Part shown: one piece after another, positions 1 through 64,000 of the stretch
How the letters are laid out: each line of letters starts with the position of its first letter
Numbering within the stretch: the stretch's first letter is position 1
DNA from: a virus
Taxonomy: Duplodnaviria; Caudoviricetes
Length of the DNA: 64,000 nucleotides
Strand: one strand, 5' to 3'
IMG/VR virus record: IMGVR_UViG_3300005259_000074
Span: 96,001-160,000 of that record
Made by a program: the position numbers and the translations under genes
The notes under the pieces: model-generated
What the model was told of the DNA's origin: nothing
The model's input: only the letters and a program-made list of their open reading frames with translations
Database searches by the model: none

Positions 1-13
1 TGGAAGACCTCTG

Positions 14-238
14 ATGTCAGAGAAGGAGAACATGTGCAAGGCGTATTTCAGGCAGCCCTTTCGACACGTGTACGGTAGGTGCAGCGGGGCGATCGCTGCG
101 AAGAACTACTCTGAGTGTAAGTTCTTCTGCGCGAATTCTCAGCGTCCCAACAAGTGTTGCTTCAACGACCTCAGCAACTGCTACAACAAAGCAGCCATAA
201 AGGACAACATGCTAGAAGAAAAGCTCAACGATCTCTAA
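14..238 (+). CDS. small Cys-rich hypothetical protein
   Basis: 74-aa ORF with 7 Cys, converging on the 225..1835 gene with a short 3' overlap; similar in style to the small Cys-rich genes at 61167-61780. Confidence 0.35.
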   Translation: MSEKENMCKAYFRQPFRHVYGRCSGAIAAKNYSECKFFCANSQRPNKCCFNDLSNCYNKAAIKDNMLEEKLNDL

Positions 239-1835
239 GTCCATCTCTCATCGCGCGCAACTCCTTCAGCTCCTTCAACCAGGCCGCTAACTGCTGGTGG
301 TCCTTAGCGCAGCCAGATATCTCCCTCGACTTCTCGTCGCAGTGGTTTATAGCCTCGTCTAAGGTGATGGGGATGCTGTCGATCGCCATCTTCTTCTTTT
401 TCATCATCTTGAACGAGAGCTTCGCCGTCCCGGGGTACTTCGGAGAGCCGGCGAAGTAGAACTGGAAGAATGCGTCCTCGAAAGTGCAGACTCTGAACTT
501 CACGTCAGTCTTCGAGAGATTGATGTACACCTGCAGCACGTCTATCGAAGTCATCACCTTGTTCAAGAAAGCGATCATGGATTCGTCTTTGTTGAACGTC
601 TGGTATATCTTGGTTGCGAGAGGAGCTGAGAACAGCCCGCGGGCGTCGAGAGACTTGTCTTTCATGACGAACCGGATAGTCTCCTCGGTGACCGCGCTTG
701 GGATCTTGTCGAGCCAGTTAGTTCTGAGGAACTCGACGGTCTCCTCTTCTCCCATCTCCCGCATCCAGTCTCTGATGCCCCTGTTGGTGAGGTTCTCGAA
801 GTCGAGGCTCTCAGTCTTCTCGTGGTTCTTGAGGTCAGCCCACTCGCTCAGCTTCAGCTCGTCACCCATCTCGAACATCCCCGAGATAGCCGGAGAATTG
901 TGCATCATAGATATCATGTCGGCTGCGCGCTGCTCTGCCGGTGTCAGGCACTTGAACTTCTGCATGGCTTCGTAAACTGACTTGATAGACGGCGCAGCTC
1001 CGTCTTTAGACTTCGCGCTGACTCCGCGTTGCTCGTTGTCGACCATGACGTAGAAGTCGACGAGTGGTTCGTTCGCTGCCACGGGGAACTTGACGCTGTC
1101 GACCCCCCTGTTGTGCATCATCCAGTGAGCGCTCAGCACCTCGCCGAAGTCTTTGGCTATGACTCCCATGTCTGGGTCAGCCATCGGCTCTGCCAGCTTC
1201 TTCAGCTCTTCTCCGAACTCGATCGCGCTCGAGTTGGTCGCGACTACGTCTACGAGGCCCTTCAGCAGCGGTAAGAACTTGACGTAGTCTCTGTTAGACT
1301 TCTCCAGTGATGTTCTCGCAGCCTCGTAGACACGCTCGCTGAAGGTCGGCTTGTCCATCCACTGGTCGTCCTTTGCTATGCCTAGGGATGCTGGAGTGAG
1401 CTGTTTCGGCCTTATAGAAGACCCAGCTTTCTTAGCTTCTCTGAGGTTAGTTATGACGACCGTCGCGCCCTTCGGTATCTTCTTCTCGATGAGCCCATTC
1501 CTCACTCCTCGCTGGACGCAGAAGTCGTCCTCTAGGGTGAACGCGTACGACACGTAAGTAGACGACACAGAAGTGTCTTTGACGCAAGTCGCGCGAAATG
1601 GGGTTCCCGTCTCGGCGTCTACGAGAGACGAGACCACTACTTCTACGGTGCCAGGCTCCATCTTTATGCGAGCTGCTCCGTGCTTGTTGAGGTTGTCCAT
1701 GTCGTAGACGGTGTAAGAGGGGTGCGGCTTGTTACCGCGGCGGATCAGGCCCTTCTGCTTAGCGAGAGCGTCCTTAAAGTAGCTCAAGTGCTTCTCGGAC
1801 TCGCTTCGGGACACAGGAATAGCTGGAGCTTTCAT
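225..1835 (-). CDS. PD-(D/E)XK restriction-endonuclease-like fold protein, with a possible fused small C-terminal gene
   Basis: Spaced motifs DFGEVL ... EPLVDFYV ... GVSAKSKDG match the E..D..(S)xK catalytic spacing; no homology search run. Confidence 0.5.
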   Translation of the reverse strand: MKAPAIPVSRSESEKHLSYFKDALAKQKGLIRRGNKPHPSYTVYDMDNLNKHGAARIKMEPGTVEVVVSSLVDAETGTPFRATCVKDTSVSSTYVSYAFTLEDDFCVQRGVRNGLIEKKIPKGATVVITNLREAKKAGSSIRPKQLTPASLGIAKDDQWMDKPTFSERVYEAARTSLEKSNRDYVKFLPLLKGLVDVVATNSSAIEFGEELKKLAEPMADPDMGVIAKDFGEVLSAHWMMHNRGVDSVKFPVAANEPLVDFYVMVDNEQRGVSAKSKDGAAPSIKSVYEAMQKFKCLTPAEQRAADMISMMHNSPAISGMFEMGDELKLSEWADLKNHEKTESLDFENLTNRGIRDWMREMGEEETVEFLRTNWLDKIPSAVTEETIRFVMKDKSLDARGLFSAPLATKIYQTFNKDESMIAFLNKVMTSIDVLQVYINLSKTDVKFRVCTFEDAFFQFYFAGSPKYPGTAKLSFKMMKKKKMAIDSIPITLDEAINHCDEKSREISGCAKDHQQLAAWLKELKELRAMRDGLRDR

Positions 1836-1910
1836 AGAAGTTCCCTTTCAAGTTGGATTCAAAGGCACTATCGTAGCGTCACACATTTCATCGGAATGAA
1901 GTGAAGACCA

Positions 1911-2516
1911 TCAGACGATGCACTCTCGCATCTTGTCGAAGGTATCCTTCTTGAGGCCGGGCATCACTCTAGAGGTAGTCTGGTAGTCGCCGTCTCTCAC
2001 CAGAGACCTGACTCTAGTCGCCGACACCCTAGACACCACTACTTCTCCGGACTCGTCGATGAGGGCCCCTGAGGTCTCGACGTCTCTGTCTAGCAGTTTG
2101 ACTGTGACGTACCCGTCCATCAGCGGAGGGTAGAGCGTCGCCTGCTTCTTGTACGAGTCGAACCTGTCGGAGCCGCAGTAGACCTCTGTCAGCTCGTAAC
2201 CGCGGTCCCTCAGCTTGTCTAAGATTACATCGAGGGCGGCGTTCTGGAAGACTTCGACGCAGACCACGTTAGCTGGCGCTACTTCGGAGATGATCTCTCT
2301 CTGAAGAGATTCGCTGAGGGGATTCTTCTGAGGATCGGGATTCTTCCCTCTGATCAGGCCCACGACTACGGGAAGTTGTGAAGCTGTCATGAGGTTCTTG
2401 TGCCCTATGTGGAGGGGCTGGAACCGGCCGAGGACCAGAGCGACTCTGGTGTGTTTCGGACGGGGGTTCTTAGGATTGCGGTAGCCGTAAGACGTCTCTG
2501 TCACCATTGCACTCAC
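1911..2516 (-). CDS. HIGH-motif nucleotidyltransferase (NMNAT/cytidylyltransferase-like)
   Basis: VLGRFQPLHIGH signature, YCGSDR, and C-terminal SRVSATRVR (SxTxxR) motif. Confidence 0.85.
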   Translation of the reverse strand: MSAMVTETSYGYRNPKNPRPKHTRVALVLGRFQPLHIGHKNLMTASQLPVVVGLIRGKNPDPQKNPLSESLQREIISEVAPANVVCVEVFQNAALDVILDKLRDRGYELTEVYCGSDRFDSYKKQATLYPPLMDGYVTVKLLDRDVETSGALIDESGEVVVSRVSATRVRSLVRDGDYQTTSRVMPGLKKDTFDKMRECIV

Positions 2517-2645
2517 TCTTTACATTCGCTCATTCGTCTCGCTGGGCGTCAGCGAGCTCGGGTGTCTCCTTGGTAGTTCTTCGTGTCGTTCTCAGTCTTG
2601 TTGGTTCGTCACGCTAGAATACCCCGTGCCTCCACCGTCTTTAGA

Positions 2646-2675
2646 CAAAAATAGCGGGACTTGTGATCCCGCTAT
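2646..2675 (-). terminator. rho-independent terminator
   Basis: 9-bp stem ATAGCGGGA/TCCCGCTAT (2651-2675) followed on the minus strand by a T-tract; lies downstream of the 2702..2800 micro-ORF. Confidence 0.75.
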
Positions 2676-2701
2676 CGTCGTCAGAATGTGAAGTTATTTC
2701 T

Positions 2702-2800
2702 TTATTTCGAACTTGTTTCCGTTTCAACTTTGTGTATTACTTGATCAGCTTTGTTGAACGACGATAGAGTGCTCTCGTAAAGCTCTTCGAACTTGCTCAT
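2702..2800 (-). CDS. 32-aa micro-protein MSKFEELYESTLSSFNKADQVIHKVETETSSK carrying the shared leader
   Basis: Translated by hand (below the ORF-track cutoff); the first 10 residues match the starts of 2983..3441, 21516.. and 22382..; followed by a terminator. Confidence 0.6.
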   Translation of the reverse strand: MSKFEELYESTLSSFNKADQVIHKVETETSSK

Positions 2801-2858
2801 ATAATCATTCTTTCAGTTATTCTTTACTGCCGACCCACTCGTATGAGCCGTACTTAGC

Positions 2859-3005
2859 TTACAACCGCCAGTCGTCAGCTAGCTTATTCAACTCCTCCTC
2901 CTCCTCCTCGGGGATGTCGAACTTCTTCCTCATCCCCTTGCACGCCAACTCATCGAAAGCGATATCTTCACGAAGCTGTTCATCACTTCTTCCATTTATC
3001 TTCAT
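2859..3005 (-). CDS. 48-aa acidic hypothetical protein (MKINGRSDEQ...PEEEEEELNKLADDWRL)
   Basis: Hand-translated ORF filling the gap between two leader-bearing genes. Confidence 0.35.
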   Translation of the reverse strand: MKINGRSDEQLREDIAFDELACKGMRKKFDIPEEEEEELNKLADDWRL

Positions 3006-3441
3006 CAGCTTCTATGTAAGGGTAGAACTCCTTCGTGAATGCGTTTTTGGCTATCAATTTGTGAGTGTCATCCAATTTCTCATGAGCATCAACCAATTTG
3101 TGGAAGTACTGACCCATCGAGACGATGTCGTCCATAGTCTGCCTCGGAATCATGTTAGACTTATCAGCTTTTCTCCGATACTTGCTAGCATCCTTCCAAG
3201 TGTCTTTCATCTCATCATCAGAATCTATGACATTCTTCACGTGTTCTACATCTTTAGGATTTATCTTCTCGAACTTCCCACTGACTTTTCTGAATTCTGG
3301 AGCGCCAGCTTCTCTACCGTAGAGACCTCTGCCTAACGAGTGAGTGCCGTCTGGCCCCTTCTTTTCGGAGTTCTCGTAGTGCTCGTGAAAACTGTCGCGG
3401 CGTTGGACTATGCTCTCAACTAATTCTTCGAACTTGCTCAT
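2983..3441 (-). CDS. putative head-internal protein with leader and GPxGTH module
   Basis: Starts MSKFEELVESI; contains GPDGTHSLGRGLYG...FRKVSGKFEKI. Confidence 0.7.
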   Translation of the reverse strand: MSKFEELVESIVQRRDSFHEHYENSEKKGPDGTHSLGRGLYGREAGAPEFRKVSGKFEKINPKDVEHVKNVIDSDDEMKDTWKDASKYRRKADKSNMIPRQTMDDIVSMGQYFHKLVDAHEKLDDTHKLIAKNAFTKEFYPYIEADEDKWKK

Positions 3442-3451
3442 GTCATCCCTT

Positions 3452-3853
3452 TCAGTCTGAGAAGTCTTCTACCGAGCCAACTTCCTTAATGCGCTTCAGC
3501 ATCTTGTCGTCGAACACCTTCTTAGCAGAAGCGGCGTCTTCTATCTTGACGTTAACTACGATCGTGTCGTGCTCGACGTCCACTTCTATCTCAGCCCACT
3601 TCTCCAGAGGCTCTTTGCCTCCGGACTTGCGGAACTCAGCCTCTTCATCGGGCTTCATCTTCTTGAACTTGGCTTTCTCGTCCATGTAGCTCTTGTGGAA
3701 GTCCCTCTTGAGCTGGTTGACGTGAGCACGCAAATCGGAGACGATAGCTTTGGTGTCGGTTTCGTCTTTCTTGAGGACGACGGAGAACTCAGACATCTCG
3801 TCCAGACGGTTTCCCAGCAAAAACTCTCTGACAGCTGATTCAAAAAATTTCAT
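3452..3853 (-). CDS. hypothetical protein, probable internal protein (MKFFESAVREFLL...LDE)
   Basis: ORF track 3452..3868; the ATG at 3853 gives an MKF start and lies downstream of the late promoter at 3880-3887. Confidence 0.6.
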   Translation of the reverse strand: MKFFESAVREFLLGNRLDEMSEFSVVLKKDETDTKAIVSDLRAHVNQLKRDFHKSYMDEKAKFKKMKPDEEAEFRKSGGKEPLEKWAEIEVDVEHDTIVVNVKIEDAASAKKVFDDKMLKRIKEVGSVEDFSD

Positions 3854-3879
3854 GTATGATTCCCTCATTTACTTTGTTT

Positions 3880-3887
3880 TATTTATC
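3880..3887 (-). promoter_or_regulatory. T4-type late promoter GATAAATA
   Basis: Intergenic xxTAAATA shortly upstream of a start codon; the same motif recurs before many late genes. Confidence 0.6.
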
Positions 3888-3889
3888 GC

Positions 3890-4435
3890 TCAGAAGCTCC
3901 GTTTCGCCACTAATATGTCGTCTTTCTCGTAGCCGTCTTCGAACGTGTAGGAGAACGCCTCTCCAAACACCTGCTCCAGGGCGCTCATTATGCCAGCTTC
4001 GTCGACCATGTTCCACTGTGGTATTCCACCCCTCCGGAAGTACCGGAAGTCATCGACCATGATCGTGTGGTCCCTACGATCCGGGTGTTTGGCTATCGCG
4101 CGGATCTCGGACAACACGGGGCAGCTGTCCGCGATGGGCTTTGGATCTATCGGGCTGTACGAGAAGTGGGAGTCGAGCCAGAAAGTAGCGGGGCCGGAGA
4201 ACCTAGAAAGCATGTCGGGCACACACTGAGAGCTGTCTCCGAAGAACAGAGACACCTGTGGGTAGTCTGCGAACTTCTTCTGGCACTTTCCGAACTTTAT
4301 CATGTTGCACTCGACGCTGTACGCCCGCTTGAAACCGCATTCCAGGGCCAGAGACACAGCTTCCCCCTCGCTGGTCCCAGTCTCGAAGAACACCGGGCTC
4401 ACGTACTTCTGCAGGACTTCTCTCGTCAACGGCAT
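3890..4435 (-). CDS. class I SAM-dependent methyltransferase-like protein
   Basis: FFETGTSEGE glycine loop, FFGDS, FWLDSH, IMVDD motifs typical of small glycan O-methyltransferases. Confidence 0.7.
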   Translation of the reverse strand: MPLTREVLQKYVSPVFFETGTSEGEAVSLALECGFKRAYSVECNMIKFGKCQKKFADYPQVSLFFGDSSQCVPDMLSRFSGPATFWLDSHFSYSPIDPKPIADSCPVLSEIRAIAKHPDRRDHTIMVDDFRYFRRGGIPQWNMVDEAGIMSALEQVFGEAFSYTFEDGYEKDDILVAKRSF

Positions 4436-4438
4436 CGC

Positions 4439-5314
4439 TCATCCCTCCTCTATGATCTTCAACAGATCTCTCGCTCTAGCGGCTACGGTGTGCCGCGCGG
4501 CGACTAAGTCTCTCGCGTTCTTCCCGACAGTCTTCCAAGCATCAGACTCTATCAGAGCGTCGATCTGTTCTAGCGATCTTATCTTACAGCAGGTGACACC
4601 GTCTTCGAAACCCAGCTCTCCCAGCTTCGCCATGTCGAACGTGATTATAGCAGCTCCGGCAGCTGCAGCTTCAAAGTACTTCGGCGGCACTAACCTATCG
4701 AAGACTCCACCCGAAGCGTAGTACTTAGCTGACGCTAACGCTCTCTCGTACTCGTCGGTGGTCAGCGCGTAGTTACCGAAAGTAGACGAGCACGACACCA
4801 CCGATTTCGGAAACTTCTTAGTCGCCACGTATTGGCTCACGATCCTCCTCAGGGGGTAGTTGTGGTTGACGCAGCCCGAGCACATGACCGACACGTCTCT
4901 GTCGGGGTTCCACTCTGGGACGCTCTCGACGAACCACGGTATGAAAGCGCACTTGATCCCCAAGTCTGATGCAAAAGCCTCGAAGTCTCTCGGGACTTCC
5001 TGCAGGAAGCACACTAAGTTGGGGCGGACTAACTTCGTCCAAGATTTCAGTTGAGACTCGTAATAGTCGCTGACAAACGTGTAGACGTACTCGGCGGGGC
5101 GGTGCTTCGGGACTGCATACAGCTGACAGTACGCTATGTCGTAGAACTCTCTCGGGACTTCGTACTCCTCGCACAGACGGTCCGAGCTGATCGGGTGCGG
5201 CGTTACGCTTGTACTCATCGCTCTCGGAAGAGCTGTGGCAATGCCCGTCTCCCAGAATTTGAAGTGGTCTGACTCACTCGCAGGTAAGTAGAAAGAAGCA
5301 ATGTGCAGATCCAT
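4439..5314 (-). CDS. GT-B glycosyltransferase (CgeB/GT1-like C-terminal domain)
   Basis: DVSVMCSG...YPLRR, YERALASAK, PKYFEAAAAGAAII, LGFEDG...TVGKNARDLV..RHT...RA. Confidence 0.75.
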   Translation of the reverse strand: MDLHIASFYLPASESDHFKFWETGIATALPRAMSTSVTPHPISSDRLCEEYEVPREFYDIAYCQLYAVPKHRPAEYVYTFVSDYYESQLKSWTKLVRPNLVCFLQEVPRDFEAFASDLGIKCAFIPWFVESVPEWNPDRDVSVMCSGCVNHNYPLRRIVSQYVATKKFPKSVVSCSSTFGNYALTTDEYERALASAKYYASGGVFDRLVPPKYFEAAAAGAAIITFDMAKLGELGFEDGVTCCKIRSLEQIDALIESDAWKTVGKNARDLVAARHTVAARARDLLKIIEEG

Positions 5315-5338
5315 CGTTAGTTCCTCGGTTGAGCGAAC

Positions 5339-5346
5339 TATTTACA
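5339..5346 (-). promoter_or_regulatory. T4-type late promoter TGTAAATA
   Basis: 25 nt upstream of the glycosyltransferase start at 5314. Confidence 0.6.
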
Positions 5347-5553
5347 CGCATTTTTGAGTTCAAAATCCGGGTGCTGGATGATGATTCGCTCTCAGATGTG
5401 GTTCAACGTGGGGCAGATCACTACTAGCGGTCTGCGCCTCTGGAAACACGCGTACGCCACTCGAGACCGTGTGCGGTGATCTCCGTGCGATCTACTCGCT
5501 GACACTCTAAATGAAATCTAGAGGAGACTGTGAATTATCTGTAGATGAAAAAT

Positions 5554-5631
5554 CCACCAGTTCAAAAATCTTCTTCTGAGCGGTATATTCAAGAGTTAAT
5601 CCGTTGGACGGTAAAGAATAGAGGAATTGAA
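5554..5631 (+). repeat. dispersed 78-bp intergenic element, copy 1
   Basis: 69/78 identical, ungapped, to 56117..56194 (hand alignment). Confidence 0.9.
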
Positions 5632-5714
5632 ATAGTATTAGTATCATTAAGAGATCGAGAGTACAGAACTACTGAATATTGATTTGGAGATACAGATTCG
5701 CGAAAAATCACGAG

Positions 5715-6353
5715 TCAGTTGAATACTGACGATGCCTGCTCAGAGTGCGAGACTAATTTTACTGACGCTATCATCGGCATGCACCACGTCCAAACTCGGT
5801 GTCTGCGGTAGACTTCTTCAAGCTCTCCGTACTTGTCGGCGTCGATCTTCTTCTCGCACAGTACCTTTCCCAACGACGCTCTGACGTTGTCGTTAGCGCC
5901 GGAGAATGGCGTCCAGTCCAGCTTGACTAATGTGTCGGTGGTGACCACGGGTAACGACGTGGTCTGCGTTACGGTCTGCCAGGTGATCACGTGGTCTAAG
6001 TGGCCGTACTCTCCGAACATGTTGTGGGTGAACACGCAGTCGCAACCGACAGACATAGACGTGATGTTCTTCGATATCTCCGAGAGGATGTCGCTGCGGA
6101 GGCCGTTCCTGTGGTTGACCTTCGCGAACTCGGAGTCGAAGGGGAGCACTCTGCGGTCAGCAGCTCTTATCCCGACTCTGTCGCACACTTCGAAGAGAGC
6201 GTCTTTCCTGTGCGCGCACCACTTCCTAACTGGGTTGTTCTCGTCGCTGGAGCACACTAAGATGCGCTTCTCCACCGTCGGGTCTAACAGCACGGCTGCG
6301 CCGAATATCAGCTCGTCGTCGGGATGAGACACTACGACTAAGACTCTAGACAC
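5715..6353 (-). CDS. PIG-L/LmbE family N-acetylhexosamine deacetylase
   Basis: VVSHPDDELIFG and FTHNMFGEYGHLDH metal-binding motifs. Confidence 0.85.
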   Translation of the reverse strand: MSRVLVVVSHPDDELIFGAAVLLDPTVEKRILVCSSDENNPVRKWCAHRKDALFEVCDRVGIRAADRRVLPFDSEFAKVNHRNGLRSDILSEISKNITSMSVGCDCVFTHNMFGEYGHLDHVITWQTVTQTTSLPVVTTDTLVKLDWTPFSGANDNVRASLGKVLCEKKIDADKYGELEEVYRRHRVWTWCMPMIASVKLVSHSEQASSVFN

Positions 6354-6365
6354 TAACGCACCTCG

Positions 6366-6680
6366 TCAGGAGTTCAACTTCTTCCACGCCGGCTCTGATG
6401 TCCCCTCGTCGAACCTAGCCAGCTCGAGGAGAGCGTACGATATCGTCAGTTCTGCCAACTCAGCGTCTCTGCAGGTGACTAATGCCGCTGGATCCATCTC
6501 GGGGTCGCCGTAGCAGTTGCACGCGAGAATTTTGCCCGCTTCTTCTGCGTCGAAGAACCGCTTGCTGGATGTCAGCGGACACCTGACTACGGAGCACTCG
6601 CAACTGGCTACGATTATCTCGGGATATCCGCACAGAGACATCCAGAGACACGATAAGAATCTGAACAGCTTGAACGCCAT
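6366..6680 (-). CDS. hypothetical protein
   Basis: GAGGA RBS upstream; co-oriented and tightly packed between neighbours. Confidence 0.5.
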   Translation of the reverse strand: MAFKLFRFLSCLWMSLCGYPEIIVASCECSVVRCPLTSSKRFFDAEEAGKILACNCYGDPEMDPAALVTCRDAELAELTISYALLELARFDEGTSEPAWKKLNS

Positions 6681-6727
6681 CGTGAGTCCTCCTCGGTGAC
6701 CGATTATTTACGGTTCCCGAGTCGGAA

Positions 6728-7300
6728 TCACTCCTCGAGTGCTGCTATGAAGTCGAGCGCCTGTACGACGTTGTTCGGGTGGAACACCCAGCGCTTGCCG
6801 CTGACTGACTCGAACCACTGTCTAGCTGTGTTAGTCTTCAGCTCCTTAGACATCGCTTGCCAGTCGGCGACCATCTCGGCGACGGCTTCTACTGGCATCT
6901 CGCGGACTTTTATCATCTTCTCTAGGCGATCGCGGTTCTTCGGGTCGAACACTATCGGGTCCTCGCTGTACGACTCAGGGTGGTGCCTGTTGTTGACCAC
7001 GTGGTGCAGCGTAGCGGCCCTTATAGACTCCTGGAGGTCAGCTGGGATAGCCAGGGGTGTGCCCTCGCGCTTGTTCTTGTACATCCAGTTGACCCACACG
7101 TAAGGTTCCTTCTCCTCTGCGTCGTTCAGCTTGCTGAAGTCGTGCATCCTCGGCATGTTGTCCAAGCCGAACTCGGCTGCCAGTTGCTGGTAGAACTCCT
7201 CGACGTACCCGATGTGCATCTTAGTGCGCGCGTCCGAGTATTTCTGCATCTCCGGTGTGATCTTCAAGTTCAGCGCTTCCATCATCTCTTCGAAAAGCAT
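6728..7300 (-). CDS. HD-like metal-dependent phosphohydrolase (DUF5662-like)
   Basis: TKMH...MHDFSKL...LHHVVNNRHHPE...EMVADWQAMS. Confidence 0.75.
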   Translation of the reverse strand: MLFEEMMEALNLKITPEMQKYSDARTKMHIGYVEEFYQQLAAEFGLDNMPRMHDFSKLNDAEEKEPYVWVNWMYKNKREGTPLAIPADLQESIRAATLHHVVNNRHHPESYSEDPIVFDPKNRDRLEKMIKVREMPVEAVAEMVADWQAMSKELKTNTARQWFESVSGKRWVFHPNNVVQALDFIAALEE

Positions 7301-7321
7301 GATTTCTATTTCCTCTCTGTG

Positions 7322-8188
7322 TTAAAGATCTACGAAATTATCGTAGATCATTGTCTCATAGTTGGTGATTATTAGTTCGTTCAACGCTAGACTATCTTTC
7401 CCATATTTGACTCCTCGACGAGAGTTAATCTTCTGTATGTAGAAATCATAGTATATTTTCTCTATGAAGTCGTCTCCTTCTATGTAAGAATTGCTGATCA
7501 TTGCCGAACATTTTTCGTGTCTTTTCAGACATTTCATCAACCTCAAGTGATCTTCAGGTGAAAATCCGCTTGCGTTATAAGAATCGAACGTCTTATAGTA
7601 CGGTGGATCGCAGTAGATGAATGCTCCATCATCGGCGTGTTTGTCTATGACCGTCTCAAAATCTTCATTCAATATCTCGATACATTCGAACATCGATGAT
7701 AGTTTCCTGATATTGTCTTCTTTAAATATCGTCTCAGATAAATGAGCTCTGTATGAAGAGTTGAACTCCCCTTTTGAGTTGAATCTGAACAATCCACAAT
7801 AACACGTCTTATTTAAAAACATTACTAAAGACGAACTAGCGATGATGTCTTCTTTTTTCAGAGAGTTGAATTCTCTCTTCTTAGAGTTGTAGAATTCGCG
7901 TTTGGATTCTAACGTCCCGCATGCATAGTATTCGTCTCGCAGCTCACGCAATGCGGATATCAGCTCTTCTTTAGAATCTCTTATAGCTATGTAACACGAG
8001 ATTAACATCTTGTTCTTATCGGAGACGACTATTTTTTGAGGATGATACTTTTCTACCACGTCTAATAACACTGAACCAGCTCCGACAAATGGTTCTATAT
8101 AAATGTCTATCTTCTCAGGAAAGTGTTCTCTGAGTTTTGGAAGAAGCTTTCTCTTTCCTCCTAACCACTTTAAAAACGGTTCTGGCAT
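7322..8188 (-). CDS. dam: DNA adenine methyltransferase, Dam/D12 class
   Basis: FLKWLGGKRKLL, YIEPFVGAGSV, FIYCDPPY, C-terminal ELIITNY. Confidence 0.92.
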   Translation of the reverse strand: MPEPFLKWLGGKRKLLPKLREHFPEKIDIYIEPFVGAGSVLLDVVEKYHPQKIVVSDKNKMLISCYIAIRDSKEELISALRELRDEYYACGTLESKREFYNSKKREFNSLKKEDIIASSSLVMFLNKTCYCGLFRFNSKGEFNSSYRAHLSETIFKEDNIRKLSSMFECIEILNEDFETVIDKHADDGAFIYCDPPYYKTFDSYNASGFSPEDHLRLMKCLKRHEKCSAMISNSYIEGDDFIEKIYYDFYIQKINSRRGVKYGKDSLALNELIITNYETMIYDNFVDL

Positions 8189-8533
8189 ATTGTTCTAGAG
8201 TATCTCCAATGTGTAGTCTAATTCTTTGTCTTCCACGAGTTCGCGTGCGTTCACCAGAGTGCATATCCTGATGTGCATGTTTTTCAATCCGGTATCATAC
8301 AGGTGTTGGTGTTCACAACCCACAAATTCTTGGAACTATGAGGAGAACTACGACAGCAATACCTCCACGATTCACCAGCACCGGCTTGACATTCCACTAG
8401 GTTAGCTGCCAGCGTCTTCTCCTCAGCCGCGGCTAGTCCTTCAGTGTTGGGGGTAGTGCTTCTTGAAGTAGTCGTTAGTAAACAACGTCCCGTAGTACTA
8501 GTACCCGCTGTAGTACTTATTGTCAGACATCTC

Positions 8534-8737
8534 TTATTTTTCTTTCATCTCCTCGAGTTGTTTCTTCAGCTTCTCTACCAGCATTCCATTTTCGCACCAG
8601 TCTTCACAGAACAGCTCTCGACAGTGGCAGTAGTACTCCTCGAGCGCTCCTATGCATTCAGACAGCGCTGCTTTGACTCGCTCAGTCCTCCGGAATCTCT
8701 CCTCATCGGGACACATCCATGTCGGTCTGTTCTTCAT
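8534..8737 (-). CDS. small hypothetical protein
   Basis: ATGA-coupled to the upstream micro-gene. Confidence 0.55.
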   Translation of the reverse strand: MKNRPTWMCPDEERFRRTERVKAALSECIGALEEYYCHCRELFCEDWCENGMLVEKLKKQLEEMKEK

Positions 8738-8904
8738 CTTTCGTCTCTCAAGAGCCTTTCGAGTTTCTCGATAGTGTCTTCATCCCAACCTCGCTCTCTG
8801 ACTGATTGCAGGCGTTCTTGGATCATGCCTTCGGTGATGGTGAATTTCTTCCCTCGACAGGCTCTCAACTTGCGTTTGACACTCCTGTTGGTGTTGTGCT
8901 TCAT
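8734..8904 (-). CDS. 56-aa basic hypothetical protein (MKHNTNRSVKRKLR...)
   Basis: Hand-translated; ATGA overlaps on both sides. Confidence 0.55.
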   Translation of the reverse strand: MKHNTNRSVKRKLRACRGKKFTITEGMIQERLQSVRERGWDEDTIEKLERLLRDER

Positions 8905-9080
8905 TCTCTTCCACCATCACACCTGTCTTCTAGTGGGCAGTCGGCCGGAAAACATAGCAGATCTTCACACGACATCTCACTTTCGCGCCGAGAGCAGATG
9001 TGTTCACCCCTCCAGCTCATTATGTTGACTTCGCGAAATGGGCATTTCGCGGGAGATTCGATTGTGTATATCTTAGACAT
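8901..9080 (-). CDS. 59-aa Cys-rich hypothetical protein (MSKIYTIESPAKCPF...)
   Basis: Hand-translated; GAAGAG RBS; coupled to the next gene. Confidence 0.5.
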   Translation of the reverse strand: MSKIYTIESPAKCPFREVNIMSWRGEHICSRRESEMSCEDLLCFPADCPLEDRCDGGRE

Positions 9081-9090
9081 TCACTCTTCT

Positions 9091-9291
9091 TCAGCAGGGT
9101 TTGACGCCCTTCAAGCTCTTGGCTATCTTAGAGCACTCGGGACACGTCGGCTTTCCTCCTGCAGACTCCCACCCGAAGTCGTCTACCGAGTTCCACTTGT
9201 GGCCGCACACGGTGTAGTCGTCCCACGCTTCGTTGACGACGTGCACTATCCCATCAGCGGGGTTCTTGATCAACTTCAGTTTGCTCTTCAC
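9091..9291 (-). CDS. small Zn-finger-like protein
   Basis: H..TVCG...PTCPECSKI. Confidence 0.6.
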   Translation of the reverse strand: MKSKLKLIKNPADGIVHVVNEAWDDYTVCGHKWNSVDDFGWESAGGKPTCPECSKIAKSLKGVKPC

Positions 9292-9310
9292 GTGTAAAGA
9301 CCCCTTATGT

Positions 9311-9604
9311 TTACTCTATTCTTTTCACTCTGTCTACCGAGATGGGCACAAAGACTGAGAACTGCCAACACACCATTCCTTCAGGTGGGTCAAACCCATA
9401 GTTATCTACATGGCTCCCTATTCCCTTTGGCTCGTACTCGACCTCTAGCAGCACTACTCCGAAGCTCTTAGGGAAGGGCTCCGGACTTAGGTAGGTATAT
9501 CTGTATGACGTATGCCCTCTCCTAGGAGTTGGTATTCCCCATAGCACACCCTCGGCTTGTATCTTCTTCCAATTCTCTTCTGTCGTGCGGTGGTAGAACT
9601 TCAT
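9311..9604 (-). CDS. small ADP-ribosyltransferase/Tpt1(KptA)-like fold protein
   Basis: FYHRTT..NW..I..EGV ... R ... YTYLS ... LLEVE pattern recalls YHGT..I..GL..VxLS of the ART/KptA fold. Confidence 0.45.
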   Translation of the reverse strand: MKFYHRTTEENWKKIQAEGVLWGIPTPRRGHTSYRYTYLSPEPFPKSFGVVLLEVEYEPKGIGSHVDNYGFDPPEGMVCWQFSVFVPISVDRVKRIE

Positions 9605-10290
9605 GTTCTACCCTCTAGATAGTGCCTCTTGACGCTATCGTGCCCGGTGTGCAGTATGATCTCGTTCCCACACCCGATGTCTTTCTCGCACACGCAGAAC
9701 TGCGGAGGAAGCGTGTAAGCAGCGAACTCAGTGTTCCACATAGCCCTCCACATAGCAGTTGGCCCTCTCACCGGAGTATTCTCCATGATGGTAAGATACT
9801 CTTCGAGGACTCTTCTAGATTGGTCGTGACAAGTGTTGAATGCTATCGGTGACATGTTCACTGCGTAGCCGCACCCCATCGCTTCTAACAGACCGTCGGA
9901 GTCGGCGCCGACCGTGTTGTCGACCGACACTAAGTGCCTAGCGTTAGCTGGGACTAGCAGGCCGAACTGCTCTGCTAAGTACAGCAGCGATCTGACTCTC
10001 ACCGCATCTACTACTAGCATGTCTGTGTCTACTGCGATCGCTACGTCAGCTTTAGACTCCGCGAGTCCTTTGACTTTGTAGTAGTCGTTGCACCGCCAGC
10101 CGTACCTGGGGTGAGCTCTGTCGTAAGGAGGAATGGCCGTCTTGACGTTGAACTCGGGAGGTCCGTCTCCGAAGTCGTCGGTGTACAGCGTCCAAGACGC
10201 TTCCGGAAAAGCGCTCTTGAAGCTGCTGAAAGACGGTTCGAACGAAGTTGCCCTCCCTCCGAACTGAGCCATCACGAACTCGACTCTCAC
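9601..10290 (-). CDS. GT-A-like glycosyltransferase
   Basis: AIAVDTDML (DxD), WRCNDYYKV, C-terminal ILHTGH; coupled to the neighbouring GTs. Confidence 0.6.
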   Translation of the reverse strand: MRVEFVMAQFGGRATSFEPSFSSFKSAFPEASWTLYTDDFGDGPPEFNVKTAIPPYDRAHPRYGWRCNDYYKVKGLAESKADVAIAVDTDMLVVDAVRVRSLLYLAEQFGLLVPANARHLVSVDNTVGADSDGLLEAMGCGYAVNMSPIAFNTCHDQSRRVLEEYLTIMENTPVRGPTAMWRAMWNTEFAAYTLPPQFCVCEKDIGCGNEIILHTGHDSVKRHYLEGRT

Positions 10291-11048
10291 GCGTTCACCA
10301 CTTCTTTCAGTCTTCCCTTGTAGTGTAAGACTATCACGTCCGGGTCGTTCACCGCTCTGCGGATCTCCATCGAAGCCCTGTCGAAGCTCTGTGGGTCGCG
10401 CTGCTCGACCGATGGGCAGTAGTTGTACCCAGGTCCCAGGTCAGCTAGAGATATGTCGCCTGGCGTCTTCCCAGTCTTGACGTAGTCCTCCCATACTGCG
10501 CAGAAGAAGTCTTGCTCGGAGAACCACTCTAAGTGCAGAGGGTGGTTGAACTTGCGGCGGAACTTGACGTAGGGCTCCCACGTGGGGGTCTTCATCTGCT
10601 CTAGGTAGAACTTTAAGAAATCGCGAGTCTTAGCGTTCCACCTGAACGCCTCAAAACCGGTGTTTATGACGTACCAGTACTTGTAGTGGCGAGTCGTGAC
10701 AGCCCAGTCGAAGTCCATCTTGAAGCAAGAAGTGACGTCTCTCTTCGCTATCATGTCTGTGTCCATCGTCACAACGCGGTCTCCGACTTTAAGATCGAGA
10801 TCGCTGAGGGTGGATATCTTATCATAAGTCGGGAACTCCGACTTCTCGTAGTGCTTCCACGTCATCATACCCGGGTAGTTCTCGGATATCTCGGCGGCGA
10901 ACTCACCTCTGGAGTCGTCCCAAGCTTCTCCTGCCGCGTGGAACACCATCGTCACGTCTTTCGGCACGTTAGACAGCACGGACCTGACCATCGACTTAGT
11001 CATCGAGTCTATCTTCTTGTCGAATATGCAGTGTACTAACGTCTTCAT
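10287..11048 (-). CDS. GT-A nucleotide-diphospho-sugar transferase (GT8/GT77-like)
   Basis: VVTMDTDMI, INTGF, EQDFF, YNYCP, VLHYKG. Confidence 0.8.
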   Translation of the reverse strand: MKTLVHCIFDKKIDSMTKSMVRSVLSNVPKDVTMVFHAAGEAWDDSRGEFAAEISENYPGMMTWKHYEKSEFPTYDKISTLSDLDLKVGDRVVTMDTDMIAKRDVTSCFKMDFDWAVTTRHYKYWYVINTGFEAFRWNAKTRDFLKFYLEQMKTPTWEPYVKFRRKFNHPLHLEWFSEQDFFCAVWEDYVKTGKTPGDISLADLGPGYNYCPSVEQRDPQSFDRASMEIRRAVNDPDVIVLHYKGRLKEVVNA

Positions 11049-11935
11049 TTCTTTCCGTTCATCGTCGTCTCGAACATGTATTTAAACGATTCGACTTTGA
11101 CGTCCCACGACCAGCTCACCATCTTAGCGCTGACTTGTCTGCCGATGAACTCCCTGCGGGAGGAGTCGTCCATCTTCAGGTCGGCCAGCACATCTGCGAA
11201 AGCCTTGGCGTCTCTGTCGACTAAGAACTCTTCACTGACCATCTCGGCGGCAGCTCCGACTCGCGTCGACACTACCGGAGTCCCGCACGCCATCGCCTCC
11301 ATCGTCGGGTTGTTCTGCCCCTCTGATGCGGAAGCTATGCACAGCACGTCCAGACTCCTGTAGAAATCGGCCATCTCGTCTCGAGACAGCTTCTCCGCGT
11401 ACTTCAGCTCACAACCGGCTACTTCACATGCGCGCTTGACGACGTCGAATCCCTTGTCCCCACCTGATCTGGGGTTTCCCGCGACTCCGACTACCAGGCC
11501 GGAGTCTCTCCAGATGCGTTCTCCGACGTTGAATACCCTTAAGTCTATCCCGTGTTGGACGAGTAACACGCTGGGATCGACTTTTGCGAACTCGTCTTGG
11601 TGAGCTCTACACACCACGTGGAACACAGATGCTCGGTCTTTTACGTATCTGGCATAGTGTTTGTCGGCACCTTCGTTCTTCCAGGAGAACTCGCACCTTA
11701 TCCCAACGCACGTCTTGTCTCGTGGGACCGGTGGATTCCTCTCGAAGAGCCTAGTGTCCATCACGTAGACGCAGTCGAAAGCATCGTAGAACTTGGGATC
11801 TTTAGGAAATCCTATGTCTCTGTAAACGCACTGAGTCTCGTATTCCGGAGTCAACCGCTTCGATATCTCCCTCCTGTGGGAGTCGAACACCCAAGACGGT
11901 GTGTCAGCTAGGAACAAGAGTTTCTTCACACTCAC
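11045..11935 (-). CDS. GT4 family glycosyltransferase
   Basis: DVLCIASASEGQNNPTMEAMACGTPVVSTRVG (EX7E). Confidence 0.9.
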   Translation of the reverse strand: MSVKKLLFLADTPSWVFDSHRREISKRLTPEYETQCVYRDIGFPKDPKFYDAFDCVYVMDTRLFERNPPVPRDKTCVGIRCEFSWKNEGADKHYARYVKDRASVFHVVCRAHQDEFAKVDPSVLLVQHGIDLRVFNVGERIWRDSGLVVGVAGNPRSGGDKGFDVVKRACEVAGCELKYAEKLSRDEMADFYRSLDVLCIASASEGQNNPTMEAMACGTPVVSTRVGAAAEMVSEEFLVDRDAKAFADVLADLKMDDSSRREFIGRQVSAKMVSWSWDVKVESFKYMFETTMNGKK

Positions 11936-12357
11936 CTCAACTTCAGCTCTGCCATCTTCAACTCAGTCAGGTCTTCGAACTGGTCTGCTTCTGCTTCCAG
12001 AGCTCTCCCGAAGAGTGGGAGTCTGCGCAAAGAGTACTTGAAGAAGCCCATGCGCTTCAGCTGGAGCATGTGAGTCATCTCGTGGATGAGGACCTTCACC
12101 ATCATGCCTCGTTGACCTCGGAAGTCTGCTAAGAAGATAGTGTCAGGTTGGCTCGCGCAGAAACAGCCCAGAGTTGCGCCGTCGTCAGCCATGTGCGGGC
12201 ACCAGTACACGTCGATGGCCGCTATGTCTATCTCAGCATGGTCTCTGAACCTCGAGTCTGACGCGAACACCGCTGAGCAAGTCCTGGTGAAGTATCCTAG
12301 TTCTTCGATGTCTATGTGGTATGCGCCTCTGGTGTAGAAGTACGAGGGGAAGATCAC
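11932..12357 (-). CDS. HExxH zincin-like metalloprotein
   Basis: LIHEMTHMLQ followed by a downstream LEAEA third-ligand motif. Confidence 0.65.
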   Translation of the reverse strand: MIFPSYFYTRGAYHIDIEELGYFTRTCSAVFASDSRFRDHAEIDIAAIDVYWCPHMADDGATLGCFCASQPDTIFLADFRGQRGMMVKVLIHEMTHMLQLKRMGFFKYSLRRLPLFGRALEAEADQFEDLTELKMAELKLR

Positions 12358-13634
12358 TTCTTGCTCCCGTTGACCGAGAACTTCTTCGGCAGCTTATTGT
12401 TCCACGCTGAGAACGTGGTCCTGTCGACGACTTTGACTGTGTTCTTCGGCGTGATTATCACGAAACCCTCTCCTGGAGTAGGTTCTAGTGTGCCATCAGG
12501 TGTCCTGATGAACGTCTTCCAATCGCCGGCTCTTGTGTTGGCCAGCGCTCTGTGTATGGTGTTCTTCATCTGTATCATCTTATAGTACACGTCGAACAGG
12601 TTTCTGAACGACTCCCTGTGGCTCTCTACGACACCTACCCACTTGTCGAGTTTCTCCATCTTCGAGAGTTTGACTTTCTCAGTCTTCACTTTATCAGCTT
12701 CTCGTTTCCAGTAAGTGGTGAAAGCTGCGACTAGCTCTGAGCACAGTCCATCTGCGTCTATCGGTTCTCCCCTGAGAGCGGCTCCGAATATCCCCATGTC
12801 AGCTCTGTCTTTCAGCTGGGAGTTGGCGAACACCTTCATCCGTTCTGTGAACTCTGGCAGGGTATCTATCACTCTGTACAGCTTTTTGACAGTTTTCTCG
12901 TGTCGCGTAATGGTGTCAGCCGCGTGTCCTAACAGGACTCGATGCTCGGACATGTATGCGTCTCTGGCGTATATTTCAGGCACGTTATTGAGGCTCTCTA
13001 CTATGGCGCCGACGCCTCTGTCAGACTGTTTCCACACGATGTCGTCTTCCCAACCCATCTCCTCATCTTCTCCGTCGCATTCAACTTGCTCTATCTCCAA
13101 GTCGTAAGCGGTGTGCACAACTCCTCCGAGTCTGGAGTTCATAACCCTGTAGAAAGACGGGTCATCATAGGTGACGGCGTACGTTATGGTGTTGGGAGAG
13201 AACAAGATGTGTCCCACACCGTCAATCTTCTCGTAAGTCTTATCTTCCTCGGTGAACATCAAGTCCATCTGATAAGCTTCGCCTGGAGACAGCTTCAGTC
13301 TTCCCTTCAGTTGTTCGAACAGCGCTCTCACCTGTTTCCTAGGCCCCGTTGGGATTATCATCCTGTCAACGTCAGAGATCTTCTTTATCAGTCGACCAGA
13401 GCTCATTGCGGACTTAGTGCCGACGAAGAACTTCTCGTCTGTGGGGTCCACTCCAAATACCAGAGCTGGAGCGCCATCGTACTTTTGAGTTATGCGCACA
13501 CCATTCCATGTAGACAGTCTAGATGCGATATCAATAAATGCGCAGATGCCGGCGGCCCCGAGTTCTATCGCGAGGTCGTCGAGGTGGGACAAGTGAGTTA
13601 TCGCGGCTTTGCCGCTGGTGTCGGAGGCTCTCAT
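12354..13634 (-). CDS. ATP-dependent ligase-fold nucleotidyltransferase-like protein (DUF6267-like)
   Basis: THLSHLDD, ITQKYDGAP (KxDG), FFVGTKS, GEGFV, VKVVDR..FS..N. Confidence 0.7.
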   Translation of the reverse strand: MRASDTSGKAAITHLSHLDDLAIELGAAGICAFIDIASRLSTWNGVRITQKYDGAPALVFGVDPTDEKFFVGTKSAMSSGRLIKKISDVDRMIIPTGPRKQVRALFEQLKGRLKLSPGEAYQMDLMFTEEDKTYEKIDGVGHILFSPNTITYAVTYDDPSFYRVMNSRLGGVVHTAYDLEIEQVECDGEDEEMGWEDDIVWKQSDRGVGAIVESLNNVPEIYARDAYMSEHRVLLGHAADTITRHEKTVKKLYRVIDTLPEFTERMKVFANSQLKDRADMGIFGAALRGEPIDADGLCSELVAAFTTYWKREADKVKTEKVKLSKMEKLDKWVGVVESHRESFRNLFDVYYKMIQMKNTIHRALANTRAGDWKTFIRTPDGTLEPTPGEGFVIITPKNTVKVVDRTTFSAWNNKLPKKFSVNGSKK

Positions 13635-13645
13635 GACACGTCCTG

Positions 13646-15277
13646 TCAGCTGAGTTTTGCGAGTTCCTTGGTGAAGCCCTCAGATATCGACAAGTTCAGC
13701 GCGAAATTGCTAGACCCGATGGGTTTCTCCCTTATCTCGAGGTCGGCTATCTCGACAACTTTCTTATCGTTGCCCATAGAATACACTATGACTGGGCGGC
13801 CGAGCCTCCCCTTCGCTACTTTCAGGTGCTCTCTGATGTCGTTCATGTCGTCGGTGCCGAACATCTTCGCGCACGCTGCTTGGTCGAACACCTTGTCACC
13901 TATGATCATTGTCTCGCGTCCAGTGGCGACAGACTTGATGGGGAACTCGTCTCTGACGCTGTCTAGTAGACCAGTGACCATCTGGTGGTTGCTCATTATC
14001 GCCTTCGTCGCAGCTTCTTGGAACAACCGCCTGTCGTTGATCACGTCTTTGACCACGGCTCGGGCTTCAGGTGTCTTGAGTTTCGCAGCTACGCTGAGCA
14101 GCGCGGCGCTGTCTTTAGCGGATATGGCGATCACTTTGGACTCGTCGTTCTTGCTCTTCAAGCTGTCCAGCAGCTCCAAGTCAGCTTTGTTCTTTATCTT
14201 CTTCTCGACCGCAGCTGCTATCTCGGGAGTCGAGAACAAGTTAGCCAGCTTCTTGTTCAGCTTGCTCTTGTACGCGACTTTGTTGATCTCCTCTGGCTCT
14301 CCGCCGTGGGGGAAGACCCCTTTGACGAGCGTGTCGAACCAGCCGTTCTTGAAGTTCGTGTAGTCGTCTTTCTTCAGAGACACTTCGTGCACTTCTACGA
14401 GGCCGTCTTTGTCGACAGTCTTGATGAAAGCGTCAGTAGAGCTCTCGGCGTCATCGTAGTCCATGCCCAGTGCGTTGACGTCTTCTCTGGCGTCCCAAGC
14501 CGCTGCGACGATCTCTTTGCCCTTGAAAGCTTTGAGCACCGCTCTCCGGTTCTTCTCCGCAGCGTCCACCCAGGACTCGTCAATAGCACACTCCTGACCA
14601 GAGGTGGTCATCTCTTTCACTCGGGCCTTAATGTCGTGGAAGAACTTCTTAGCACGCGGAGCGTCCATAGTGCACGACATTAACGACATCAGCTCTCCAG
14701 TCCTCGACTTGAGAGAACCAGCTCCGGTGTCAGTCTTCTCGGTATAGAAACTCATGCTCTTGTGGCGTTTGTCGCTCTTGAGGTCGGTGTTCAGCATCCT
14801 ATCTATGATCTGATCGTACTTCTTCGGGTACTTTCCACCGCTGTCTGGACCATCTAAGCGGAACCTCTTGAAGTTAGATAGCACTTCTCGTCTCGTGTAG
14901 AACTTTTTGTCGTCGTGGTCGCGGAGGTCTTCTTTGAAAGCTTTCTCACCCTCGTGTCCAGTCGGAGACTGTGTGACCTGCTTCTTCGGCTTCAGCTGTC
15001 GAGCAGGAGACGTCACGACGAAGCCGTCTTCGTGGTCTGACGTAGCCAGCACGTCGTTAGCTCTGGACTTAGACGGAGGTCGTTCTTTCGCTACTTTATT
15101 GAGTTCTTTTAACGTGGGACGATCTTTATCCGTAACTTTCTTGAATTTTCCATCAACTTTCCTGTAGAGAGCGATGCCTTCTTCTTTGCCGTACCATCCG
15201 CCGCCTAAGTGGTGAGTGCCCTCCGGACCAGTGTCTAGCACTGTCTCAGCTAAGTACAACAAATAGTTAAACTTCAC
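13646..15277 (-). CDS. GPxGTH-module protein with PD-(D/E)XK-like domain
   Basis: N-terminal GPEGTHHLGGGWYG...YRKVDGKF; then RTGELM ... SSTDAFI ... EVSLKKD. Confidence 0.6.
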   Translation of the reverse strand: MKFNYLLYLAETVLDTGPEGTHHLGGGWYGKEEGIALYRKVDGKFKKVTDKDRPTLKELNKVAKERPPSKSRANDVLATSDHEDGFVVTSPARQLKPKKQVTQSPTGHEGEKAFKEDLRDHDDKKFYTRREVLSNFKRFRLDGPDSGGKYPKKYDQIIDRMLNTDLKSDKRHKSMSFYTEKTDTGAGSLKSRTGELMSLMSCTMDAPRAKKFFHDIKARVKEMTTSGQECAIDESWVDAAEKNRRAVLKAFKGKEIVAAAWDAREDVNALGMDYDDAESSTDAFIKTVDKDGLVEVHEVSLKKDDYTNFKNGWFDTLVKGVFPHGGEPEEINKVAYKSKLNKKLANLFSTPEIAAAVEKKIKNKADLELLDSLKSKNDESKVIAISAKDSAALLSVAAKLKTPEARAVVKDVINDRRLFQEAATKAIMSNHQMVTGLLDSVRDEFPIKSVATGRETMIIGDKVFDQAACAKMFGTDDMNDIREHLKVAKGRLGRPVIVYSMGNDKKVVEIADLEIREKPIGSSNFALNLSISEGFTKELAKLS

Positions 15278-16296
15278 AGTATCTCTCCGTTCATGATGTT
15301 ACCACTCAGGTCTCCGCTCAGAGTCTCCAAGTAGAAGTCGTAGTAATCTAGCGTCGACATGCCCTTTGGAAAATACCCCGTGTCATTCACCAGAAGGAGG
15401 TCTCCATCAGTGGTCGTCAAGAACTGCGGATCGCCTGAGAGGGGGGCAGGCCCTGACACCAGACCTGAGACGGTCCCTGACACGTCACTCCAATATCCCG
15501 AGAGGCCGGCGGATATCGGGAGGAAGTCCCACGCGTCTAACTTTATGAGGCCGCATATGATTGCTCCCTCATACTGGGAGAACGTTGTGGTCATAGGCAC
15601 TGTGTACCAGCGGTCCAGCATGTAGTTCTCTCCGACGGTCAGTAAACCAGGAGCGAAGTTGATGCGCTTTATTAGTGGTGTCGAGTCTCCGAGAGCGTCT
15701 GGGTCTGCTCCCATCCCTGGAAATATCCAAGTCTTATATGTGAACTGGGTGTTGGCGATTATCCTGTAAGGGTCGTTCTCGGTGACCTCTTCTGGCCAGT
15801 CCACTTGTAAGTCTCCGTCCCACACCACTTGGGACTTGATGTTCTTAGTCGGTTGCTTGGGGTGTGGCCAGACCACGTAGAAGTCTGGGTTGCAGAAAGG
15901 TATGAAGTTCGACACTATCTGGTCGAGATCGCTGTGGGTCTTAGTCACTATCGAGAGTGTGAAACCTATGTTCATCGGTACTGGAGAGTTCTTTATCAGC
16001 TGTGGGAGGCCGTCTGACGTCCCCTGGTAACGCAGCCTCTGCTGTAAGTCGTATGCCCGGGTGTTGTCTCTGGTCATGGAGTTCACCGAGAGCGTGATCA
16101 GCGGTATCTTCAGCGTCTTATCTCTGTTCTCTAGTGACTTGAGGACGCGGTCGCGCTGGCCGAACACACACGGGACCTTTATCAGCTCTTGCACGACGTT
16201 CTTGTTGTCGCGGCGGTCTATCACTATCGACGAGAAGACGTCTAACAGCTGAGCGGTGCTGGTCCTAAACTCTGCATTGTAAGAGCGGTACTTCAT
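15274..16296 (-). CDS. gp15: tail sheath stabilizer/completion protein (T4 gp15-like) with SG-rich C-terminal extension
   Basis: F..IVIDR...IKVPCVFGQRDRV...IPLITL......D..R...PVPMNIGFTLSI.TK...DLDQI..NFIPF.NP. Confidence 0.85.
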   Translation of the reverse strand: MKYRSYNAEFRTSTAQLLDVFSSIVIDRRDNKNVVQELIKVPCVFGQRDRVLKSLENRDKTLKIPLITLSVNSMTRDNTRAYDLQQRLRYQGTSDGLPQLIKNSPVPMNIGFTLSIVTKTHSDLDQIVSNFIPFCNPDFYVVWPHPKQPTKNIKSQVVWDGDLQVDWPEEVTENDPYRIIANTQFTYKTWIFPGMGADPDALGDSTPLIKRINFAPGLLTVGENYMLDRWYTVPMTTTFSQYEGAIICGLIKLDAWDFLPISAGLSGYWSDVSGTVSGLVSGPAPLSGDPQFLTTTDGDLLLVNDTGYFPKGMSTLDYYDFYLETLSGDLSGNIMNGEIL

Positions 16297-16321
16297 TTGG
16301 AAAACTCCGGAAGTTGCTCTC

Positions 16322-16357
16322 TATTTATGGCGCATTGGCGCCCAACGCGTGTAAATA
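16322..16357. promoter_or_regulatory. back-to-back divergent late promoters (CATAAATA minus 16322-16329; TGTAAATA plus 16350-16357)
   Basis: Located exactly at the strand switch between gp15 and the portal gene. Confidence 0.65.
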
Positions 16358-16428
16358 CTAACGGCCGAGTTGGCCTATCGTGCAACAGTGTCAGTGACAT
16401 AGAGTTCAAATTAAGAGGAAACGACTGC

Positions 16429-19400
16429 ATGGCTATCATAGGTACCTGGACCTCGAACAACACCCAGCTGTTCGGCGGCATAAAGCGGTTCTCTCACGCG
16501 CAAGCGGAAGCCGGCAACTACAAGCTTCCAGTCTTTGACGAAGTGAAGAGAGACTCCGACGTAGTCTCAGACATGAGCGTTATTGACAAGTACTTCAAGA
16601 ACATGCAGGAGCGAGAGACGTCTGGCGCTTACTGGGATTCTACTTCGTTCGGAAAGTTCTTGTACGCTTCGATCTCGACCAACAAACCAACTAGAGTTGG
16701 CAGCTATCGCCGCATGGCGATGTTCCCGGAGGTCGGAGACGCTATCGACGAGATCTGCGACAACGCGATGGCGTTCGATGAAAACAATAAGATAGTCGCG
16801 TTTAAGCTCAACCGTAAGTTCGACGCCGCGGCCGAGAAGGAGATCAACGCCGCTGCCGAAGAGTACTTGAACTTGTTCAACTTCGAGTCTAACATGTTCG
16901 AGATCATGCGGCAGCTCGTAGTAGAGGGCGAAGTCTGCTGGGAGAACATCATATCCAAAGACCACCCGGACGCGGGCGTCATCGGCATCAACCCCATCCC
17001 ATGCGAGACTTATGATTTCGCTATCGACACTAAAGCTAATAAAAAGACTGGAATAATCATCAACATAGCTTCCTCTGACCAGTCTGCCGACAACAAAGAG
17101 GGCACTGGCAAGAACAACAATAACAAGCGCGTTGTCGGCAACATGTCAGTTGAAACGCTGTCTAGCATAAACAACTTGAGCTCCTACGAGAAGATTAAGA
17201 ACGGTGAAGTGTGCTACATGCCGTTCGAACAGGTGACCTATGCCAACACCGGGCTCATATCTTTCGACGGTCTGATGGTGTACCCCGTGCTGGAGAGGGC
17301 TAGGAAGGCTTACAACCAGCTGTCACTCATCGAAGACTCCATAATCATATACCGTCTCGTCCGCGCTCCGGAGCGCTACGTGTTCAACGTGGACACGGGG
17401 ACTGCTTCTAGGTCTAGGGCCGAACAAGAGGTCCTCAAGATGATGAAGCGGTACAACACCAAGAAGGTGTACAACCCCTCGACGGGGACGACGACGAACG
17501 AGTACGATCCCTGCCTGCTTCTCGAGTGTCTTTCGATGAACACTGGAGTTCCTCTGCTCGACGGAAGAACTCTAACTATCTCTCAGATATCTGACGAAAT
17601 GAACGGTGGAAAGCAACTCTGGGCTTACAGCTTCGATCCTGAGACTGGTAAGTTCGCCCCAGGTAAGATCAGCTGGGCTGGAGTCACGAGAAAAGACGCT
17701 GAAGTGATGAAGATCACTTTCGACAACGACAAGACGATGACAGTCACGCCCGACCACAAGTTCCCGGTATGGGGCAAAGGCAAAGTCGAAGCTAAAGACC
17801 TCGTGATCGGCGACAGCATGATAGCGTTCAACAGGAAAAAAGAGAAGATCACCGCTGAGAAGAATGACTACGAAATGATATACGATCACGCTTCGCAGAA
17901 GTGGATATACACCCACCAGGCTGTCGCAGACTACTTCAAAGGCACGCTGTGTGAGCAATACGTATGGGACGAGGAGAATTTCTCCAAGAACAAGCGCTTC
18001 TCCGTCAGACACCACAAGAACTACGATAAGTCAATGAAAGCCGCGTGGAAGCGTTCGGACAGCATTCGATCTGCTCTCAAGAAGTACAACGATGAAAAAT
18101 GGGCTGATCCTAAGAATAGAGAAAGACTTTCGGCGTGGTACAGCTTCAAGCCTTCTAAGTTGATATTCGACCGCATCACTACCGCAATTGCCGATAAAAG
18201 ATTGGCGTTCATCGATGAAGTAGTAGAATTCTGCAATTCTGATGAGCTGTGCGCAGCTGAATACTCCAGGGTACACACAAGCGTCCACACCGTCGGCGAG
18301 AAGATCAGCAGACAGTACTTGATGATGCTCTCCAAGAATTTTGGATTCGACTCCTTCAGAAGCCTGATCAGAGAGTTCAATCCAACTGCGAAGTTCGTCA
18401 ACCAGAGGACGCTCGATCGTGCTAGACTTCAGAAAAAGTTCGTCTACACGCACGACATGCTCAAGATGCTGATAGACACCGTCAAGGCCAACAGAGACAT
18501 CAAGATGAAGGAATGCGCGGTCATCCTCAAAAATGATCAGCGGTTCATGGAATTGATGGATGAAGCCAACGGTGACAACTCGCAGTACAAGAGAGAAAAA
18601 TTCGGTTGGGGGCACGTGCAGAGCCTCGTTCACTCTTTTGGATACGAAGATTTCAGGTTGTTCCGCAAAGAACTTCAGAACCACAACCACCGCGTAGTGA
18701 AGATCGAGTACCTCTCTCAGAGAGAAGACACTGGCACGCTGGTCATCGACGGAGACAACGAGTTCCACGACTATCACACGTTCGCCACTGATGCTGGAGT
18801 TGCGACATGTAACAGTTTCTGGTTCAGCAAGCCCGCTGGAAGCACTGGAACCACTGTCGACACGTTGTCATCCAGCGTCAACCTCGGCGAGATGAAGGAC
18901 TTAGACTACTTCCTCAGGAAGTTGTACGTCTCTCTCAAGATACCCTACAACAGGTACGCACAGCCGGAGATCAACATCCAACGTGGCGAGCAGATCAACT
19001 ATGAAGAGTATCGCTTTGCGAAGTTCATCATGCGCTTACAGCAGTGCCTCGCAAAGGGCCTCGCCAATGGGCTCATATCTCACCTCCGCTTAAGAGGAGT
19101 CTGGGACCGCTTGAAGTTGCGCAACAGAGATTTCATCGTCCAGTTCACTCCTCCGACCTCGTTCGACATATACGAATCACAGAAGCGCCTCCAACTCATG
19201 ACGGAGCGCTACTCGCTGATGGCGCAGTACCAAGAGATGTCCAAGACTCTCCTCCAGAAGAAGTACCTCGGGTGGACCGAGATAGACGTCGAGGAGAACT
19301 GGCGCTTCCTAGAGGAAGAGCAAATAAAAGCAGCTAAGATCCGCTGGAAGACCATGCAGATAGAGCAGACGGGTAAGGTCGGAAAACCAGGCACAGACCC

Positions 19401-19599
19401 TTACGCTTCCCAGGTCGTGGGTGCCGAGGGTCAGTCTCCAGAAGGACAACAGGGGCAGGAAAACGTGATCCAACCGTCTTCAAGCCAGAGTCAGCCCGGC
19501 CAGTACCCCGGTCTTCCACCTCCGCTACAGGACCACGAGGACGACCAGCAAGGACAAATTAAAGACGATGAGGAAGGGGACGAGAGAGATGTTGAATAA
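16429..19599 (+). CDS. gp20: portal protein (T4 gp20-like) containing an intein
   Basis: YRRMAMFPEVGDAIDEIC, LERARKAYNQL.LIEDSIIIYRLVRAPER.VFNVDTG, LGEMKDLDYF.RKLY..LKIP; AGAGGA RBS before ATG 16429. Confidence 0.95.
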   Translation: MAIIGTWTSNNTQLFGGIKRFSHAQAEAGNYKLPVFDEVKRDSDVVSDMSVIDKYFKNMQERETSGAYWDSTSFGKFLYASISTNKPTRVGSYRRMAMFPEVGDAIDEICDNAMAFDENNKIVAFKLNRKFDAAAEKEINAAAEEYLNLFNFESNMFEIMRQLVVEGEVCWENIISKDHPDAGVIGINPIPCETYDFAIDTKANKKTGIIINIASSDQSADNKEGTGKNNNNKRVVGNMSVETLSSINNLSSYEKIKNGEVCYMPFEQVTYANTGLISFDGLMVYPVLERARKAYNQLSLIEDSIIIYRLVRAPERYVFNVDTGTASRSRAEQEVLKMMKRYNTKKVYNPSTGTTTNEYDPCLLLECLSMNTGVPLLDGRTLTISQISDEMNGGKQLWAYSFDPETGKFAPGKISWAGVTRKDAEVMKITFDNDKTMTVTPDHKFPVWGKGKVEAKDLVIGDSMIAFNRKKEKITAEKNDYEMIYDHASQKWIYTHQAVADYFKGTLCEQYVWDEENFSKNKRFSVRHHKNYDKSMKAAWKRSDSIRSALKKYNDEKWADPKNRERLSAWYSFKPSKLIFDRITTAIADKRLAFIDEVVEFCNSDELCAAEYSRVHTSVHTVGEKISRQYLMMLSKNFGFDSFRSLIREFNPTAKFVNQRTLDRARLQKKFVYTHDMLKMLIDTVKANRDIKMKECAVILKNDQRFMELMDEANGDNSQYKREKFGWGHVQSLVHSFGYEDFRLFRKELQNHNHRVVKIEYLSQREDTGTLVIDGDNEFHDYHTFATDAGVATCNSFWFSKPAGSTGTTVDTLSSSVNLGEMKDLDYFLRKLYVSLKIPYNRYAQPEINIQRGEQINYEEYRFAKFIMRLQQCLAKGLANGLISHLRLRGVWDRLKLRNRDFIVQFTPPTSFDIYESQKRLQLMTERYSLMAQYQEMSKTLLQKKYLGWTEIDVEENWRFLEEEQIKAAKIRWKTMQIEQTGKVGKPGTDPYASQVVGAEGQSPEGQQGQENVIQPSSSQSQPGQYPGLPPPLQDHEDDQQGQIKDDEEGDERDVE
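17527..18813 (+). mobile_element. intein (429 aa) in portal, with degenerate HNH-type endonuclease region
   Basis: Block A CLSMNT.V.L.DG, block B TVTPDHKF, block F DTGTL.IDG..FHDYHTF, end TCN followed by Ser+1; removal restores LLE-SFWF, matching the gp20 (M)LEDYWL motif. Confidence 0.92.
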
Positions 19600-20713
19600 G
19601 TTCGAGATGCTCTGCGCCGGTATAGTGTTAGAAGGAGTCGACCCAGTCCCTTATCCGCTAGAAGTCAGCGAGAAGGGAAAATTGGCCGTCGACAGCCTGA
19701 ACAAGGGCATCGAAGACAAGATGATCCTTAACCCAGTCTTCCAAGACGCTAAGTCTCGTCTGAACAACAACATAGAGCTCATAACTTGGCACAACGGCAA
19801 CGTGCTCGGGCCAGAAGGCATGTACAACGTGGCGTACCGCGTAGACGCTATCCCTCACGGACTGCGAGACGTCCCCAAAGCTATCAAAGGACTCAAGACC
19901 ATAGTCGATTCACCAGAGCTCCCCGCGAAATTCACCAATTTCAACGCCAATTTTAGTGAGGAATGGGCAAGGACGAACTGGATCGCCCTGCGAGATGGGA
20001 TGCGGAAGTACTTGAAGATACTCGAGTCTTGGCTACCTGTGATCAAGATGCTAGACGAACTGAAACCTCTGATAGTCAAGGGTAGGCAGCCGAACCCCAA
20101 CGCAGTCCCATCGTTCCAACCTCAGAAGGCCGACCCAGCTACTGAGAAGATAGTGGTAGACGTGCTGAACCAGCTCGCGGCCCCTCTGAAACCGAAAGTG
20201 GTAGAGACTCTCGTCGCGCAAGACGAGAAGTACGTCAAGCGGTTCCAGGAGTCCGGTCTCCCAGTCAGCTACAACGACATTCGCAAGTTCTTCAAGAACG
20301 ACATCGAAGCTATGAAGGTAGTCGACTCGTGCTTGAACCCCGCTGCGACGGCCATCATCCCCAACTACAGAGACAAACTGACACAGTCCGCGACGAGATC
20401 TGTCAACGACATGGTCACTAGGTTCATCAGCAAGAACGTGGAGAAGATAGCGCCTCTGCTAGCTCGCAAGCAGGGTTCTGAAGCCAGAGTGCTCCACGGC
20501 AACCTCGATGGGATAGGTTTCAGCGGAGAGATCTCGTTCAAGTTCAACGACGGCACTAGCTTCGTAGTCAGGAACAAAGTAGTCATGAAGTACACCGCGA
20601 TGCAGCAGCAGTTCCTGCAGTTCCCGACGACTTTCCACAACGTGGTGTTCCCAGACGGCTCTAAGAAAGCGATGCAGTCTGAAGAGCAGATGCACAAAGA
20701 CTGGCTGAAGTGA
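19589..20713 (+). CDS. hypothetical virion/prohead-core-position protein
   Basis: Start overlaps the portal stop; MLNKFEML..IVLEG leader; sits between portal and protease, where T4 has gp67/gp68. Confidence 0.65.
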   Translation: MLNKFEMLCAGIVLEGVDPVPYPLEVSEKGKLAVDSLNKGIEDKMILNPVFQDAKSRLNNNIELITWHNGNVLGPEGMYNVAYRVDAIPHGLRDVPKAIKGLKTIVDSPELPAKFTNFNANFSEEWARTNWIALRDGMRKYLKILESWLPVIKMLDELKPLIVKGRQPNPNAVPSFQPQKADPATEKIVVDVLNQLAAPLKPKVVETLVAQDEKYVKRFQESGLPVSYNDIRKFFKNDIEAMKVVDSCLNPAATAIIPNYRDKLTQSATRSVNDMVTRFISKNVEKIAPLLARKQGSEARVLHGNLDGIGFSGEISFKFNDGTSFVVRNKVVMKYTAMQQQFLQFPTTFHNVVFPDGSKKAMQSEEQMHKDWLK

Positions 20714-20731
20714 AGATCCACACGAGTCTAC

Positions 20732-20739
20732 GATAAATA
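20732..20739 (+). promoter_or_regulatory. late promoter GATAAATA
   Basis: Upstream of gp21 with AGGAGG RBS. Confidence 0.6.
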
Positions 20740-20776
20740 TGTCAACGCATTCAACTAAGCACACAGGAGGCTGATA

Positions 20777-21514
20777 ATGCCGGCTGAAATCATAGCTAGC
20801 GGACTGAAACTGCTGACGGAGACTCTCTATACAGACGTAGACATCGAGACCATCGTCGAGCAGAAGAACCCGAACGAAGCGAAGTTCCTCAAGATCAGAG
20901 GACCTTACATCGTCTCCGAGAAGCGGAACATCAACGGGCGCACCTACTCCCGCTCTCTGATGGAGAGCTCGGTCGCAGAGTGGAAGAAAGAGTGGCTCGA
21001 CACGAAACGCTCTTACGCTGAGCTGAACCACCCGGACTACATCAAAGTCGACCCAAAGAACGCGTCCGACCTCATCGTCGCGCTAGAACAGCAGGGCGAC
21101 ATGTGGATTGGCGAGTCGATCGTCCTGTGCAGCGACTTCGCCCACAACATCAAGGGCACTATGAACGGAGACACCCTGGCAGCGCTGATCCAGCACGGCG
21201 GTAAGATCGGCAAGTCGACCCGCGGCGTCGGCCAGATCAGCGAAGACAAGCGCGTAGACAAGATCTACAAGCTCATAACGGTCGACACCGTGGTAGACCC
21301 ATCTGGCCCTGGGTGCATGGTCGACGGGATACTCGAGAGCAAGGAGTTCCTCATCACCGCGCACGGCGACATCATGGAGAACGCGATCAACAAGTTCGCT
21401 TCGTCTGTGGCTAACATACCGTCTCACTCTGTGAAGACGGACATCGGCAGGGAGTACGTAGTCTCGCTGTTCGACAAGTTCATAATTGACATTAATTCTA
21501 AGAGGAGCATCTGA
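20777..21514 (+). CDS. gp21: prohead core protease (T4 gp21-like)
   Basis: IRGPY...E.RNINGRTY, AELNHP, IGKSTRGVG, ITVDTVVDPS. Confidence 0.92.
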   Translation: MPAEIIASGLKLLTETLYTDVDIETIVEQKNPNEAKFLKIRGPYIVSEKRNINGRTYSRSLMESSVAEWKKEWLDTKRSYAELNHPDYIKVDPKNASDLIVALEQQGDMWIGESIVLCSDFAHNIKGTMNGDTLAALIQHGGKIGKSTRGVGQISEDKRVDKIYKLITVDTVVDPSGPGCMVDGILESKEFLITAHGDIMENAINKFASSVANIPSHSVKTDIGREYVVSLFDKFIIDINSKRSI

Positions 21515-21515
21515 C

Positions 21516-22334
21516 ATGGGTAAGTTCGAAGAGCTTTACGAGAGCATCACCGACGATCTGATTTCAGAAGGGAAAGAAAATGCCGGTCTGATGGGTCCTG
21601 ACGGAACTCACAGCATTGGACAGGGTTTCTACGGTCACCACATCGGCGAAGCTATGTTCAAGAAGGCCGGAGGCAAGTTCGTGAAAGTTAATAAGGGTGA
21701 AGGACCGTCTGACGAGCATTCAGGACACAAGAAATTGCTCGCTCAAACCGCAGCAATCGGGGAAGACGACTGGGCCGCGCGTCATAAAATCTACCAACTC
21801 GTCGGAAAAGCTGACGCTCACACTCTGCATAAATTAGCTGATCACAAAAATTTTAATGTTCGGCAAGCAGTTGCTAGCAGCTCCGAAACGCATCCCGACA
21901 CGCTGCGAAAGTTAGCTGACGATAAAAATGAACACGCGCGGAGAGAAGTTCTTATGAATCCTAAGACACCACAAGACGTGCTAAGGAAAGCTGCTAAACA
22001 TCACAGTCAGTACGTTCGATATTACGTAGCAGGGAATCCCAATGCGCATCCTGACGATCTACACAACTTAGCTAATGAGAAAAGTCATCATACAAGAAGT
22101 GAGGTCGCAAGCAATCCTAATACCAGTGAAAAGACTCTTTTGAAATTGGCCGACGACACGAATAATATCGTGAAAACTAACGTGGCTGACCACCCCAACG
22201 CTACTGAAAGAGTGTTGAACGCACTTTTAAAACATAAGAGAGAGGGGAACCAGGACCTAAGTCATGGAAACGTCGAGTTTGCTGTGGATATAGCCAGAAA
22301 GAAACTCAAGAAGAAACTTGAGAAGAAAGATTAA
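21516..22334 (+). CDS. leader + GPxGTH module + LRV/HEAT-like repeat protein
   Basis: MGKFEELYESI; five to six ~24-aa repeats (L.KLA.D....VR..VA.NP.T....L). Confidence 0.75.
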   Translation: MGKFEELYESITDDLISEGKENAGLMGPDGTHSIGQGFYGHHIGEAMFKKAGGKFVKVNKGEGPSDEHSGHKKLLAQTAAIGEDDWAARHKIYQLVGKADAHTLHKLADHKNFNVRQAVASSSETHPDTLRKLADDKNEHARREVLMNPKTPQDVLRKAAKHHSQYVRYYVAGNPNAHPDDLHNLANEKSHHTRSEVASNPNTSEKTLLKLADDTNNIVKTNVADHPNATERVLNALLKHKREGNQDLSHGNVEFAVDIARKKLKKKLEKKD

Positions 22335-22343
22335 GATATATTA

Positions 22344-22363
22344 GGACGGGAACGTTCCCGTCC
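22344..22363. repeat. perfect 20-bp palindrome GGACGGGAACGTTCCCGTCC
   Basis: Intergenic, no U-tract. Confidence 0.8.
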
Positions 22364-22381
22364 GCAAATTCGAGGAGAAAC

Positions 22382-22858
22382 ATGAGTAAATTCGAAGAAC
22401 TCTGCGAGAGCATCCTGTCGGAAGCGAAAGCTGCTGACAAGGAAGTCAAAGGTAGGAACTCCAAGGGCCAACTGCGGGGTCCCGAAGGTACTCACTCTCT
22501 CGGCGGCGGCTTCTACGGTAAGAACAAGGGCGAAGCTGAGTACAGGAAGGTCGACGGAAAGTTCGAGAAGATAGACTCCACCACTCACCACATAGACCTA
22601 GACATCGCCGACGAGCGCGGCTTACTCCGAAATAAGAATAAACTGCCTTTCAAGCATATTGTCAAGGTCAAGCAGCACGGGCCAGGCGGCGGGAACCCGG
22701 TCTACAGGTTCGCAGCAGACAGACACACGCTGCACCGCTACATACACAAGCACTACGCGAACGACGCAGAAGAAGCCAGAGAGCTGATGAACAGCGCGAA
22801 GAAGTCTTCCGACGACGAGCTGAAAGAGCTCAAGAAGATGGAGAAAGCCGAGCATTGA
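22382..22858 (+). CDS. leader + GPxGTH module + small C-terminal domain
   Basis: MSKFEELCESILSEA; GPEGTHSLGGGFYG...YRKVDGKFEKI; GAGGAG RBS. Confidence 0.75.
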   Translation: MSKFEELCESILSEAKAADKEVKGRNSKGQLRGPEGTHSLGGGFYGKNKGEAEYRKVDGKFEKIDSTTHHIDLDIADERGLLRNKNKLPFKHIVKVKQHGPGGGNPVYRFAADRHTLHRYIHKHYANDAEEARELMNSAKKSSDDELKELKKMEKAEH

Positions 22859-23130
22859 CGGTCGAGAACCTTCTAACGTTGAAGAAAAGACCCATGTGGC
22901 AGCTGTACTTATCTAACTGTCTAGTATTAAACGGTTGGACTGCTACTGTGTTTAACAACGGTGATGTCAGGCTGAGAAAGAAGTTCGGCGTCGGTAAAGG
23001 GGAACACGAGTTGACTATAAGTCTTAAGACTACTGTGATATCTAGAGAGATGTTCGTAGATGCTCTGAAGAGGTTCTGCGACCGCTCAGACCCCGAGAAT
23101 GTAGTTGACAAGTTCTCTGGAGTCGTTTAA
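22855..23130 (+). CDS. hypothetical protein
   Basis: TTGA-coupled to the previous gene. Confidence 0.45.
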   Translation: MTVENLLTLKKRPMWQLYLSNCLVLNGWTATVFNNGDVRLRKKFGVGKGEHELTISLKTTVISREMFVDALKRFCDRSDPENVVDKFSGVV

Positions 23131-23148
23131 CAACTCGGAGGACTCTAC

Positions 23149-24204
23149 ATGGCGTCATCGAATCTCCTGCAGAACTTCTACTCGAAGTTCGGAGCGTCTG
23201 GAGCGAAGGGGAAGAACACCGATCCCCACTTCAACTTCTCTCGTAACTATCTCTGCGCAATGTCGTTCTCGTTCCCAAAGGGAATCCCCTTCCCGACCGA
23301 GTACACACTGCAAGACATAACACTGATGTCTCAAGCTGTCAACACCCCGGACATCGAGCTGTCGGGCGTAGAGCGCGAGTCGACAGTCGAGATCAAGAAC
23401 TTGGGCGGTTCGTGGACAGGCGTCGGCGAAGTCAACGTACAACCGGTAGACAACACGTTCAACATATCTCTCATCGACACCGTCAGACCGGTGCACGAGA
23501 TGTTCTTCCTCCCGTGGTTGAAGTACGTCGTAGAGGCCAACCGCCGTCCACCTGATTCAGAAGTGGGCAGTGGAGGTACAGACCAAGAGTACCCGTTCGC
23601 TCGCGCGGTCCTCCACCTCATGTTCTTCAACAACATCAGTAGTCCGAGTCTAGCTCTAGACAGCGACGTAGCTCTCGAGTACATCATAGACGGAGTGTTC
23701 CCCGTAGAGATAGAGAACCGTAAGATGGCGTACGGCGAACAGCAGAAACTGGTCAGGGACGTGAAATTCGCGTTCAACCGCATAGATTGTGTGACTCTTC
23801 CCAACGTCAACAAAGTTACAGAGGGGCTGTCGTACGCAACTCCCGCCGTCATCGAGGCGCCGATAGCACTAACTCCTCCAGCTAAAATCGTAGTTGAAGC
23901 TCCTAAGAAAGAGCAGACTCAGCCCACTACTCCCCCAGTGAACATAGTAGCTCCGCCAGATCAGACACTCAGACATTTCATCACTGTAGAACCGCAGACC
24001 GTGGTAGGGATAGATTTGTTGGGTGGTATAGCTGCTGCTGGCGCAGCTGGAATGGCCGGAGCTGGAGCCAGAGGAATTGCTTCTGCGGGTCTCAGAGGAG
24101 CTGTCAACGCCCAAGAAGTAGTAGTCGTCACCGACACCGTCGGTGGACGTGGGAGTCCAGCTGCCTCGGTAGATGCCTTCGGAAACATCATCAGATTCCG
24201 CTAA
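23149..24204 (+). CDS. tail-tube-fold baseplate protein (gp54/gp19-like) with low-complexity C-terminal tail
   Basis: NY...F.FP, LMSQAVNTPDI, F.ISLIDT...FF..W, LEYIIDGVFP.EI, VKFAFN; position in the baseplate cluster. Confidence 0.6.
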   Translation: MASSNLLQNFYSKFGASGAKGKNTDPHFNFSRNYLCAMSFSFPKGIPFPTEYTLQDITLMSQAVNTPDIELSGVERESTVEIKNLGGSWTGVGEVNVQPVDNTFNISLIDTVRPVHEMFFLPWLKYVVEANRRPPDSEVGSGGTDQEYPFARAVLHLMFFNNISSPSLALDSDVALEYIIDGVFPVEIENRKMAYGEQQKLVRDVKFAFNRIDCVTLPNVNKVTEGLSYATPAVIEAPIALTPPAKIVVEAPKKEQTQPTTPPVNIVAPPDQTLRHFITVEPQTVVGIDLLGGIAAAGAAGMAGAGARGIASAGLRGAVNAQEVVVVTDTVGGRGSPAASVDAFGNIIRFR

Positions 24205-24215
24205 TTCCCCACCTA

Positions 24216-24222
24216 ATAAATA
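24216..24222 (+). promoter_or_regulatory. late promoter ATAAATA
   Basis: Upstream of the gp26-like gene with GGAGG RBS. Confidence 0.55.
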
Positions 24223-24246
24223 GATCTAAACACGGAGGCCTCACGC

Positions 24247-25074
24247 ATGAAGTCAGATGTTCTAGTCAAATTGTTGAAAGAGTCTAATGGTTCCCACGTG
24301 TACGATGTGTGGGTTCCATCTATGAAACGCACAGTCAAATTCTTACCGCTAACCGTTGGACAGCAAAAGACCATCAGCAAACTCGCGATGGACGTGTCTT
24401 CAACTAAGATAGAAGACGAAATGACATATCGTCTGCAGAAGAAGGACGTCATAGTATCGCTTGCTACCGAAATGTTAGACGAAGCGGCACTCACAGAAAT
24501 AGACGCGATCGCGATATCCGCAGCAATCAGACGCTCTAATGTGATGGCTCCGCTGAAGATGACGATGAAGTGCGACTGCGGGGAAGAGATGGGTTTCGTC
24601 GTCGATTTTGATTCGATCATCACGAAGTGCAAAGAATTCAATTTCAAAGACGTTGAAGTAGAGAAAGTCATACAAGACAAGAAGTGGAAGATAATCCTCG
24701 GAGACGCGACGTTCGATGACTCTATCAGCTATAAGAACTTACAAGCGATGTACAGAGAAGAAGGAGCTGAACGTTTAGTGATAGACGTCGAAAAGTTCCA
24801 ATTCATGGATTGGCCGGCGCAGTTCATCAAGAGGGTGTTCGTGGACGACGAAGAAGTGGAAGACATCCCAACGATGAGCTTGTTCGACAAGATAGGCTTC
24901 TTCATCAGCGCTCCACAAGAAGTGTGGTTCGGCGAGGGGAACGTACTAGACGCCTGCATGGCCAACTTCAACCAGAAGTACTACGGAGACTTGCTGTTCC
25001 AAGACGTTGTCTGCCCTAAGTGTAAGAAGACGCACAAGGGGGTCGTCTCCTATGACAGTTTTTTTACGCTATGA
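24247..25074 (+). CDS. baseplate hub/tail assembly chaperone (T4 gp26-like)
   Basis: VPSMKRTVKFLPLTVGQQK, CDCG and CPKC motifs, C-terminal SFF. Confidence 0.75.
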   Translation: MKSDVLVKLLKESNGSHVYDVWVPSMKRTVKFLPLTVGQQKTISKLAMDVSSTKIEDEMTYRLQKKDVIVSLATEMLDEAALTEIDAIAISAAIRRSNVMAPLKMTMKCDCGEEMGFVVDFDSIITKCKEFNFKDVEVEKVIQDKKWKIILGDATFDDSISYKNLQAMYREEGAERLVIDVEKFQFMDWPAQFIKRVFVDDEEVEDIPTMSLFDKIGFFISAPQEVWFGEGNVLDACMANFNQKYYGDLLFQDVVCPKCKKTHKGVVSYDSFFTL

Positions 25075-25241
25075 GAGACGGAGATGCATCGATGCTGATG
25101 TCTCTGTACCAGAGGGACATGTTCTTGAAAAAACACGGTTTCTCGGTGCAAGAGATGAATGCTCTTCCGATGGCGGAGATCACGACATACGAAGCTATGA
25201 TAGTGTCAGAGCTCGTAGAGCAGTCTAAGCAAAAGAATTGA
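25071..25241 (+). CDS. gp51-like small hub assembly protein (56 aa), in the -1 frame of the gp26-like gene
   Basis: Hand-translated MRDGDASMLMSLYQRDMFLKKHGFSVQEMNALPMAEITTYEAMIVSELVEQSKQKN; H.(F/Y)S..E...(L/M)P..E...Y pattern of gp51/GT-type chaperones. Confidence 0.65.
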   Translation: MRDGDASMLMSLYQRDMFLKKHGFSVQEMNALPMAEITTYEAMIVSELVEQSKQKN

Positions 25242-25253
25242 GAGGAATGGCTG

Positions 25254-28016
25254 ATGGCGGGGATGACAAACGTGGGTGAAACTGGCACTGGTGGAGACTT
25301 CAAGACGATAGAGAAGTCTCTGAACGAGTTGTCAAAGTCTCTCAAAGAGACTGGTAAGACCATCCGCGAGGATTCTCGAAAGAGAGCTGAAGCAACTCTT
25401 CCTCGGCGAGAACACAGAGATGACACCTCAATCAGAGATGACATCGACAAGTCAATAAGGTTCTTCTCGGAGAAGATAGACAAACTTGCGACCACCTCGG
25501 AAGCATTGGCGAACTCTATCGAAGAGATAGAGAGGTCAAAAGATCTTCCAACGCGTCTGCTAGCTAACATAAAGTCGGGTACTCCTGAGTATGCTCCGTT
25601 CAAAAATAGAGAAGCGGAACTGAGCAAGAGGATAAAAGACGCCGACAGGCAGTTAGAGTCTCTCCGAAGAGAGCGCGTAGCTAACGAGAAGTTCCAAGAA
25701 GAACTCACGAAACTGATAGAACTCCAACAAGGACAGATGGAAGCGCCGGGAGGTAAGACTTCCAACGCAATGTACAACAAGTTCTCCGCACTGGGAGAGA
25801 CTGTTCCAGGCAACGTCAAAGCGCAAATGTTCCTTCAAGCGAAGGGTCTCAGAGCTGCGATGAAAGACATTGGCACCCCAAGAGATGCCATTTCTAATCA
25901 GATGAAGCAGATCCAGGACAAGATCGACCGTAACATGGACTTAGCGTTCCGCGGGGCATCTACCGGAAAAGACGAGAAAGGTCGTTTCCGCAGATTGACG
26001 ACGCTTGCGATGAACGATGCAAGACAGCTATTAGACCTCCAGAAGCTCAAGACTAAGCAAGATTCCGACTTCAAGATGCTCAAAGACCGAGTCGAAAAAG
26101 AGAAGGGGCAATTCGCCAACATACTCGATACGCTGTACGGTCCAGCAGTCAATCCAAAGCTCAGAGTGCGCGAAGACTTGTTGAAGAAGCTCAATGAGAA
26201 CATGGAAGACTTGACAGACAATATCGACGACCTCAAGACTAACCTCAAAGAGGCTGAATTATCTGAAAAGATAGCAGGGCTCCGTCGAAAGACAGAGAGG
26301 AGTTGGGTGTTGAACCCCGCTGAGATGCTGTCGAAGACGATCGGCAAGTATAAGGACAAAGCCATAGCTGCTACTCTCGGTGGACTGGGTAAAGTGACTG
26401 GACTTAGCGCGTTGACTGCTAAGAGCCAATTGATAACAGCTGAACAAGAGGAAGAGGAGTTCGCTGAGAGTCGTCAAGAGAGACAGGCTAGTAAACACAT
26501 TCGCTCTAGAAAACGCGAGCTCGAGCGCGAGCAATCGCGCATGGAAGCGACTGCTGATGAACTCGACGAGACTGTCACCAACATTGAAGAGATAAACGAC
26601 GAACTGAGAGAAGTCAAGAAGCACTTTGAAGACGTGTACAGCATCGCTGGCATCAAAAAGGACCTAGCAGACATCCTTCCAGAAGCTGCAACTCCTGTTA
26701 TGACCGAGAAGTACAGGAATAAGATAAAGACATTCAGAGGTAAGATCAATGCTGCTGGGACTGCCACGTCTGGCATCTCAGCTAACGATGCGCGGACTCG
26801 TGAAGAGAAGGCTGACAGAGTTCAAGAAGGCATAGAAGATGGAATTAATACTTTAGTAGACCTCGCGAAGAAAGAGCACAAGACCGAGAAAGCTAAGGAG
26901 AAGGGCGAGACTAAAGCATCATCTGGAATGGGGCTGACTGCGCTAGCTCTGGGGCTAGTCCAAGGCGTAGCTGGCTACGAAGCCGCTAAAGTCGCCAAAC
27001 TGTGGTCATTCGCGAGCAAGATACCGGGGATGGCGAAGCTCGCCGCGCCAATGAAAACGATGATGTCGAGCAAACTAGCGCCCATCATCACAGGAGGGCG
27101 TGAAATTACTGCAGCTGCTAAGACTGGTCTTGGAGGGATAGCGAAGCTTGGAGGCATGGGTGTCAAGGCTGCGTTAGGTGCCGAGACTGGAGCGAAAGCT
27201 CTCGGGTGGGGCGCTAAAGGACTCTCAATGATCAAGGGAGCTGCTACTTCCAAAATATCATCAGTCCTTGGAACTGCTGGCAAAGTGGCAGGGGGCGTCG
27301 CGAAAGTGATGCCAATCATCGACGTGTTAGGACTCGCTTATGGTGGCTACAAAGGCGCAACGATGGACGATAAGTCTAAGCAAGCTGAGATAGAGAGGTT
27401 GCGCCAAGCTAACAGCACATTCTCTGGGGGTCTGTGGGAAGCTACGAAGACGTTCTTCAACCCAGTACAGCAAGGGAAGAACATTGCTCTAGCTGCCAGA
27501 GAAGGTGGTGGATTAGTCAGCGATCTCTATAAGAACCACATGGATGGAATAGCCGTCATGAAGAAGACGACTGCTCTCAAAGAGAGACAAATAAAGCACC
27601 TCCAGGACATGGGAGCTTCGGACTCCGACATTTCAGCTCTTCGAGGAGCGGCACTTGAGAACGACGACCTATTCCAGAAGAAGTACCGCGAGATACTGAT
27701 GAAGAACAAAGACGCTGAGAAAGAAACTGCTAAAGCGTCCGCGGTGCCTCCAGCTAGCGCGGCAGAAGCACTGAGGAAAGCAACTGATATCGACTCGAAA
27801 GAAGTAGAAAAAGCTACCGATGCTGTCAAGACTTCTCCACAAGCTGCGAGAGATAAAGCGATTGCTGATGCCATGAACAGGGGATTTGAGATGGTCGCTG
27901 ACACTATTGTGAAAAATAAGCCAGTCGTAACTACTATTGTTCCCAAAGGGAGCCCTCCTAGAGACAGCCGATACCCAGTGTTGAGTTCTGCTCTGCCGTC
28001 GGGTGCGGGAAACTGA
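25254..28016 (+). CDS. tape-measure/hub-like protein (gp29-like)
   Basis: 920 aa, long coiled-coil region followed by G/A-rich hydrophobic segments; directly follows the chaperone pair. Confidence 0.65.
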   Translation: MAGMTNVGETGTGGDFKTIEKSLNELSKSLKETGKTIREDSRKRAEATLPRREHRDDTSIRDDIDKSIRFFSEKIDKLATTSEALANSIEEIERSKDLPTRLLANIKSGTPEYAPFKNREAELSKRIKDADRQLESLRRERVANEKFQEELTKLIELQQGQMEAPGGKTSNAMYNKFSALGETVPGNVKAQMFLQAKGLRAAMKDIGTPRDAISNQMKQIQDKIDRNMDLAFRGASTGKDEKGRFRRLTTLAMNDARQLLDLQKLKTKQDSDFKMLKDRVEKEKGQFANILDTLYGPAVNPKLRVREDLLKKLNENMEDLTDNIDDLKTNLKEAELSEKIAGLRRKTERSWVLNPAEMLSKTIGKYKDKAIAATLGGLGKVTGLSALTAKSQLITAEQEEEEFAESRQERQASKHIRSRKRELEREQSRMEATADELDETVTNIEEINDELREVKKHFEDVYSIAGIKKDLADILPEAATPVMTEKYRNKIKTFRGKINAAGTATSGISANDARTREEKADRVQEGIEDGINTLVDLAKKEHKTEKAKEKGETKASSGMGLTALALGLVQGVAGYEAAKVAKLWSFASKIPGMAKLAAPMKTMMSSKLAPIITGGREITAAAKTGLGGIAKLGGMGVKAALGAETGAKALGWGAKGLSMIKGAATSKISSVLGTAGKVAGGVAKVMPIIDVLGLAYGGYKGATMDDKSKQAEIERLRQANSTFSGGLWEATKTFFNPVQQGKNIALAAREGGGLVSDLYKNHMDGIAVMKKTTALKERQIKHLQDMGASDSDISALRGAALENDDLFQKKYREILMKNKDAEKETAKASAVPPASAAEALRKATDIDSKEVEKATDAVKTSPQAARDKAIADAMNRGFEMVADTIVKNKPVVTTIVPKGSPPRDSRYPVLSSALPSGAGN

Positions 28017-28053
28017 AGTAAATAGTTCTAGAACAACTCCGCGGAGATCTTTA

Positions 28054-29253
28054 ATGGCCAGCAACACTAACCAGCAGTCAACTAGCATCTCTGGACCGGG
28101 AGACGTCAGGTACGAGCTGACATTCAGGAGCGGCAAAGGAGCTGCGACCCCATCGACTAACGTGCAGAACGGCACGACTGCTGCCAACACTAACACAGCT
28201 TACAGTATCAATGACTACACATGGGCTCAGGGATTTGGAGATGGAAGAGCTTTCGGCTCTACGTCAGATCTAGGTCTCGCTGTTCCGAAGTTGATATGCA
28301 CCGAGTTCCAACCGACTAGGACATTCGGATGGAACACCCTCTTGGGTGAGACGCTGAACTCACTGACGGGATTCCTCGGTGGTTTAGGTGGAGGTTGGGG
28401 TGAAAAAGCGGCTGGAGTACTGACCGATAAGATAGTGTTCAACCCTCAGACATTTTTGAACTCCTATGCGCAAGGTGGTGGGAAGTCTGCGCTGGGCACT
28501 GAGAGCATGACGTTCATCAAGCAACTATTCACTGGCATATACCTAAAATCGTACGAACTTCCCTATTTTGGGAAGACGTTCATCAATGCCGACACATCAG
28601 ATTCGTGGTCGGTCGGTGGTTCTGACGTCGCGATAGGCACCACTGCGAGCAAATTCTTAGAGGAAAGGTACTCGATAAACTTCCCGATGGTGCCCGTGTG
28701 GAACCACGGTAAAGACAACTATCTTAACTTCGATTTCGACTTCTATCTCATCAATACAAGCGTAGACTCGCTAGTCAGTAACTTCAAGTTCTTGACGGCC
28801 TTCGCCTCTGGCAACTTTTGGGTGCAGTTGGGCATGGTGCAGCAGTCCCCTAACGTATGGGACATACAAGTGCCGGGTCGGTTCCACATATACTTCGCAG
28901 CGATGGGAGTGAAAGTCGAGTACGCTGGTAAGACGCGCTTGAGCTCGGCTGCTACTAACAAGCTGAACGGCTCCGGGTCATACAGCCTCCCATCTGACAT
29001 GTTGTTCCCAGATGCTTACCACGTGGAGATAACTGTGAAATCTTTCACGCCGAACAACTTCAACTGCTTCTTGGAGTACTTCAAGAACGGAGACAAGGTG
29101 ACGGTGGGCGACTCTACGACTACTATCGGCAACGTCAAGTCCGGACAGCAGGTCACATCGCTAGACCCGAACAAAGCTGCGGTGAATACCCTCATCAACA
29201 CGACGGGGTCAACTGATCTCGTCAACCAAGCTAGAAAAATGATGAACAAGTGA
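28054..29253 (+). CDS. baseplate-tail tube cap-like protein (gp48-like)
   Basis: Late promoter GTAAATA at 28018-28024; F.FDFYLINT, Q.SPNVWDIQ.PG, V.ITVKS; position before gp53. Confidence 0.5.
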   Translation: MASNTNQQSTSISGPGDVRYELTFRSGKGAATPSTNVQNGTTAANTNTAYSINDYTWAQGFGDGRAFGSTSDLGLAVPKLICTEFQPTRTFGWNTLLGETLNSLTGFLGGLGGGWGEKAAGVLTDKIVFNPQTFLNSYAQGGGKSALGTESMTFIKQLFTGIYLKSYELPYFGKTFINADTSDSWSVGGSDVAIGTTASKFLEERYSINFPMVPVWNHGKDNYLNFDFDFYLINTSVDSLVSNFKFLTAFASGNFWVQLGMVQQSPNVWDIQVPGRFHIYFAAMGVKVEYAGKTRLSSAATNKLNGSGSYSLPSDMLFPDAYHVEITVKSFTPNNFNCFLEYFKNGDKVTVGDSTTTIGNVKSGQQVTSLDPNKAAVNTLINTTGSTDLVNQARKMMNK

Positions 29254-29257
29254 AAAC

Positions 29258-29620
29258 ATGCAAGTATCAGATCTAGTCACACTGAGCCAGTACAACTTCG
29301 CGAACATATTCGACGTCGCGAAGAACTCCGACGGGAACTACGGGTTCGTCATCAACAAGTCGGTGTACATCCCCAATCCAGATATGATGTACACCACGTA
29401 CTACACCAACTACACAGTAGAGGTGAACGACACCTGGCCGCTGATCAGCTACAAGACCTACGGCACTACTGAGCTGTGGTGGTTGGTGTGCAAGACTAAC
29501 CAAGTGATAGATGCTACGGTGTCTCCCAATCCCGGAGACATCATACGCCTCCTGACTAAGGAGATAGCACAGGGCATTCTCAACTCGATGCAGAACGTCG
29601 GGCAAGTGGTGGAGAGCTGA
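29258..29620 (+). CDS. gp53: baseplate wedge protein gp53-like (LysM-type)
   Basis: YTVEVNDTWPLISYKTYGTTELWWLVCKTNQVID. Confidence 0.8.
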   Translation: MQVSDLVTLSQYNFANIFDVAKNSDGNYGFVINKSVYIPNPDMMYTTYYTNYTVEVNDTWPLISYKTYGTTELWWLVCKTNQVIDATVSPNPGDIIRLLTKEIAQGILNSMQNVGQVVES

Positions 29621-30888
29621 TGATCAGTCCAAACATACAGCTGAACGACGACAAGTACTTCCGGGAAATAGTCATCGGGCGCATGAAAGATGACACTACT
29701 AACACAGTCTTTGACAAGTTAGTAGTGCCAGACGACTCCGTACACAACATGACGCTGACAACAGACGTAGCAGAACCCTACCCGACGCTGACTATCACCG
29801 TAGCAGACCCGGACGGGGGTAAGAGCGTGCCGAAGTACCAGCCAGACGGTTACAGCGTCATCCAGCTGACTTTCTCCTACTATGACACCTCTTCTAACAA
29901 GCCTTACACGATGCAGCACCGGTTCGTCATAACTAACTGCGAGATAGTCAGCAGGACCAACGAAGAAGCTATATTCCTACTGACGGCTGTCACATTCTAC
30001 TACCCAATACTGAACGCGAGAGTGGCTTACGCCGACCAGAACGACACCTCTTGCACAAGGCACATACAGAGCCTCTTGAAGACGGTCGGTCTCCCTGTCG
30101 CTGCGCCCGCTGGGTTCAACCACTCTTCTAGGAAGATGCCCTTTACGTCTACGGCCAACGACACCGTTATGGCAAACGTCAACTTCTTACTAAAGCACTC
30201 GAACACCGCTGACACAGGGATATACTGGCTCTGCTTCAACATGCTAGACAACCAGTACAGCGTAGTGTCGCTCAAAGACCTGTTCAAGTCTAAACCGCTG
30301 TACTTCAACGCGACTACCGTCGGCACTAAGCACGGCTTTAGCTCTATGGAAGCCCTGTCGGACGCCGAGCGGACTAATAACTACATCGGTGGAGTAGAGA
30401 TGTACGACTTCGCCAGCCAGACTACGGTACACAACTTCGACTACGCTACGCGCACATGGAACCCCAACGTGTATCCGACTAAGAGGATCCGTCAGTTCTT
30501 TCCTCGAAGTCCAGACTTACAAGACAGGATAGTCGACCACCTAGTCGTGAACGTCCCTAGCTCTTACACGCGCAAGGGGGCTAAGTTCGAGATACAGCGC
30601 GCAAACACCACGGAACAGATGCTGGGAGACAGAGTCGACAAAGTGCTGCGCTACGGAGACGTGCTGCAGCTAGATGTCAGGGGTTTCATAGCGAGAGACG
30701 TCGGACAGCTCTTCGTGGTGTCGGCCAGCAGAGACGACGACGCCAACTTCAAGAAGTTCTCGGGTGTCTACGCTATCACCAGGGTGTACAGCACGTGGAC
30801 AAGGGGCATATACAACCAGAACTTGAGCTTGGTCAGAGTGCAAAAACCATCGTACTACTTGCAGAGCGGCAGCATCGGCGCTAACTGA
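29620..30888 (+). CDS. baseplate hub protein (gp27-like)
   Basis: C-terminal L.V.G...RDVGQL.V...FSGVYAITRV pattern; lies between gp53 and gp5. Confidence 0.55.
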   Translation: MISPNIQLNDDKYFREIVIGRMKDDTTNTVFDKLVVPDDSVHNMTLTTDVAEPYPTLTITVADPDGGKSVPKYQPDGYSVIQLTFSYYDTSSNKPYTMQHRFVITNCEIVSRTNEEAIFLLTAVTFYYPILNARVAYADQNDTSCTRHIQSLLKTVGLPVAAPAGFNHSSRKMPFTSTANDTVMANVNFLLKHSNTADTGIYWLCFNMLDNQYSVVSLKDLFKSKPLYFNATTVGTKHGFSSMEALSDAERTNNYIGGVEMYDFASQTTVHNFDYATRTWNPNVYPTKRIRQFFPRSPDLQDRIVDHLVVNVPSSYTRKGAKFEIQRANTTEQMLGDRVDKVLRYGDVLQLDVRGFIARDVGQLFVVSASRDDDANFKKFSGVYAITRVYSTWTRGIYNQNLSLVRVQKPSYYLQSGSIGAN

Positions 30889-30891
30889 TCT

Positions 30892-30899
30892 TATAAATA
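30892..30899 (+). promoter_or_regulatory. late promoter TATAAATA
   Basis: Exact T4 late consensus. Confidence 0.75.
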
Positions 30900-30928
30900 A
30901 CGAGAACCAACTAACGGAGCGAATTGAC

Positions 30929-31219
30929 ATGTCTAAACGCAACGAATTCTTGAAGATCTACGAGAACGTTCGCATGAGCGATGAACAGAAACCCATGACA
31001 GAGAGCGTTGAGAGAGAATTGCAAGCTAAGTGTGTGGCGTCAGCGAAATCTCTGAATGACGCTGAACGCGTGTTGCAGAAAGCTATCGACATCGCTTCGA
31101 AAGAAGTCAAGAAAGACGCGACTCTCGGAGACGTCGTGGGCGACCTCGTAGCAGCTAAGGAAACTCTCGTCAAGCTGGTCAAAGACATCAACGACATCGA
31201 GACTAAGCTCGTAGGGTAA
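30929..31219 (+). CDS. small helical protein in its own transcription unit
   Basis: Own late promoter and terminator; MSKRNEFLKIYE leader-like start. Confidence 0.65.
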   Translation: MSKRNEFLKIYENVRMSDEQKPMTESVERELQAKCVASAKSLNDAERVLQKAIDIASKEVKKDATLGDVVGDLVAAKETLVKLVKDINDIETKLVG

Positions 31220-31236
31220 AACTGATTCTTCACAGG

Positions 31237-31260
31237 GCGGGGAGTGATCCCCGCTTTCTC
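31237..31260 (+). terminator. rho-independent terminator
   Basis: GCGGGGA-GTGA-TCCCCGC stem with GNRA loop, then TTTCTC. Confidence 0.75.
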
Positions 31261-31287
31261 AGTCTGTAGCGAAGATAAATACTATCG

Positions 31288-32649
31288 ATGAGCGACAAAG
31301 TAACAGTTCCCTACTACGGCAACTTCAGGGGGATAGTCATCTCTAACGACGATCCGCTTGTCAAAGGTCGTCTGAAGATATTTGTCCACGGCGTCTACCC
31401 AGAAGACTTCAAGGACAAGCCGGGAAAGCTCCCGTGGGCTGAGCCTGCTATGCCACTGGGTGGAGGCAGTTGGACCAACGAGAACTCCGGGATGAACTCC
31501 GAGACTGGGGTGACTACTATCCCCCATGCCGGGAACTCCGGATCTAATGGCGCGATACTATGGGTCTTCTTCGAACAGGGACAAGCTCAACGTCCTGTGT
31601 ACTTCGCTGCGTGTCAAGGCGGAGACGGTTGGCTCAGCGAGCACAAAAACCAACACGTCATGAAGACAGATAACGTCACCGTGAGGATCGACGAGAACCC
31701 GTCTCTTCCGACGGCTGTCAACCCAGCTCTGGTGTTCAAGTTCAGCTACGTCAAGACGCAAGTGGATTCTAATGGGACTAACTCTACCGTCAACCAGGAG
31801 TCTAGGCAGTTCAGCTCGTACGAAGCTGGAGAAGCTTGGATAGGGACTGTCGAATCAGCGTTAGAGGTGAACCAGAACATAACGTGGGACTGGGTGAGGC
31901 TGGCAGATTCTGGAGTCGAGAGGTCGTCGTGTAAGTTCGACAGTTACAACTCGAAGAACACCGCAGTCTCCATAGGCGACGACTCCAAGAGCCAGATGCC
32001 GACTCGCGTAGACGTGCAGATAGACAACCCAACTGGCTGTGGGCTCAACTTGGTGGTCAACGGCGCGGTCAACATCAAAGTGGTGGGGTCAGTCTACGAG
32101 GAGATAACCGGCAACAAGCACGAGACGCTGATTGGCAACCTCTACAGAAAGCACGTGGGAGACTCTTACATCGTCCACGAGGGAGTCGTCAAGTACGAAC
32201 ACACAGGCGACTACTCGGAGACCAGCGTAGGCGACAAATACATAAAGCAAACAGGCATGAGACAGGAATTCGTCACCAACAAGTACACACTGGTGACGCA
32301 GTCTGACTACAGCCTCACCGCTGCCAACAACATAACTGACACAGCAGGAGGAAACCTCGTAGAGAACATCACTGGAACGAGGGCCGCAAGAGTCGGAGGT
32401 TCAGTGAATTACATCGCAGCAGGTGATTACATCGCGATGGTCAGTGGAAAAAATTTACAGATGTCAGGTGGAGACGCTGTCCAGATGGCGATCGCGGGAA
32501 ACACTCATAGGTACGCGTTCGGAGGCACTGTGCTAGACAAAGGTCTGACTTGCACTAGGAAAGCTTCTACTTACGTCTACGACTACGCTGGAAGTCAGAT
32601 ACACCACGACCAAGCAGCATACAGTCCAACTCCTGAGGTGACACTGTGA
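31288..32649 (+). CDS. gp5: baseplate central spike gp5-like (OB fold + beta-helix, no lysozyme domain)
   Basis: YYGNFRGIVISNDDP..KGRLKI...PWAEPAMP; C-terminal V.G....I.GN repeats; promoter GATAAATA 31274-31281. Confidence 0.85.
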   Translation: MSDKVTVPYYGNFRGIVISNDDPLVKGRLKIFVHGVYPEDFKDKPGKLPWAEPAMPLGGGSWTNENSGMNSETGVTTIPHAGNSGSNGAILWVFFEQGQAQRPVYFAACQGGDGWLSEHKNQHVMKTDNVTVRIDENPSLPTAVNPALVFKFSYVKTQVDSNGTNSTVNQESRQFSSYEAGEAWIGTVESALEVNQNITWDWVRLADSGVERSSCKFDSYNSKNTAVSIGDDSKSQMPTRVDVQIDNPTGCGLNLVVNGAVNIKVVGSVYEEITGNKHETLIGNLYRKHVGDSYIVHEGVVKYEHTGDYSETSVGDKYIKQTGMRQEFVTNKYTLVTQSDYSLTAANNITDTAGGNLVENITGTRAARVGGSVNYIAAGDYIAMVSGKNLQMSGGDAVQMAIAGNTHRYAFGGTVLDKGLTCTRKASTYVYDYAGSQIHHDQAAYSPTPEVTL

Positions 32650-33689
32650 GCAATCCAACACCATCTCAGATCAACGCGCAGCTGACAGCTCTGTCTAACG
32701 CTCCAGGCATATCGATACCTGGAGGCGATGTAGCGTTGTCGTCTCTAGCCACTAGTGCAGCCCCAGCACTCGGAAAAGGAGCGCTGATATCCGGCAACGG
32801 ATCTCCTCTGAACCCCGGGCCAAAGAACGAAGCCACGTTAGATAACTTGTGTGGACTCAGCTCTTCTCTAAAAGACATATCTTTCACAGTCCCTTCGATA
32901 TCATTCACTTTTCCGCCGCTCGATTTCAACTTACCGTCGGTGCCGTCTCTCAGCCTTGCGTTCAAAGTGTGTACGCAAGCTCAGGCTGATAACGTCGTAG
33001 CTAATGCTGCATCTGCAGGAATGACAGTTCCGATAGCCGCAGCGCAAGAGAGTGTTTCAGCTAAAGGTTCTATAGCGGGAGCAGTCGCGATGGAACAACA
33101 ATCATTCTCTTCTTCTCTAGCTACGATGCAATCTTCACAGAGCACAGCTAGTTCTACGTTTGTCAGCGGAGTCACAGGGCCTTTCAGTGTTCTAGCCCCA
33201 GATTCCGCCGGGTTTGCAGAGTCATTTGAGAGCTCTCTTAGCACTCTCAACGTGTGTCGCTTACAGGGGATAAACTTACCGATCGGCTCTATGGGGCCGT
33301 GTCTAGCGGCGATTCGAAATGCGTTGGCAGCGGCCATAGTAAACACTGGGATGTCTAACAGCATGTTATCCGCTGGAATACCTTCTACCACTGTTTCTAA
33401 CCTCTCAGCTGCTGGGGGAACAGATGGAATAATGGCAAACCCGGCTGGAGTGATCGACGCATTCAAGAGTGTCGGAATGAACGTCGCGGAGAGCGATGGG
33501 AAGACATTAGACTTGGCTAAGATACCCGGAGCTGTCACACTGGAGCAAGCTGGGCAGCAGGCGACTGCGCTGACTACCGATTACGGACGAGGAGTCGGGC
33601 AGAATCCTGACCAAGTTGCATTTGCGAACGGGATCAGCAACACACAGAAGCAAGTGGACTCTCTCAGCAGCTTAGTGAAGAAGTACTGA
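32646..33689 (+). CDS. hypothetical S/A-rich baseplate-associated protein
   Basis: GTGA-coupled between gp5 and PAAR. Confidence 0.55.
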   Translation: MSNPTPSQINAQLTALSNAPGISIPGGDVALSSLATSAAPALGKGALISGNGSPLNPGPKNEATLDNLCGLSSSLKDISFTVPSISFTFPPLDFNLPSVPSLSLAFKVCTQAQADNVVANAASAGMTVPIAAAQESVSAKGSIAGAVAMEQQSFSSSLATMQSSQSTASSTFVSGVTGPFSVLAPDSAGFAESFESSLSTLNVCRLQGINLPIGSMGPCLAAIRNALAAAIVNTGMSNSMLSAGIPSTTVSNLSAAGGTDGIMANPAGVIDAFKSVGMNVAESDGKTLDLAKIPGAVTLEQAGQQATALTTDYGRGVGQNPDQVAFANGISNTQKQVDSLSSLVKKY

Positions 33690-33692
33690 CCC

Positions 33693-34037
33693 ATGCCAGG
33701 GCTCATCAGAGACTTTTCAGCCGACAACTGTGGTAACGGCAACATAGGAACACCTAAGCAGTCGTTCTGCTTTGCTGATGGCTACAAGATAGCCCTCTTA
33801 GGAGAGAAAGTCAACAAGTCTCCTCATGACACCACGATGGTCCAATCTAGCGCAATAACTTACATCGGAGGAATCGGAGTCTGTAGGAACGGAGACTTAG
33901 CTGGAGACGCGTCGTCGGCTCGCTACGGTAGCTCTGCGGTGTTTGCTGACGACTACTCGCCTCCTCCTGGCGCATTCGATGTCGTCGACTACGGCGAGGA
34001 AGTGCTCGACTCCGGAGTTCAAGTCGTCGACACGTGA
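33693..34037 (+). CDS. PAAR-like spike tip (gp5.4-like)
   Basis: D.CG...FADG.KIALLG....PH....SS...IGG..V.R.GD. Confidence 0.75.
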   Translation: MPGLIRDFSADNCGNGNIGTPKQSFCFADGYKIALLGEKVNKSPHDTTMVQSSAITYIGGIGVCRNGDLAGDASSARYGSSAVFADDYSPPPGAFDVVDYGEEVLDSGVQVVDT

Positions 34038-34051
34038 ACAGTCGAACACTT

Positions 34052-34059
34052 TATAAATA
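34052..34059 (+). promoter_or_regulatory. late promoter TATAAATA
   Basis: Exact T4 late consensus, upstream of 34091. Confidence 0.75.
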
Positions 34060-34090
34060 GATCGTTACCGCTATTTGGAGGTCTCTTCCG

Positions 34091-34756
34091 ATGAAATTTG
34101 ACGTCTTCTGCCGTAAGATAAACGAAGCATCTGCTGTTGGTAAGAAGGTAAAGAACTTATCCAACTCTTCTGAGATGTATGATCCCAATAAACCGAACGA
34201 CAAGCGCGCATTCTTTGACAAATTTGTAGCTGACAACGCAGCTAAAGCTAAATGCAAAGCAGACAAAGAGAAAGAGGAGAAAGTTCCAGAAGTCCAAGAA
34301 CCAGATGAAAATATCCTCAATAACGAGAAGTTAGAAGACAAGAAAAAAGACGTCGCAGAAGAGATCGCTGACCTATTCAAGAAAGCTCTAGATGGTGATA
34401 CTGCTGAGATATTAGACTCAGTGAAAGATTCTGGATTGATAGAGACTATCAAGACTTTCATCAAAGATGTGTACTCTGCGCAAGACGGTGTGCAACCGTC
34501 ATCGAGAATGGTAGCGCTCACCAATATAGAAACGATAGCAGACCAGGTGTCCGACAAGTTAGACGGCATCTTCGCTAACGACAATGTAGAAAACTGGGAC
34601 ACCGGAGAAGGCGAAGACGAGGAAGAAGACTACAGCGGCATTGACTATGACGATAGCGAAGACGACTCCACTGACGACACTGAGGAAGAGGAGCCCGAAG
34701 AAGAAACGGACGACACTGAAGATGATGAAGAGTCTGACGACACTGAGGAAGAGTGA
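34091..34756 (+). CDS. highly acidic protein, prohead-core/scaffold-like
   Basis: MKFDVFCRKINEAS start; D/E-rich C-terminus. Confidence 0.55.
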   Translation: MKFDVFCRKINEASAVGKKVKNLSNSSEMYDPNKPNDKRAFFDKFVADNAAKAKCKADKEKEEKVPEVQEPDENILNNEKLEDKKKDVAEEIADLFKKALDGDTAEILDSVKDSGLIETIKTFIKDVYSAQDGVQPSSRMVALTNIETIADQVSDKLDGIFANDNVENWDTGEGEDEEEDYSGIDYDDSEDDSTDDTEEEEPEEETDDTEDDEESDDTEEE

Positions 34757-34762
34757 TCAACT

Positions 34763-35197
34763 ATGGGATCGATGATATTCGACCTCACCACTGGGTCACC
34801 GAGTGTGTCGAAGACGTGGACTTACAGTGACCTGAACACGACGATGGCGATCAATGCATCGAATAGAGACGTCATCACCAATTTAGACATCAACGCGGTG
34901 CAAGATGGGATAACTAACATGTTCCTCTTCGCTCCCGGGGAGCGGATACTCTACCCGACGTTTGGCAACAGCTTGTACAAGTACCTCTACCAACCGATAA
35001 ACGACTTGACAGCCAAACAACTCGGTCGCGCGGTCGTCGCGATGTTCGAGCAGTGGGAACCTAGAGTCACGATACAGACCGTCACCGTAACACCAAATCC
35101 CGACGCTAACTACTACAAAGTCGCTGTCACTTACTCTATACCGACGCTGAATGCGACAGACTTGAATTTCTCGCTCTCAGTCAACTCCAGGAGATGA
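34763..35197 (+). CDS. gp25: baseplate wedge subunit gp25-like
   Basis: YSDL, AVQDGITN......GER..YPTFGNSL..YLYQP, WEPRV. Confidence 0.9.
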   Translation: MGSMIFDLTTGSPSVSKTWTYSDLNTTMAINASNRDVITNLDINAVQDGITNMFLFAPGERILYPTFGNSLYKYLYQPINDLTAKQLGRAVVAMFEQWEPRVTIQTVTVTPNPDANYYKVAVTYSIPTLNATDLNFSLSVNSRR

Positions 35198-35202
35198 TAT
35201 AG

Positions 35203-37080
35203 ATGGCTACTAACACGAATTACATGGTGTGGGGGGCCAACTCCATGCAGCAGGCGATCATCAACTCCCTGCAGAGCAACCCAGCGTTCACAGACCAGAT
35301 ATTCACTGACTCTAATTTATCAGTCCTCATAGACGTGTTCGCTTACATGTACGACGTGCTCGCTTACCAGATGAACCACGGTGCATCTGAGGCGATATTC
35401 ACAGATGCACAGCTATATGAGAACATGAACCGCATAGTCAAGATGCTCGGGTACAACCCGGCGGGTTTCACTACTTCGGTCGTCACGTGTCAGATGGGCA
35501 TAAAGGCCAGTGCTAGCATAACTCCAGGCATATACACCATCCCAAAATTCACAACTATAACTACTTCACTGGTAGACTCCAACTCTAATCCAGTGTCATT
35601 CTCGTTCGTCAACAACTACGTGTTCGTAGCGCAGTCGTCAACTTCTATATCTAGCGACTTCACACCCATCATCTACAACGGTTCTTGGAAACTGTACGAC
35701 AAGACGTTCGTCACTCAGGGCATACCGTTCGAAGCGTACGCCCTCACAGACTTAGTGCTGTGGGGCACCGATAGAGTGTACGTCGCAGACAAATACATGT
35801 ACGTCTACGCAGTTGACCAAGCTGGGGCAACTACTGAGTATGCGGCTTGCACTAACATATATGACTACGGTGCTAAAGACAACGTGTTCGAACTGAGGTT
35901 GAACGAGAACAGGCAGTACACACTGGAGTTCGGAGACGGCATCAATGGTTCTCTGCTTCCGGCCAACTCTACGCTGTACGTGGTGTACTTAGAATCTAAT
36001 GGAACAGCGGGTGAGATAGGAGCTAACGCTATCAACTCGACTTATGTTCCTGCAGTAGCTATTGCTGGTCTCGATGAGAGTTTCATCAAGAACAACATCT
36101 TAAAGGTGTCTGAGAACCCAGGCTTCATAACGTTCGGTTCAACTGCTGGGGCGTCTCTGGCTAACATAACTTTCTCCAACTCTAGCGCTTCTACCGCGGT
36201 CGTCGACCTCGAAGACGTAGACACCATGAGGACTAACGCTCCGGAGTGGTTTAGAATGGGCAGCAGACTCATAACAGCCAGAGACTTTAAGAACTACATA
36301 GAAGCAACTTACAAAGCCGAAGTGTACACTTGCTCGGTCCAGAACAACTGGGACTACATGGTAGAATTCCAAAAGTGGTTGAAAGACTTGAATAAGCTTA
36401 ACACCGACATCCGCTTCTATGGTTACACTTTTGCCGACTCGTGCGACTTCAACAACGTGTACGTGTGGTTGAAGTCTCCTGGGTCACTCCCAGTCGCGAC
36501 TTCAACCAAGAGGATCATAGAAAACGACTGCGACCAAAAGAAACCACTGACTTCTGAACTAGTGTTCTTAGACCCGTTCATCACGATGTTCGCCCCGTTT
36601 GTATCGACGACTTCCAATTACACTGCTGGTACTATCCCCTATCCATTCGAAGCTTGGGACCCAGACTACGAGAATAAGATCGTCTTGACTAGAGACAGAA
36701 ATACGATGATAACTGTTGAACGCATACAGCAACAAGCGCTGAGCGTCATCCAGACGTTCTTTGCAGTCACGAGCTGCGACTTAGGAATGACGATGGACTT
36801 CAACGCGCTGTACAACCAATTGATGGCGATCGAAGGCGTGAAGACTGTCCAGACTAGCTATCTCAAGGCTGGATCTGCAGCTAGCTCGACGACATATGTC
36901 AATGGGCTCTCTTTTGGAGTATGGACGCCTCACATAGCGCTCGGTACAGACTTCGTCCCAGCAGCAGGGAACTTTAAGCTCAAGAGTTTTCAATTCCCAC
37001 AGTTGTACAACGCGGCGAGCTTTGCCAACAGCATATCAGTCGTCAGCGACAGCTATAATGTGAACGACGTCGAGTTTTAA
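35203..37080 (+). CDS. gp6: baseplate wedge subunit gp6-like
   Basis: FTDSNLSVLIDVFAY, EAIF.DAQL.EN...K.LGY.P, LEFGDG.NG, Y..SNG..G, RLITARDF. Confidence 0.9.
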   Translation: MATNTNYMVWGANSMQQAIINSLQSNPAFTDQIFTDSNLSVLIDVFAYMYDVLAYQMNHGASEAIFTDAQLYENMNRIVKMLGYNPAGFTTSVVTCQMGIKASASITPGIYTIPKFTTITTSLVDSNSNPVSFSFVNNYVFVAQSSTSISSDFTPIIYNGSWKLYDKTFVTQGIPFEAYALTDLVLWGTDRVYVADKYMYVYAVDQAGATTEYAACTNIYDYGAKDNVFELRLNENRQYTLEFGDGINGSLLPANSTLYVVYLESNGTAGEIGANAINSTYVPAVAIAGLDESFIKNNILKVSENPGFITFGSTAGASLANITFSNSSASTAVVDLEDVDTMRTNAPEWFRMGSRLITARDFKNYIEATYKAEVYTCSVQNNWDYMVEFQKWLKDLNKLNTDIRFYGYTFADSCDFNNVYVWLKSPGSLPVATSTKRIIENDCDQKKPLTSELVFLDPFITMFAPFVSTTSNYTAGTIPYPFEAWDPDYENKIVLTRDRNTMITVERIQQQALSVIQTFFAVTSCDLGMTMDFNALYNQLMAIEGVKTVQTSYLKAGSAASSTTYVNGLSFGVWTPHIALGTDFVPAAGNFKLKSFQFPQLYNAASFANSISVVSDSYNVNDVEF

Positions 37081-37151
37081 TCCACTCTGCCCACAAAAAG
37101 AGTGTAAATAAAGCGTAGCGATCGCTCTACTTTCATCTACAAGGGACACAA

Positions 37152-39920
37152 ATGGCGCTTAACCTAACTTCGTTCCCAATCAACACCTCTGATGGGACAG
37201 CATCCGAATCATCTATCGGTCTCTGTCCGATAATGTACCAAGACGTGACTGCTTCGGGCAATACTGCGACAGTGAACAGCGAGTACGGAGTCCGAAAAGG
37301 CATTGGAGACTCTCTGAGTGGCGCAGTGTCTGGCTTGAACTACGGCGTGGGCGCTCCAGTTTATGCTGGTAACACCACCGACCCGCTGAATGTATACGCA
37401 GACGTTCGCAGTGTCACATCTTACAGTCCTCGGTTCGTCTTTGAAGACACTGGAAACGGACTGACTATCGGTTACGATGGCTCGTACGGCTCTTCTTACT
37501 TTTCAACGTCTTCGCACTTCGTCCAAGGAGGATCGTTGCAAGCGTTAGGCCACCTGAACATCGTCGACATAAACGGTTCTTACACTGGCAATTACTTCGG
37601 AGATGGCACTGACGGCGTGTACAACGTCACATCTGACACGTACCTACAATCGACAACTGACGGAGACGCAGTAGTACTTCACACGACCCAACTGAATGTA
37701 GCTGCTGGTACGACGCTGACGACGCTGACTCGCTGTAAAGCTCTCATAGCATATGTCCAAGGAGACCTCAACGTCGATGGGACTATCACAATGACTGCTA
37801 GGGGTGCTAATGTGGATCCAATCGCAGCGGGAGTGCCGGTCAGCGGGTTGCAATTCATCAGGTCCACACCGGGAGGCACGCAGTCTCTGACTTCTAGCGT
37901 CGTCAACGGTATGGGATCCAGCGCTATCACCGCAGAAGCCAAACAACTGGCGACTTCTACTGGCACGCTGTTCACGATATCGAGAGGAGGAGCTGCTGCA
38001 AAAGTCAGCGGATCTTCTGGGGATACTACTGGCACAGCTTTCGTGTTCGAAAATGGCAACGATGGGACTACTGGTAAGTCTGGTTCAGGAGGCACAGGAG
38101 TCGTCTCTGCGACGTCTAACGCATGGTCTACTGGAGCGGCTGGAACGTGTTTCGGAGGGGGAAGTGGAGGAGGCGCTGCTATTGGTGGGTCTAACTTGAC
38201 TTCGACTGCTACTGCTAACGGAGGCAAGGGTGGAGATGGTGTCGGTTCAGCCGCCGCGGGGTCCGGGGCGGGTAACCCCGCGGGAACTCCTGCTAATAGC
38301 GGTCTCGCTGGTAGCACTGGCACTGGAGGCACTCTAATACTGATAGTCGGCGGCAACGTCAGAGTCAGCAGTACCGGCTCTATAACTGCCAACGGTTCAA
38401 ACGGAAATGGTTCTTTAACGCTCGCTTCTGGTGGAGCTTCTGGAGGGGGCAACATACTGATACTATACGCGGGACAGCTGATAAATTCCGGTACCATATC
38501 GGCGAACGGAGGCACTAGCGGCACGTGGTCGACCACGACTGCCAGGGCTGGTCATGGCTCAGTGCAGATAGCTCAAGTCAGCGAACAGGGGTCATTCGTC
38601 GGTTTCAGCGATACGCTAGTGCCTGTGTGCGCTAACATGCAGAACACCAGCATGATGCAAGATCACATCGTCAGCGGAGCCGCTTTAAACACTTGGAACT
38701 CTGACGTGGCTATCGCGAAGATAAGTGTGAAGACTCCAGTCGAGAGCGCATTCAGTCTATCTGGAGTCCCTGTAGCCATAGGTTACAGGGCCAACGAACA
38801 AGACTTGTTCACGCAGATAGGCGCGTTCACCACTAGGAACAGGCTGCAAGTGCAGACTGAGGGTGAAGAGATACCACTTGTGTACACGCAGAACATGTAC
38901 CAGACGCAGTACGTCTATTTCACTACTCCGAGCACCATAGTCGCTTACATGTCAGGTGCAGTCTTAGGGTTGACGGGAGAAGCAGACGTGAGAGTGTTCT
39001 TTGACCAAGTCAAGTACTCTTATGGCCAAGGAGTCGGCGTGTACCCATCTAGCTCTACTTCAGATGGTTCTAACGTCACTTCTGTCGTGAAAGTCGACTT
39101 CAGCACAGTGTTCCCAAGCGTGCAGGGTAGCATGGGTTCTCCTCGCGAGTACGCAGCTTCGGCATCCGCTCGTTCTTTCTCGTACCTTGCGGGAGGACTC
39201 ACTCTGTCTGGAACGACTACGACCACTATTCAGCGGTACTCGACTAGCTATTTCAACGCGACGGCCCAGTCTAGGTCTGCGCTGTCTGTCTCGCGCGGCA
39301 AGCTGTCGGCCGCAGCTAACTACAACTTCGGATGGTTCTTCGGAGGACTTACTAACAACACTACTCCAGTAGCGACTATAGATCGTCTATCATTCTCAGA
39401 CGACACTACTTCAGCGTCTTCTAGAGCTTCTCTGGTGAACAGCCAAGCTAAGCACACGTCGTTCACTGAAAGGACATCTCCAGCAAATACATGGATATGT
39501 GGCGGTGGAATAGCGAACGACGCTTCGCAACAGGCGTTCGCGACTGTAGTCCAGAAGTATACTTTCGCGACTGACACGTCTAACGCATCCAACAGAGCGA
39601 CGTTGGCTTCAGCTAGCGAGTACTCCGGTAGGGGTTCTTCTACTACTAAGGGATGGGTGTTTGACGGTTATTCTAACTCGTCGACTAGTTCAGTCGTACA
39701 GTCTCTGACATTTTCCAACGACACTGCCGCGACTATAGCTGAATTGAACGACATAGTAGCGCGGAAGTGTCCGGCGAATTCGACGAGTTTAGACGGTTCT
39801 GCACAGTTGTTGGTGGGTTCTTCAGTGACTAAGATAACGTTCGCCAACAGCACAGCAGCACTCGAGACCACTTACAGCAATTTCGGGTCGTATTCGACCG
39901 GATGGACAGGAGCATCTTAA
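37152..39920 (+). CDS. tail fibre/spike paralog 1 (Gly-rich domain + C-terminal Kelch-like propeller)
   Basis: Late promoter TGTAAATA 37103-37110; GGxG-rich segment; six ~48-aa propeller repeats. Confidence 0.75.
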   Translation: MALNLTSFPINTSDGTASESSIGLCPIMYQDVTASGNTATVNSEYGVRKGIGDSLSGAVSGLNYGVGAPVYAGNTTDPLNVYADVRSVTSYSPRFVFEDTGNGLTIGYDGSYGSSYFSTSSHFVQGGSLQALGHLNIVDINGSYTGNYFGDGTDGVYNVTSDTYLQSTTDGDAVVLHTTQLNVAAGTTLTTLTRCKALIAYVQGDLNVDGTITMTARGANVDPIAAGVPVSGLQFIRSTPGGTQSLTSSVVNGMGSSAITAEAKQLATSTGTLFTISRGGAAAKVSGSSGDTTGTAFVFENGNDGTTGKSGSGGTGVVSATSNAWSTGAAGTCFGGGSGGGAAIGGSNLTSTATANGGKGGDGVGSAAAGSGAGNPAGTPANSGLAGSTGTGGTLILIVGGNVRVSSTGSITANGSNGNGSLTLASGGASGGGNILILYAGQLINSGTISANGGTSGTWSTTTARAGHGSVQIAQVSEQGSFVGFSDTLVPVCANMQNTSMMQDHIVSGAALNTWNSDVAIAKISVKTPVESAFSLSGVPVAIGYRANEQDLFTQIGAFTTRNRLQVQTEGEEIPLVYTQNMYQTQYVYFTTPSTIVAYMSGAVLGLTGEADVRVFFDQVKYSYGQGVGVYPSSSTSDGSNVTSVVKVDFSTVFPSVQGSMGSPREYAASASARSFSYLAGGLTLSGTTTTTIQRYSTSYFNATAQSRSALSVSRGKLSAAANYNFGWFFGGLTNNTTPVATIDRLSFSDDTTSASSRASLVNSQAKHTSFTERTSPANTWICGGGIANDASQQAFATVVQKYTFATDTSNASNRATLASASEYSGRGSSTTKGWVFDGYSNSSTSSVVQSLTFSNDTAATIAELNDIVARKCPANSTSLDGSAQLLVGSSVTKITFANSTAALETTYSNFGSYSTGWTGAS

Positions 39921-42900
39921 TGGGCAAGATAGTCAAATTTCCAGTCGCAGTCACCACGCAGACAGCGAGCGAGACGCAGTACGGGCTGTGCCCAATGTTG
40001 GAGGCGACGGTCCGCACCGAAGCTAACGCTGGAGCCGACGCAGTCGCGTCCGACAGTGCAGTTAGAGCTGCTATCGACGCGTTCAATCCTTCTGTCGAAG
40101 CCGTGTCTATAGGAGCGGGAACAGCTGTCCTCAACACAGTCATCGCAGGAAATCCCAACACGGTGACGTTCAACTCGATAGCGGGTCGCGGTTTCATCAC
40201 AGCGACTGCGCAGGATGACACAATAGTGCTTGGAACTATGCAAGCTGGATATCCGGAAAGTGCATCTCCTTCTGCGGAAATTTCTCTCTTTAGGACGATC
40301 AACGGAGGAGTGCTCCAAGAAGCCAGCACGGTAGACAATGGAACTTTTTCGTCCAGCATCACCACGACCGAGAACATAACAGCAGGCATCCCTGTGACTG
40401 TGTCTGCCAGGTTCAATGCGTGCACTATCATCGGTTCGCAGTTCGCTAACACCGCGCCCACACCCACAAACAACAACGTCTTAGCTGAAGGAGCCGTCTA
40501 CTTAGCAGTACCAGATGGAACGTACCGCATAACTTATCTGAATGGCGCGACGAAATACAATTCGAGCTACGCTTACAATCAACCGTTGACTACTAACCAA
40601 GGGATGATGTACTGCAACAACACTGCTCTTCCAGGATACACTGCATCTAGTGGATATTCGACTCTTACTGCTGCTCAAGCCGCTTATACGTCACAATACG
40701 TTACGGTGACAGTCAGCGGAGGGGTTGGACTGTACTTCTGGTTCAACGCTACGACTAACACTAACTGCTCGGGATTCGTCCAGTATATGATAAGCGCAGT
40801 CAACCTCGTCAGCGTTAGCGCGATGATGAACGCGTCCAATGGCTATAATAACTCGAACACGTGGACGAGCACAACTTATGTTCCCGCGGCGCTCTCCGAC
40901 ACGAATATTCCTGGAGGCACTGAAGGACCGGTGCGCGTAGCGGTGCCGGATGGGACTTACCGAGTGACTTACGTCAACGGAGGGGTCACCTACCACTCTT
41001 ACAGCGCTGGACCAGTTGACGTCACCGACGGACTTGTCGCACAGTGGATGCTCAACGGCGACACGACTGATTCTCAAGGAGTCAGGAATGCGACCAACGT
41101 AGGAGTGACTTTCACTTACGAGAGTATTTTCTCTAGATCTGCTGGTGTGTTCGGAGGTTCTGGGTGGGCTTATTTCTCTCAGTCTGGAGTACCACTTGTA
41201 AACACCGCTCGTTCTATTTGCGGTTGGATGAAGATATCATCAAGCTACGGAGGTTCTGGAGGATACGCTACAGTGTTCTCGATGGGCACTTATGGTTCAT
41301 CGGGGTACACTGACCACGGTTTCGCACTGTCGGTAGACAGCGGGTACTTGAGCGCCCAATTCGGCAACTCTTACCACAACTACACAGCTTACAATAAAAT
41401 CCTCACTGACTCGACGTGGCACCACGTCGCTATGACTTGGAGTGGTTCCACTGTCATTCTTTACATCGACGGAGTAGCTTATTTGAGTGTTGCTAGGAGC
41501 GCCATCAACACCGTCAACGGTTACGGATACGGTTCGATAGGTACGATGTACGACGGCGCTAATGGACCTCAGTACACACTACTCGGTGAGTTGGCCGACT
41601 GGAGACTGTACAACAGAGTGTTGACTGCGTCTGACGTAGCTAACATAATGACTTATGACACTACTTCTAGTGGTTCTGGCACAGTCGCTGACCCATATGG
41701 TATGTGGAACGTTCCGTTCTCAACATATGCTGGGTCAAATCCAGTGATTGCAGCATTTCCAAATGGTGGAAAAGTTTTCTGCAATCAGACGGAGCTTCAG
41801 GGTTTTTCTAACGTGGCGGGTTATTCTTCAGTAGTGGCAGCTCAACAAGTGTACGCTGGACAGTATACCGACGTCATCGCAACGAACGGCCTCGGTTTGA
41901 ACTTCTGGTATGGCGATGTGACTAACTATGGTTATGACAACCGCGGACGCATAACTTACAGCATCGCTAAAGTCATTCCCTCGACAGAAGAGTCGTACGA
42001 CGCTTTCTACGACGTGCAAGGAGGCGACGCCATCGGAAAGATAATGATGAAGTGCACAACTCCCTTCACTACGACTAATGGAAGCGCAAAACTCAGCGTC
42101 GGAATCGAAGGAGAGAGTTCTGTTAACGCTTGGCCGACGACAGTGACGATCAACCCAGTGATGGATTGTTGCAAAGCAGATGCGACAGTGTGGACTAATG
42201 GAGTGCCTCCTATAGCAGTCGATGACATCAACAATATAGCAACTGGAGCGTTCAAACTGGATGTGCCAGATGGAACGTACCGCATAACTTATGCGGCTGG
42301 AGCTGTGTGGGGGGCGGGAGTCGTCTCGACTAACCCTTGGAATCAGACGGTGTACTACGCTCAAGGTTATGCTTATGGACCGACTAGCGGCGGCACAGTG
42401 TATAACAGGTCTACGCTGGCGGCATGCTGGAGTGGAGCTGCTTTCGTCAACGGGACTCGCCTTCCAGGTTTCAACGGTGGATTGGTCGGGACTAGCGGAG
42501 TGAATCAGTACACTCAAGGTTACGCGACCTTCGCAGCAGCTCAAGCTGCTAACGTCGGATCTTACATTGACTTCACTGTCACTGGTGGGACTGGATTATG
42601 GTTCTACTTCACTGACTTAGGAGAGGGCAACTACCACAACGAAGGTTACGTTTCTTACACAGTGTTTCCGCTGTCATACACAGGTTCTCTAGACATGCAA
42701 GTTTCAGTATCTGCAGCTTACAACCTGTGTCCAACGGTGTCAACCTCTTACAAAGTTCAACCGTCTTACTCAGCAATAGGACCTTACAACTCTACTGGGT
42801 GGGGTCCAGGTAGTCTCGACACTCCACTCACTACGGACTGCCCGAACATTCCAGGAGCTACTCATGTTCCAGTATCTGACGGAATATACAGGATAACGTA

Positions 42901-44395
42901 TGTCGACGGAGCCGTCAACTACGACTATTCTTCGTGGTTCACTACTGCTGGAGCTAGCTCTATCTTATTCAACATCCCGTTCTCGGCGTTCTTAAACGAT
43001 TATGTGTACGAGTATGGTTTGAGTTCAATGTATCCTCTCGCTAGGAACAACGAGGGTAGGATGTACTGCAATGCGACCCCACTTCCTGGATTTGATTACT
43101 CTTATGGTTTTTCGACGGTCGCAGCAGCTGCGAACTACTACTCAGGAGACTACATCGACATCACTGTCACTGGTGGAGATGGTTTGTGGTTCTATTATGC
43201 TGACTCTTCTGGAAAACCCTGCAACAACATGGGACGCATCTCTTATAAGATAACACAGATAACAGATGATACGGAAGCATTAGTCGAGTCTTTCGATCTT
43301 CCGACAACTACTGGATTGGTGACTCCAACTTATGGGACAAAGCTCTATGATAAAGTGCAGTACTTCGACGCTGCTGGGTCTCCGGACAAAGACGTTGAAG
43401 AGTCTAACTCGATATCTCCGGGTACCGCGATAAAGGTGTACAAGTCAGGGACTGGAGTCATAACGGGAGGCGAGCTTAAAGTCGTGGTGTTCTACGACAA
43501 GAGCACTCCTTACGGGTACATCATGGGAACGGTCGACCGGCAGATCGATAAGTTCTACTTGGGGACAGACTTGGTGAGGAACTCGTCGAGAGACGTGTAC
43601 AACTACGGCCAGGTGTCGTTCTACGGCAGCGTCGGAAATGAGAGTCAAGGCACTGCTTATTTGGGTGGCGGAAAGAATTCTGTGTCGACCGTCAATGCAG
43701 TCATCCAACGAAGTGTCGCCTCCACGGACACCGTGACACCCATAGTGAGATCTCAGTTGACGTCTGCGCGGTCTAACTTACATTCTTTCAAATCTTCTTC
43801 TAGCGCATATTTCGTCGGAGGATTGACTACTTCATCTCCGACATATGCGATAGATAAACTCGGTTTTGCAAACGATACTTCTGCAGTCACGTCTGCTGCT
43901 AACTTATCTACCGCTCTTTACGGAGTGGCGTCGGCGAGCGACGGAAATGGTGGAATGGCGTACTTCTGCGGCGGGCGCAATGCTTCTTACACTACCGACG
44001 TTGTGTCAAAAATGCTCCCATCGAGCGACACTATCATGGGTCTTTCTTCCGTCTCTCTGACTCAAGCTCGGTATAATGCTGCTACGGGAAGCGACTCGAC
44101 CAGCGTGTACGTAGTCAACGGCAGAGACTCTTCTACTTCCAGTAGGTACTCGAACGTAGATAAGATAAACACGTTCGCTGACACCGGTGCGGCGTCTTGG
44201 GCTTCGCCGACTGCCCTAGACGGTCAGGGAGTCATCGGAACGTCTCAGGCGATGTACTTAGTCGGGGGAGCCGACAGTAGCCTCGAATACGGTTTCATAA
44301 CTAAGCTCAATTTCTCCGACAGCACGGTGTCGTTCGTCTCGCAGATAGCTGGGACGACATACGGTGGCGGTGGAGCTACAATAACAAGAAGGTGA
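39920..44395 (+). CDS. tail fibre paralog 2 (four VPDGTYRITY modules, LamG/ConA lectin, Kelch-like propeller)
   Basis: AGGAG RBS; LamG pattern GLVAQW.LNG...WHHVAMT...LYIDG...G.L.D.RLYNR.LT..DV. Confidence 0.8.
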   Translation: MGKIVKFPVAVTTQTASETQYGLCPMLEATVRTEANAGADAVASDSAVRAAIDAFNPSVEAVSIGAGTAVLNTVIAGNPNTVTFNSIAGRGFITATAQDDTIVLGTMQAGYPESASPSAEISLFRTINGGVLQEASTVDNGTFSSSITTTENITAGIPVTVSARFNACTIIGSQFANTAPTPTNNNVLAEGAVYLAVPDGTYRITYLNGATKYNSSYAYNQPLTTNQGMMYCNNTALPGYTASSGYSTLTAAQAAYTSQYVTVTVSGGVGLYFWFNATTNTNCSGFVQYMISAVNLVSVSAMMNASNGYNNSNTWTSTTYVPAALSDTNIPGGTEGPVRVAVPDGTYRVTYVNGGVTYHSYSAGPVDVTDGLVAQWMLNGDTTDSQGVRNATNVGVTFTYESIFSRSAGVFGGSGWAYFSQSGVPLVNTARSICGWMKISSSYGGSGGYATVFSMGTYGSSGYTDHGFALSVDSGYLSAQFGNSYHNYTAYNKILTDSTWHHVAMTWSGSTVILYIDGVAYLSVARSAINTVNGYGYGSIGTMYDGANGPQYTLLGELADWRLYNRVLTASDVANIMTYDTTSSGSGTVADPYGMWNVPFSTYAGSNPVIAAFPNGGKVFCNQTELQGFSNVAGYSSVVAAQQVYAGQYTDVIATNGLGLNFWYGDVTNYGYDNRGRITYSIAKVIPSTEESYDAFYDVQGGDAIGKIMMKCTTPFTTTNGSAKLSVGIEGESSVNAWPTTVTINPVMDCCKADATVWTNGVPPIAVDDINNIATGAFKLDVPDGTYRITYAAGAVWGAGVVSTNPWNQTVYYAQGYAYGPTSGGTVYNRSTLAACWSGAAFVNGTRLPGFNGGLVGTSGVNQYTQGYATFAAAQAANVGSYIDFTVTGGTGLWFYFTDLGEGNYHNEGYVSYTVFPLSYTGSLDMQVSVSAAYNLCPTVSTSYKVQPSYSAIGPYNSTGWGPGSLDTPLTTDCPNIPGATHVPVSDGIYRITYVDGAVNYDYSSWFTTAGASSILFNIPFSAFLNDYVYEYGLSSMYPLARNNEGRMYCNATPLPGFDYSYGFSTVAAAANYYSGDYIDITVTGGDGLWFYYADSSGKPCNNMGRISYKITQITDDTEALVESFDLPTTTGLVTPTYGTKLYDKVQYFDAAGSPDKDVEESNSISPGTAIKVYKSGTGVITGGELKVVVFYDKSTPYGYIMGTVDRQIDKFYLGTDLVRNSSRDVYNYGQVSFYGSVGNESQGTAYLGGGKNSVSTVNAVIQRSVASTDTVTPIVRSQLTSARSNLHSFKSSSSAYFVGGLTTSSPTYAIDKLGFANDTSAVTSAANLSTALYGVASASDGNGGMAYFCGGRNASYTTDVVSKMLPSSDTIMGLSSVSLTQARYNAATGSDSTSVYVVNGRDSSTSSRYSNVDKINTFADTGAASWASPTALDGQGVIGTSQAMYLVGGADSSLEYGFITKLNFSDSTVSFVSQIAGTTYGGGGATITRR

Positions 44396-44402
44396 TGTTG
44401 CG

Positions 44403-46115
44403 ATGGCTGTAGGTCAACTGACAAAATTCCCGATAAAGACGATCCTCGAGTTCGCCACCGACACGAGGAAGGGTATAATGCCCGTCCTCAAGTCTGAAGT
44501 CAAGATGCTCGAGGAAGCCAGCCCGTCCGGAGTGCCGTCTGAGCTGGCCGTCAGGAAGGCGATCAACCAGATCAACAGCCACGCGCAGTTCGAGAGCGTG
44601 GGCATTGGGATGCCGATATTCTCGCAGATGGCCGGGACGCAAGCTCAGATCAACTCTCTCATCCCATCTGGAGCAGACGCTATATGGTTAGACACCACGA
44701 CTAACACGGTCATGCTGTCGGGGTGGGCAGTGTCCTCTTCGACGTCGGCGACTCTAGACTACATCGTGTTCAACGAAGGAGACATGTGCGTCAACGACAG
44801 CGTCATAGTCATCGATCCTCCGCTGAACGGTTCGTCTGTGATAACGACTTATGGTATGTCGGTCCAGGGTGGGAAGAACCAGTACTGCGCTGAGATCAAC
44901 TACGACGAGCTGGCTACGTCTGGAGTGGCGATCGCGACTGCTTACAGAGACGACGTGATCGGAAAGATCTTCATCAAGTGCGAAGTACCCCTAGAGCAGA
45001 ACGGCTCTGTGTACAGCGTAGGAGACTGGACAGACAAGATCAAGTACACTCAGAACTTCTCGGCTCCTGTCAACGCAGGTCTGGTCAACTTCGAGTACGG
45101 GGACGGGATGACCAGCGAGTTCTCTTGGATCTCCGCTGCGTCAGCTGACATAGTGCTATGGACGTATGGCACGCCTCCAGTCACTGGTAAACTTGGATTT
45201 AGCATCTTTTATGACCACGTGAATTGGGCGCCTGACTTCGGTTACTACTTGGGTACAGGTGCGACGGACGTCATCAGGTTCGATTTGACTCAAGAAGACA
45301 ATTCGTTTTCATATAGAGCAGCGTTAGCAGCAAACACGACCAGCTACGGTGTGTTCCAAAATGGGTACAACATGTACGCCGCTGGTGGGATATGGACGGC
45401 TGTCATGGCGACGATCCAGAAGTACAACTCGAAGAACGACACGCTCGCTGCAGTCGCGACTAGCGTGCTGACTGTAGCGAGGATGTCCACCAGGGGCGCA
45501 AACTCAACTCTGGCTGGGTACGTGTTCGGAGGGCAGACTGCCTCAGCGTCGTCGGCAGTCGTAGACAAACTGACATTCTCGACAGACACCACGAACGCAA
45601 CGTCTAACGCTACGATGAACGCGGCTAGAGTCGGCGGGGGAACGGTCAGCAATAGCACTACGGCGATAGTCGCGGGAGGCTTCTCATACGGAGTGGTCCC
45701 GCTGTCTTCGATAGAGACTATGACGTTCTCCAGCGACACTACGATGGCACTGTCGTCTTCGACGCTGAGTGAGAACACTTACTGCATGTTCTCGTTCGAC
45801 GCATCTTCCTATGGGTATTTGGTGGGTGGTCAGACTGGTTACTCGAGTTTTCATAAATATAACTACTCGAGCGGAGGAGTGACGACTGTCAGCTCGTCGC
45901 TAGTCATGCCGCAGTACGCCGGATGCGACGTGCAGACGGTCGCTTATGGGTACGCGATCGGCGGGTACAGCAACGGGACGCCTGCTACTTTCGCGCAGAA
46001 GATAGACATGGCAACTGACACGGTGTCCGTAGTCAATTTCGAGTGTCCACAGCTGAAAGACGCTTATGGACACTCGTTAGGTCCGGCAACTGGATGTCCA
46101 GGACTATCAGTCTAA
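44403..46115 (+). CDS. tail fibre paralog 3 (minimal scaffold + Kelch-like propeller)
   Basis: N-terminus shares KFP...G(L/I)(C/M)P.L...AVR.AI with paralog 2; propeller repeats GY..GG....IDK.TFS.DT. Confidence 0.75.
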   Translation: MAVGQLTKFPIKTILEFATDTRKGIMPVLKSEVKMLEEASPSGVPSELAVRKAINQINSHAQFESVGIGMPIFSQMAGTQAQINSLIPSGADAIWLDTTTNTVMLSGWAVSSSTSATLDYIVFNEGDMCVNDSVIVIDPPLNGSSVITTYGMSVQGGKNQYCAEINYDELATSGVAIATAYRDDVIGKIFIKCEVPLEQNGSVYSVGDWTDKIKYTQNFSAPVNAGLVNFEYGDGMTSEFSWISAASADIVLWTYGTPPVTGKLGFSIFYDHVNWAPDFGYYLGTGATDVIRFDLTQEDNSFSYRAALAANTTSYGVFQNGYNMYAAGGIWTAVMATIQKYNSKNDTLAAVATSVLTVARMSTRGANSTLAGYVFGGQTASASSAVVDKLTFSTDTTNATSNATMNAARVGGGTVSNSTTAIVAGGFSYGVVPLSSIETMTFSSDTTMALSSSTLSENTYCMFSFDASSYGYLVGGQTGYSSFHKYNYSSGGVTTVSSSLVMPQYAGCDVQTVAYGYAIGGYSNGTPATFAQKIDMATDTVSVVNFECPQLKDAYGHSLGPATGCPGLSV

Positions 46116-46144
46116 GATGTAGTGTAACACGTTGGGAGACGTAA

Positions 46145-49100
46145 ATGCTTAAGTACTTCCCCAAGAAGGGCGAAGATTTCTCTACTACGGCGAAAGCCAA
46201 AGAGTTCTCCATAAACCAAGTGTGGCAGAACTACGACGAACTGTGGAACTTCGTCTCGGGGTCTACTGAGGGCATAGGCTCTCTGGTGTTTGAACACGTG
46301 TCTAACTTCGTGCAGAACATAAGAGACATCGAGACGTGCGGCTTACACCAATTGTACTCAATGGCGTCCGAGCTAGACGTCTCTCAAGTGTTCTCCTATG
46401 ACTTGGAGTACCCATACCATCTCGAAAGACTCATGGACGAACTCTCCATCAGTAGATCTCATTTACTGTGTTCCGGAAGTGTCCTGCAGGACGGAGTCAT
46501 CAGTCAACTGTACACTGATGTAGGCTCACAGGTCAGCTCTATCGTCTGGTATTCTCCGTCTGGCTACGTGACTTCGGGATACATTCCGGGCGCTGTCAGC
46601 GCAGTTGTGTACAGCAATGTCATCGTAGACTCTACGTACTTGACCGACGTGATAGAGGGGTCAATCAGCGCTAACTTAGCGTACTACGCAAACCAATCGC
46701 TATATGCGTCAGGTGCGATGTCCGGCGTAGCAGCTGACTACTTAGGTTTCATGTCGGAGATATACAGCATCCCATCCGCGTTCACTTTCACTGCGTCTAA
46801 CAGCGCACAGGTGGTGATGGACTGCACTCACACACTGCGCAACATCGCAGTAAAAGCCTCGTATCAGCGAGAGACATTAAAACGACTGGCGCAGAAGTTC
46901 GCAATGATAGGAACTACCAATGCCATCGAGAAGATCATCGGCGAATACATACTCAGGGGGTTCACCCGCAAAGATGACTGGCGGCTGTACGTCACCCCAT
47001 CGGGCTCCGGACAGTCTAACTTAACTAACTTGTCGTACGCCCTGGAGTCTCACCTACCTCGTTTGACAGACATCAATTCTTATTTCAACGTAGACGTAGT
47101 CGAGTACTACGACACCACAGAATACTTGAACGTGTCTGCTGAGTCTGCGCCTAATTATATCGCGCAGTATTCCAGTGGATACCTCACGTCTTCATGGATC
47201 GACATCAGTGGTAATTTGTGTGAAGTGCAGTACATGTCCCCATCAGCAGTCGTCGCGTGGGTGCCGTCTGGTTACGTCGTCACTGGAGGCAACTCGAGGT
47301 TCTGGGAAGGAGATGTGTTTAGCGACTCAACTTATATGACTGATTGGACCGCTGACCAGATAAGTGGGTACTTCAGCTCTATGGGCCTCAGTGCGATGAC
47401 TCTTCCAGAAGCCACTGGATTCCATGCCTTCGTGTGGGACATCCTGGCTGCCAGCGGGTACAACCGCTACGCGGTGATCCCAGAGCTGACGGGTGTGCTG
47501 ACTCCGAAGTACGCAGCGACTCCTGTGAGCGGTTACGACAGCGTGCCGGCGAGTGGGTGGCTGACACCCAGGACTAGCCTGTCGGCAATGCACTTTAAGT
47601 ACATAGGAAATGCGTCTGGAGACACTCCGCCTGCCAATATCCAGAACTCGCTGTACCCGACTGTCGCTCCACAACCCTTCATATGGAACTTAGTCGAAAA
47701 GATATACCAAGACTATCCAGACCTCCTCTCGACGATACTAATGACGGAACAAGCTACAAGCGGGCAATGGTCTCAGATGGTAGACGCGTCTGGCAACTTA
47801 ATAGACTCTTGGAAATACTTCAACCATGAATACATGGGCTATCAAACCGCATACGAGCAGTCAGACAACCTGAACTGGGCGGAGACGATGGACCCCAACA
47901 TCGACAGAGATGGTCCGTTCAACCCCAATGCCTTGAGCGCTTTCATAACGTCTTACGATGGAACTTATGCGACTATACAGCAGACTCTGTCTGGCTACTT
48001 CGCGAGCATCTCCAAGGAGTACGCCACTTCCGGAGTGCCAACGTCGGTGTCGGCGCAGCTAGTCGACTACAGAGACGATATGTTAGCTCTATCAGGCATG
48101 ACCATAGCGCAGTACGGCTTCGACCAATACGACAACAACTACATTCTCTATAAGCAGTACGCAGGTTACGAGAACACTGGCACTATATGGATGAGGTACC
48201 GCAACCACCCTCTGCCGTTCCCGATGTGCGATGGACCTTACTCCAACTGGAGGGAGCAGCAGGTGTTCCTCTACGGAGGCCTCGGGATGGGCCTACAAGA
48301 CATCGTCAACGGCGGTTGCTACGACATGGGTCACATCGGAGATGTGATGTGGGTGTACGGGAGTCCGGCGTCTGGGGCTTCTGACAGGCTCTGCGTGTTC
48401 CACAATGACTATACGTGGTTTCCGTCGCCGTCAGCAGTCACACTGTTCTCGGTCGTCGTAGACAGCAACGGAGGAGACTTACCTCAGTACATTGACATCG
48501 ATAGAAAAAACTTCGTGGGGAGCTACTCGTTTCAAGACTGGCTGATATTCGTGCAGCTAATACCTACTTCTGGAGACATCACGGCCGGCGGAAACTTCGG
48601 AAATTTCAAGTTCAACCACTACAACACCATAACTCACGTGTTCGAAGACGCGCAGTTCACCAACTTGAACTTGCAGAACTTGCCTCCGCTGTACTACGCC
48701 GGCGACAACTCGCGTCCGTTCAGGCTGTCGGCTTCGCAGAGCATGGTGACCATAGCTTACGAGAGCGACAACTCCTCACACGCTGCTGAGTCGTACACCG
48801 GAGCGGGTTTTGCGAACGGCATAACGACGATAGACATCGACATCAACTCTCTCAGCGACGTTGCTGGCGCTTACACTGTGTTCGAATGGTACAGAGTGCT
48901 AGAGGACACGAGTGGGGAAGGGCCTTGCTATGGGCTGTGCAGCAGTTCTTCGTCTTCTGCTACGTCTAGTTCGTCTAGCTCTACGCACCCGACCCCACCT
49001 GGAATCTGGATATGGTGGGAAGCTGGAGGCTCTTCTTCATCCTCATCCTCATCTTCGTCATCGAGCAGCTCTAGCAGTCATTCATCGTCGAGCAGCTCTA

Positions 49101-49438
49101 ACTCGAGTTCATCGTCATCGAGTTCTAGCAGCGAGTCAGTGTCTAGCAGTTCATCTTCAAGTTCTTCGACTGACCCTGCGACCATCTGTTATTTCGGCGT
49201 ACTAACGTGGGGAACTAACTCAACAGATCCGTTGAACGGAGGATGTGCTAACGGTGGACAAGCTGGTTGTTGCAACGATGCGACAATGACGAGTAGTTGG
49301 CCAAAGGTCGTCCCGGGCGTTGTCACATACATCGAGAGCGGTTATTTCGCTGGTTGTCACGTCATGCTCTTACCATGCGGTTATAGCTGTGCAAGAGTTT
49401 ATGATCATCCTGAGTGGCCTTGCACCTGCTCGTGTTAA
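46145..49438 (+). CDS. large baseplate wedge-like protein (gp7-like) with poly-Ser linkers and a Cys-rich tip
   Basis: NFVQNIRDIETC..HQLYSMASEL and LAQKFAMIGT..AIE..I motifs; position after gp6 and the fibres. Confidence 0.55.
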   Translation: MLKYFPKKGEDFSTTAKAKEFSINQVWQNYDELWNFVSGSTEGIGSLVFEHVSNFVQNIRDIETCGLHQLYSMASELDVSQVFSYDLEYPYHLERLMDELSISRSHLLCSGSVLQDGVISQLYTDVGSQVSSIVWYSPSGYVTSGYIPGAVSAVVYSNVIVDSTYLTDVIEGSISANLAYYANQSLYASGAMSGVAADYLGFMSEIYSIPSAFTFTASNSAQVVMDCTHTLRNIAVKASYQRETLKRLAQKFAMIGTTNAIEKIIGEYILRGFTRKDDWRLYVTPSGSGQSNLTNLSYALESHLPRLTDINSYFNVDVVEYYDTTEYLNVSAESAPNYIAQYSSGYLTSSWIDISGNLCEVQYMSPSAVVAWVPSGYVVTGGNSRFWEGDVFSDSTYMTDWTADQISGYFSSMGLSAMTLPEATGFHAFVWDILAASGYNRYAVIPELTGVLTPKYAATPVSGYDSVPASGWLTPRTSLSAMHFKYIGNASGDTPPANIQNSLYPTVAPQPFIWNLVEKIYQDYPDLLSTILMTEQATSGQWSQMVDASGNLIDSWKYFNHEYMGYQTAYEQSDNLNWAETMDPNIDRDGPFNPNALSAFITSYDGTYATIQQTLSGYFASISKEYATSGVPTSVSAQLVDYRDDMLALSGMTIAQYGFDQYDNNYILYKQYAGYENTGTIWMRYRNHPLPFPMCDGPYSNWREQQVFLYGGLGMGLQDIVNGGCYDMGHIGDVMWVYGSPASGASDRLCVFHNDYTWFPSPSAVTLFSVVVDSNGGDLPQYIDIDRKNFVGSYSFQDWLIFVQLIPTSGDITAGGNFGNFKFNHYNTITHVFEDAQFTNLNLQNLPPLYYAGDNSRPFRLSASQSMVTIAYESDNSSHAAESYTGAGFANGITTIDIDINSLSDVAGAYTVFEWYRVLEDTSGEGPCYGLCSSSSSSATSSSSSSTHPTPPGIWIWWEAGGSSSSSSSSSSSSSSSSHSSSSSSNSSSSSSSSSSESVSSSSSSSSSTDPATICYFGVLTWGTNSTDPLNGGCANGGQAGCCNDATMTSSWPKVVPGVVTYIESGYFAGCHVMLLPCGYSCARVYDHPEWPCTCSC

Positions 49439-49546
49439 ATAAACACAAATGGGAGACTATTTCACAATGAAAGAAAATTTAAGGATATGATCCGATATTG
49501 TCATTTTATGACTACGTGTGCATCAAACGTAATTAACTTTTCTGAG

Positions 49547-49554
49547 AATAAATA
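49547..49554 (+). promoter_or_regulatory. late promoter AATAAATA
   Basis: In an AT-rich spacer upstream of the HAD gene. Confidence 0.55.
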
Positions 49555-49584
49555 CCCTTAGACAGAATCAACTGCGAGAACATA

Positions 49585-50163
49585 ATGAAATTTTTCGACA
49601 TTTTAACTGAGTTGACTCTCTCAGAGTCTTTCAGTGACAACGCATACGTCTTTGACTTCGACGACACGCTGTTTCACACTGACTGTAAGATAGAGGTTAG
49701 AGACAAGAAGACTGGCGGAGTGGTCAAGCGCTTGTCGTCGGCTCAGTTCAACCACTACAAGTTGGACTCAGGAGAGGAATTCGACTTCTCGGAATTCGAA
49801 GACGTCTCGCGGATAATGGCTGGGAAACCTGCTAAGATGCTCAGAGCTGCGCAGAACATATCTGATGCAGTGACTAGCGGCAAATCCAATAGCGTCATCT
49901 ACGTGGTCACTGCGAGAGCTGGAATGGGGACAGAAGACGCTATAACGTCTGTGTTGAACAAACACGGTGTCTTCGTCAAGCGAGAGAACGTGTACGCGGC
50001 CGGTAACACTGCCAAAGACACTGGGGACATCCCCACTGAGAAGTCTAAGATTGTGAAGAGCATCCGTGAGAGACACGGAGGTAAGATAATGTTCTACGAC
50101 GACAGCTCGGCCAACGTGGCCGCTGTCAAGGATGTCAAAGGCGTCAACGCCAGAAAAGTCTGA
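49585..50163 (+). CDS. HAD-superfamily phosphatase
   Basis: YVFDFDDTLF (motif I), VVTAR (II), K (III), FYDDSSAN (IV). Confidence 0.85.
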   Translation: MKFFDILTELTLSESFSDNAYVFDFDDTLFHTDCKIEVRDKKTGGVVKRLSSAQFNHYKLDSGEEFDFSEFEDVSRIMAGKPAKMLRAAQNISDAVTSGKSNSVIYVVTARAGMGTEDAITSVLNKHGVFVKRENVYAAGNTAKDTGDIPTEKSKIVKSIRERHGGKIMFYDDSSANVAAVKDVKGVNARKV

Positions 50164-51622
50164 GATAGTGTCTACAAAGAGACTGAAACTGGAGAATTTC
50201 GCTTCCGGCCCAGGCGCTAAGCAGTTCGTCTTAACGACTACTTATATGCTCGGATCGGCTGCCATACCCCTGTCTTCCGACGTGTTCTTCGCCGGACAGG
50301 ACGGGTACGCGTTAGAAGCTACTCCGGCGAACGTGTACCAGGGGTATGGCTCAGACTCCACGATATACAGCCAGAACTTCTTCTTCAGAGACTACTCCGT
50401 GATGAATCCGGACGCAGCTCTCAGTGGAGTGGGGCTGACCGTCCGCCCGAACAGAGCCTCAGCTAAAGACTTAGTGCAATTCGGTGACTACTCATTCTTA
50501 TTGACTAACGACACAGTGTCAGGACTGTTCTTCGCTGCGCAAACTACGCCCGACTCGGCTGTCTCAGGATGCGTCAGAGAAGACAACTTAGTGGTGACAT
50601 ACGCCCCTTCAGCTACATCAGACGACCCAGAGATAGACATCATATACAGAGACGTCTCGTTCAACGCCAGCACAGAAGAACCTGACTTGATATTCGCGTC
50701 TCTAGACACATCTGGTTACACTATCTACGTCAAAGACGCAGTGCTGTCTGGAGACTCTGCGTACGCGATCCCGGGGGCGAGTGGCATTCCTTTCGCGTGG
50801 ATGTTAGAGTACGATCTCAAGAACGAAGCTATATTTCCCGAGCCAGCTCAAGTATTCGGAAAAGCTGACGGCACTACTTTCGTATGGAATACACTAGTTA
50901 AAGAAGCTGATGCAGAAGTATATTCACCTAACGCATCAGCAGACACCATATCGAAGATACTGGTGAATCCGTTCGCTCTGAAGAATATGTACAATTACGA
51001 CTGGAACGTTGAGGGAGACAGAGACACCGGAAAATTGACTGGTGTCAGAAACTACGTGAAGTGTGGAAAAGCTCAGAATCAGATGTGGATGAGTTATCGT
51101 TATTTCCGAGATGAAGAAGATGTAACGCAAAACTACGAATACATCGAGAGGACAGCAGGACTCTATAAGTTCCAACCAGCTAATGGTCATAAGAGCAACA
51201 TATACTCAGTGAGGATCAACAACTCGGGGTTAACCGACGATCAGAGAGAACCAACAGAAACGAGGACCGCTAAAGAACAGCTGCGCACTATCATTGAACA
51301 AGTCATCAAAAATGCTGTTAAAAAGATAGCTCCTGTCAACACTCACTTGTGGATGGTCGACTGGAAAGGACAAACGCTCGTTACTCAATCGAGCAGTTCG
51401 TCGAGTAGCAGTTCATCCAGTTCGTTATCTTCTAGCAGCTCTTCAAACAGCTTCAGCTCCAGTTCGTCAAGCAGTTTCAGCAGTAGTTCTAGCAGCTTTT
51501 CGTCGTCTAGCTCGTTCTCGAGCAGTTCTTCGAGCAGTTTCTCATCGTCTAGTTCTTCTGAGAGTTCGTCTAGTAGCTCATCATCCAGTTCTTCTGAGAG
51601 TTCTAGCAGCAGTTCTATTTGA
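50132..51622 (+). CDS. virion structural protein with a 76-residue Ser-rich C-terminal tail
   Basis: IIEQVIKNAVKKIAPVNTHL resembles baseplate-wedge C-termini; the true start may be the GTG at about 50168. Confidence 0.6.
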   Translation: MSKASTPEKSEIVSTKRLKLENFASGPGAKQFVLTTTYMLGSAAIPLSSDVFFAGQDGYALEATPANVYQGYGSDSTIYSQNFFFRDYSVMNPDAALSGVGLTVRPNRASAKDLVQFGDYSFLLTNDTVSGLFFAAQTTPDSAVSGCVREDNLVVTYAPSATSDDPEIDIIYRDVSFNASTEEPDLIFASLDTSGYTIYVKDAVLSGDSAYAIPGASGIPFAWMLEYDLKNEAIFPEPAQVFGKADGTTFVWNTLVKEADAEVYSPNASADTISKILVNPFALKNMYNYDWNVEGDRDTGKLTGVRNYVKCGKAQNQMWMSYRYFRDEEDVTQNYEYIERTAGLYKFQPANGHKSNIYSVRINNSGLTDDQREPTETRTAKEQLRTIIEQVIKNAVKKIAPVNTHLWMVDWKGQTLVTQSSSSSSSSSSSSLSSSSSSNSFSSSSSSSFSSSSSSFSSSSSFSSSSSSSFSSSSSSESSSSSSSSSSSESSSSSSI

Positions 51623-51686
51623 GAATTCAGTAGTGACATACTTCTATGATTTCTAAGACTGTTGCGTGAGTTAGTTTAACAAAAAA

Positions 51687-51694
51687 GATAAATA
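51687..51694 (+). promoter_or_regulatory. late promoter GATAAATA
   Basis: Upstream of the tail-collar gene. Confidence 0.6.
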
Positions 51695-51727
51695 GAGGAT
51701 AACAACACCTCTGGAGGCACTTCTAAC

Positions 51728-52393
51728 ATGTCTATCATCGAAGTCGAACTTAAGACTGTCGCTCCGCGGAAGTGGACTGGAAATTTTGGCCAGTCTGCTC
51801 CGACTATCGACTCTTCTACTGGCGTTAACATAGGAGACATAGCGGTCGACAGCAGCGCCGTGGAGTACGTGTGGACTTGTTTAGATGCTACTACTGGAGC
51901 TCCAGTGTGGCAGAAGATTCTGACGACAACTTATATAACGCAGAATGCTGCTCCAGCTGGAACAGTGAGTTATTTTGCGATGTCTTCACTTCCAACTGGA
52001 TGGTTGGAATGTAACGGAGCTGCAGTCAGCAGGACGACTTACGCTACACTGTTCGCGAACATCAGCACGACTTATGGCGCAGGTGACGGCACTAGCACGT
52101 TTAACTTACCAGACCTCCGGGGTTATTTTCTCCGTGGTTGGGACCATGGCGCAGGTGTCGATACCGGGAGGAACATCGGTACTTCACAACTAGATGGACT
52201 TGCAAGTCACAAACACACTACTACTCATACAACTCACGGTGCCAACAGAGGTGATCCTTCGCCTTATTGGTACGCTGGAGATGGTGATAACTTAGATCCA
52301 TCAACTTTTACTGTCACTTTCTATGAAGCGTCTGGTGGTGGTACAGAGACTCGGCCGAAGAACGTCGCTATGATGACGTGTATAAAGTACTGA
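51728..52393 (+). CDS. short tail fibre with phage tail-collar domain
   Basis: PAGTVSYFA....PTGWLECNGAAVSRTTYA.LF...YGAGDG.STFNLPDLRG.F.RGWD...ETRPKNVA. Confidence 0.9.
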   Translation: MSIIEVELKTVAPRKWTGNFGQSAPTIDSSTGVNIGDIAVDSSAVEYVWTCLDATTGAPVWQKILTTTYITQNAAPAGTVSYFAMSSLPTGWLECNGAAVSRTTYATLFANISTTYGAGDGTSTFNLPDLRGYFLRGWDHGAGVDTGRNIGTSQLDGLASHKHTTTHTTHGANRGDPSPYWYAGDGDNLDPSTFTVTFYEASGGGTETRPKNVAMMTCIKY

Positions 52394-52403
52394 GAGGAAG
52401 CAG

Positions 52404-53138
52404 ATGAGCAACTACAAACTAGCGTATAACTATGATTCACACGGTTTCTACTCCGGCCTCAGCCGGGCGTGGGAATCTCCTCTAGAACCAGGTGTGTATC
52501 ACATCCCCGGAGACTCGACTCTGACAGCCCCTCCTTCGGTTGCCGACGGCGCGATCGCGATGTGGACTGGATCAGCTTGGACTTCTGTAGAAGACAACAG
52601 AGGTAAGACTGCGTACAACGTCAAAGACGCGTCTCAGCAAGCTACAGTGCCAGAAACTAATGTCGTCCCCCTCGGTCTCACCGTCATCACTCCATCTTGT
52701 TCGAAAGAATTATTGAGTTCGTGCTCTTTCGACAGTTCGTCTGGGACGTGGACAGTGGATCCAGTCAAGGGAAGCGCAGCGAAGTACAAGAAGTTGTACT
52801 CGGACATCGACGTGAGGACAGCAGCTATACTGAAAACTGGGATGTCTTATGAGAACCAGATGTTCGCGTGCGACTCTCAGGGTCAGGCCGACGTAACAGC
52901 GCTATACTTGGAGTCTCAAGATACTTCTACGAGCTATCCAATCTCATTCTACAGTGGGACTGCGGTGTGGTCAGCTGCTTCAGCGAGCGATCTCATTGCA
53001 TTCTGCAGATCAGTGAAGGCATTCATCGGCGAAGTCAAAATGAAAGCGCTATCTCTCCGGAAAGAGATAGAACAACAGAGTGGAGAGTCGTACGCCGACT
53101 GGTTCGCTAGACTCCAAACGTGGACTGACCCAAGATAA
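52404..53138 (+). CDS. tail fibre assembly chaperone (Tfa-like, DUF4376-like C-terminus)
   Basis: ESPLEPGVYHIP..ST..APP...W.G..W..VEDNRG. Confidence 0.8.
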   Translation: MSNYKLAYNYDSHGFYSGLSRAWESPLEPGVYHIPGDSTLTAPPSVADGAIAMWTGSAWTSVEDNRGKTAYNVKDASQQATVPETNVVPLGLTVITPSCSKELLSSCSFDSSSGTWTVDPVKGSAAKYKKLYSDIDVRTAAILKTGMSYENQMFACDSQGQADVTALYLESQDTSTSYPISFYSGTAVWSAASASDLIAFCRSVKAFIGEVKMKALSLRKEIEQQSGESYADWFARLQTWTDPR

Positions 53139-53148
53139 GAAGATAAAC

Positions 53149-53700
53149 ATGACGTGGTACATCGGTGTCCCAGGTGGAGTGAAGTGGTTTAAGACCGACG
53201 TAGCTTCTACAGATCCAGCAGCCGCAGGCGGCACTCAGTGGACGAACGTAGACGTCGAAGCCGGCATAGAGCCGCTGGTGTACTACGATGCAGTAGCAGA
53301 CACGTTCGTTGTGCAGGGTGGAGGAGTCGCAGAAGCTGACGGGGTGTACACCATGGACACCGCTCTCAACTACCAGCTGACTGGCGCATTTAGCAGTTCT
53401 TCTAGCTCTTCTTTCAGCTCATCGTCCTCTAGCAGTTCTAGCAGCTTCTCGTCGTCGAGCAGCTCTGAGAGCTCATCGTCGTCGAGCAGCCAGTACAGCA
53501 ACTCGTCGACTTCTGGCAGTTCTCTCCAGCTAGTGATGTGGAGGAAGAGCGGAGCGGGAGTCTACTTAGGGTGCAACACGTATCTTTCTCTGCCGGCGTG
53601 GGCGTCTCTAGACAACTGGTTCTTGTACAGCGGATACTACTACTACTTCTCATACCAGTACATGCTGTATGATTGCTCTGCTTTACCTATCCCACCATAA
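53149..53700 (+). CDS. two-domain protein joined by a poly-Ser linker
   Basis: ATG 53149 follows the previous stop; Ser tract about 53392-53523; aromatic-rich C-terminal domain. Confidence 0.6.
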   Translation: MTWYIGVPGGVKWFKTDVASTDPAAAGGTQWTNVDVEAGIEPLVYYDAVADTFVVQGGGVAEADGVYTMDTALNYQLTGAFSSSSSSSFSSSSSSSSSSFSSSSSSESSSSSSSQYSNSSTSGSSLQLVMWRKSGAGVYLGCNTYLSLPAWASLDNWFLYSGYYYYFSYQYMLYDCSALPIPP

Positions 53701-53709
53701 CCACTCATG

Positions 53710-53717
53710 TATAAATA
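53710..53717 (+). promoter_or_regulatory. late promoter TATAAATA
   Basis: Exact T4 late consensus; heads glycosylation cluster B. Confidence 0.75.
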
Positions 53718-53747
53718 ACACTCGTTATCTAGTGTGGAGTAGCATGT

Positions 53748-54563
53748 ATGAGTGATCTCTTCAAGTTCGACCGATCAGTGTTTGTCGACGTAGACGACAA
53801 ACGAGTGCAGATGTTGTTAGACAGTTCTCTGTCCCAACTAGAATTCATAAAACTCATGAAAAACAGTGATCCTTGGGTAATCTCCAACGGAGAGCTGAAA
53901 CTATTGACTGAAAAAGACATCCAAGCTGGAAAAGACAGCTTCGCAAAATTCAGAAGGGGTGTCATCCAAAAGACAGGTGGAATCACACCTGATCTCATTA
54001 AGACTTATAAAGATCTGATAATCAGTGTATATCCCGAAATGACAATCCATTATGATAACACTGAGAAGGAGATATCAGAATCCGGGTGTCCAGAGTGCGC
54101 AATCAACGGAAAATATGCGAAACTTGTCGAGACTCTTGTGTCTCTAAAACCTGACGGCAGAGATTTGTCAAAGTTATCAATCTTAGGGGACACGCCTCTG
54201 AAGAAACTCAGAGGAGAAGAGATAGACCCATCTACGATAGTGATCGAATACCCAGAGGGAGTCGAGCGCAGCCTCCCGAAGATGAAGACCGGAAATTCGA
54301 AGAGCGCTCCAGCCGGCGTTGTCACAGGCATTTTTCAGAGGCCTTCGTGCAAGCTGTGTGTCGTCAAACACCTCGCGTACGCGTTCGAGTGCCTGAAAGA
54401 AGTAGCGGCGGGATACACACTCGAGCGCGGGCACGACCACTTCGCTCTCGCAGTAGCCAGCCTCGAGCACGCAGAGCAAGAAGCTCTGAAAGACGACGCC
54501 AACTTAGCTGAGAAGATAAGAGACTTCCGGAACAGGCTGGAGTCAAAGGTGTCGTGGAAATGA
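53748..54563 (+). CDS. hypothetical Cys/His-motif protein
   Basis: CPEC and CKLCVVKH...HDH...EH motifs. Confidence 0.6.
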   Translation: MSDLFKFDRSVFVDVDDKRVQMLLDSSLSQLEFIKLMKNSDPWVISNGELKLLTEKDIQAGKDSFAKFRRGVIQKTGGITPDLIKTYKDLIISVYPEMTIHYDNTEKEISESGCPECAINGKYAKLVETLVSLKPDGRDLSKLSILGDTPLKKLRGEEIDPSTIVIEYPEGVERSLPKMKTGNSKSAPAGVVTGIFQRPSCKLCVVKHLAYAFECLKEVAAGYTLERGHDHFALAVASLEHAEQEALKDDANLAEKIRDFRNRLESKVSWK

Positions 54564-55690
54564 ACACCGCAGTCGCGTCCAGAGAGATGCTTGGTGAGCT
54601 GGAGAACCTCTTGACAGAGAGCCAGACCGGCATGGAGTTGGAGATCGGCGACAGAGCGGTGTCCGCTCTGGCTAGCGAAGTTGGAAAGCTGTTCAGAGAC
54701 TCTGCTCTACTTCCGTTCGGAGAGCCGAAGAAGGTGATCCTCGAGAACTACCAGTCTCCCGGAGACTTAGTGATGATGACTGCAGCCGTCAGAGATCTTC
54801 ACAGAGCTTATCCCAACAAGTTTATAACAGACGTTCGCACTTCTTGTGGAGACATCTGGCTCAACAACCCCCACATAACTCACATAGACGACAAAGACCC
54901 AAAGGCGATAAGAATCAAAGCTGAATACCCGCTGATACACCAGAGCAACGGTGGGGCGCTCCCCTTCATACACGGTTTCGCGCAAGACCTCGCTGATAAA
55001 CTAGGAATCCCGCGGTTCCCCATCACAAAGTTCGCAGGGGACATCCACATATCTCCTCAGGAGAACTCGTGGTACAGCGCTCCTTGGGAGATATTAGGGA
55101 AAGATGTCCCGTACTGGGTCATAGACGCTGGATACAAGACCGACTTTACCTGCAAGAACTGGGGAAAGAAGAACTGGCAGCAGCTCATCGAGATGTGCCC
55201 AGAGATACAGTTCGTCCAGATCGGCCACAAAGACCACATCCACCCGAAATTGACTGGTGACAACGTGATAGACTTAGTTGGGAAGACAGACACTCGCCAG
55301 CTGATCAGGCTGATCTACAACTCGTTCGGAGTCGTGACGCCGTGCAGCTTCCCGTTCGTGCTGGCGTACAGCGTGCCTCCGCACCCGCGGTTCAAGCGGA
55401 AGTCTAGGCCGTGCGTAGTCGTCGCCGGTGGTCGAGAACCCGTCGAATGGCAGCAAGCGCCGAACGTGATGTTCATGCACACCTGCGGAGCGCTCCCGTG
55501 CTGCGACTACGGTGGGTGCTGGGTCAGCCGCGTCAAACCCCTGGGAGACGGAGACCACAAAGACAAGAACACCTGCCTCCACCCAGTCGCTTGGGGCGAT
55601 GAGTTCATACCGCGGTGCATGCAGATGATCAGAGCTGACCACGTGGCTTACTGGATAGAGACTACGACAGAGGAGCTGGACTTCAAGTGA
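54554..55690 (+). CDS. GT9-like (heptosyltransferase-fold) glycosyltransferase
   Basis: SPGDLVMMTAAVRDL..AYP...DV...IW.NNPHI, K.W....WQ.L, IDLVGKT..RQL. Confidence 0.8.
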   Translation: MEMNTAVASREMLGELENLLTESQTGMELEIGDRAVSALASEVGKLFRDSALLPFGEPKKVILENYQSPGDLVMMTAAVRDLHRAYPNKFITDVRTSCGDIWLNNPHITHIDDKDPKAIRIKAEYPLIHQSNGGALPFIHGFAQDLADKLGIPRFPITKFAGDIHISPQENSWYSAPWEILGKDVPYWVIDAGYKTDFTCKNWGKKNWQQLIEMCPEIQFVQIGHKDHIHPKLTGDNVIDLVGKTDTRQLIRLIYNSFGVVTPCSFPFVLAYSVPPHPRFKRKSRPCVVVAGGREPVEWQQAPNVMFMHTCGALPCCDYGGCWVSRVKPLGDGDHKDKNTCLHPVAWGDEFIPRCMQMIRADHVAYWIETTTEELDFK

Positions 55691-55977
55691 GGTACGAGTG
55701 CGCTATCTGCGGCTACGCGAGCGACGAACGGAGTCGCGTGCACGAGCACCACATCACTCCGCGCGCTTCCGGAGGCACTGAAGACAAGTGGAACAAAGTC
55801 GTGCTCTGCCCGAACTGCCACGCTAGAGTTCACGTCCCTGGAATGACGCACGGCATCCACTCGGTCGTCAGAGAAGACTCGATAGTGATAAACTGCTGGA
55901 GGAACGACCACACGCTGCTAGAGTGGAGACTGGCTGGCAGTGACGTCTTGGCGTACACTCCACACAAGACGCTCTAG
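55687..55977 (+). CDS. small HNH endonuclease
   Basis: CAICG...HEHHI.....GGT....N...LCPNCHARVH. Confidence 0.85.
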   Translation: MRYECAICGYASDERSRVHEHHITPRASGGTEDKWNKVVLCPNCHARVHVPGMTHGIHSVVREDSIVINCWRNDHTLLEWRLAGSDVLAYTPHKTL

Positions 55978-56116
55978 AACGTGTTTGCGAGGGTTCTGAG
56001 AAGGAGGAAGATGCGAGTCAGTGGTTACCGTTGTCGGAACGATGAAAGTGATCTGCGCCGCTGGAATGAACTTAACAAACTCAAAGATAGTTCACAGTAT
56101 CTGTTAAGTGCTCTGA

Positions 56117-56194
56117 CCACCAGTTCAAAAATCTTCATCTGAGCAGTATTTTCAAGAGTTAATCCAGAGGACGGTTAAGAATAAAGGAGTTGAA
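56117..56194 (+). repeat. dispersed 78-bp intergenic element, copy 2
   Basis: 69/78 identical to 5554..5631. Confidence 0.9.
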
Positions 56195-56224
56195 GGGAAG
56201 TAGTAAACAATGTACTGTTTATAA

Positions 56225-56304
56225 CAGTATACATTCAATTGATCAATTTCAGTATACATTATTGATTCAATAATTCAATATACATTCAATTTATTGATTC
56301 AATA
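56225..56304. repeat. AT-rich array of direct and inverted repeats
   Basis: CAGTATACATT x2 (56225, 56250); TATTGATTCAATA x2 (56260, 56292); palindrome AATTGATCAATT (56237-56248). Confidence 0.85.
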
Positions 56305-56340
56305 AACATTAGTACGAGTGGAACGAAAGATCTTCGAAAA

Positions 56341-57168
56341 ATGACCACAGTGTTATCCGACTTCTCCCGTAAGAGAGCTCTAGAACAGTGTCGAGGAGCT
56401 AAGAAAGTCCTCGTAGACTTCGCGCACGGTCTCGGCGACACGGTGATGTTCCTCCCAGTTTTCGACGAGTTTCGTAAGAACGTCTCAGATGCACGCGTAG
56501 ACTTGTTGACTCACTTCGGCCAAGAAGAGGTGTTCGGCGTCAAGACTGTTCAGTACTCGGAATACGATGTAGTGCTGACGTTGCCTTACGCCATGGCCGA
56601 GAACAGCGGGTCTACGAAGTCGGAAGCGTGCTGCGTCAGAGAACTCGGGATATTGCCGAATGCGGTGAAAGACAACTTGAAGTCTGCGTGGTACAGAGAC
56701 AACTACTCCCGAGTGTTCAGCTCGGACGAATCGTTCCGGAAGTCTAGTCCTTTCGTGCTGTTCGCCTTCCAGAGCACCGCCCTCCCAGACCCGTGCAACT
56801 GTCCTCCGCAGTTAGCTGAGACTCTCTGGAGAGAAGCCGAGAGCGTCGGGAAGATACCGATTGAATGCCACTTCTCCCACTGCTTCGCCAACCCCCGCAA
56901 CGCACAGTACCCTTTCGTGGGGAACTCCACTACCAGGAAGCTACCACCCAGAGTGCAATTGCTCGCCGACACGGTGAAGACCAGCTTCGCGTTCGTCGGA
57001 GTCGCGACGGGCTCCACTGTCGTCGCCATGGCCGGGAGCTCTCTTAGGACGGCTTTCCTAGAGAGGGCGTACCACAGGAGAGACTACTTCACTGAGGTGG
57101 GTCCGACGTTCAGCATCGACGACTACCGCCCCGGCAGCCTGGCCGCGTGGCTGAGAGGACTGGAGTGA
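56341..57168 (+). CDS. GT9-like glycosyltransferase
   Basis: VLVDFAHGLGDTVMFLP...R..V.DARVDL; FVGVATG. Confidence 0.65.
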   Translation: MTTVLSDFSRKRALEQCRGAKKVLVDFAHGLGDTVMFLPVFDEFRKNVSDARVDLLTHFGQEEVFGVKTVQYSEYDVVLTLPYAMAENSGSTKSEACCVRELGILPNAVKDNLKSAWYRDNYSRVFSSDESFRKSSPFVLFAFQSTALPDPCNCPPQLAETLWREAESVGKIPIECHFSHCFANPRNAQYPFVGNSTTRKLPPRVQLLADTVKTSFAFVGVATGSTVVAMAGSSLRTAFLERAYHRRDYFTEVGPTFSIDDYRPGSLAAWLRGLE

Positions 57169-57172
57169 CACC

Positions 57173-58114
57173 GTGAGAGCGTTCGTGCTATCTTGTGACG
57201 AGAACTACGTCGAGTACCTCAGGGCCTTCATCGGTAGCGTGCAGCGCCGTGGGATAGACGCGCGCGTCGTAGTAGTCCACCCTCCGGGGTTGAGGCTTCC
57301 AGCGGGTTGCGTATCTTTCGTGAACTCCAGGCCTCGAGAGTACTTGAAGACCGGTGGTAAGATGAAGGGGAAGACCCACAGCAACATCGGTTTCTGCCGG
57401 TGGGCCAGCATCCCTAAGATAGCTGCCATGGGCTACAGTTCGCTCTGCCTGATGGACGCCGACATGATGGTGACTTCTAAGCGCGTGGAGAACTTGTTCG
57501 ACGCCGTAGAGGGGACGTCTGTCATAGTCGGCGGAGACGAGGAGTCTAAGTGGGGGTTGGGACCGCAGTACCGGTACGTGAGAAAAGACGGATCGGACGT
57601 CAAGTTCTGCCAAGACCGCGCTGACCTGACTAGGATGAACTCTTTCTTCTGCATGCCGGTGTTCTTAGATGGAAGAGACCCGAATATCGTAGCGCTGTGC
57701 GAGAAGATAGAAGAAGTCAAGTACACCTCTTATCAGGAGAGAGACGGCAACGTCGACTTCTTGTGCGACATGTTCACCCACAACCTGTGCGTGCACGAGA
57801 CGGGTTTAGACCGACGAGTCGTGCAAGTGCCGATGGCGCAGACTACTCAAGTGCACTTCGTGGGATACACTCCGTTCGACCTGATCAGGGAAGAAGCCGG
57901 AGACTGGTACACCAAAGATGGTCTGCCGGTCTACTCCATGCACGGTAAGTTCGCGTCTAAGACGTTCGTCAAAGACTACATGTGGGGTTGCAATCGCAAG
58001 CTAGAGCTGTGGGGGATACAGAAGCAGATGGAGCACTACTTGCCGGAAGCTCAGAAGGTGCTCGAGAGGGTCCAAGCAGAGTGGAGGCTGTGCCATGATT
58101 CAGTTCGCGCGTGA
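57173..58114 (+). CDS. GT8-like glycosyltransferase
   Basis: FVLSCDENYVEYL.AFI.S, F.RW, CLMDADMMV, YSMHGK. Confidence 0.75.
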   Translation: MRAFVLSCDENYVEYLRAFIGSVQRRGIDARVVVVHPPGLRLPAGCVSFVNSRPREYLKTGGKMKGKTHSNIGFCRWASIPKIAAMGYSSLCLMDADMMVTSKRVENLFDAVEGTSVIVGGDEESKWGLGPQYRYVRKDGSDVKFCQDRADLTRMNSFFCMPVFLDGRDPNIVALCEKIEEVKYTSYQERDGNVDFLCDMFTHNLCVHETGLDRRVVQVPMAQTTQVHFVGYTPFDLIREEAGDWYTKDGLPVYSMHGKFASKTFVKDYMWGCNRKLELWGIQKQMEHYLPEAQKVLERVQAEWRLCHDSVRA

Positions 58115-58721
58115 CGAGTTCGGCTTCTGGAAGCAAGTTGACCCCTCCCCTTTCGTGTACACGGAGGAGTACAAGAGCCGCCAGTCGACGAACGAAGCGA
58201 TGTCTTTCCTCAGGCTGGGGTGGTTGGCGGCTCATTTGGGGCTCTCGGAGATGAAGAAGATGCGAGCAGTCGACGTCGGTTGCGGCAATGGGGAGTTCGT
58301 CAAACACGCTCAGAACTTCTTCTCGAGGGCTGTCGGCTACGACGTGGCTGGGAACAGCATATCTGAGCGAGAGCTAGCCGAGACGGAGTGGGACTTAGTA
58401 GTGCTGTCTGACGTGTTGGAGCACTACTCAGACATCGACGACCTGTTCGACCTGAAGTGGAAGTTCGCGTTCGTCTCGTTCCCGGAGACACCTCGTGTAG
58501 ACGACTGGAGAGAGCTCCAGTCGATGGGTTTTCGGCACTTCAAGCCGGACGAACACCTGTGGATGATGAACTCGCTGGGTTTTAGAGAGTGGTCCGCGCG
58601 GTTAGGAGCTGAGACAATAGCTGAAGACTGCTTCGAAGACGCGATCAGGACTAGGTGGGACCCACGCGTGAGGAACATCAGCAGTTTCTTGTTGAAGAGG
58701 CACCCATTCCCCTATAAATAG
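58095..58721 (+). CDS. class I SAM-dependent methyltransferase
   Basis: AVDVGCGNG, VGYDV, VLSDVLEH, FRHFKPDEHLW. Confidence 0.85.
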   Translation: MIQFARDEFGFWKQVDPSPFVYTEEYKSRQSTNEAMSFLRLGWLAAHLGLSEMKKMRAVDVGCGNGEFVKHAQNFFSRAVGYDVAGNSISERELAETEWDLVVLSDVLEHYSDIDDLFDLKWKFAFVSFPETPRVDDWRELQSMGFRHFKPDEHLWMMNSLGFREWSARLGAETIAEDCFEDAIRTRWDPRVRNISSFLLKRHPFPYK

Positions 58722-58748
58722 TTCCAAACTGAGGACGGGCCCGTTCTG

Positions 58749-59966
58749 ATGTCTCTTCTACCGAACAGCGATTACGACAAGATCCGAATCTACCCAAACG
58801 AGTACGTCACCAACGGTACTGTCAACAGGGGCGTCAGACGCCTCTTGGAGAACGACACTTGGCTAGAAGACCACATATCCGGAGCGGTGTCGGCTTCTTC
58901 TATAATGAACGCCCTCTCAGCGGAGATCACCGCTGTCGGGATCGAGACGGACGACGTGTACTCGACGGTCGCCGCCAACTCCGGAGTGTGGAGCACCGGT
59001 TCTCAGGGAGACGTAGCGGGACCCGCTACGAACCACAACTCTTACGTTCCCCAGTGGGACGGAGCTAACTCCAAACTGCTCAAAGACGGACTTCCAGTGG
59101 GAAACGGAGCTGGGTCGCTCGTCTCCAGGCCTAACGTCAACACGCTGGCGGCCGACGCTCTGGTCGCCATAACAACTAATGGATCGGTGACAGTCGGAGG
59201 CCTCGCCATTAAGAACGCAGCTCCTTACTTGGGGAGCGACGCCGTCGGTGACATATGGTTCCGAGGTGGATTGGGCATGTCCAGACTTCCTTTGGGGTCT
59301 AACGGGCAAGTCCTGACCGTCAGCACAGTCACGTCTCAGCCGGTATGGGCAGGGCTTCCGCTCCTCACGTCAGTGTACTCTACCGTGCAGTCTGGGTCTG
59401 CTTCGTGGACGACTGCTGGCAACTACGTGGGGACGAACTCCTCTAACATAACTCTGAAAGCTAACACGTTCAACGGAGCTAACCAGCTAGTCGAGCTGAC
59501 TGCTTCTGGGTACTTGCCCGCTCTGAACGGCAGCGCTCTGACGAATCTGAACGCTGGGAACATCAGCACGGGCGTCCTGTCGGCGAGCCGCGGAGGAGCG
59601 GGTGCTTCTAACGGCATCTTGTACGCCAACGGCTCGGGCGTCGTTAACTCTCTGGCTGTTAGTGGGGAACTGGTGTATTCCGCCGGTGTCTTGTCGGCGC
59701 CGCGGGTCTACGTCGAGAATAAGACGTCTGGATTCGTGATGTCGAGTTCGGACTTAGGTAAGTTAGTGCTGTTCGAGTCGTCGACTCCTTCCGGCCAAGT
59801 GATGAACCTCATAGCAGCTCCGGCTAACGGCAGTCTGACTGTCAGAGTCAAGAATGAATCTACGAACGTCGTGACTCTCAGTGGAGACATCAACGGGACT
59901 ACTACTTATGGACTCTCGGGGAGCATTACGCTGATATCAGACGGTTCTACTTGGCACACGTTCTGA
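58749..59966 (+). CDS. fibre-like virion structural protein
   Basis: TATAAATA at 58713-58720; IYPNE.V....VNR...RLLEND N-terminus; ANQLV.L..SG.LPA..GS.LTNL fibre repeat. Confidence 0.7.
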   Translation: MSLLPNSDYDKIRIYPNEYVTNGTVNRGVRRLLENDTWLEDHISGAVSASSIMNALSAEITAVGIETDDVYSTVAANSGVWSTGSQGDVAGPATNHNSYVPQWDGANSKLLKDGLPVGNGAGSLVSRPNVNTLAADALVAITTNGSVTVGGLAIKNAAPYLGSDAVGDIWFRGGLGMSRLPLGSNGQVLTVSTVTSQPVWAGLPLLTSVYSTVQSGSASWTTAGNYVGTNSSNITLKANTFNGANQLVELTASGYLPALNGSALTNLNAGNISTGVLSASRGGAGASNGILYANGSGVVNSLAVSGELVYSAGVLSAPRVYVENKTSGFVMSSSDLGKLVLFESSTPSGQVMNLIAAPANGSLTVRVKNESTNVVTLSGDINGTTTYGLSGSITLISDGSTWHTF

Positions 59967-59971
59967 GTCGA

Positions 59972-60268
59972 TCACTCGGGTGCCTCTTCCTTGGTCTTCT
60001 TTTTCTTAGCGATGTACTTGATATAGCCGTTGCGCTGCTTTGGGATCGCAGAGTAGGCCCACCTGTACACCTGTTCTGGCTCTAGAGTACCCTGGAACTT
60101 GTTCAACATCTGCGCATATGGCATGAGTTCTTCTCTCATCGAGAGGTACCGAGCGAGCATGAAGGTCGAGAAAGAAGATCTGAAGTTGACGTCTTCCCAC
60201 ATGTTACCTCCGCTCTTCTTCATCAGGATGTCTGACATTATCTCGTAGAAGTTGTTGTTCTTAGCCAT
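59972..60268 (-). CDS. clamp-loader small subunit (T4 gp62-like)
   Basis: F..FMLARYLS....L...A...N......L.....Y......IPK.....KYI.K pattern. Confidence 0.55.
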   Translation of the reverse strand: MAKNNNFYEIMSDILMKKSGGNMWEDVNFRSSFSTFMLARYLSMREELMPYAQMLNKFQGTLEPEQVYRWAYSAIPKQRNGYIKYIAKKKKTKEEAPE

Positions 60269-61100
60269 CCAGTTTGTCCTCTCTGTGGAATTTCCTGATC
60301 CTCTTGTTTACCCATCTCACCAGTTCTTTGTCGCTGTTCAAGACATCTTTCTTCAAGAAACGGATGTCTCGCTTCTCGCTATCAAGATACCCTCCATCGC
60401 CGGGCGTCCCACCCGGTTTTTGGTCGACCGGCCTCATTAGTGCGTCCATAATGTCGTCTCTCTTGAAGAATTCGACGAGAGACAACACGAAGAGTATGTT
60501 CATCTCGATCTCTTCCATGTCTTTAGTCCCTTCGTGAGCTCTGAACTCAAACGTGCGTCGATCATTCCAATAAGTCAGAGACAGCATAGAGTGGTGGTCT
60601 CCGCTATTGTCTAGCGCGTCAGCTAAGATGTCGCAGACCCTCGGAGTTCTTTCTCCCTCTTCATCCGAGGTTTCTACTAGAGGTTTAGAATAACCTCCTC
60701 CAGTGAGGCGAGAACTAGGGTAGAGCATCTTTATGGGAGACTCGAGGCTCGTCCACGGCACTATCAGCTTCTCCAGCGGGAGGTCTGGGACGTGGACGTG
60801 GACGTGAAACCCGTCAGAGTCGGTGACTCTGACGCGGTTCTTGTTGAGCAGTGCGACTATCTTCTTCAGGCGCTTGTACTCGGGTGACTGCAGAGTCAAC
60901 TTTGGAGATGCTAACTCGCATCCAGTAGATATGTCTGTCTTGAGGTCCCACTGCTTGCCGGTAGAATCGCGGTGGCTGCACTCGGAGTTGAGCATCTTCG
61001 CACTATTGTGGAATGCGCTCTTGATGGCGTTCTTCACCTCGTCGAAATCGGAGGAGAACTCCAATTCTATGCCAAATTTCCTGGATTGCATGTTCATCAC
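60261..61100 (-). CDS. putative amidoligase (COOH-NH2 ligase type 2)
   Basis: FGIELEF, W.LKTD.S..CELASP.L, DGFHVHV, TFEFR.HEGT; CATAAATA promoter at 61128-61135. Confidence 0.8.
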   Translation of the reverse strand: MMNMQSRKFGIELEFSSDFDEVKNAIKSAFHNSAKMLNSECSHRDSTGKQWDLKTDISTGCELASPKLTLQSPEYKRLKKIVALLNKNRVRVTDSDGFHVHVHVPDLPLEKLIVPWTSLESPIKMLYPSSRLTGGGYSKPLVETSDEEGERTPRVCDILADALDNSGDHHSMLSLTYWNDRRTFEFRAHEGTKDMEEIEMNILFVLSLVEFFKRDDIMDALMRPVDQKPGGTPGDGGYLDSEKRDIRFLKKDVLNSDKELVRWVNKRIRKFHREDKLDG

Positions 61101-61166
61101 AGCACCTCAGTAGATTGGTTCACACTCTATTTATGAACCTAATCTTACTGAGAATAGAATACTACT

Positions 61167-61451
61167 TCAAACATTTTCTAGAGCATTTTCTATGATGAAC
61201 TCAGAGACCTCTTCATCTTTGCAGGTACAGCCCTTTGCGCAGCTGTCATTCCTGTTGGCGCATTTCTCCGGTAAGTGGCACTCCAGACTTCCGTCTTCTC
61301 TCTTGAGAGCTACGTTGTCGTACCATATAGTGACTTTCATAGCATTATCTAGAGCCATACATTCTGCGTTGACGCGCATGACTCTGAAACTCTTCGTCTC
61401 GTGTGAAGTTAACATATTGATGTAGTCAATGAACATCACGTCGGGATTCAT
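61167..61451 (-). CDS. hypothetical protein
   Basis: ATGA-coupled; Cys-rich C-terminal half. Confidence 0.55.
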   Translation of the reverse strand: MNPDVMFIDYINMLTSHETKSFRVMRVNAECMALDNAMKVTIWYDNVALKREDGSLECHLPEKCANRNDSCAKGCTCKDEEVSEFIIENALENV

Positions 61452-61780
61452 AAATCCTCCAGAGCGAATATGAGGTCATCATGCATCGCCAATTCGATTG
61501 CTTCTGGGTGTTTGCACTCTCGAATGCGGTCTCCAGTAGCGAAGGGTTGCGACGCGTGCTTGCAGAACCTGTAAGAGTCTTCAGTCGTCTCTTCGTATCT
61601 GTCGCACGCGTGCTCATTCACGAAACGGAACTTAGGTATGCAAGTGTTGTCGCATATGACGACGTCGTCTGTCGCTCTGCACTTCCCAGCGATCTCGTAG
61701 AATCTTCCTTTTCCGTGCGAGTCGCCGTTGTTGGCAGCAAAGTATCCTCGAAGAGAGCCGCACAACACACCTTTGAACAT
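61448..61780 (-). CDS. Cys-rich hypothetical protein
   Basis: Co-oriented, tightly packed. Confidence 0.55.
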   Translation of the reverse strand: MFKGVLCGSLRGYFAANNGDSHGKGRFYEIAGKCRATDDVVICDNTCIPKFRFVNEHACDRYEETTEDSYRFCKHASQPFATGDRIRECKHPEAIELAMHDDLIFALEDL

Positions 61781-61809
61781 AGACGATCACCTCTGTCTAG
61801 AGTACTCGC

Positions 61810-62106
61810 TCATATGTCCTCGAGTTTGTCGACGATGTCTTCGTCCGCGAAACCTACTTCGCGCCACTCACCTCCTAAGAGTGGATCCCACACGAATAGT
61901 TCTTTGATGTCAGCGAACTCCAACCACCGATTTTCACCGTTGAGAGTGCGCTTTCGGAACAGGAATTTCCTCCTGATCCTCATTTCACCTTGTTTAGGCT
62001 CTTCCCATCTCATCGCTTCTCCGCACTGACGCTGTACATGGCGACTTGCAGCTCTATGTTCTTCAGCTCTACTTGCTTCTCCATGTAGTAGTGCACGAGG
62101 TTCCAC
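61810..62106 (-). CDS. hypothetical protein (true start probably MRWEEPKQG)
   Basis: RIRRKFLF.KRTLNGE.RWLE pattern of small phage proteins. Confidence 0.5.
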   Translation of the reverse strand: MEPRALLHGEASRAEEHRAASRHVQRQCGEAMRWEEPKQGEMRIRRKFLFRKRTLNGENRWLEFADIKELFVWDPLLGGEWREVGFADEDIVDKLEDI

Positions 62107-62208
62107 GCGACTGCGGCGATGATGACCACTGCTATGATGGTCCCGCAGCCACTTCCTCTATTAACTACGACCGTGTTCTCCGCCATTGTGATACGTCTCC
62201 TTTGGTGT

Positions 62209-62469
62209 TCATATGAAAATCTTATAAAGCATCTTTTTATAGATCAGCATGATCAGCAGACCTTTGCCGTCTATCTTGATGTTGAACTTAGAGTAAAAGA
62301 GATTGTGTTTCTCTTCCCATTCTATATCCAATTTTTTCTTAGACTTCTCATTCTCGAGGAATTTTCTCAATTTCCTCCTCGAAAAGAAATCGCTAGTCGC
62401 AGTTAAAGACGTGAAATACATCGTATCAGCATGTAATTCCCAGTCTCTCACTATCTCCTCGTTGGTCAT
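62209..62469 (-). CDS. hypothetical protein
   Basis: ATGA-coupled; AT-rich. Confidence 0.5.
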   Translation of the reverse strand: MTNEEIVRDWELHADTMYFTSLTATSDFFSRRKLRKFLENEKSKKKLDIEWEEKHNLFYSKFNIKIDGKGLLIMLIYKKMLYKIFI

Positions 62470-62837
62470 TTCTTCTCTACTTCACCGGAGTTCTCCCTGA
62501 TGTCGAATGTCCTGCGGCAAAACGTCTTAGGATTCCAGATGTCTCGGCCGCCCATGTGATAATAGCCGAATATGTAGACTCTCCTTACTTTGAAATTAGG
62601 AGTAGACTCCGGGAGCACGGATACTACGGCGACATCTCCGTCATCGAAGGTCACGCTTTCGATTTTTCCTTCTACTGGGAAATCATTCTTCGGTTGGAGA
62701 CGATCTATGTCAGTGATGATCTGTTGTGTGTGTTCTATGTGCATTTTGTCAAAATGAGCGCACGAGTAGCTTATGGCAGCAACACATGCTGTCACTATTG
62801 CGACAATGATTCCAACTGTTATCAATACTTCTTTCAT
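62466..62837 (-). CDS. membrane-anchored hypothetical protein
   Basis: N-terminal hydrophobic helix VLITVGIIVAIVTACVAAISY. Confidence 0.6.
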   Translation of the reverse strand: MKEVLITVGIIVAIVTACVAAISYSCAHFDKMHIEHTQQIITDIDRLQPKNDFPVEGKIESVTFDDGDVAVVSVLPESTPNFKVRRVYIFGYYHMGGRDIWNPKTFCRRTFDIRENSGEVEKK

Positions 62838-62862
62838 ATCATTTTCCTTTTCAGATGTTGGG

Positions 62863-64000
62863 TTAGACTCCGACGCCGTCTATTTTCGCGTGGTTGTACA
62901 CTGGACTTATCTCGCTGTGGCTGCCAGCTGTGTAGACCACAGACACCTTTATCTTCGGCTTCCTCCATGGGGTATATCCGTCTGTCAAGAATATTGCCCT
63001 CACCTCTCTCAGCTTTTGTCCCTTGCTGTTCTTCTCGAGGTTGTTCTCGATGTAGTCGAGAGCTTTAGTCAGATCGGTACCTCCTCTTCCGTGCATCTTT
63101 ATGCCGACATCCTTCGGGAGGCGCTTGAACTTTCTGATGCTCTTCTCGTGGACTCCGTCGTCGCACTCAATGAGAGTCACTTGTGTTCCTGTGCTTCTCA
63201 TTCCCTTACGGACATATCCCATAAATTTGGTGAGTTCGTCGTCTCCGACGGAACCGGAGGTGTCTACTACTATGTACACCTTCCTCCCTTCGATGACATG
63301 CTTCTTGTAGTGAAAGCTGTCTTCGAACCGCCGCGACGGCCTTCCGAAGTAGTAGTTCACTTCAGCTTTGATGTCGTCTCCGAACGCATGGGTGATGAGC
63401 TTCTCCCAGATCTTAGAATGCACTTTCCCCTCGTAGTCTGGGAGGATTGAAGAGAGTCCATCTCCTTGTCCGATTCCCTTCTTACGCTCGTGATCTTCCT
63501 GACGCTTCTTCGCCTTCTTGAGGATCTCGCGGAACACAGAGTTGTCTTGCGCCGCATTGGAAATCTGCTTGTTGTGGCCGTAGAGATCGTTCATTATCTT
63601 TTCGAGACCACTACCGCACTTCCCGCACGCGGCCGGACAACTGACTTGTCCGTTTCCCTGCCCTTGCTGTTGGCCATTCTGTCCCTGACCTTGCCCTGGC
63701 TGCTGTCCACCCTGACCAGGCTGTCCCTGTTGGCTGGGTTGCTGGCCTTGCCCCGGTTGTTGGCCGGGCTGCTGGCCATTCTGTCCCTGCTGACTCGGCT
63801 GCGGTTGCTGTCCACCTGGTTTTTGCTGCTGCTGCTGCTGACCTTGCTGGTTGTGTTTGCACGAAGAACAGGGATTCTTTGCGGGGTGCTCGCGAAGGAT
63901 CTTGTAGTAGTATTCAGCCTGCATCTTCTCGTCAACTTTGACGTTGGGATATCCTCTGTCTTTGAGCATCTCTTTGAAGCTCTTGAAAGTTATCCAATCC
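62863..64000 (-). CDS. VWA-domain protein (DUF2201-type metallopeptidase-VWA), 5' end outside the window
   Basis: YIVVDTSGSV.DDEL..F, IECDD, GRGGTDL, IFLTDGY (MIDAS); Q/G/P-rich linker; frame stays open to the window edge. Confidence 0.8.
   Translation of the reverse strand, partial: DWITFKSFKEMLKDRGYPNVKVDEKMQAEYYYKILREHPAKNPCSSCKHNQQGQQQQQQKPGGQQPQPSQQGQNGQQPGQQPGQGQQPSQQGQPGQGGQQPGQGQGQNGQQQGQGNGQVSCPAACGKCGSGLEKIMNDLYGHNKQISNAAQDNSVFREILKKAKKRQEDHERKKGIGQGDGLSSILPDYEGKVHSKIWEKLITHAFGDDIKAEVNYYFGRPSRRFEDSFHYKKHVIEGRKVYIVVDTSGSVGDDELTKFMGYVRKGMRSTGTQVTLIECDDGVHEKSIRKFKRLPKDVGIKMHGRGGTDLTKALDYIENNLEKNSKGQKLREVRAIFLTDGYTPWRKPKIKVSVVYTAGSHSEISPVYNHAKIDGVGV

Follow-up and report, generated by a model that had tools for sequence, protein, structure and literature searches.

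Several genes of a T4-like phage open with almost the same short peptide, and the question raised by this locus is whether that common start acts as a T4-type capsid-targeting leader and, if so, which genes carry it. The window analysed here is a stretch of 64,000 nucleotides, bases 96001-160000 of a 262,470-bp uncultured T4-like phage genome; gene positions below are window coordinates unless marked "genome". The phage itself is a deep-branching T4-like one, and metagenomes alone are the source of its sequence.

The original prediction ascribed M-x-K-F-E-E-L-x-E to about 10 genes, and all 11 of the N-termini that it quoted are present at their starts (2800, 3441, 3853, 7300 and 15277 on the minus strand, the last with a GTG start codon). 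The motif is real but its spread was overstated, as only four ORFs of the window fit the strict leader M-[S/G]-K-F-E-E-L-x-E (2702-2800, 2983-3441, 21516-22334 and 22382-22858). When leaders were scored with a leave-one-out PSSM against a control set of 1,236 internal-Met windows, the distribution was bimodal, with strict carriers at +11 to +33 bits and the best internal-Met control at +2.2. The other quoted genes scored -7.3 (49585), -11.4 (15277), -12.1 (30929), -12.3 (3853), -22.8 (19589), -24.3 (7300) and -34.3 bits (34091), and 3853, 7300, 30929, 34091 and 49585 do no better than the internal-Met controls; the starts at 15277 and 19589 are probably diverged leader variants. The features concerned are as follows (slashes mark the predicted cut).

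2646..2675, minus strand: intrinsic-terminator-like hairpin with T-run, directly after the 32-aa ORF; 11-bp G+C-rich stem, -18.8 kcal/mol, then TTTTTG.
2702..2800, minus strand: 32-aa ORF with strict leader MSKFEELYE/S, the last ORF of its operon before the terminator; holds the 25-nt identity to 21522-21546.
2983..3441, minus strand: 152-aa protein with strict leader MSKFEELVE/S (+22.9 bits); 32-aa module at 3262-3357.
13646..15277, minus strand: 543-aa protein with degenerate leader (M)KFNYLLYLAE/T and GTG start; 32-aa module at 15134-15229.
16297..19599, plus strand: T4 gp20-type portal protein of about 1100 aa (PF07230, 4.5e-83), a context gene.
19589..20713, plus strand: 374-aa protein with probable leader variant MLNKFEMLCAGIVLE/G, V-L-E at residues 13-15; between portal and protease, the gp67/gp68 slot of T4.
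20777..21514, plus strand: gp21-type prohead protease, the presumed leader-removing enzyme (phrog_207, 1.3e-37; PDB 5JBL, 5.2e-10).
21516..22334, plus strand: 272-aa protein with strict leader MGKFEELYE/S, second site I-S-E at residues 16-18; module at 21594-21689; C-terminal LRV/HEAT-like repeat domain (Pfam PF01816, 5.2e-14; PF25591, 1.3e-9).
22382..22858, plus strand: 158-aa protein with strict leader MSKFEELCE/S (+29 bits), second site L-S-E at residues 12-14; module at 22478-22573.

Gene 15277 is placed in the leader family because of the common 32-aa module, and comparison with the start of its orthologue P0017 (60% identical, beginning MNFDSLLDIVE/A) indicates that F3, L6/L7 and the [I/L]-x-E of residues 9-11 have been retained and that the rest of the leader is different. 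The start of gene 19589 looks like a leader with a one-residue insertion, and the 32-aa ORF at 2702..2800 is a mini-cargo or else what is left of a leader.

The core KF[QED][ED]L turns up 13 times when the entire genome is translated in six frames, and every copy comes right after the M-[S/G] of an ORF start; among 100 codon shuffles, the strict form appeared 0 times and the core averaged 0.47 occurrences. The strict motif is far beyond chance. Together with about 8 variants, the 13 strict carriers bring the genome total to about 21, and neither F4 nor L7 varies when carriers and relatives are aligned.

We consider it likely, from sequence comparison, that M-S-K-F-[Q/E]-E-L-x-E is the T4 IP-type capsid targeting sequence (CTS) of this phage. 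What stands of the T4-type targeting leader originally proposed is the strict leader and its sequence logic (modularity, peptide-level selection, F4/L7/L-x-E, head-operon context and a gp21 homologue), and what falls away is about half of the listed genes: the leader is the best reading for 2800, 3441, 21516 and 22382, probably applies to 15277 and 19589, and does not apply to 3853, 7300, 30929, 34091 and 49585.

Like the CTS of the T-even internal proteins IPI, IPII and IPIII (Ip1-3), the leader is a roughly 10-residue N-terminal peptide common to otherwise unrelated small proteins, in which position 4 is aromatic, 5 is Q/E/K, 6 is E and 7 is hydrophobic and which ends in L/I-x-E, and the genes are likewise clustered in variable arrays in a phage with a gp21-type protease. 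Unlike the T-even MKT(Y/F)(Q/K)EFIxE, it reads MSKF(Q/E)ELxE, is one residue shorter (L-x-E at 7-9 instead of 8-10) and often has a second, back-up site at residues 12-15; moreover, 13 strict and about 8 variant carriers in one genome compare with three internal proteins in T4, six carriers contain an extra conserved 32-aa module, and packaging and cleavage are here predicted from sequence. In IPIII, the first 10 residues are enough for targeting, which residues 4 and 7 (Y4, F7) govern, as 8 and 10 govern processing (PMC9026906). Annotated internal head proteins of the T4-type phage BW-1 follow the same design (MKTYQEFITE, MKTFKEFIAE, MKTYKEFIKE); with the first two, M1, aromatic 4, Q/E/K 5, E6 and hydrophobic 7 agree in a peptide too short for statistics, and a stretch of ten residues is not enough to prove the leader homologous to the T4 sequence.

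The leader also carries a pattern fitting gp21, which cuts after L/I-X-E (PMC9026906). L7-x-E9 is found in 12 of the 13 strict carriers, and [L/I/V]-x-E within residues 5-16 in 20 of 21 carriers versus 15% of other genes; where the site at 7-9 is absent (seven carriers), a replacement ends by residue 16 in six, against a background of 8% for [L/I/V]-x-E within residues 10-16, and lies at 17-19 in the seventh. Judged by its sequence, the protease is intact and retains the catalytic His and Ser: the His85 and Ser147 columns are invariant with T4-type, cyanophage and vibriophage gp21, its N-terminal L-T-E aligns with T4 L-I-E, and we infer its cleavage preference at this level. The capsid protein aligns poorly where T4 gp23 is cut, the nearest candidate being V-N-E/S, and a complex prediction of the protease with the first 40 residues of one carrier (score 0.04) gave no answer, speaking neither for nor against binding.

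As to gene context, eight carriers form an array flanked on one side by the tail tube gene and on the other by a scaffold-like gene and then the gp23 capsid gene, and two directly follow the gp21-type protease gene; carriers are co-oriented with the tail tube-scaffold-capsid and portal-protease operons. Some lie near tail sheath or neck/terminase genes, and three (genome 251065-252309) adjoin topoisomerase genes, not structural genes. These last locations could reflect docking of the leader on a partner other than the prohead core, such as a chaperone, tail or baseplate assembly, a modifying enzyme or a degradation system, a reading that we regard as improbable, since the [L/I/V]-x-E rule agrees with gp21 specificity, the largest array lies inside the head operon, two carriers come after the protease and the agreement with the T4 determinants (aromatic 4, hydrophobic 7) is specific (PMC9026906). 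Comparisons showed no significant similarity of the scaffold-like 334-aa protein to T4 gp22, of the 374-aa protein to gp68 or of a 48-aa ORF to gp67, and the roles of these three products are assigned from position and composition only.

If the leader is indeed a capsid targeting sequence, it would fold into a short amphipathic helix, one face of which presents F4, L7 and the hydrophobic residues at about positions 11-12, and this helix would dock the new protein on the scaffolding core during prohead assembly. The gp21-type protease (20777-21514) would cut after the Glu of L7-x-E9, or of the back-up [L/I/V]-x-E at about residues 12-15, and the freed body would remain in the head and enter the host along with the DNA. 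In the AF2 model of the 158-aa carrier at 22382..22858 (pLDDT 80), a helix at residues 3-20, within which F4 and L7 fall, is followed by a disordered tether at 19-26 and a beta-rich domain; comparison of the fold of this module carrier with the PDB and the AlphaFold DB gave no match above noise, and only small uncharacterised phage proteins recurred.

Because three of the four strict carriers in the window are paralogues, the window data alone cannot tell a tag from shared ancestry. The common start could then be the conserved N-terminus of one duplicated and diverged gene family, with no targeting or processing role, in line with the tandem arrays, which suggest duplication, and with the further 32-aa module (GP[DE]GTH...GKFxK[IV]) that makes those three carriers and gene 15277 true paralogues and that the original prediction missed. 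Genome-wide, however, this is decidedly unlikely. Once the first 15 residues are cut away, matches are confined to the six module carriers, and 14 of 20 bodies match nothing in the set; the domains differ between carriers (LRV, DUF5856/phrog_858, ADP-ribosyltransferase-like). Most carriers gave no match in Pfam and PHROG scans. Leader conservation ends abruptly past about residue 10-14, variants without the first L-x-E gain a second site, and orthologous cargo of other phages has a different leader with the same end boundary. In the six module carriers, a linker of variable length separates leader and module. The module is a beta-hairpin that may serve as a second anchor or contact DNA; its profile showed no relation to a T4-type internal protein.

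Within codons 2-9, pairwise differences comprise 166 synonymous and 74 non-synonymous changes, Leu7 is encoded by five different codons among carriers, and the DNA upstream, with the ribosome-binding regions, has no conservation; selection acts on the leader peptide. That the element works as nucleic acid (as a regulatory RNA site or a site of translation initiation, recombination or cassette exchange) with the peptide as by-product would fit the originally noted 25-nt stretch, 21522-21546 on the plus strand being exactly identical to 2794-2770 on the minus strand, and the T-even ip loci being a known variation hotspot (PMC12373910), for which reason recombination at the leader may occur additionally, but is very hard to reconcile with these free wobble positions, the unconserved ribosome-binding regions and the amino-acid pattern kept by relatives.

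Under the capsid-targeting reading, the cargo set includes a Dps-like DUF5856 protein, a HEAT/LRV-repeat protein and, probably, an ADP-ribosyltransferase-fold protein. The proposed packaging of HAD and HD enzymes is unsupported, because about half of the listed genes, including the HAD-like 49585 and 7300 (DUF5662, the "HD" protein), are without the leader. The ADP-ribosyltransferase-like carrier lies outside the window (genome 251529-252305) and has L-N-E just before its conserved body. In searches with its AF2 model (pLDDT 82), the top PDB entries are all ADP-ribosyltransferases but weak (Foldseek E at least 0.09, VIA Z up to 6.5), and the Atlas lead is DUF3990/DarT/PARP/Arr. The carrier and its orthologues share invariant Y27-x-H29-G-T, Y72 and E124, and the conserved H-G-T, Y and E point, at sequence level, to the H-Y-E branch (Tpt1/Arr/DarT-like). 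Orthologues in other phages, one of them on a T4-like contig, begin with other peptides (MKSFKQFLNE and MKSFRQFIVE among them), most of which end in [L/I/V]-x-E right before the conserved body, itself starting M-A-x-P.

By analogy, this carrier would have a functional counterpart in T4 Alt, a head-packaged ADP-ribosyltransferase trimmed by gp21, which it resembles in its probable fold and L-N-E site and from which it differs in its middling fold evidence (best Z 6.5), its H-Y-E-type residues and the lack of visible sequence homology. Alt belongs to the R-S-E type. The internal proteins of T4 are as a rule basic; of the carriers here only some are, with pI values of 5.3 to 9.4 once the leader is taken off. 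The phiKZ-like giants (phiKZ, 201phi2-1, SPN3US) also have many head-internal proteins cut after glutamate, a diverged gp21-like protease and redundant propeptide sites (PMC9026906), but theirs are S/A-x-E sites in long, non-uniform propeptides, whereas here there is one short common leader in a phage with T4-type portal, protease and capsid genes.

Close relatives are scarce in the collections searched. Megablast of 8 kb of the phage DNA against GenBank phages gave no match, and the sequenced phage genomes searched include no close relative; tblastn of one module carrier against phages also gave no match. An IMG/VR scan with the 32-aa module profile found no relatives, the clade being very thinly sampled, and the leader DNA pattern had 0 matches in viral contigs and 1 in a short metagenome contig. 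A profile search of 1.8 billion proteins returned 15 matches. Five of these come from this same genome, and a sixth, a repeat protein, is spurious; wherever a relative has its N-terminus intact, it starts with the MSKF-type leader or something close to it (MNKF, MNF). Most contigs of relatives are shorter than 1.4 kb or have no DNA on file.

The principle of leader targeting is already known from T4, where the internal proteins have nothing in common but the leader and three leader-tagged ones each inhibit a distinct host Type IV restriction enzyme (PMC12373910); for this reason the leader marks candidate first-strike counter-defence factors. If it acts as in T4, it would provide a simple sequence rule to list injected, probably anti-defence, proteins from metagenomic T4-like phages, and the targeting code would be seen to drift between lineages while its logic (aromatic 4, hydrophobic 7, [L/I/V]-x-E) is kept. 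Another contig hints at a third such code, M-x-K-x-Q-I-I-x-x-[I/V]-L-K-E. At least 10 internal proteins have been reported across T4-related phages (PMC12373910), and about 20 true carriers would be more in one genome than the literature consulted reports for T4-like phages. It is conceivable, though we hold it doubtful, that some 20 different proteins are head-loaded via one leader code and that the 32-aa module is a second, new element which keeps part of them inside by scaffold or DNA contact.

The large insertion of the portal protein has a weak Intein_splicing match (32.9 bits, under the 35.8-bit cut-off). The frequent ...KKD-stop C-terminus of the carriers is not a tag, as the coding sequence there contains the Shine-Dalgarno sequence of the gene that follows (AAGAAGGAC TGA). 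Finally, as a feature relevant to late expression alongside the head genes, (T/G)xTAAATA motifs are present upstream of several genes that come first in their operons.

The nine-residue start M-S-K-F-[Q/E]-E-L-x-E (the leader) is a real and highly non-random feature of this uncultured T4-like phage. Translating the whole genome in six frames gives 13 copies of its core, KF[QED][ED]L, all of them at an ORF start and immediately preceded by M-[S/G] (13/13), and the strict form was absent from 100 codon shuffles. The proteins that begin with it or with diverged versions of it (carriers) are given below with landmark genes.

Leader-bearing starts and landmark genes (genome coordinates, unless the window is named)
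53160, 53627, 53959, 54377, 54744, 55591: strict leader
74966: strict leader
98800, 99441, 117516, 118382: strict leader; window 2702-2800 (32 aa), 2983-3441 (152 aa), 21516-22334 (272 aa), 22382-22858 (158 aa)
251065, 251529: strict leader
52178, 52732: variant MSKFDD
252309: variant MTKFQKL
233488: variant MFSKFDAL
242855: variant MTKKFDAIFE
186347: variant MKNFENICE
111277, 115589 (window 15277, 19589): variants
49144-50532, outside the window: gp23-type capsid gene (PF07068, 1.5e-86)
Window 15274-16296: gp3-like tail sheath stabiliser
Window 16297-19599, plus strand: T4 gp20-type portal (PF07230, 4.5e-83)
Window 20777-21514, plus strand: gp21-type prohead protease (phrog_207, 1.3e-37)
Downstream: gp5/gp6-like baseplate genes

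The phage, a single contig of 262,470 bp of which the window covers bases 96001-160000, branches deeply within the T4 superfamily; the closest cultured phages reach 31-37% identity at best (protease, capsid protein), and a megablast search with 8 kb found no similar DNA among GenBank phages. A co-oriented array of eight carriers is flanked by a tail-tube-like gene and by a 48-aa ORF, past which lie a 334-aa acidic helical protein, termed scaffold-like solely from position and composition, and the capsid gene. Two more carriers come immediately after the protease, others are close to the tail sheath gene and to neck-like/large-terminase-like genes (the latter judged on N-termini alone), and three adjoin apparent topoisomerase genes (judged on the N-terminus only). 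The portal ORF, at about 1100 aa, is roughly twice as long as T4 gp20. It contains an insertion (about residues 419-811) whose weak match to an intein splicing domain scores 32.9 bits, short of the cut-off of 35.8 bits; this insertion may be an intein.

The best reading of the strict leader is that it probably acts as a capsid targeting and processing signal of the T4 internal protein (IP) type. T4 gp21 cleaves after L/I-X-E, and in IPIII targeting depends on residues 4 and 7, and processing on 8 and 10 (PMC9026906). In this phage F4 and L7 do not vary, and the cleavage-type motif is L7-x-E9. Moreover, [L/I/V]-x-E falls within residues 5-16 in 20 of 21 carriers vs 15% of other genes; where no site stands at 7-9 (seven carriers), a replacement ends by residue 16 in six and lies at 17-19 in the seventh, the background for residues 10-16 being 8%. 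In the protease, whose cleavage specificity we infer, a His and a Ser occupy columns invariant with T4-type, cyanophage and vibriophage gp21, and are the pair mutated to Ala in the 5JBL chain; the N-terminal L-T-E of the protease itself lines up with the L-I-E of T4. The capsid protein aligns poorly at the T4 cleavage point (nearest candidate V-N-E↓S), and a complex prediction for protease and leader gave no answer. The same design is found in the T4-type phage BW-1, where proteins annotated as internal head proteins begin MKTYQEFITE, MKTFKEFIAE and MKTYKEFIKE. The principle is known from T4; the novelty lies in a different consensus, in how many carriers a single genome has and in an extra 32-aa module. 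Without the leader the carriers have pI values between 5.3 and 9.4, so that they are not all basic DNA-binders. The leader could instead be a tag for another partner, which we consider unlikely.

Plain paralogy is a still more doubtful source of the shared starts, because 14 carriers lack body similarity to any other: all-against-all BLASTP with the first 15 residues removed (E < 1e-3) found no match within the set for these and linked only six, all but one pair solely through a stretch of about 35-40 aa. This contains the 32-aa module, GP[DE]GTH-x-[L/I]-G-x-G-x-YG...[F/Y][R/K]K-x-x-GKF-x-K[I/V] (window 3262-3357, 15134-15229, 21594-21689 and 22478-22573), separated from the leader by 5 to about 45 linker residues that are disordered in the AF2 model. 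The bodies differ: that of the 272-aa protein has LRV/HEAT-like repeats, and the carrier at genome 53967-54377 (minus strand; L001:5967-6377) is a DUF5856/phrog_858 protein (phrog_858 label, 'starvation-inducible transcriptional regulator') and would be packaged along with the genome as a candidate DNA or metal binder. That the selected unit is an RNA or DNA element is very improbable, since codons 2-9 of 11 strict leaders show 166 synonymous vs 74 non-synonymous pairwise differences, Leu7 is encoded by CTT, CTA, CTG, CTC and TTA, and the 60 nt upstream cannot be aligned, although the exact 25-nt identity between the ORFs at window 2800 and 21516, as originally reported, leaves occasional exchange between copies possible.

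Every N-terminus quoted in the original prediction was found in the window, and its list of about ten genes starting M-x-K-F-E-E-L-x-E proved about half right: four window ORFs fit and the rest do not fit the motif as worded. When all predicted N-termini were scored with a PSSM from the genome-wide strict leaders, each carrier being left out in turn, strict carriers reached +11 to +33 bits (highest score among 1,236 control windows at internal Met residues, +2.2), and the looser examples fell to -7 to -34, within noise. Two low-scoring genes probably belong to the set nonetheless. That at 15277 (GTG start) has the 32-aa module in common with strict carriers, and an orthologue of 60% identity retains F3, L6/L7 and, at residues 9-11, [I/L]-x-E, the remaining leader residues differing; that at 19589, between portal and protease, reads as a leader with one inserted residue, then V-L-E at 13-15. 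No support for a leader was found at window 3853, 7300 (DUF5662), 30929, 34091 or 49585 (weakly HAD-like, E 0.008), leaving the proposed packaging of HAD, HD and nuclease-like enzymes unsupported. Elsewhere in the window, a DUF6267 protein (3.6e-52; 12354-13634, minus strand) adjoins the 543-aa carrier that starts at 15277, in an order kept in an orthologous contig, and the ORF at 1911-2516 (minus strand) has a GRFQPLHIGH motif and the look of a nucleotidyltransferase.

A leader-plus-module profile gave 15 matches among 1.8 billion proteins, five being this genome's own and one a spurious repeat protein. Among the relatives, every intact N-terminus starts with an MSKF-type leader or a close variant (MNKF, MNF), and tandem carriers recur on their short contigs. 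One metagenomic protein, P0010 (L005:627-1253), has leader and module at its N-terminus and a second in-frame leader, MKFQELYESI, at residue 68 before an unrelated body; either two tandem carrier genes have fused, in which case protease cleavage would yield two proteins, or the assembly is in error. Several carriers here (genome 52738-53166 and neighbours) end in ...KKD-stop or ...K-W-x-K; KKD was rejected as a C-terminal tag, being the next gene's ribosome-binding site inside the coding sequence (AAGAAGGAC TGA).

One enzyme-like protein outside the window does bear the leader: the carrier at genome 251529-252305 (window coordinates 155529-156305; L004:5529-6305) has a probable ADP-ribosyltransferase fold of the H-Y-E type and may parallel T4 Alt in function. 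Its Atlas lead is DUF3990/DarT/PARP/Arr (AF2 pLDDT 82); the top PDB rows are all ADP-ribosyltransferases, weak (Z up to 6.5), the best being Tpt1/KptA, pertussis S1, DarT and Arr (Z 4.3-6.5), and 11 homologues all have Y-x-H-G-T, Y72 and E124. The conserved body of these homologues, one of which shares a contig with gp53- and gp5-like genes, starts at M-A-x-P and is preceded by 8-17 residues that differ per lineage and mostly end in [L/I/V]-x-E (FLNE in this phage, IVLE in an 81% relative; MKSFKQFLNE and MKSFRQFIVE, close to the T4 sequence, in others). The same cargo thus bears lineage-specific leaders stopping at one point, as would suit a removable tag. On a metagenome phage contig that also encodes a homologue (L020), three neighbouring genes (4267-8029) have in common a third type of start, M-x-K-x-(Q)-I-I-x-x-[I/V]-L-K-E (MKNKIIESVLKEA, MGKEQIIDYVLH and MDKLQIIGNILKEA), which suggests that this lineage has its own leader code, likewise ending L-K-E.

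Late expression of the carriers is suggested by operon context and by (T/G)xTAAATA motifs, which precede some of the genes that head an operon, among them the protease and the gp3-like gene; these two have xATAAATA variants, not the exact TATAAATA. Exact TATAAATA boxes at window 30892, 34052, 53710 and 58713 (plus strand), 36-39 nt upstream of the plus-strand starts at 30929, 34091, 53748 and 58749, fit T4-type late promoters.

What the first reader, a model, noticed from the sequence alone, without database searches (positions are those of the whole stretch)
2983..22858. A 32-residue GPxGTHxLGxGxYG..KxxGKF module is grafted onto four unrelated cargo proteins
The same module occurs right after the N-terminal leader at 3263-3358(-), 15134-15229(-), 21594-21689(+) and 22478-22573(+): GPDGTHSLGRGLYGREAGAPEFRKVSGKFEKI / GPEGTHHLGGGWYGKEEGIALYRKVDGKFKKV / GPDGTHSIGQGFYGHHIGEAMFKKAGGKFVKV / GPEGTHSLGGGFYGKNKGEAEYRKVDGKFEKI. 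The sequences after it are unrelated: a small helical domain, a PD-(D/E)XK-like nuclease, LRV/HEAT repeats, and a small alpha/beta domain. All four lie in late-promoter units, and two sit directly behind the prohead protease. Inference: this is a constant packaging/ejection or DNA-binding adaptor with swappable effector cargo, i.e. a polymorphic set of proteins injected with the genome. This is the best candidate for an undescribed system in the window.
Basis: partly seen in the sequence, partly recalled or inferred. Interest (0 to 1): 0.85.

Follow-up and report, generated by a model that had tools for sequence, protein, structure and literature searches.

The report
Shared mini-domain on phage head cargo proteins
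An uncultured T4-like jumbo phage puts a T4-style capsid-loading tag on about 15 genes, and six of these also carry an undescribed 32-residue mini-domain joined to unrelated cargo domains; what the mini-domain does is unknown.

Summary
The 32-residue module GPxGTHxLGxGxYG..KxxGKFxK(I/V) is present in all four window ORFs, and in two more outside the window. It is conserved at protein level while synonymous sites are scrambled, and the C-terminal parts are unrelated.

The reading needs re-centring. The window lies in a 262-kb T4-like jumbo phage with a gp20 portal, an S77 gp21-type protease and a gp23 capsid protein. The short "leader" before the module, MSKF(Q/E)ELYE, is the more general element. 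It heads about 15 genes, most without the module. These cluster beside the protease, scaffold and capsid genes. The leader matches the T4 capsid targeting sequence, including the L/I-x-E protease site.

So the leader is the likely packaging address. The module is a second, optional part: a two-hairpin, mildly basic mini-domain predicted with high confidence, which should stay on the mature protein. It has no match in Pfam, PHROGs, PDB sequences, cultured phages or the literature. Only about a dozen relatives exist, all in freshwater metagenome fragments, on at least nine unrelated cargos.

This scan has already found CTS-like leader expansions in other T4-like jumbo phages. It has not found this module before. 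No virion data exist, and the module's function is inferred only.

The parts
22382..22858 (+). Module protein (158 aa). Leader residues 1-9 are at 22382-22408 and the module at 22478-22573. The cargo is a ferredoxin-like alpha/beta domain from residue ~65.
   Evidence: (AF2 pLDDT 85); the cargo is homologous to a stand-alone 83-aa protein of phage Muldoon
21516..22334 (+). Module protein (272 aa from ATG 21516). The leader is MGKFEELYE, the module is at 21594-21689, and the cargo is LRV/HEAT repeats. It starts 2 nt after the protease stop codon.
   Evidence: Pfam LRV 51.7 bits; AGGAG before ATG 21516
13646..15277 (-). Module protein (543 aa). It has a divergent leader ending in LAE, the module at 15134-15229, a low-confidence linker of ~70-100 aa, and then a large cargo with a possible restriction-endonuclease-like core. 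Its GTG start overlaps the gp15 stop codon.
   Evidence: (60% identical, syntenic homologue)
2983..3441 (-). Module protein (152 aa). The leader is at 3415-3441, the module at 3262-3357, and the cargo is a small helical domain.
20777..21514 (+). gp21-type prohead serine protease (Peptidase_S77), the presumed enzyme that removes the leaders.
19568..20713 (+). 381-aa protein between portal and protease. From its internal Met (19589) it has a leader-like start, MLNKFEML..IVLE, and no module.
2702..2800 (-). 32-aa ORF that starts with the full leader MSKFEELYES and has no module or cargo. It is either a remnant or a mini-gene.
16297..19599 (+). T4 gp20-type portal with an inserted intein (context).
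15274..16296 (-). T4 gp15-type tail sheath stabiliser, translationally coupled to the 543-aa module protein (context).

Best explanation
These genes encode T4-type head-internal proteins with a two-part N-terminus.

Part 1, the leader MSKF(Q/E)ELYE, is a capsid-targeting propeptide. It brings the protein into the scaffolding core of the prohead, and the gp21-type protease then cuts it off after the Glu of L-x-E. This rests on inference from close similarity to the T4 CTS and from gene context.

Part 2, the 32-residue module, is an autonomous, mildly basic mini-domain made of two beta-hairpins. It has no conserved cleavage motif, so it should stay at the new N-terminus of the mature protein. 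It is joined through linkers of variable length to interchangeable cargo domains: LRV repeats, a ferredoxin-like domain, a helical domain and a large, possibly nuclease-like domain.

My best guess for the module's role is a common docking function inside the filled head. It would hold the cargo on the packaged DNA or on core remnants, so that the cargo leaves with the DNA. I put this at about 35-40% among the alternatives, and it is pure inference. Shuffling of cargos behind a constant N-terminus is shown by comparison with relatives.
For: Phage type: gp20 portal, S77 protease and gp15; gp23 capsid protein at 287 bits and a coiled-coil scaffold gene directly next to the leader-gene array.

Leader:
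- About 15 ORFs start with MSKF(Q/E/D)(E/D)LYE-type sequences. Seven of them lie in one array immediately upstream of the scaffold and capsid genes, and two lie behind the protease.
- The leader codons vary synonymously and the upstream DNA is not conserved.
- L/I-x-E is about 5 times enriched in the first 25 residues compared with the rest, 0.058 against 0.012 per position.
- The T4 CTS is 10 residues. Targeting depends on positions 4 and 7, processing depends on positions 8 and 10, and the protease motif is L/I-X-E (PMC9026906). The T4 sequence MKTYQEFIAE (PMC8442874) lines up with F4 and L7 here.

Module:
- It has six copies in the genome.
- A profile search of 1.84 billion representatives gives 14 hits. 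Six are the phage's own, seven are real foreign ones, almost all with the same leader, and one is spurious. Four more turn up at 90% clustering.
- There are at least nine cargo groups without mutual similarity.
- AF2 gives the same four-strand pattern with pLDDT ~90 in two different proteins. In the 543-aa protein a low-confidence linker follows the module.
- All structural matches of the 158-aa model start at residue 65-68, just after the module.
- The module's net charge is +1 to +6 in every member, while cargo charge ranges from -10 to +12.

Grafting:
- One cargo domain occurs alone in phage Muldoon.
- At the syntenic site next to the cytidylyltransferase gene, a related contig carries a module protein with a different cargo.
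- Fusion variants exist, leader-domain-module-cargo and leader-module-leader-cargo.
Against: There is no experimental evidence of any kind. The closest cultured phage has a capsid protein only ~36% identical, so no virion proteome applies.

Most leader genes lack the module, so it is not needed for packaging. Its positive charge is small. No fold or sequence relative points to DNA binding.

One copy (21516-22334) has an I-G-E inside the module, so retention is not certain for every member.

The leader differs from the T4 CTS in detail: Ser2 is inserted and the cleavage Glu is at position 9, not 10.
Confidence: 0.55

Rival explanations
1. The 32-residue module is itself the packaging adaptor, needed for encapsidation or ejection, and the short leader is only a processing signal.
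For: The module always lies close behind the leader. It sits on at least nine unrelated cargos. Its genes lie beside the head genes.
Against: About nine genes in the same arrays have the identical leader and no module. In T4 the 10-residue CTS alone is sufficient (PMC9026906). One metagenomic variant carries the module far from the N-terminus, behind another domain (P0027).
Confidence: 0.12
2. The module acts after injection. It would be a shared domain that takes different effector domains to one host target, such as the nucleoid, a host protein or the envelope, while the leader alone handles packaging.
For: The architecture, a constant small domain plus variable effector-like domains, resembles polymorphic effector systems. 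The module is predicted as an autonomous fold. A variant is predicted to release the module as a separate product (P0020).
Against: Nothing resembles a known targeting domain. The host is unknown. The idea cannot be told apart from the docking hypothesis with sequence data.
Confidence: 0.18
3. These are ordinary paralogues. The six genes simply descend from one ancestral gene, the N-terminus is the slowest-evolving part, and the C-termini have diverged beyond recognition. There is then no modular exchange and no special adaptor role.
For: Some members do share cargo: 22382-22858 with P0008 and P0014; P0009 with P0012; 21516-22334 with P0016.
Against: The cargos have clearly different folds and sizes: LRV repeats, a ferredoxin-like domain, a helical bundle and a 400-aa mixed domain. 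One cargo has a stand-alone homologue in a distant phage. Linker lengths vary from 4 to 45 residues.
Confidence: 0.08
4. The shared leader is not a capsid signal but another kind of sorting or regulatory N-terminus, for example for translation initiation or for a different compartment. The proteins would then not be virion components.
For: There is no proteomic evidence, and no T4 late promoter lies upstream.
Against: Conservation is at the amino-acid level, with free synonymous change and no conserved upstream DNA. The L/I-x-E motif is enriched. The genes cluster tightly with the protease, portal, scaffold and capsid genes.
Confidence: 0.07

Closest known systems
Phage T4 internal proteins IPI, IPII and IPIII (and Alt), with their capsid targeting sequence, processed by the gp21 prohead protease
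   Same: A short N-terminal propeptide has hydrophobic residues at positions 4 and 7 and an L/I-x-E cleavage motif. The same tag sits on otherwise unrelated proteins. A gp21-type S77 protease is encoded next to the genes. The cargo set varies between related phages.
   Different: About 15 tagged genes here against a handful in T4. The leader sequence differs (MSKFQELYE against MKTYQEFIAE). Six members carry an extra conserved 32-residue domain between propeptide and cargo, which T4 internal proteins are not known to have. The mature parts show no homology to T4 internal proteins (PHROGs).
CTS-like leader expansions noted earlier in this scan in other uncultured T4-like jumbo phages (e1-5321603, e1-5340821, e1-5348662, e1-4642399, e1-4335524)
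   Same: A T4-related large phage in which one short leader with the protease motif sits on a dozen or more unrelated genes near the head genes.
   Different: Those notes describe leaders only. None reports a second conserved domain behind the leader, and the exact leader here has no match in IMG/VR outside this genome.
Ejection and inner-body proteins of phiKZ-like giant phages (phiKZ, 201phi2-1, SPN3US)
   Same: Many head-internal proteins are trimmed after Glu by a gp21-related protease, and their propeptides contain redundant cleavage sites (PMC9026906).
   Different: The phage lineage and the motif (S/A-x-E) are different, and no shared leader or shared post-leader mini-domain has been described there.

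Membership tests
T4-type CTS-bearing head-internal proteins | N-terminal propeptide of ~10 residues with hydrophobic or aromatic residues at positions 4 and 7 and an L/I-x-E cleavage site at its end | tested here: met
   F4, L7 and L7-Y8-E9 are present in 13 of 15 leader ORFs. L/I-x-E is 5-fold enriched in the first 25 residues. The rule is taken from PMC9026906.
T4-type CTS-bearing head-internal proteins | The phage encodes a gp21-type (Peptidase S77) prohead protease and T4-type head genes | tested here: met
   Peptidase_S77 66.5 bits, Portal_T4 279.8 bits and Gp23 287.5 bits
T4-type CTS-bearing head-internal proteins | The same leader on several mutually unrelated proteins | tested here: met
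T4-type CTS-bearing head-internal proteins | Presence in the virion with the leader removed, and delivery into the host | not testable with these tools
   There is no cultured relative (best capsid identity ~36%) and no proteome.
T4-type CTS-bearing head-internal proteins | Sequence homology of the mature part to IPI, IPII, IPIII or Alt | tested here: not met
   No PHROG or Pfam family matches the four proteins except LRV. This is not decisive, because T4-type internal proteins are polymorphic by nature.
Any described domain family for the 32-residue module | A significant match to a Pfam, PHROG or PDB sequence profile | tested here: not met
   Pfam best E 0.015 in one member only. PDB sequences best E 1.2, a chance hit on tubulin. 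PHROGs none. No literature hit for the motif strings.
PD-(D/E)XK restriction-endonuclease-like fold (HaeIII/MspI/HinP1I type), for the cargo of 13646-15277 | Alpha-beta-beta-beta core with an acidic residue on strand 2 and an (D/E/Q/N/S)-x-K on strand 3, and structural similarity to solved members | tested here: inconclusive
   ESM Atlas neighbours include clusters labelled RE_HaeIII, MspI and HinP1I (TM 0.43/0.68). The AF2 core of helix plus three strands carries T-D at 281-282 and S-L-K at 300-302, conserved in the homologue. However, the mean pLDDT is 59, there is no endonuclease among the VIA matches and no Pfam hit.
LRV / HEAT repeats, for the cargo of 21516-22334 | Pfam LRV above the gathering score | tested here: met
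   LRV 51.7 bits (cut-off 21.6) and LRV_2 38 bits (cut-off 27). The metagenomic relative P0016 also matches LRV.

The most novel reading that the evidence does not exclude
The module is a new kind of second address layer for capsid cargo. It would be a portable mini-domain that tethers a chosen subset of CTS-loaded proteins to the packaged, hypermodified DNA or to the portal region. That would decide which proteins leave first with the genome. If so, leader plus module would let the injected subset be told apart from the merely packaged subset from sequence alone.
Probability: 0.2. Interest if true: 0.7.

Novelty: new variant of a known kind. Interest (0 to 1): 0.45.

Why it matters
T4's capsid targeting sequence is the textbook example of a virus loading chosen proteins into its head, and it is used as a delivery tool. 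This phage lineage shows the same principle on a larger scale. It also adds a feature not described for T4: a conserved, foldable mini-domain between the cleavable tag and the cargo.

If that domain controls where cargo sits in the head, or whether it is ejected, it would be a new handle on a poorly understood step: how internal proteins leave with the DNA. It could also become a practical part for engineered cargo delivery in laboratory phage systems.

If the domain turns out to be only a conserved spacer, the finding reduces to one more CTS-type cargo repertoire, of which this scan already holds several.

Tried and rejected
- **Complex prediction.** The protease with residues 1-66 of the 158-aa module protein scored 0.01 against a mark of 0.34. 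This gives no verdict and is evidence neither for nor against binding.
- **Relatives in IMG/VR.** Scans with the module or with leader+module alignments gave pattern hits, but none was confirmed. The exact leader pattern found nothing.
- **JGI metagenome contigs.** Nothing was confirmed.
- **GTDB genome contigs.** A degenerate DNA pattern found one chance match in a Terriglobales MAG, which lacks the second half of the module.
- **Cultured phages (INPHARED).** There was no DNA match and no module match even at E 10. Only the cargo domain of 22382-22858 matched, in phage Muldoon.
- **Fold searches.** Foldseek against the PDB gave no match at E<=0.001 with the 158-aa model. VIA-align gave only a generic ferredoxin-like arrangement for the cargo (Z<=5.5), and the module region was not covered. 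For the 543-aa model only helical fragments matched. The module was not folded alone, so I do not claim that its fold is new.
- **Tubulin.** A match to the tubulin glycine-rich signature (E 1.2) was dismissed as chance.
- **T4 late promoter.** TATAAATA is absent upstream of all leader genes, and a sigma-70/terminator scan was uninformative.
- **The 536-aa ORF at 225-1835(-).** I tested whether it is a module-less paralogue of the 543-aa protein; there is no similarity.
- **The 32-aa leader ORF.** I tested whether it is the frameshifted start of the cytidylyltransferase gene; there is no continuous frame.
- **A second conserved cleavage site after the module.** None was found. The KFE-K position has no L/I at P3, and the Glu is not conserved.
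Full report
**1. The observation**

The fourth, 3263-3358(-), is out of frame by one base; the module there is at 3262-3357 within ORF 2983-3441(-). The four carrier ORFs are:
- 2983-3441(-), 152 aa
- 13646-15277(-), 543 aa, with a GTG start that overlaps the stop codon of the gp15 gene
- 21516-22334(+), 272 aa from the ATG, which follows an AGGAG; the longer TTG start lies inside the protease gene
- 22382-22858(+), 158 aa

Fifteen of 32 columns are invariant among the four copies. A profile of the module finds six places in the whole 262,470-bp genome, at E 1e-16 to 1e-21: the four above and two adjacent genes at genome 52738-53160(-) and 53166-53627(-). GPxGTH occurs nowhere else in the six-frame translation. 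Between copies, nucleotide identity is only 59-69%, and roughly half of the codons for identical residues differ synonymously. These are therefore old copies held by selection on the protein, not a recent DNA repeat.

**2. What kind of genome this is**

The window is G000:C1:96001-160000 of an IMG/VR virus record, estimated to be 97% complete. It encodes:
- a T4 gp20-type portal with an intein (16297-19599)
- a Peptidase_S77 gp21-type prohead protease (20777-21514)
- a gp15-type sheath stabiliser (15274-16296)
- baseplate hub proteins

The gp23-type capsid gene and a coiled-coil scaffold gene lie at genome 49144-51556(-). The capsid protein is at most ~36% identical to that of any cultured phage; the nearest are T4-like cyanophages. 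This is therefore a deep, uncultured branch of the T4-like phages.

**3. The leader is the wider phenomenon**

About 15 ORFs in the genome begin with MSKF(Q/E/D)(E/D)LYE or a close variant:
- Eight lie in one tandem array at genome 51768-55591(-), directly upstream of the scaffold and capsid genes.
- Two lie directly behind the protease.
- One leader-like variant (MLNKFEML..IVLE) heads the 381-aa gene between portal and protease.
- A 32-aa ORF at 2702-2800(-) consists of little more than the leader.

Only six of these carry the module. One leader-only member is a DUF5856 protein.

The leader codons differ synonymously from gene to gene and the upstream DNA is not conserved, so the peptide itself is under selection.

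The leader fits what is established for T4. The capsid targeting sequence is the first 10 residues of IPIII. Positions 4 and 7 matter for targeting and positions 8 and 10 for processing, and gp21 cuts after Glu in L/I-X-E (PMC9026906). The T4 sequence is MKTYQEFIAE (PMC8442874). Here F4 and L7 occupy the targeting positions, and L7-Y8-E9 forms the cleavage motif.

L/I-x-E is about five times more frequent in the first 25 residues of these ORFs than in the rest. Several leaders hold a second site a few residues on, as described for propeptides of giant phages (PMC9026906). The divergent leaders of the 543-aa protein and of its homologue P0022 end in L-A-E and I-V-E.

The T-even internal proteins are described as a highly diverse set sharing only the CTS (PMC3012670). 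This scan has already reported such leader expansions in other uncultured T4-like jumbo phages. I had reached the CTS reading before looking those notes up, and they agree with it.

**4. The module itself**

An exhaustive profile search of 1.84 billion cluster representatives returned 14 proteins at E<=0.001. Six are this phage's own, seven are real foreign members and one is a spurious repeat protein. A second search at 90% clustering added four more.

All foreign members come from short ENA metagenome contigs from a few samples, and each cluster has only one or two sequences. Nearly all carry the same leader in front of the module, separated by 4 to 45 residues, with a semi-conserved E-N-x-x-L-x just before the GP.

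Nothing was found anywhere else:
- INPHARED phages
- IMG/VR
- JGI metagenomes
- GTDB genomes, where the one hit was a chance match
- Pfam, PHROGs and PDB sequences
- the literature

AlphaFold2 on the 158-aa protein (mean pLDDT 85) gives a leader/linker helix (residues 3-26) and then four short strands forming two hairpins (38-41, 44-46, 54-57, 60-63), with block pLDDT of 88-91. The 543-aa protein gives the same four-strand pattern at pLDDT ~91, even though the rest of that model is poor and a low-confidence linker of ~70-100 residues follows the module. All structural matches of the 158-aa model begin at residue 65-68, immediately after the module.

The module therefore behaves as a separate, autonomously predicted unit. 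It was not folded alone, so I make no claim that its fold is new. Its net charge is +1 to +6 in every member, whatever the charge of the cargo, which ranges from -10 to +12. It has no conserved L/I-x-E, so it should remain on the mature protein. One copy does have an I-G-E inside the module.

**5. The cargo**

BLASTP of the parts behind the module sorts 15 members into at least nine groups with no similarity between groups.

- *22382-22858.* This cargo groups with P0008 and P0014. It is a ferredoxin-like alpha/beta domain and is homologous to a stand-alone 83-aa protein of Serratia phage Muldoon that has neither leader nor module (pairwise E 2e-11). The junction lies exactly at the start of that domain.
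- *21516-22334.* LRV/HEAT repeats, as in P0016.
- *2983-3441.* Helical in the ESM Atlas model.
- *13646-15277.* This cargo has a 60% identical, syntenic homologue that lies between gp15 and a DUF6267 gene. Its Atlas model resembles viral clusters partly labelled as HaeIII, MspI or HinP1I endonucleases. The confident part of the AF2 model is a helix followed by three strands carrying T-D (281-282) and S-L-K (300-302), both conserved in the homologue. That spacing resembles what I recall for HinP1I/MspI-type enzymes, but the recollection is a lead, not a test. Pfam and VIA-align gave no endonuclease match, so the nuclease reading stays inconclusive.

**6. Evidence for exchange of parts**

At the conserved position next to the cytidylyltransferase gene, this phage has the 152-aa protein. 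A related 11.5-kb contig has a module protein with a different cargo there, preceded by two leader-only genes.

Two metagenomic variants show rearranged orders. P0027 runs leader, extra domain, an L-D-E site, module, cargo. P0020 runs leader, module, second leader, cargo. If P0020 is real, processing would release the module as a product of its own, which argues that the module has a function in itself. These could also be assembly or gene-calling artefacts.

**7. Mechanism**

*Shown:* the domain architecture, the protein-level conservation, the T4-type head gene context, the CTS-like leader with its cleavage motif, and the cargo diversity.

*Inferred from T4:* the leader targets the proteins to the scaffolding core and gp21 removes it, and the mature proteins stay in the head and are delivered with the DNA.

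*Speculative:* the role of the module. I favour a common docking function inside the filled head, on DNA or on core remnants, which would favour exit together with the DNA. My reasons are that the module is constant, small, always basic, independent of cargo, and sits at the new N-terminus. A role after injection, as a shared host-targeting domain, is the main alternative.

**8. Claims not supported**

No T4 late promoter (TATAAATA) lies upstream of any leader gene. The four copies in the window are at 30892, 34052, 53710 and 58713. Late expression is plausible only from co-orientation and tight spacing with structural genes. The complex prediction of protease with leader+module gave no verdict.

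**9. Verdict**

This is a real and statistically solid feature. The general principle, a CTS-type tag on polymorphic head cargo, is known from T4 and has been seen repeatedly in this scan. The conserved 32-residue post-leader mini-domain is undescribed and is confined to a small uncultured freshwater clade. I class it as a new variant of a known kind, of moderate interest, limited by the complete lack of functional evidence for the module.

Noticed in passing
window 2702-2800 (-): A 32-aa ORF that begins with the complete leader MSKFEELYES and then stops. It lies between the 152-aa module gene and the cytidylyltransferase gene and is not in frame with either neighbour. It may be a decayed cargo gene or a leader-only peptide.
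   Followed up: partly
window 19568-20713 (+): The 381-aa gene between portal and protease, at the position of T4 gp67/gp68, has a leader-like start from its internal Met at 19589 (MLNKFEML..IVLE). It matches no family.
   Followed up: partly
genome 51768-55591 (-), outside the window (L005, L006): A tandem array of eight genes that all start with MSKF(Q/D)(E/D). It lies directly upstream of the scaffold and gp23 capsid genes. Two of the genes carry the module and one is a DUF5856 protein.
   Followed up: yes
window 22344-22363: A perfect 20-nt palindrome (GGACGGGAAC/GTTCCCGTCC) in the 47-nt gap between the two module genes behind the protease. No T-run follows it, so it does not look like a typical terminator.
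   Followed up: no
window 30892, 34052, 53710, 58713 (+): The T4 late-promoter octamer TATAAATA occurs four times in the window against 0.5 expected. The copy at 34052 lies just upstream of ORF 34091-34756, which starts with MKFDVF.
   Followed up: no
window 49585-50163 (+): A HAD-type protein (DxDxT-like FDFDDT) whose N-terminus, MKFFDILTELTLSE, contains two L-x-E motifs. It may be another capsid-targeted enzyme.
   Followed up: no
L016:1086-3228 (ENA contig GROS21-1 scaffold_9293): A related phage fragment, syntenic with window 225-3441. It has two leader-only genes and a module protein with a different cargo at the place of the 152-aa gene, followed by a possible lipoprotein gene.
   Followed up: partly
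P0027 and P0020 (metagenomic proteins; L011 for P0020): Rearranged architectures: leader-domain-(LDE site)-module-cargo, and leader-module-second leader-cargo. They suggest fusion and fission at leader sequences, or assembly artefacts.
   Followed up: no
L017:2399-2650 (Serratia phage Muldoon gp091): An 83-aa hypothetical protein homologous to the cargo domain of 22382-22858. They share the motif QHGPGGG-P and a later HY. The Muldoon protein stands alone without a leader, so this small domain is widespread in T4-like phages and its function is unknown.
   Followed up: partly
window 3890-11935 (-): A cluster of glycosyltransferases, a PIG-L deacetylase and a Dam-type methyltransferase lies between two of the module genes. 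The invariant Thr of the module (G-T-H) could in principle be a glycosylation site. This is pure speculation.
   Followed up: no

What the first reader, a model, noticed from the sequence alone, without database searches (positions are those of the whole stretch)
3890..58721. Two late-expressed glycosylation clusters (7 GTs, 2 methyltransferases, 1 deacetylase): candidate virion glycosylation pathway
Cluster A (minus) has GT4 11045, GT-A 10287, GT-A-like 9601, PIG-L deacetylase 5715, GT-B 4439 and MTase 3890. Cluster B (plus) has GT9-like 54554 and 56341, GT8-like 57173 and MTase 58095. The cluster A GTs at 9601-11935 are joined by 4-nt overlaps into the operon that starts at the gp15 late promoter. 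The 4439/3890 pair has its own TGTAAATA, and cluster B follows TATAAATA at 53710. The families resemble oligosaccharide-chain builders (LPS-core-type GT8/GT9, GT4) plus capping and tailoring enzymes, not T4 DNA glucosyltransferases. Inference: a multi-sugar, methylated and deacetylated glycan is built on virion proteins, for shielding or host recognition.
Basis: partly seen in the sequence, partly recalled or inferred. Interest (0 to 1): 0.8.

Follow-up and report, generated by a model that had tools for sequence, protein, structure and literature searches.

The report
Phage glycosylation genes beside poly-serine proteins
An uncultured 262-kb T4-like phage carries ten sugar-modifying genes behind late-type promoters inside its virion gene block. 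One of them, a GT9 enzyme, follows a poly-serine protein gene in about a fifth of related loci, so glycosylated virion appendages are the best reading, though untested.

Summary
All ten ORFs exist and each family call has support. That support is strong for GT4 11045, GT-B 4439, PIG-L 5715, MTase 58095, GT9 54554 and GT-A 9601. It is indirect for GT9-like 56341, GT-A-like 57173 and 10287, and MTase 3890.

Both clusters are conserved modules. The four enzymes of cluster B recur as one cassette in other phages and in a bacterial chromosome, and once as a single fused ORF. In cluster A, 10287, 9601 and the PIG-L gene recur together in 24 of 25 viral loci.

The new evidence concerns poly-Ser. The genome's only three poly-Ser proteins lie 0.05-7.6 kb upstream of cluster B. 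Among 52 unique loci of the 54554-type GT9, 11 have a poly-Ser ORF within 3 kb upstream, against 3 of 215 other bins (p 1e-6) and 0 of 25 control loci. This favours O-glycosylation of poly-Ser stalks on virion appendage proteins.

Nothing shows glycosylation, timing or virion membership directly. The target of cluster A is open. Another first-reader note had already flagged the poly-Ser tracts.

The parts
15274..16296 (-). gp15-like tail sheath stabiliser, first gene of the minus-strand operon that carries three GTs
   Evidence: phrog_227 at 5.7e-24. GTGA overlap with the next ORF.
16322..16329 (-). late-promoter-like CATAAATA, 26 nt before the gp15 start
11045..11935 (-). GT4 glycosyltransferase (GT-B)
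   Evidence: Pfam Glyco_trans_1_4 2e-16; NCBIfam best matches are MshA/BshA-type GT4, far below their cut-offs.
10287..11048 (-). GT-A-like glycosyltransferase (DTD motif)
   Evidence: hhalign to the 9601 family, probability 72%, E 3e-5. Homolog directly upstream of the 9601 homolog in 9 viral loci. TTTAAATA at 11079-11086.
9601..10290 (-). retaining GT-A fold glycosyltransferase (GT6/GT8-like), a family without a Pfam model
   Evidence: AlphaFold pLDDT 95.5. Foldseek matches to GT6/GT8 at E 1e-8 to 2e-9. D88 and D90 nearly invariant.
9311..9604 (-). 97-aa ORF of unknown function, overlapping 9601 by 4 nt
   Evidence: ATGA overlap. An ORF of 93 aa stands at the same place in relative L053; its homology to this ORF was not checked.
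5715..6353 (-). PIG-L/LmbE-family de-N-acetylase
   Evidence: Pfam 30.5 bits against a cut-off of 28.2. Homolog next to the 9601 homolog in 24 of 25 viral loci. CGTAAATA at 6705-6712 precedes the unit.
4439..5314 (-). GT-B glycosyltransferase
   Evidence: Glyco_trans_1_2 at 1.2e-8. Homolog in the L072 cluster. TGTAAATA at 5339-5346, 25 nt before the start.
3890..4435 (-). class I SAM methyltransferase, probably a sugar O-methyltransferase
   Evidence: Profile against the PDB: PIMT 1.8e-4, KsgA 2.7e-4, COMT 5e-3. Homologs sit in cyanophage sugar clusters and in the M. avium GPL cluster.
46145..49438 (+). 1097-aa protein with poly-Ser tracts (aa 936-1007) and a Cys-rich C-terminal tip
50132..51622 (+). 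496-aa protein ending in a poly-Ser tail of about 75 aa
53080..53700 (+). 206-aa protein: N-terminal domain, poly-Ser (aa 107-142), aromatic tip; the proposed proximal acceptor
   Evidence: The tract is kept in relative L003.
53710..53717 (+). exact TATAAATA, 31 nt before the first gene of cluster B
53748..54563 (+). 271-aa ORF of unknown function, first gene of the cluster B operon
   Evidence: No family hit. Conserved at 73% identity in L003.
54554..55690 (+). GT9-fold glycosyltransferase (GT9a) with an invariant C-terminal Cys cluster
55687..55977 (+). HNH endonuclease inside the cassette
   Evidence: phrog_144 and others. Kept in both relatives.
56341..57168 (+). GT9-like glycosyltransferase (GT9b)
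57173..58114 (+). GT-A-like (GT8/Nucleotid_trans-like) glycosyltransferase, DAD motif
58095..58721 (+). Methyltransf_23 SAM methyltransferase
   Evidence: Pfam 2.8e-9; phrog_6564 8.5e-13. 39% identical homolog in the bacterial cassette.
58749..59966 (+). 405-aa Ser/Thr/Gly-rich fibre-like protein with its own TATAAATA (58713-58720)

Best explanation
Cluster B (53748-58721) is a late operon whose first glycosyltransferase, the GT9-fold enzyme 54554, works in the cytoplasm. It O-glycosylates the poly-serine tracts of the appendage proteins encoded just upstream (53080, 50132, 46145), probably with a heptose from an ADP-heptose-type donor. The GT9-like 56341 and the GT-A-like 57173 extend the chain, and the methyltransferase 58095 caps it. 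The result would be mucin-like glycosylated stalks on baseplate or fibre proteins.

Cluster A is a second glycan-building set. The retaining GT-A 9601 probably adds a HexNAc that the PIG-L enzyme 5715 then de-N-acetylates. 10287, GT4 11045 and GT-B 4439 add further sugars, and 3890 O-methylates. Its acceptor is unknown; it may be the same virion glycoproteins.

Shown here: the gene families, module conservation, promoter-like motifs and the GT9/poly-Ser gene linkage. Inferred: the acceptor, the donor sugars, the order of steps, the timing, and whether the proteins are in the virion.
For: 1. Only three ORFs in the 262-kb genome have 20 or more Ser in a 30-aa window. All three lie 0.05-7.6 kb upstream of cluster B. 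The tracts use all six Ser codons, so they are kept at the protein level.
2. Across 98 unique loci of the GT9a family, 11 of 52 with a complete 0-3 kb upstream bin carry a poly-Ser ORF there, 10 on the same strand. The five other 3-kb bins hold 3 of 215 (Fisher p 1.4e-6).
3. 22 of 98 GT9a loci have a poly-Ser ORF somewhere in the flank, against 0 of 25 control phage loci covering 411 kb (p 0.004).
4. Poly-Ser-linked GT9a genes lie on about ten or more separate deep branches of the family tree. The poly-Ser proteins are unrelated outside the tract and share a layout of N-terminal domain, poly-Ser, variable tip.
5. The model is a GT9 fold. Every named GT9 enzyme among the matches is a heptosyltransferase, and these include the TibC/Aah/BAHTCr enzymes. 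TibC acts as a heptosyltransferase on the autotransporters TibA and AIDA-I (PMC4358343).
6. An exact TATAAATA lies 31 nt before the operon, which sits between tail-fibre genes (phrog_523 3.5e-45, phrog_105) and a fibre-like gene. The order is kept in two relatives.
7. GT9a, GT9b, the GT-A and the MTase recur as one cassette and as a single fused ORF.
8. None of the enzymes has a predicted membrane helix. Family scans of the ORFs tested in and around the clusters found no flippase, polymerase or ligase.
9. No homolog of the genome's own hmC-pathway genes lies within 10 kb of either module in 65 loci, apart from one sub-threshold match (E 0.0011) in L030/L043.
10. The 9601-PIG-L pair is adjacent in most of 25 loci. 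This fits the known logic of HexNAc transfer followed by de-N-acetylation (PIG-A/PIG-L, MshA/MshB; textbook knowledge).
Against: - About 78% of GT9a loci show no poly-Ser ORF in the flank available. One shallow phage clade of about 28 tips and a Pirellulales clade have none.
- The cassette also sits in a bacterial chromosome next to gyrA, with no obvious acceptor.
- GT9, GT4 and GT8 are exactly the soluble enzyme set of LPS core synthesis, and LPS heptosyltransferases match the GT9a model as well as TibC does.
- GT9a lacks the N-terminal beta-barrel of TibC, and its Cys pattern differs from the TibC iron finger.
- The poly-Ser proteins have no detectable homolog in cultured phages and no Pfam family, so their place in the virion rests on gene position alone.
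- Homologs of the cluster A module show no poly-Ser link.
- Timing rests on a motif.
Confidence: 0.45

Rival explanations
1. The enzymes remodel a host envelope glycan, such as LPS core, O-antigen precursor or capsule, at the inner face of the membrane. This would mask receptors, block superinfection, or stop progeny from sticking to debris.
For: GT9, GT4 and GT8-like enzymes are the LPS-core enzyme set, and like the enzymes here they are soluble. Large T4-like cyanophages with up to 13 GTs are usually read this way (PMC12801897). Homologs of 3890 sit in such cyanophage clusters. The cassette also occurs in a bacterial chromosome.
Against: Late-type promoters and a position inside virion operons fit poorly with changing the surface of a cell that is about to lyse. 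The family scans found no membrane, flippase or ligase gene among the ORFs tested. This reading does not explain the poly-Ser linkage.
Confidence: 0.2
2. Some or all of these GTs extend a glycan on hypermodified cytosine in the phage DNA. The genome's separate hypermodification operon would start that glycan.
For: The genome has a thymidylate-synthase-like gene, a dNMP kinase, a C5-MTase-fold gene, a GT-B and an NDP-sugar pathway next to gp43. LPS-, TarP- and MshA-like phage GTs build mono- to trisaccharides, including heptose and HexNAc, on 5hmC, sometimes near structural genes (bioRxiv 10.1101/2023.12.21.572611). Homologs of the cluster A module lie near DnaB or RNR genes in a few loci.
Against: No homolog of this genome's hmC-pathway genes lies within 10 kb of either module in 65 loci (one sub-threshold match in L030/L043). 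One search reports that such pathways usually cluster. No late-type motif was listed inside or directly before the DNA operon. The passages of that study read here named no sugar methylation or de-N-acetylation step for DNA glycans. The poly-Ser linkage is left unexplained.
Confidence: 0.12
3. The two clusters have different targets. Cluster B glycosylates poly-Ser proteins that are not virion parts (secreted, injected or intracellular). Cluster A makes a separate GlcN-containing glycoconjugate or small molecule.
For: Cluster A homologs form their own module with no poly-Ser link. In L069 they sit among CMP-sugar synthetase, MptE/Maf-like, DegT and GT2 genes. The GT4 plus PIG-L pair is also the first half of mycothiol- and bacillithiol-type pathways (for family level only; otherwise textbook knowledge). 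The poly-Ser proteins have no proven structural role.
Against: Three cluster A GTs are translationally coupled to gp15 and its downstream genes. The poly-Ser genes sit between baseplate- or fibre-like genes, and late-type motifs occur through that block.
Confidence: 0.15

Closest known systems
Bacterial autotransporter heptosyltransferases (TibC, Aah, BAHTCr) with TibA/AIDA-I
   Same: GT9 fold (Z 19.1 to TibC). The enzymes are soluble, and the enzyme gene sits next to the gene of its repetitive substrate (cytoplasmic Ser modification and aah-aidA / tibC-tibA gene order are from my own knowledge; TibC's heptosyltransferase activity on TibA is from PMC4358343). A Cys-rich insertion lies near the C-terminus of the C-lobe.
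   Different: Identity is only about 13%. There is no N-terminal beta-barrel: residues 1-50 are helical and are absent in most homologs. The Cys pattern differs, C-x4-CC-x4-C...C...C against TibC Cys-339/342/358/370. The acceptor here would be a disordered poly-Ser tract, not a beta-helix. The substrate gene lies upstream, not downstream.
Serine-rich repeat glycoprotein systems of Gram-positive bacteria (GtfA/B plus GT8-type Gly enzymes)
   Same: Ser-rich acceptor tracts are modified by several soluble GTs of the GT4 and GT8 kinds. S. pneumoniae GlyF is among the structural matches of 9601. The rest is from my own knowledge.
   Different: There is no GtfA/GtfB pair, no accessory Sec system and no dipeptide repeat. 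The priming enzyme here would be a GT9.
Mycobacteriophage virion glycosylation (Freeman et al. 2023, as summarised in PMC12619734)
   Same: Phage-encoded GTs are associated with glycans found on virion proteins.
   Different: In mycobacteriophages the glycans sit on the C-termini of the capsid and tail-tube subunits. Here the candidate acceptors are poly-Ser stalks of appendage proteins in a T4-like phage, with GT9, deacetylase and methyltransferase steps. I could not read the original paper.
LPS inner- and outer-core glycosyltransferases (WaaC/WaaF GT9, WaaG GT4, WaaO/J GT8)
   Same: The same fold families and soluble enzymes. WaaF and WaaC are the best named structural matches of GT9a.
   Different: The genes are phage late-operon genes. 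No Kdo or lipid A genes were found among the ORFs tested. The GT9a family carries an invariant Cys cluster that Waa enzymes lack (the lack in Waa enzymes is from my own knowledge), and it is linked to poly-Ser genes.
Phage DNA glycan hypermodification clusters (bioRxiv 10.1101/2023.12.21.572611)
   Same: Phage GT-A and GT-B enzymes related to LPS or teichoic-acid enzymes build oligosaccharides. This genome also makes a modified cytosine.
   Different: Clusters A and B are not next to thymidylate-synthase-like, 5mYOX or C5-MT genes, either here or in 65 related loci.
GT-rich large T4-like cyanophages (S-SCSM1, S-SCSM2R, P-SSM2)
   Same: Large T4-like genomes with 8-13 GTs, sugar epimerases and methyltransferases. 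The S-SCSM1 methyltransferase is 35% identical to 3890.
   Different: No homolog of 54554, 56341, 9601 or 5715 was found in any cultured phage. The function of the cyanophage clusters is also unknown.

Membership tests
GT9 (CAZy glycosyltransferase family 9), for 54554 | GT-B fold closest to known GT9 structures | tested here: met
   Z 23.4, 21.2, 19.8 and 19.1 to 3tov, WaaF, WaaC and TibC, against 12.3 or below for other GT-B classes.
GT9, for 54554 | Pfam PF01075 above the gathering score | tested here: not met
   E 0.32, 10.7 bits against a cut-off of 22. Some homologs at about 50% identity do carry PF01075.
GT9, for 54554 | Uses an ADP-heptose donor | not testable with these tools
   Inferred only, from the fact that the named GT9 structural matches are heptosyltransferases.
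BAHT (TibC/Aah) protein heptosyltransferases, for 54554 | N-terminal beta-barrel domain | tested here: not met
   Model residues 1-50 are helical and of low confidence, and are absent in most homologs. TibC residues 1-97 form a beta-barrel.
BAHT, for 54554 | Four-Cys iron finger inserted in the C-lobe | tested here: inconclusive
   Invariant C316, C317, C322, C341 and C355 lie in the equivalent region but with different spacing. Metal binding cannot be tested here.
GT9, for 56341 | Homology to a domain that passes PF01075 | tested here: met
   The L012 domain hits PF01075 at 1.7e-16 over aa 610-713. tblastn of 56341 to that region gives 1e-7. The HMM built on 56341 finds GT9/FkbM fusion proteins.
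GT4, for 11045 | Pfam Glycos_transf_1 / Glyco_trans_1_4 above the cut-off | tested here: met
   60.9 and 49.2 bits against cut-offs of 27 and 26.4.
Retaining GT-A (GT6/GT8 clan), for 9601 | GT-A fold with a DxD motif | tested here: met
   pLDDT 95.5. GT6/GT8 matches with TM up to 0.68. D88 and D90 nearly invariant.
GT8, for 57173 and 10287 | Pfam PF01501 or a structural match | tested here: inconclusive
   No Pfam hit. Linked to the 9601 family by hhalign at probability 90% and 72%. The L005 homolog of 57173 hits PF01501 only at E 0.047.
PIG-L/LmbE deacetylase, for 5715 | Pfam above the cut-off, with metal-binding HPDD and HxDH motifs | tested here: met
   30.5 bits against 28.2. Both motifs are seen in the translation.
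Class I SAM methyltransferase, for 3890 | Rossmann-type SAM-binding motif I region aligned with known MTases | tested here: met
   Profile hits at 1.8e-4 to 5e-3, all to class I MTases, over profile positions 9-93. The substrate is unknown.
T4-type late promoter | TATAAATA-like element at -10, with transcription dependent on gp55/gp33 | tested here: inconclusive
   The motif is enriched: 4 against 0.5 expected, and 36 of 72 NNTAAATA sites lie within 60 nt upstream of a start. Only 53710 and 58713 are exact. No expression data were available.

The most novel reading that the evidence does not exclude
Many uncultured phages encode a previously undescribed two-part system. One part is an appendage protein with a long poly-serine stalk. 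The other is a dedicated GT9 glycosyltransferase with a Cys-cluster, often joined by a second GT9, a GT-A and methyltransferases. Together they would turn the stalk into a mucin-like, methyl-capped glycan brush on the virion. This would be virion O-glycosylation as a common trait of phages outside the mycobacteriophages.
Probability: 0.4. Interest if true: 0.8.

Novelty: new variant of a known kind. Interest (0 to 1): 0.66.

Why it matters
According to the summary read here, glycans have been observed on the capsid and tail-tube subunits of mycobacteriophages. To my knowledge, glycosylated virions are otherwise documented mainly in giant viruses. The many GT genes of large T4-like phages have no assigned target.

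A recurrent gene pair of poly-Ser protein and GT9 gives that question a concrete test: one enzyme, one simple acceptor. If confirmed, it would define a new class of phage glycoproteins relevant to host recognition, particle stability and shielding. It would also add a new protein-acceptor branch to the GT9 family. Finally, it would warn against reading every phage GT as either a DNA modifier or a host-surface modifier.

Tried and rejected
1. ADP-heptose supply by the gp43-linked operon. I suspected GmhA/GmhB/HldE. However, the SIS protein is closest to 6-phospho-3-hexuloisomerases, the HAD protein to KdsC, and the nucleotidyltransferase to cytidylyltransferases. The link is dropped.
2. Single-sequence searches for 54554, 57173 and 3890 against the PDB, and NCBIfam and Pfam scans at loose E-values, gave nothing usable.
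3. Profiles of the 54554 and 9601 families against PDB sequences gave no significant hit.
4. Word-based homolog searches for 10287 and 57173 found only two close relatives each.
5. The search for related loci with the single proteins 54554 and 3890 found nothing. The full 9601 alignment was too diverse to use.
6. A degenerate (WSN)12 DNA pattern, meant to find poly-Ser elsewhere in five large viral records, was too unspecific. It did show Ser-rich tracts 46-60 kb from the GT9 gene in two records.
7. No sequencing run was listed for cluster B, so there are no expression data.
8. I could not tell TibC-like from WaaC-like from the fold. The Z scores are tied within about 1-4 units.
9. No complex prediction was sent, because an enzyme-substrate pair with a disordered acceptor is a poor case for that test.
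10. The moraphage paper (PMC12619734) describes a different, non-T4 lineage.

Full report
**Context.** The window is bases 96001-160000 of a 262,470-bp IMG/VR virus record rated 97% complete. It is a distant T4-like phage. The ORF at 15274-16296(-) is a gp15 tail sheath stabiliser (phrog_227, 5.7e-24), at most about 29% identical to cyanophage gp15. Megablast of window 9000-16000 against cultured phages found no near-identical DNA.

**The observation.** All ten ORFs exist.
- Four pass Pfam cut-offs: GT4 11045, GT-B 4439, PIG-L 5715 and Methyltransf_23 58095.
- The other six have no Pfam, NCBIfam or PDB-sequence hit and needed deeper work.
- 54554 folds with pLDDT 84.6 into a GT9 fold. Z is 23.4, 21.2, 19.8 and 19.1 to a Veillonella GT9, WaaF, WaaC and TibC, with a clear gap to other GT-B classes at 12.3 or below. 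Reviewed-protein matches are LPS and autotransporter heptosyltransferases.
- 9601 belongs to a family of 157 representatives with no Pfam hit in 47 members tested. It folds with pLDDT 95.5 into a retaining GT-A fold nearest to GT6 and GT8 enzymes.
- 57173 and 10287 connect to that family by profile-profile comparison (probability 90% and 72%) and carry DxD-type motifs.
- 56341 is homologous to a domain that passes the Pfam GT9 model inside a fused protein.
- 3890 gives a profile that hits only class I SAM methyltransferases. Its homologs sit in cyanophage sugar clusters and beside gtfB in the M. avium glycopeptidolipid cluster.
- The count of seven GTs, two methyltransferases and one deacetylase therefore stands, with graded certainty.

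**Operon structure and promoters.** The GTGA/ATGA overlaps linking gp15, two unknown ORFs, a DUF6782-like ORF, the three GTs and a 97-aa ORF are real. NNTAAATA motifs lie 25-31 nt before the starts at 16296, 11048, 6680, 5314, 53748 and 58749. Half of all 72 such motifs in the genome lie within 60 nt upstream of a predicted start. Exact TATAAATA occurs four times in the window against 0.5 expected.

**Limits of the observation.** 'Cluster A' is three units, separated by small Cys-rich ORFs, a Dam-like methyltransferase and DUF5662. The genome also has a GT2 at 189.8 kb and a GT-B in a cytosine-hypermodification operon.

**Both clusters are conserved modules.**
- Cluster B keeps its order in two relatives: fibre genes, a 270-aa ORF, GT9a, HNH, GT9b, GT-A, MTase, then a fibre-like gene.
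- Its four enzymes recur as a cassette in a bacterial chromosome beside gyrA. There GT9a is 50% identical, the MTase 39%, the GT-A 27%, and GT9b is fused to a Methyltransf_24 domain.
- One Pirellulales ORF fuses GT9a, GT9b and an FkbM methyltransferase. Another phage group combines GT9a with a GT9b-FkbM fusion, a Nucleotid_trans GT-A and UDP-galactopyranose mutase.
- For cluster A, a PIG-L homolog of 5715 lies beside the 9601 homolog in 24 of 25 viral loci. The 10287 homolog is directly upstream in nine loci, GT4 is present in two, and 4439 in one. A 79% relative keeps GT4, 10287 and 9601, followed by an ORF of 93 aa.
- In one locus the module sits among CMP-sugar synthetase, MptE/Maf-like, DegT, GT2 and PLOD-GT genes.

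**The acceptor.** None of the enzymes has a predicted membrane helix, so the chemistry is cytoplasmic. The genome's only three poly-Ser proteins (46145, 50132, 53080) all lie just upstream of cluster B. Their tracts use all six Ser codons, and the tract is kept in a relative. Another first-reader note had flagged these tracts.

I then asked whether the link recurs. I dereplicated 122 loci of the GT9a family from viral, metagenome and genome collections to 98.
- A poly-Ser ORF lies in the 0-3 kb upstream bin in 11 of 52 loci, 10 on the same strand.
- The two further upstream bins hold 0 of 38 and 1 of 43. The three downstream bins hold 0 of 56, 1 of 47 and 1 of 31.
- Fisher p is 1.4e-6.
- Control loci centred on the 9601 family have none in 411 kb (p 0.004 for 22 of 98 against 0 of 25).
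- Poly-Ser-linked GT9a genes are spread over about ten or more deep branches. A shallow clade of about 28 tips and a bacterial clade lack the link.
- The poly-Ser proteins are unrelated outside the tract. They share a layout: an N-terminal domain of roughly 90-160 aa, a poly-Ser tract of about 30 to several hundred aa, and a variable, often Cys-rich tip.

This is the pattern expected of an enzyme and its substrate. [quoted passage not shown] GT9a is not a BAHT member, however. It lacks the beta-barrel, and its invariant Cys cluster has a different spacing.

**Rivals.**
- Host envelope. The GT9/GT4/GT8 combination is also the LPS-core enzyme set, and large cyanophages with many GTs are usually read as modifying the host surface.
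- DNA. LPS-, TarP- and MshA-like phage GTs build mono- to trisaccharides, including heptose, on 5hmC, and this genome has a thymidylate-synthase-like gene, a kinase, a C5-MTase-fold gene, a GT-B and an NDP-sugar operon. Against DNA: no homolog of those genes lies within 10 kb of either module in 65 loci, apart from one sub-threshold match, and no late-type motif was listed inside or directly before that operon.
- My idea that this operon supplies ADP-heptose failed. Its SIS, HAD and nucleotidyltransferase parts resemble hexuloisomerase, KdsC and cytidylyltransferases.

**Verdict.** Virion or appendage protein glycosylation is the best reading for cluster B (about 0.45 for the whole model), resting on gene linkage and not on chemistry. 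The target of cluster A is open. No cultured phage has homologs of 54554, 56341, 9601 or 5715, and no expression data could be obtained. The full-text literature searches run here found no paper describing a poly-Ser/GT9 pairing in phages.

Noticed in passing
L012:3316-6375: A single 1019-aa ORF in a Pirellulales MAG fuses a 54554-type GT9, a 56341-type GT9 (PF01075 at 1.7e-16) and an FkbM methyltransferase. This fusion argues that the cassette enzymes act together.
   Followed up: partly
window 7322-8188 (-): A Dam-like N6-adenine DNA methyltransferase (phrog_56 at 3e-63, DPPY motif) lies between the GT operon and the PIG-L unit. DUF5662 (6728-7300) is next to it.
   Followed up: no
window 8534-9291 (-): Four small ORFs of 56-67 aa, two of them Cys-rich, continue the gp15/GT operon downstream of 9311. 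They resemble the Cys-rich miniprotein family that other notes report for this genome.
   Followed up: no
window 50132-51622 (+): This 496-aa protein ends in a poly-Ser tail of about 75 residues with no domain after it, unlike the other poly-Ser proteins. It could be a real free tail or an assembly or frame problem in the repeat.
   Followed up: no
window 60261-61100 (-): The gene at the matching position in the 91% relative L003 carries Pfam Amidoligase_2. A 35% homolog lies 6 kb from the GT9 gene in L042. It could ligate an amino acid to a sugar or a protein, but this was not tested.
   Followed up: no
window 55687-56340 (+): An HNH endonuclease followed by a 360-nt non-coding gap splits the GT cassette. 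The arrangement is kept in both relatives, which suggests a homing element fixed inside the operon.
   Followed up: no
G000:C1:189758-190519 (-): A further GT2 glycosyltransferase (PF00535 at 1.8e-19) lies outside the window. Its homologs abut the 9601-PIG-L pair in L059 and L060, so it may belong to the cluster A pathway.
   Followed up: partly
L002:2889-10094 (G000 205.9-213.1 kb): The cytosine-hypermodification operon next to gp43 has a sugar pathway built from Rpe, a hexuloisomerase-like SIS protein, a KdsC-like phosphatase and a cytidylyltransferase-kinase fusion. It is not an ADP-heptose pathway, and the sugar is unknown.
   Followed up: partly
window 1911-2516 (-): A weak cytidylyltransferase-like match (PF01467, E 0.015) two genes downstream of the 3890 methyltransferase. 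It could activate a sugar or a nucleotide.
   Followed up: no
whole record: A protein 100% identical to 10287 is on record from a 313,637-bp contig, longer than the 262,470-bp record that IMG/VR classes as a provirus. The trimmed 51 kb might hold host or further phage DNA.
   Followed up: no
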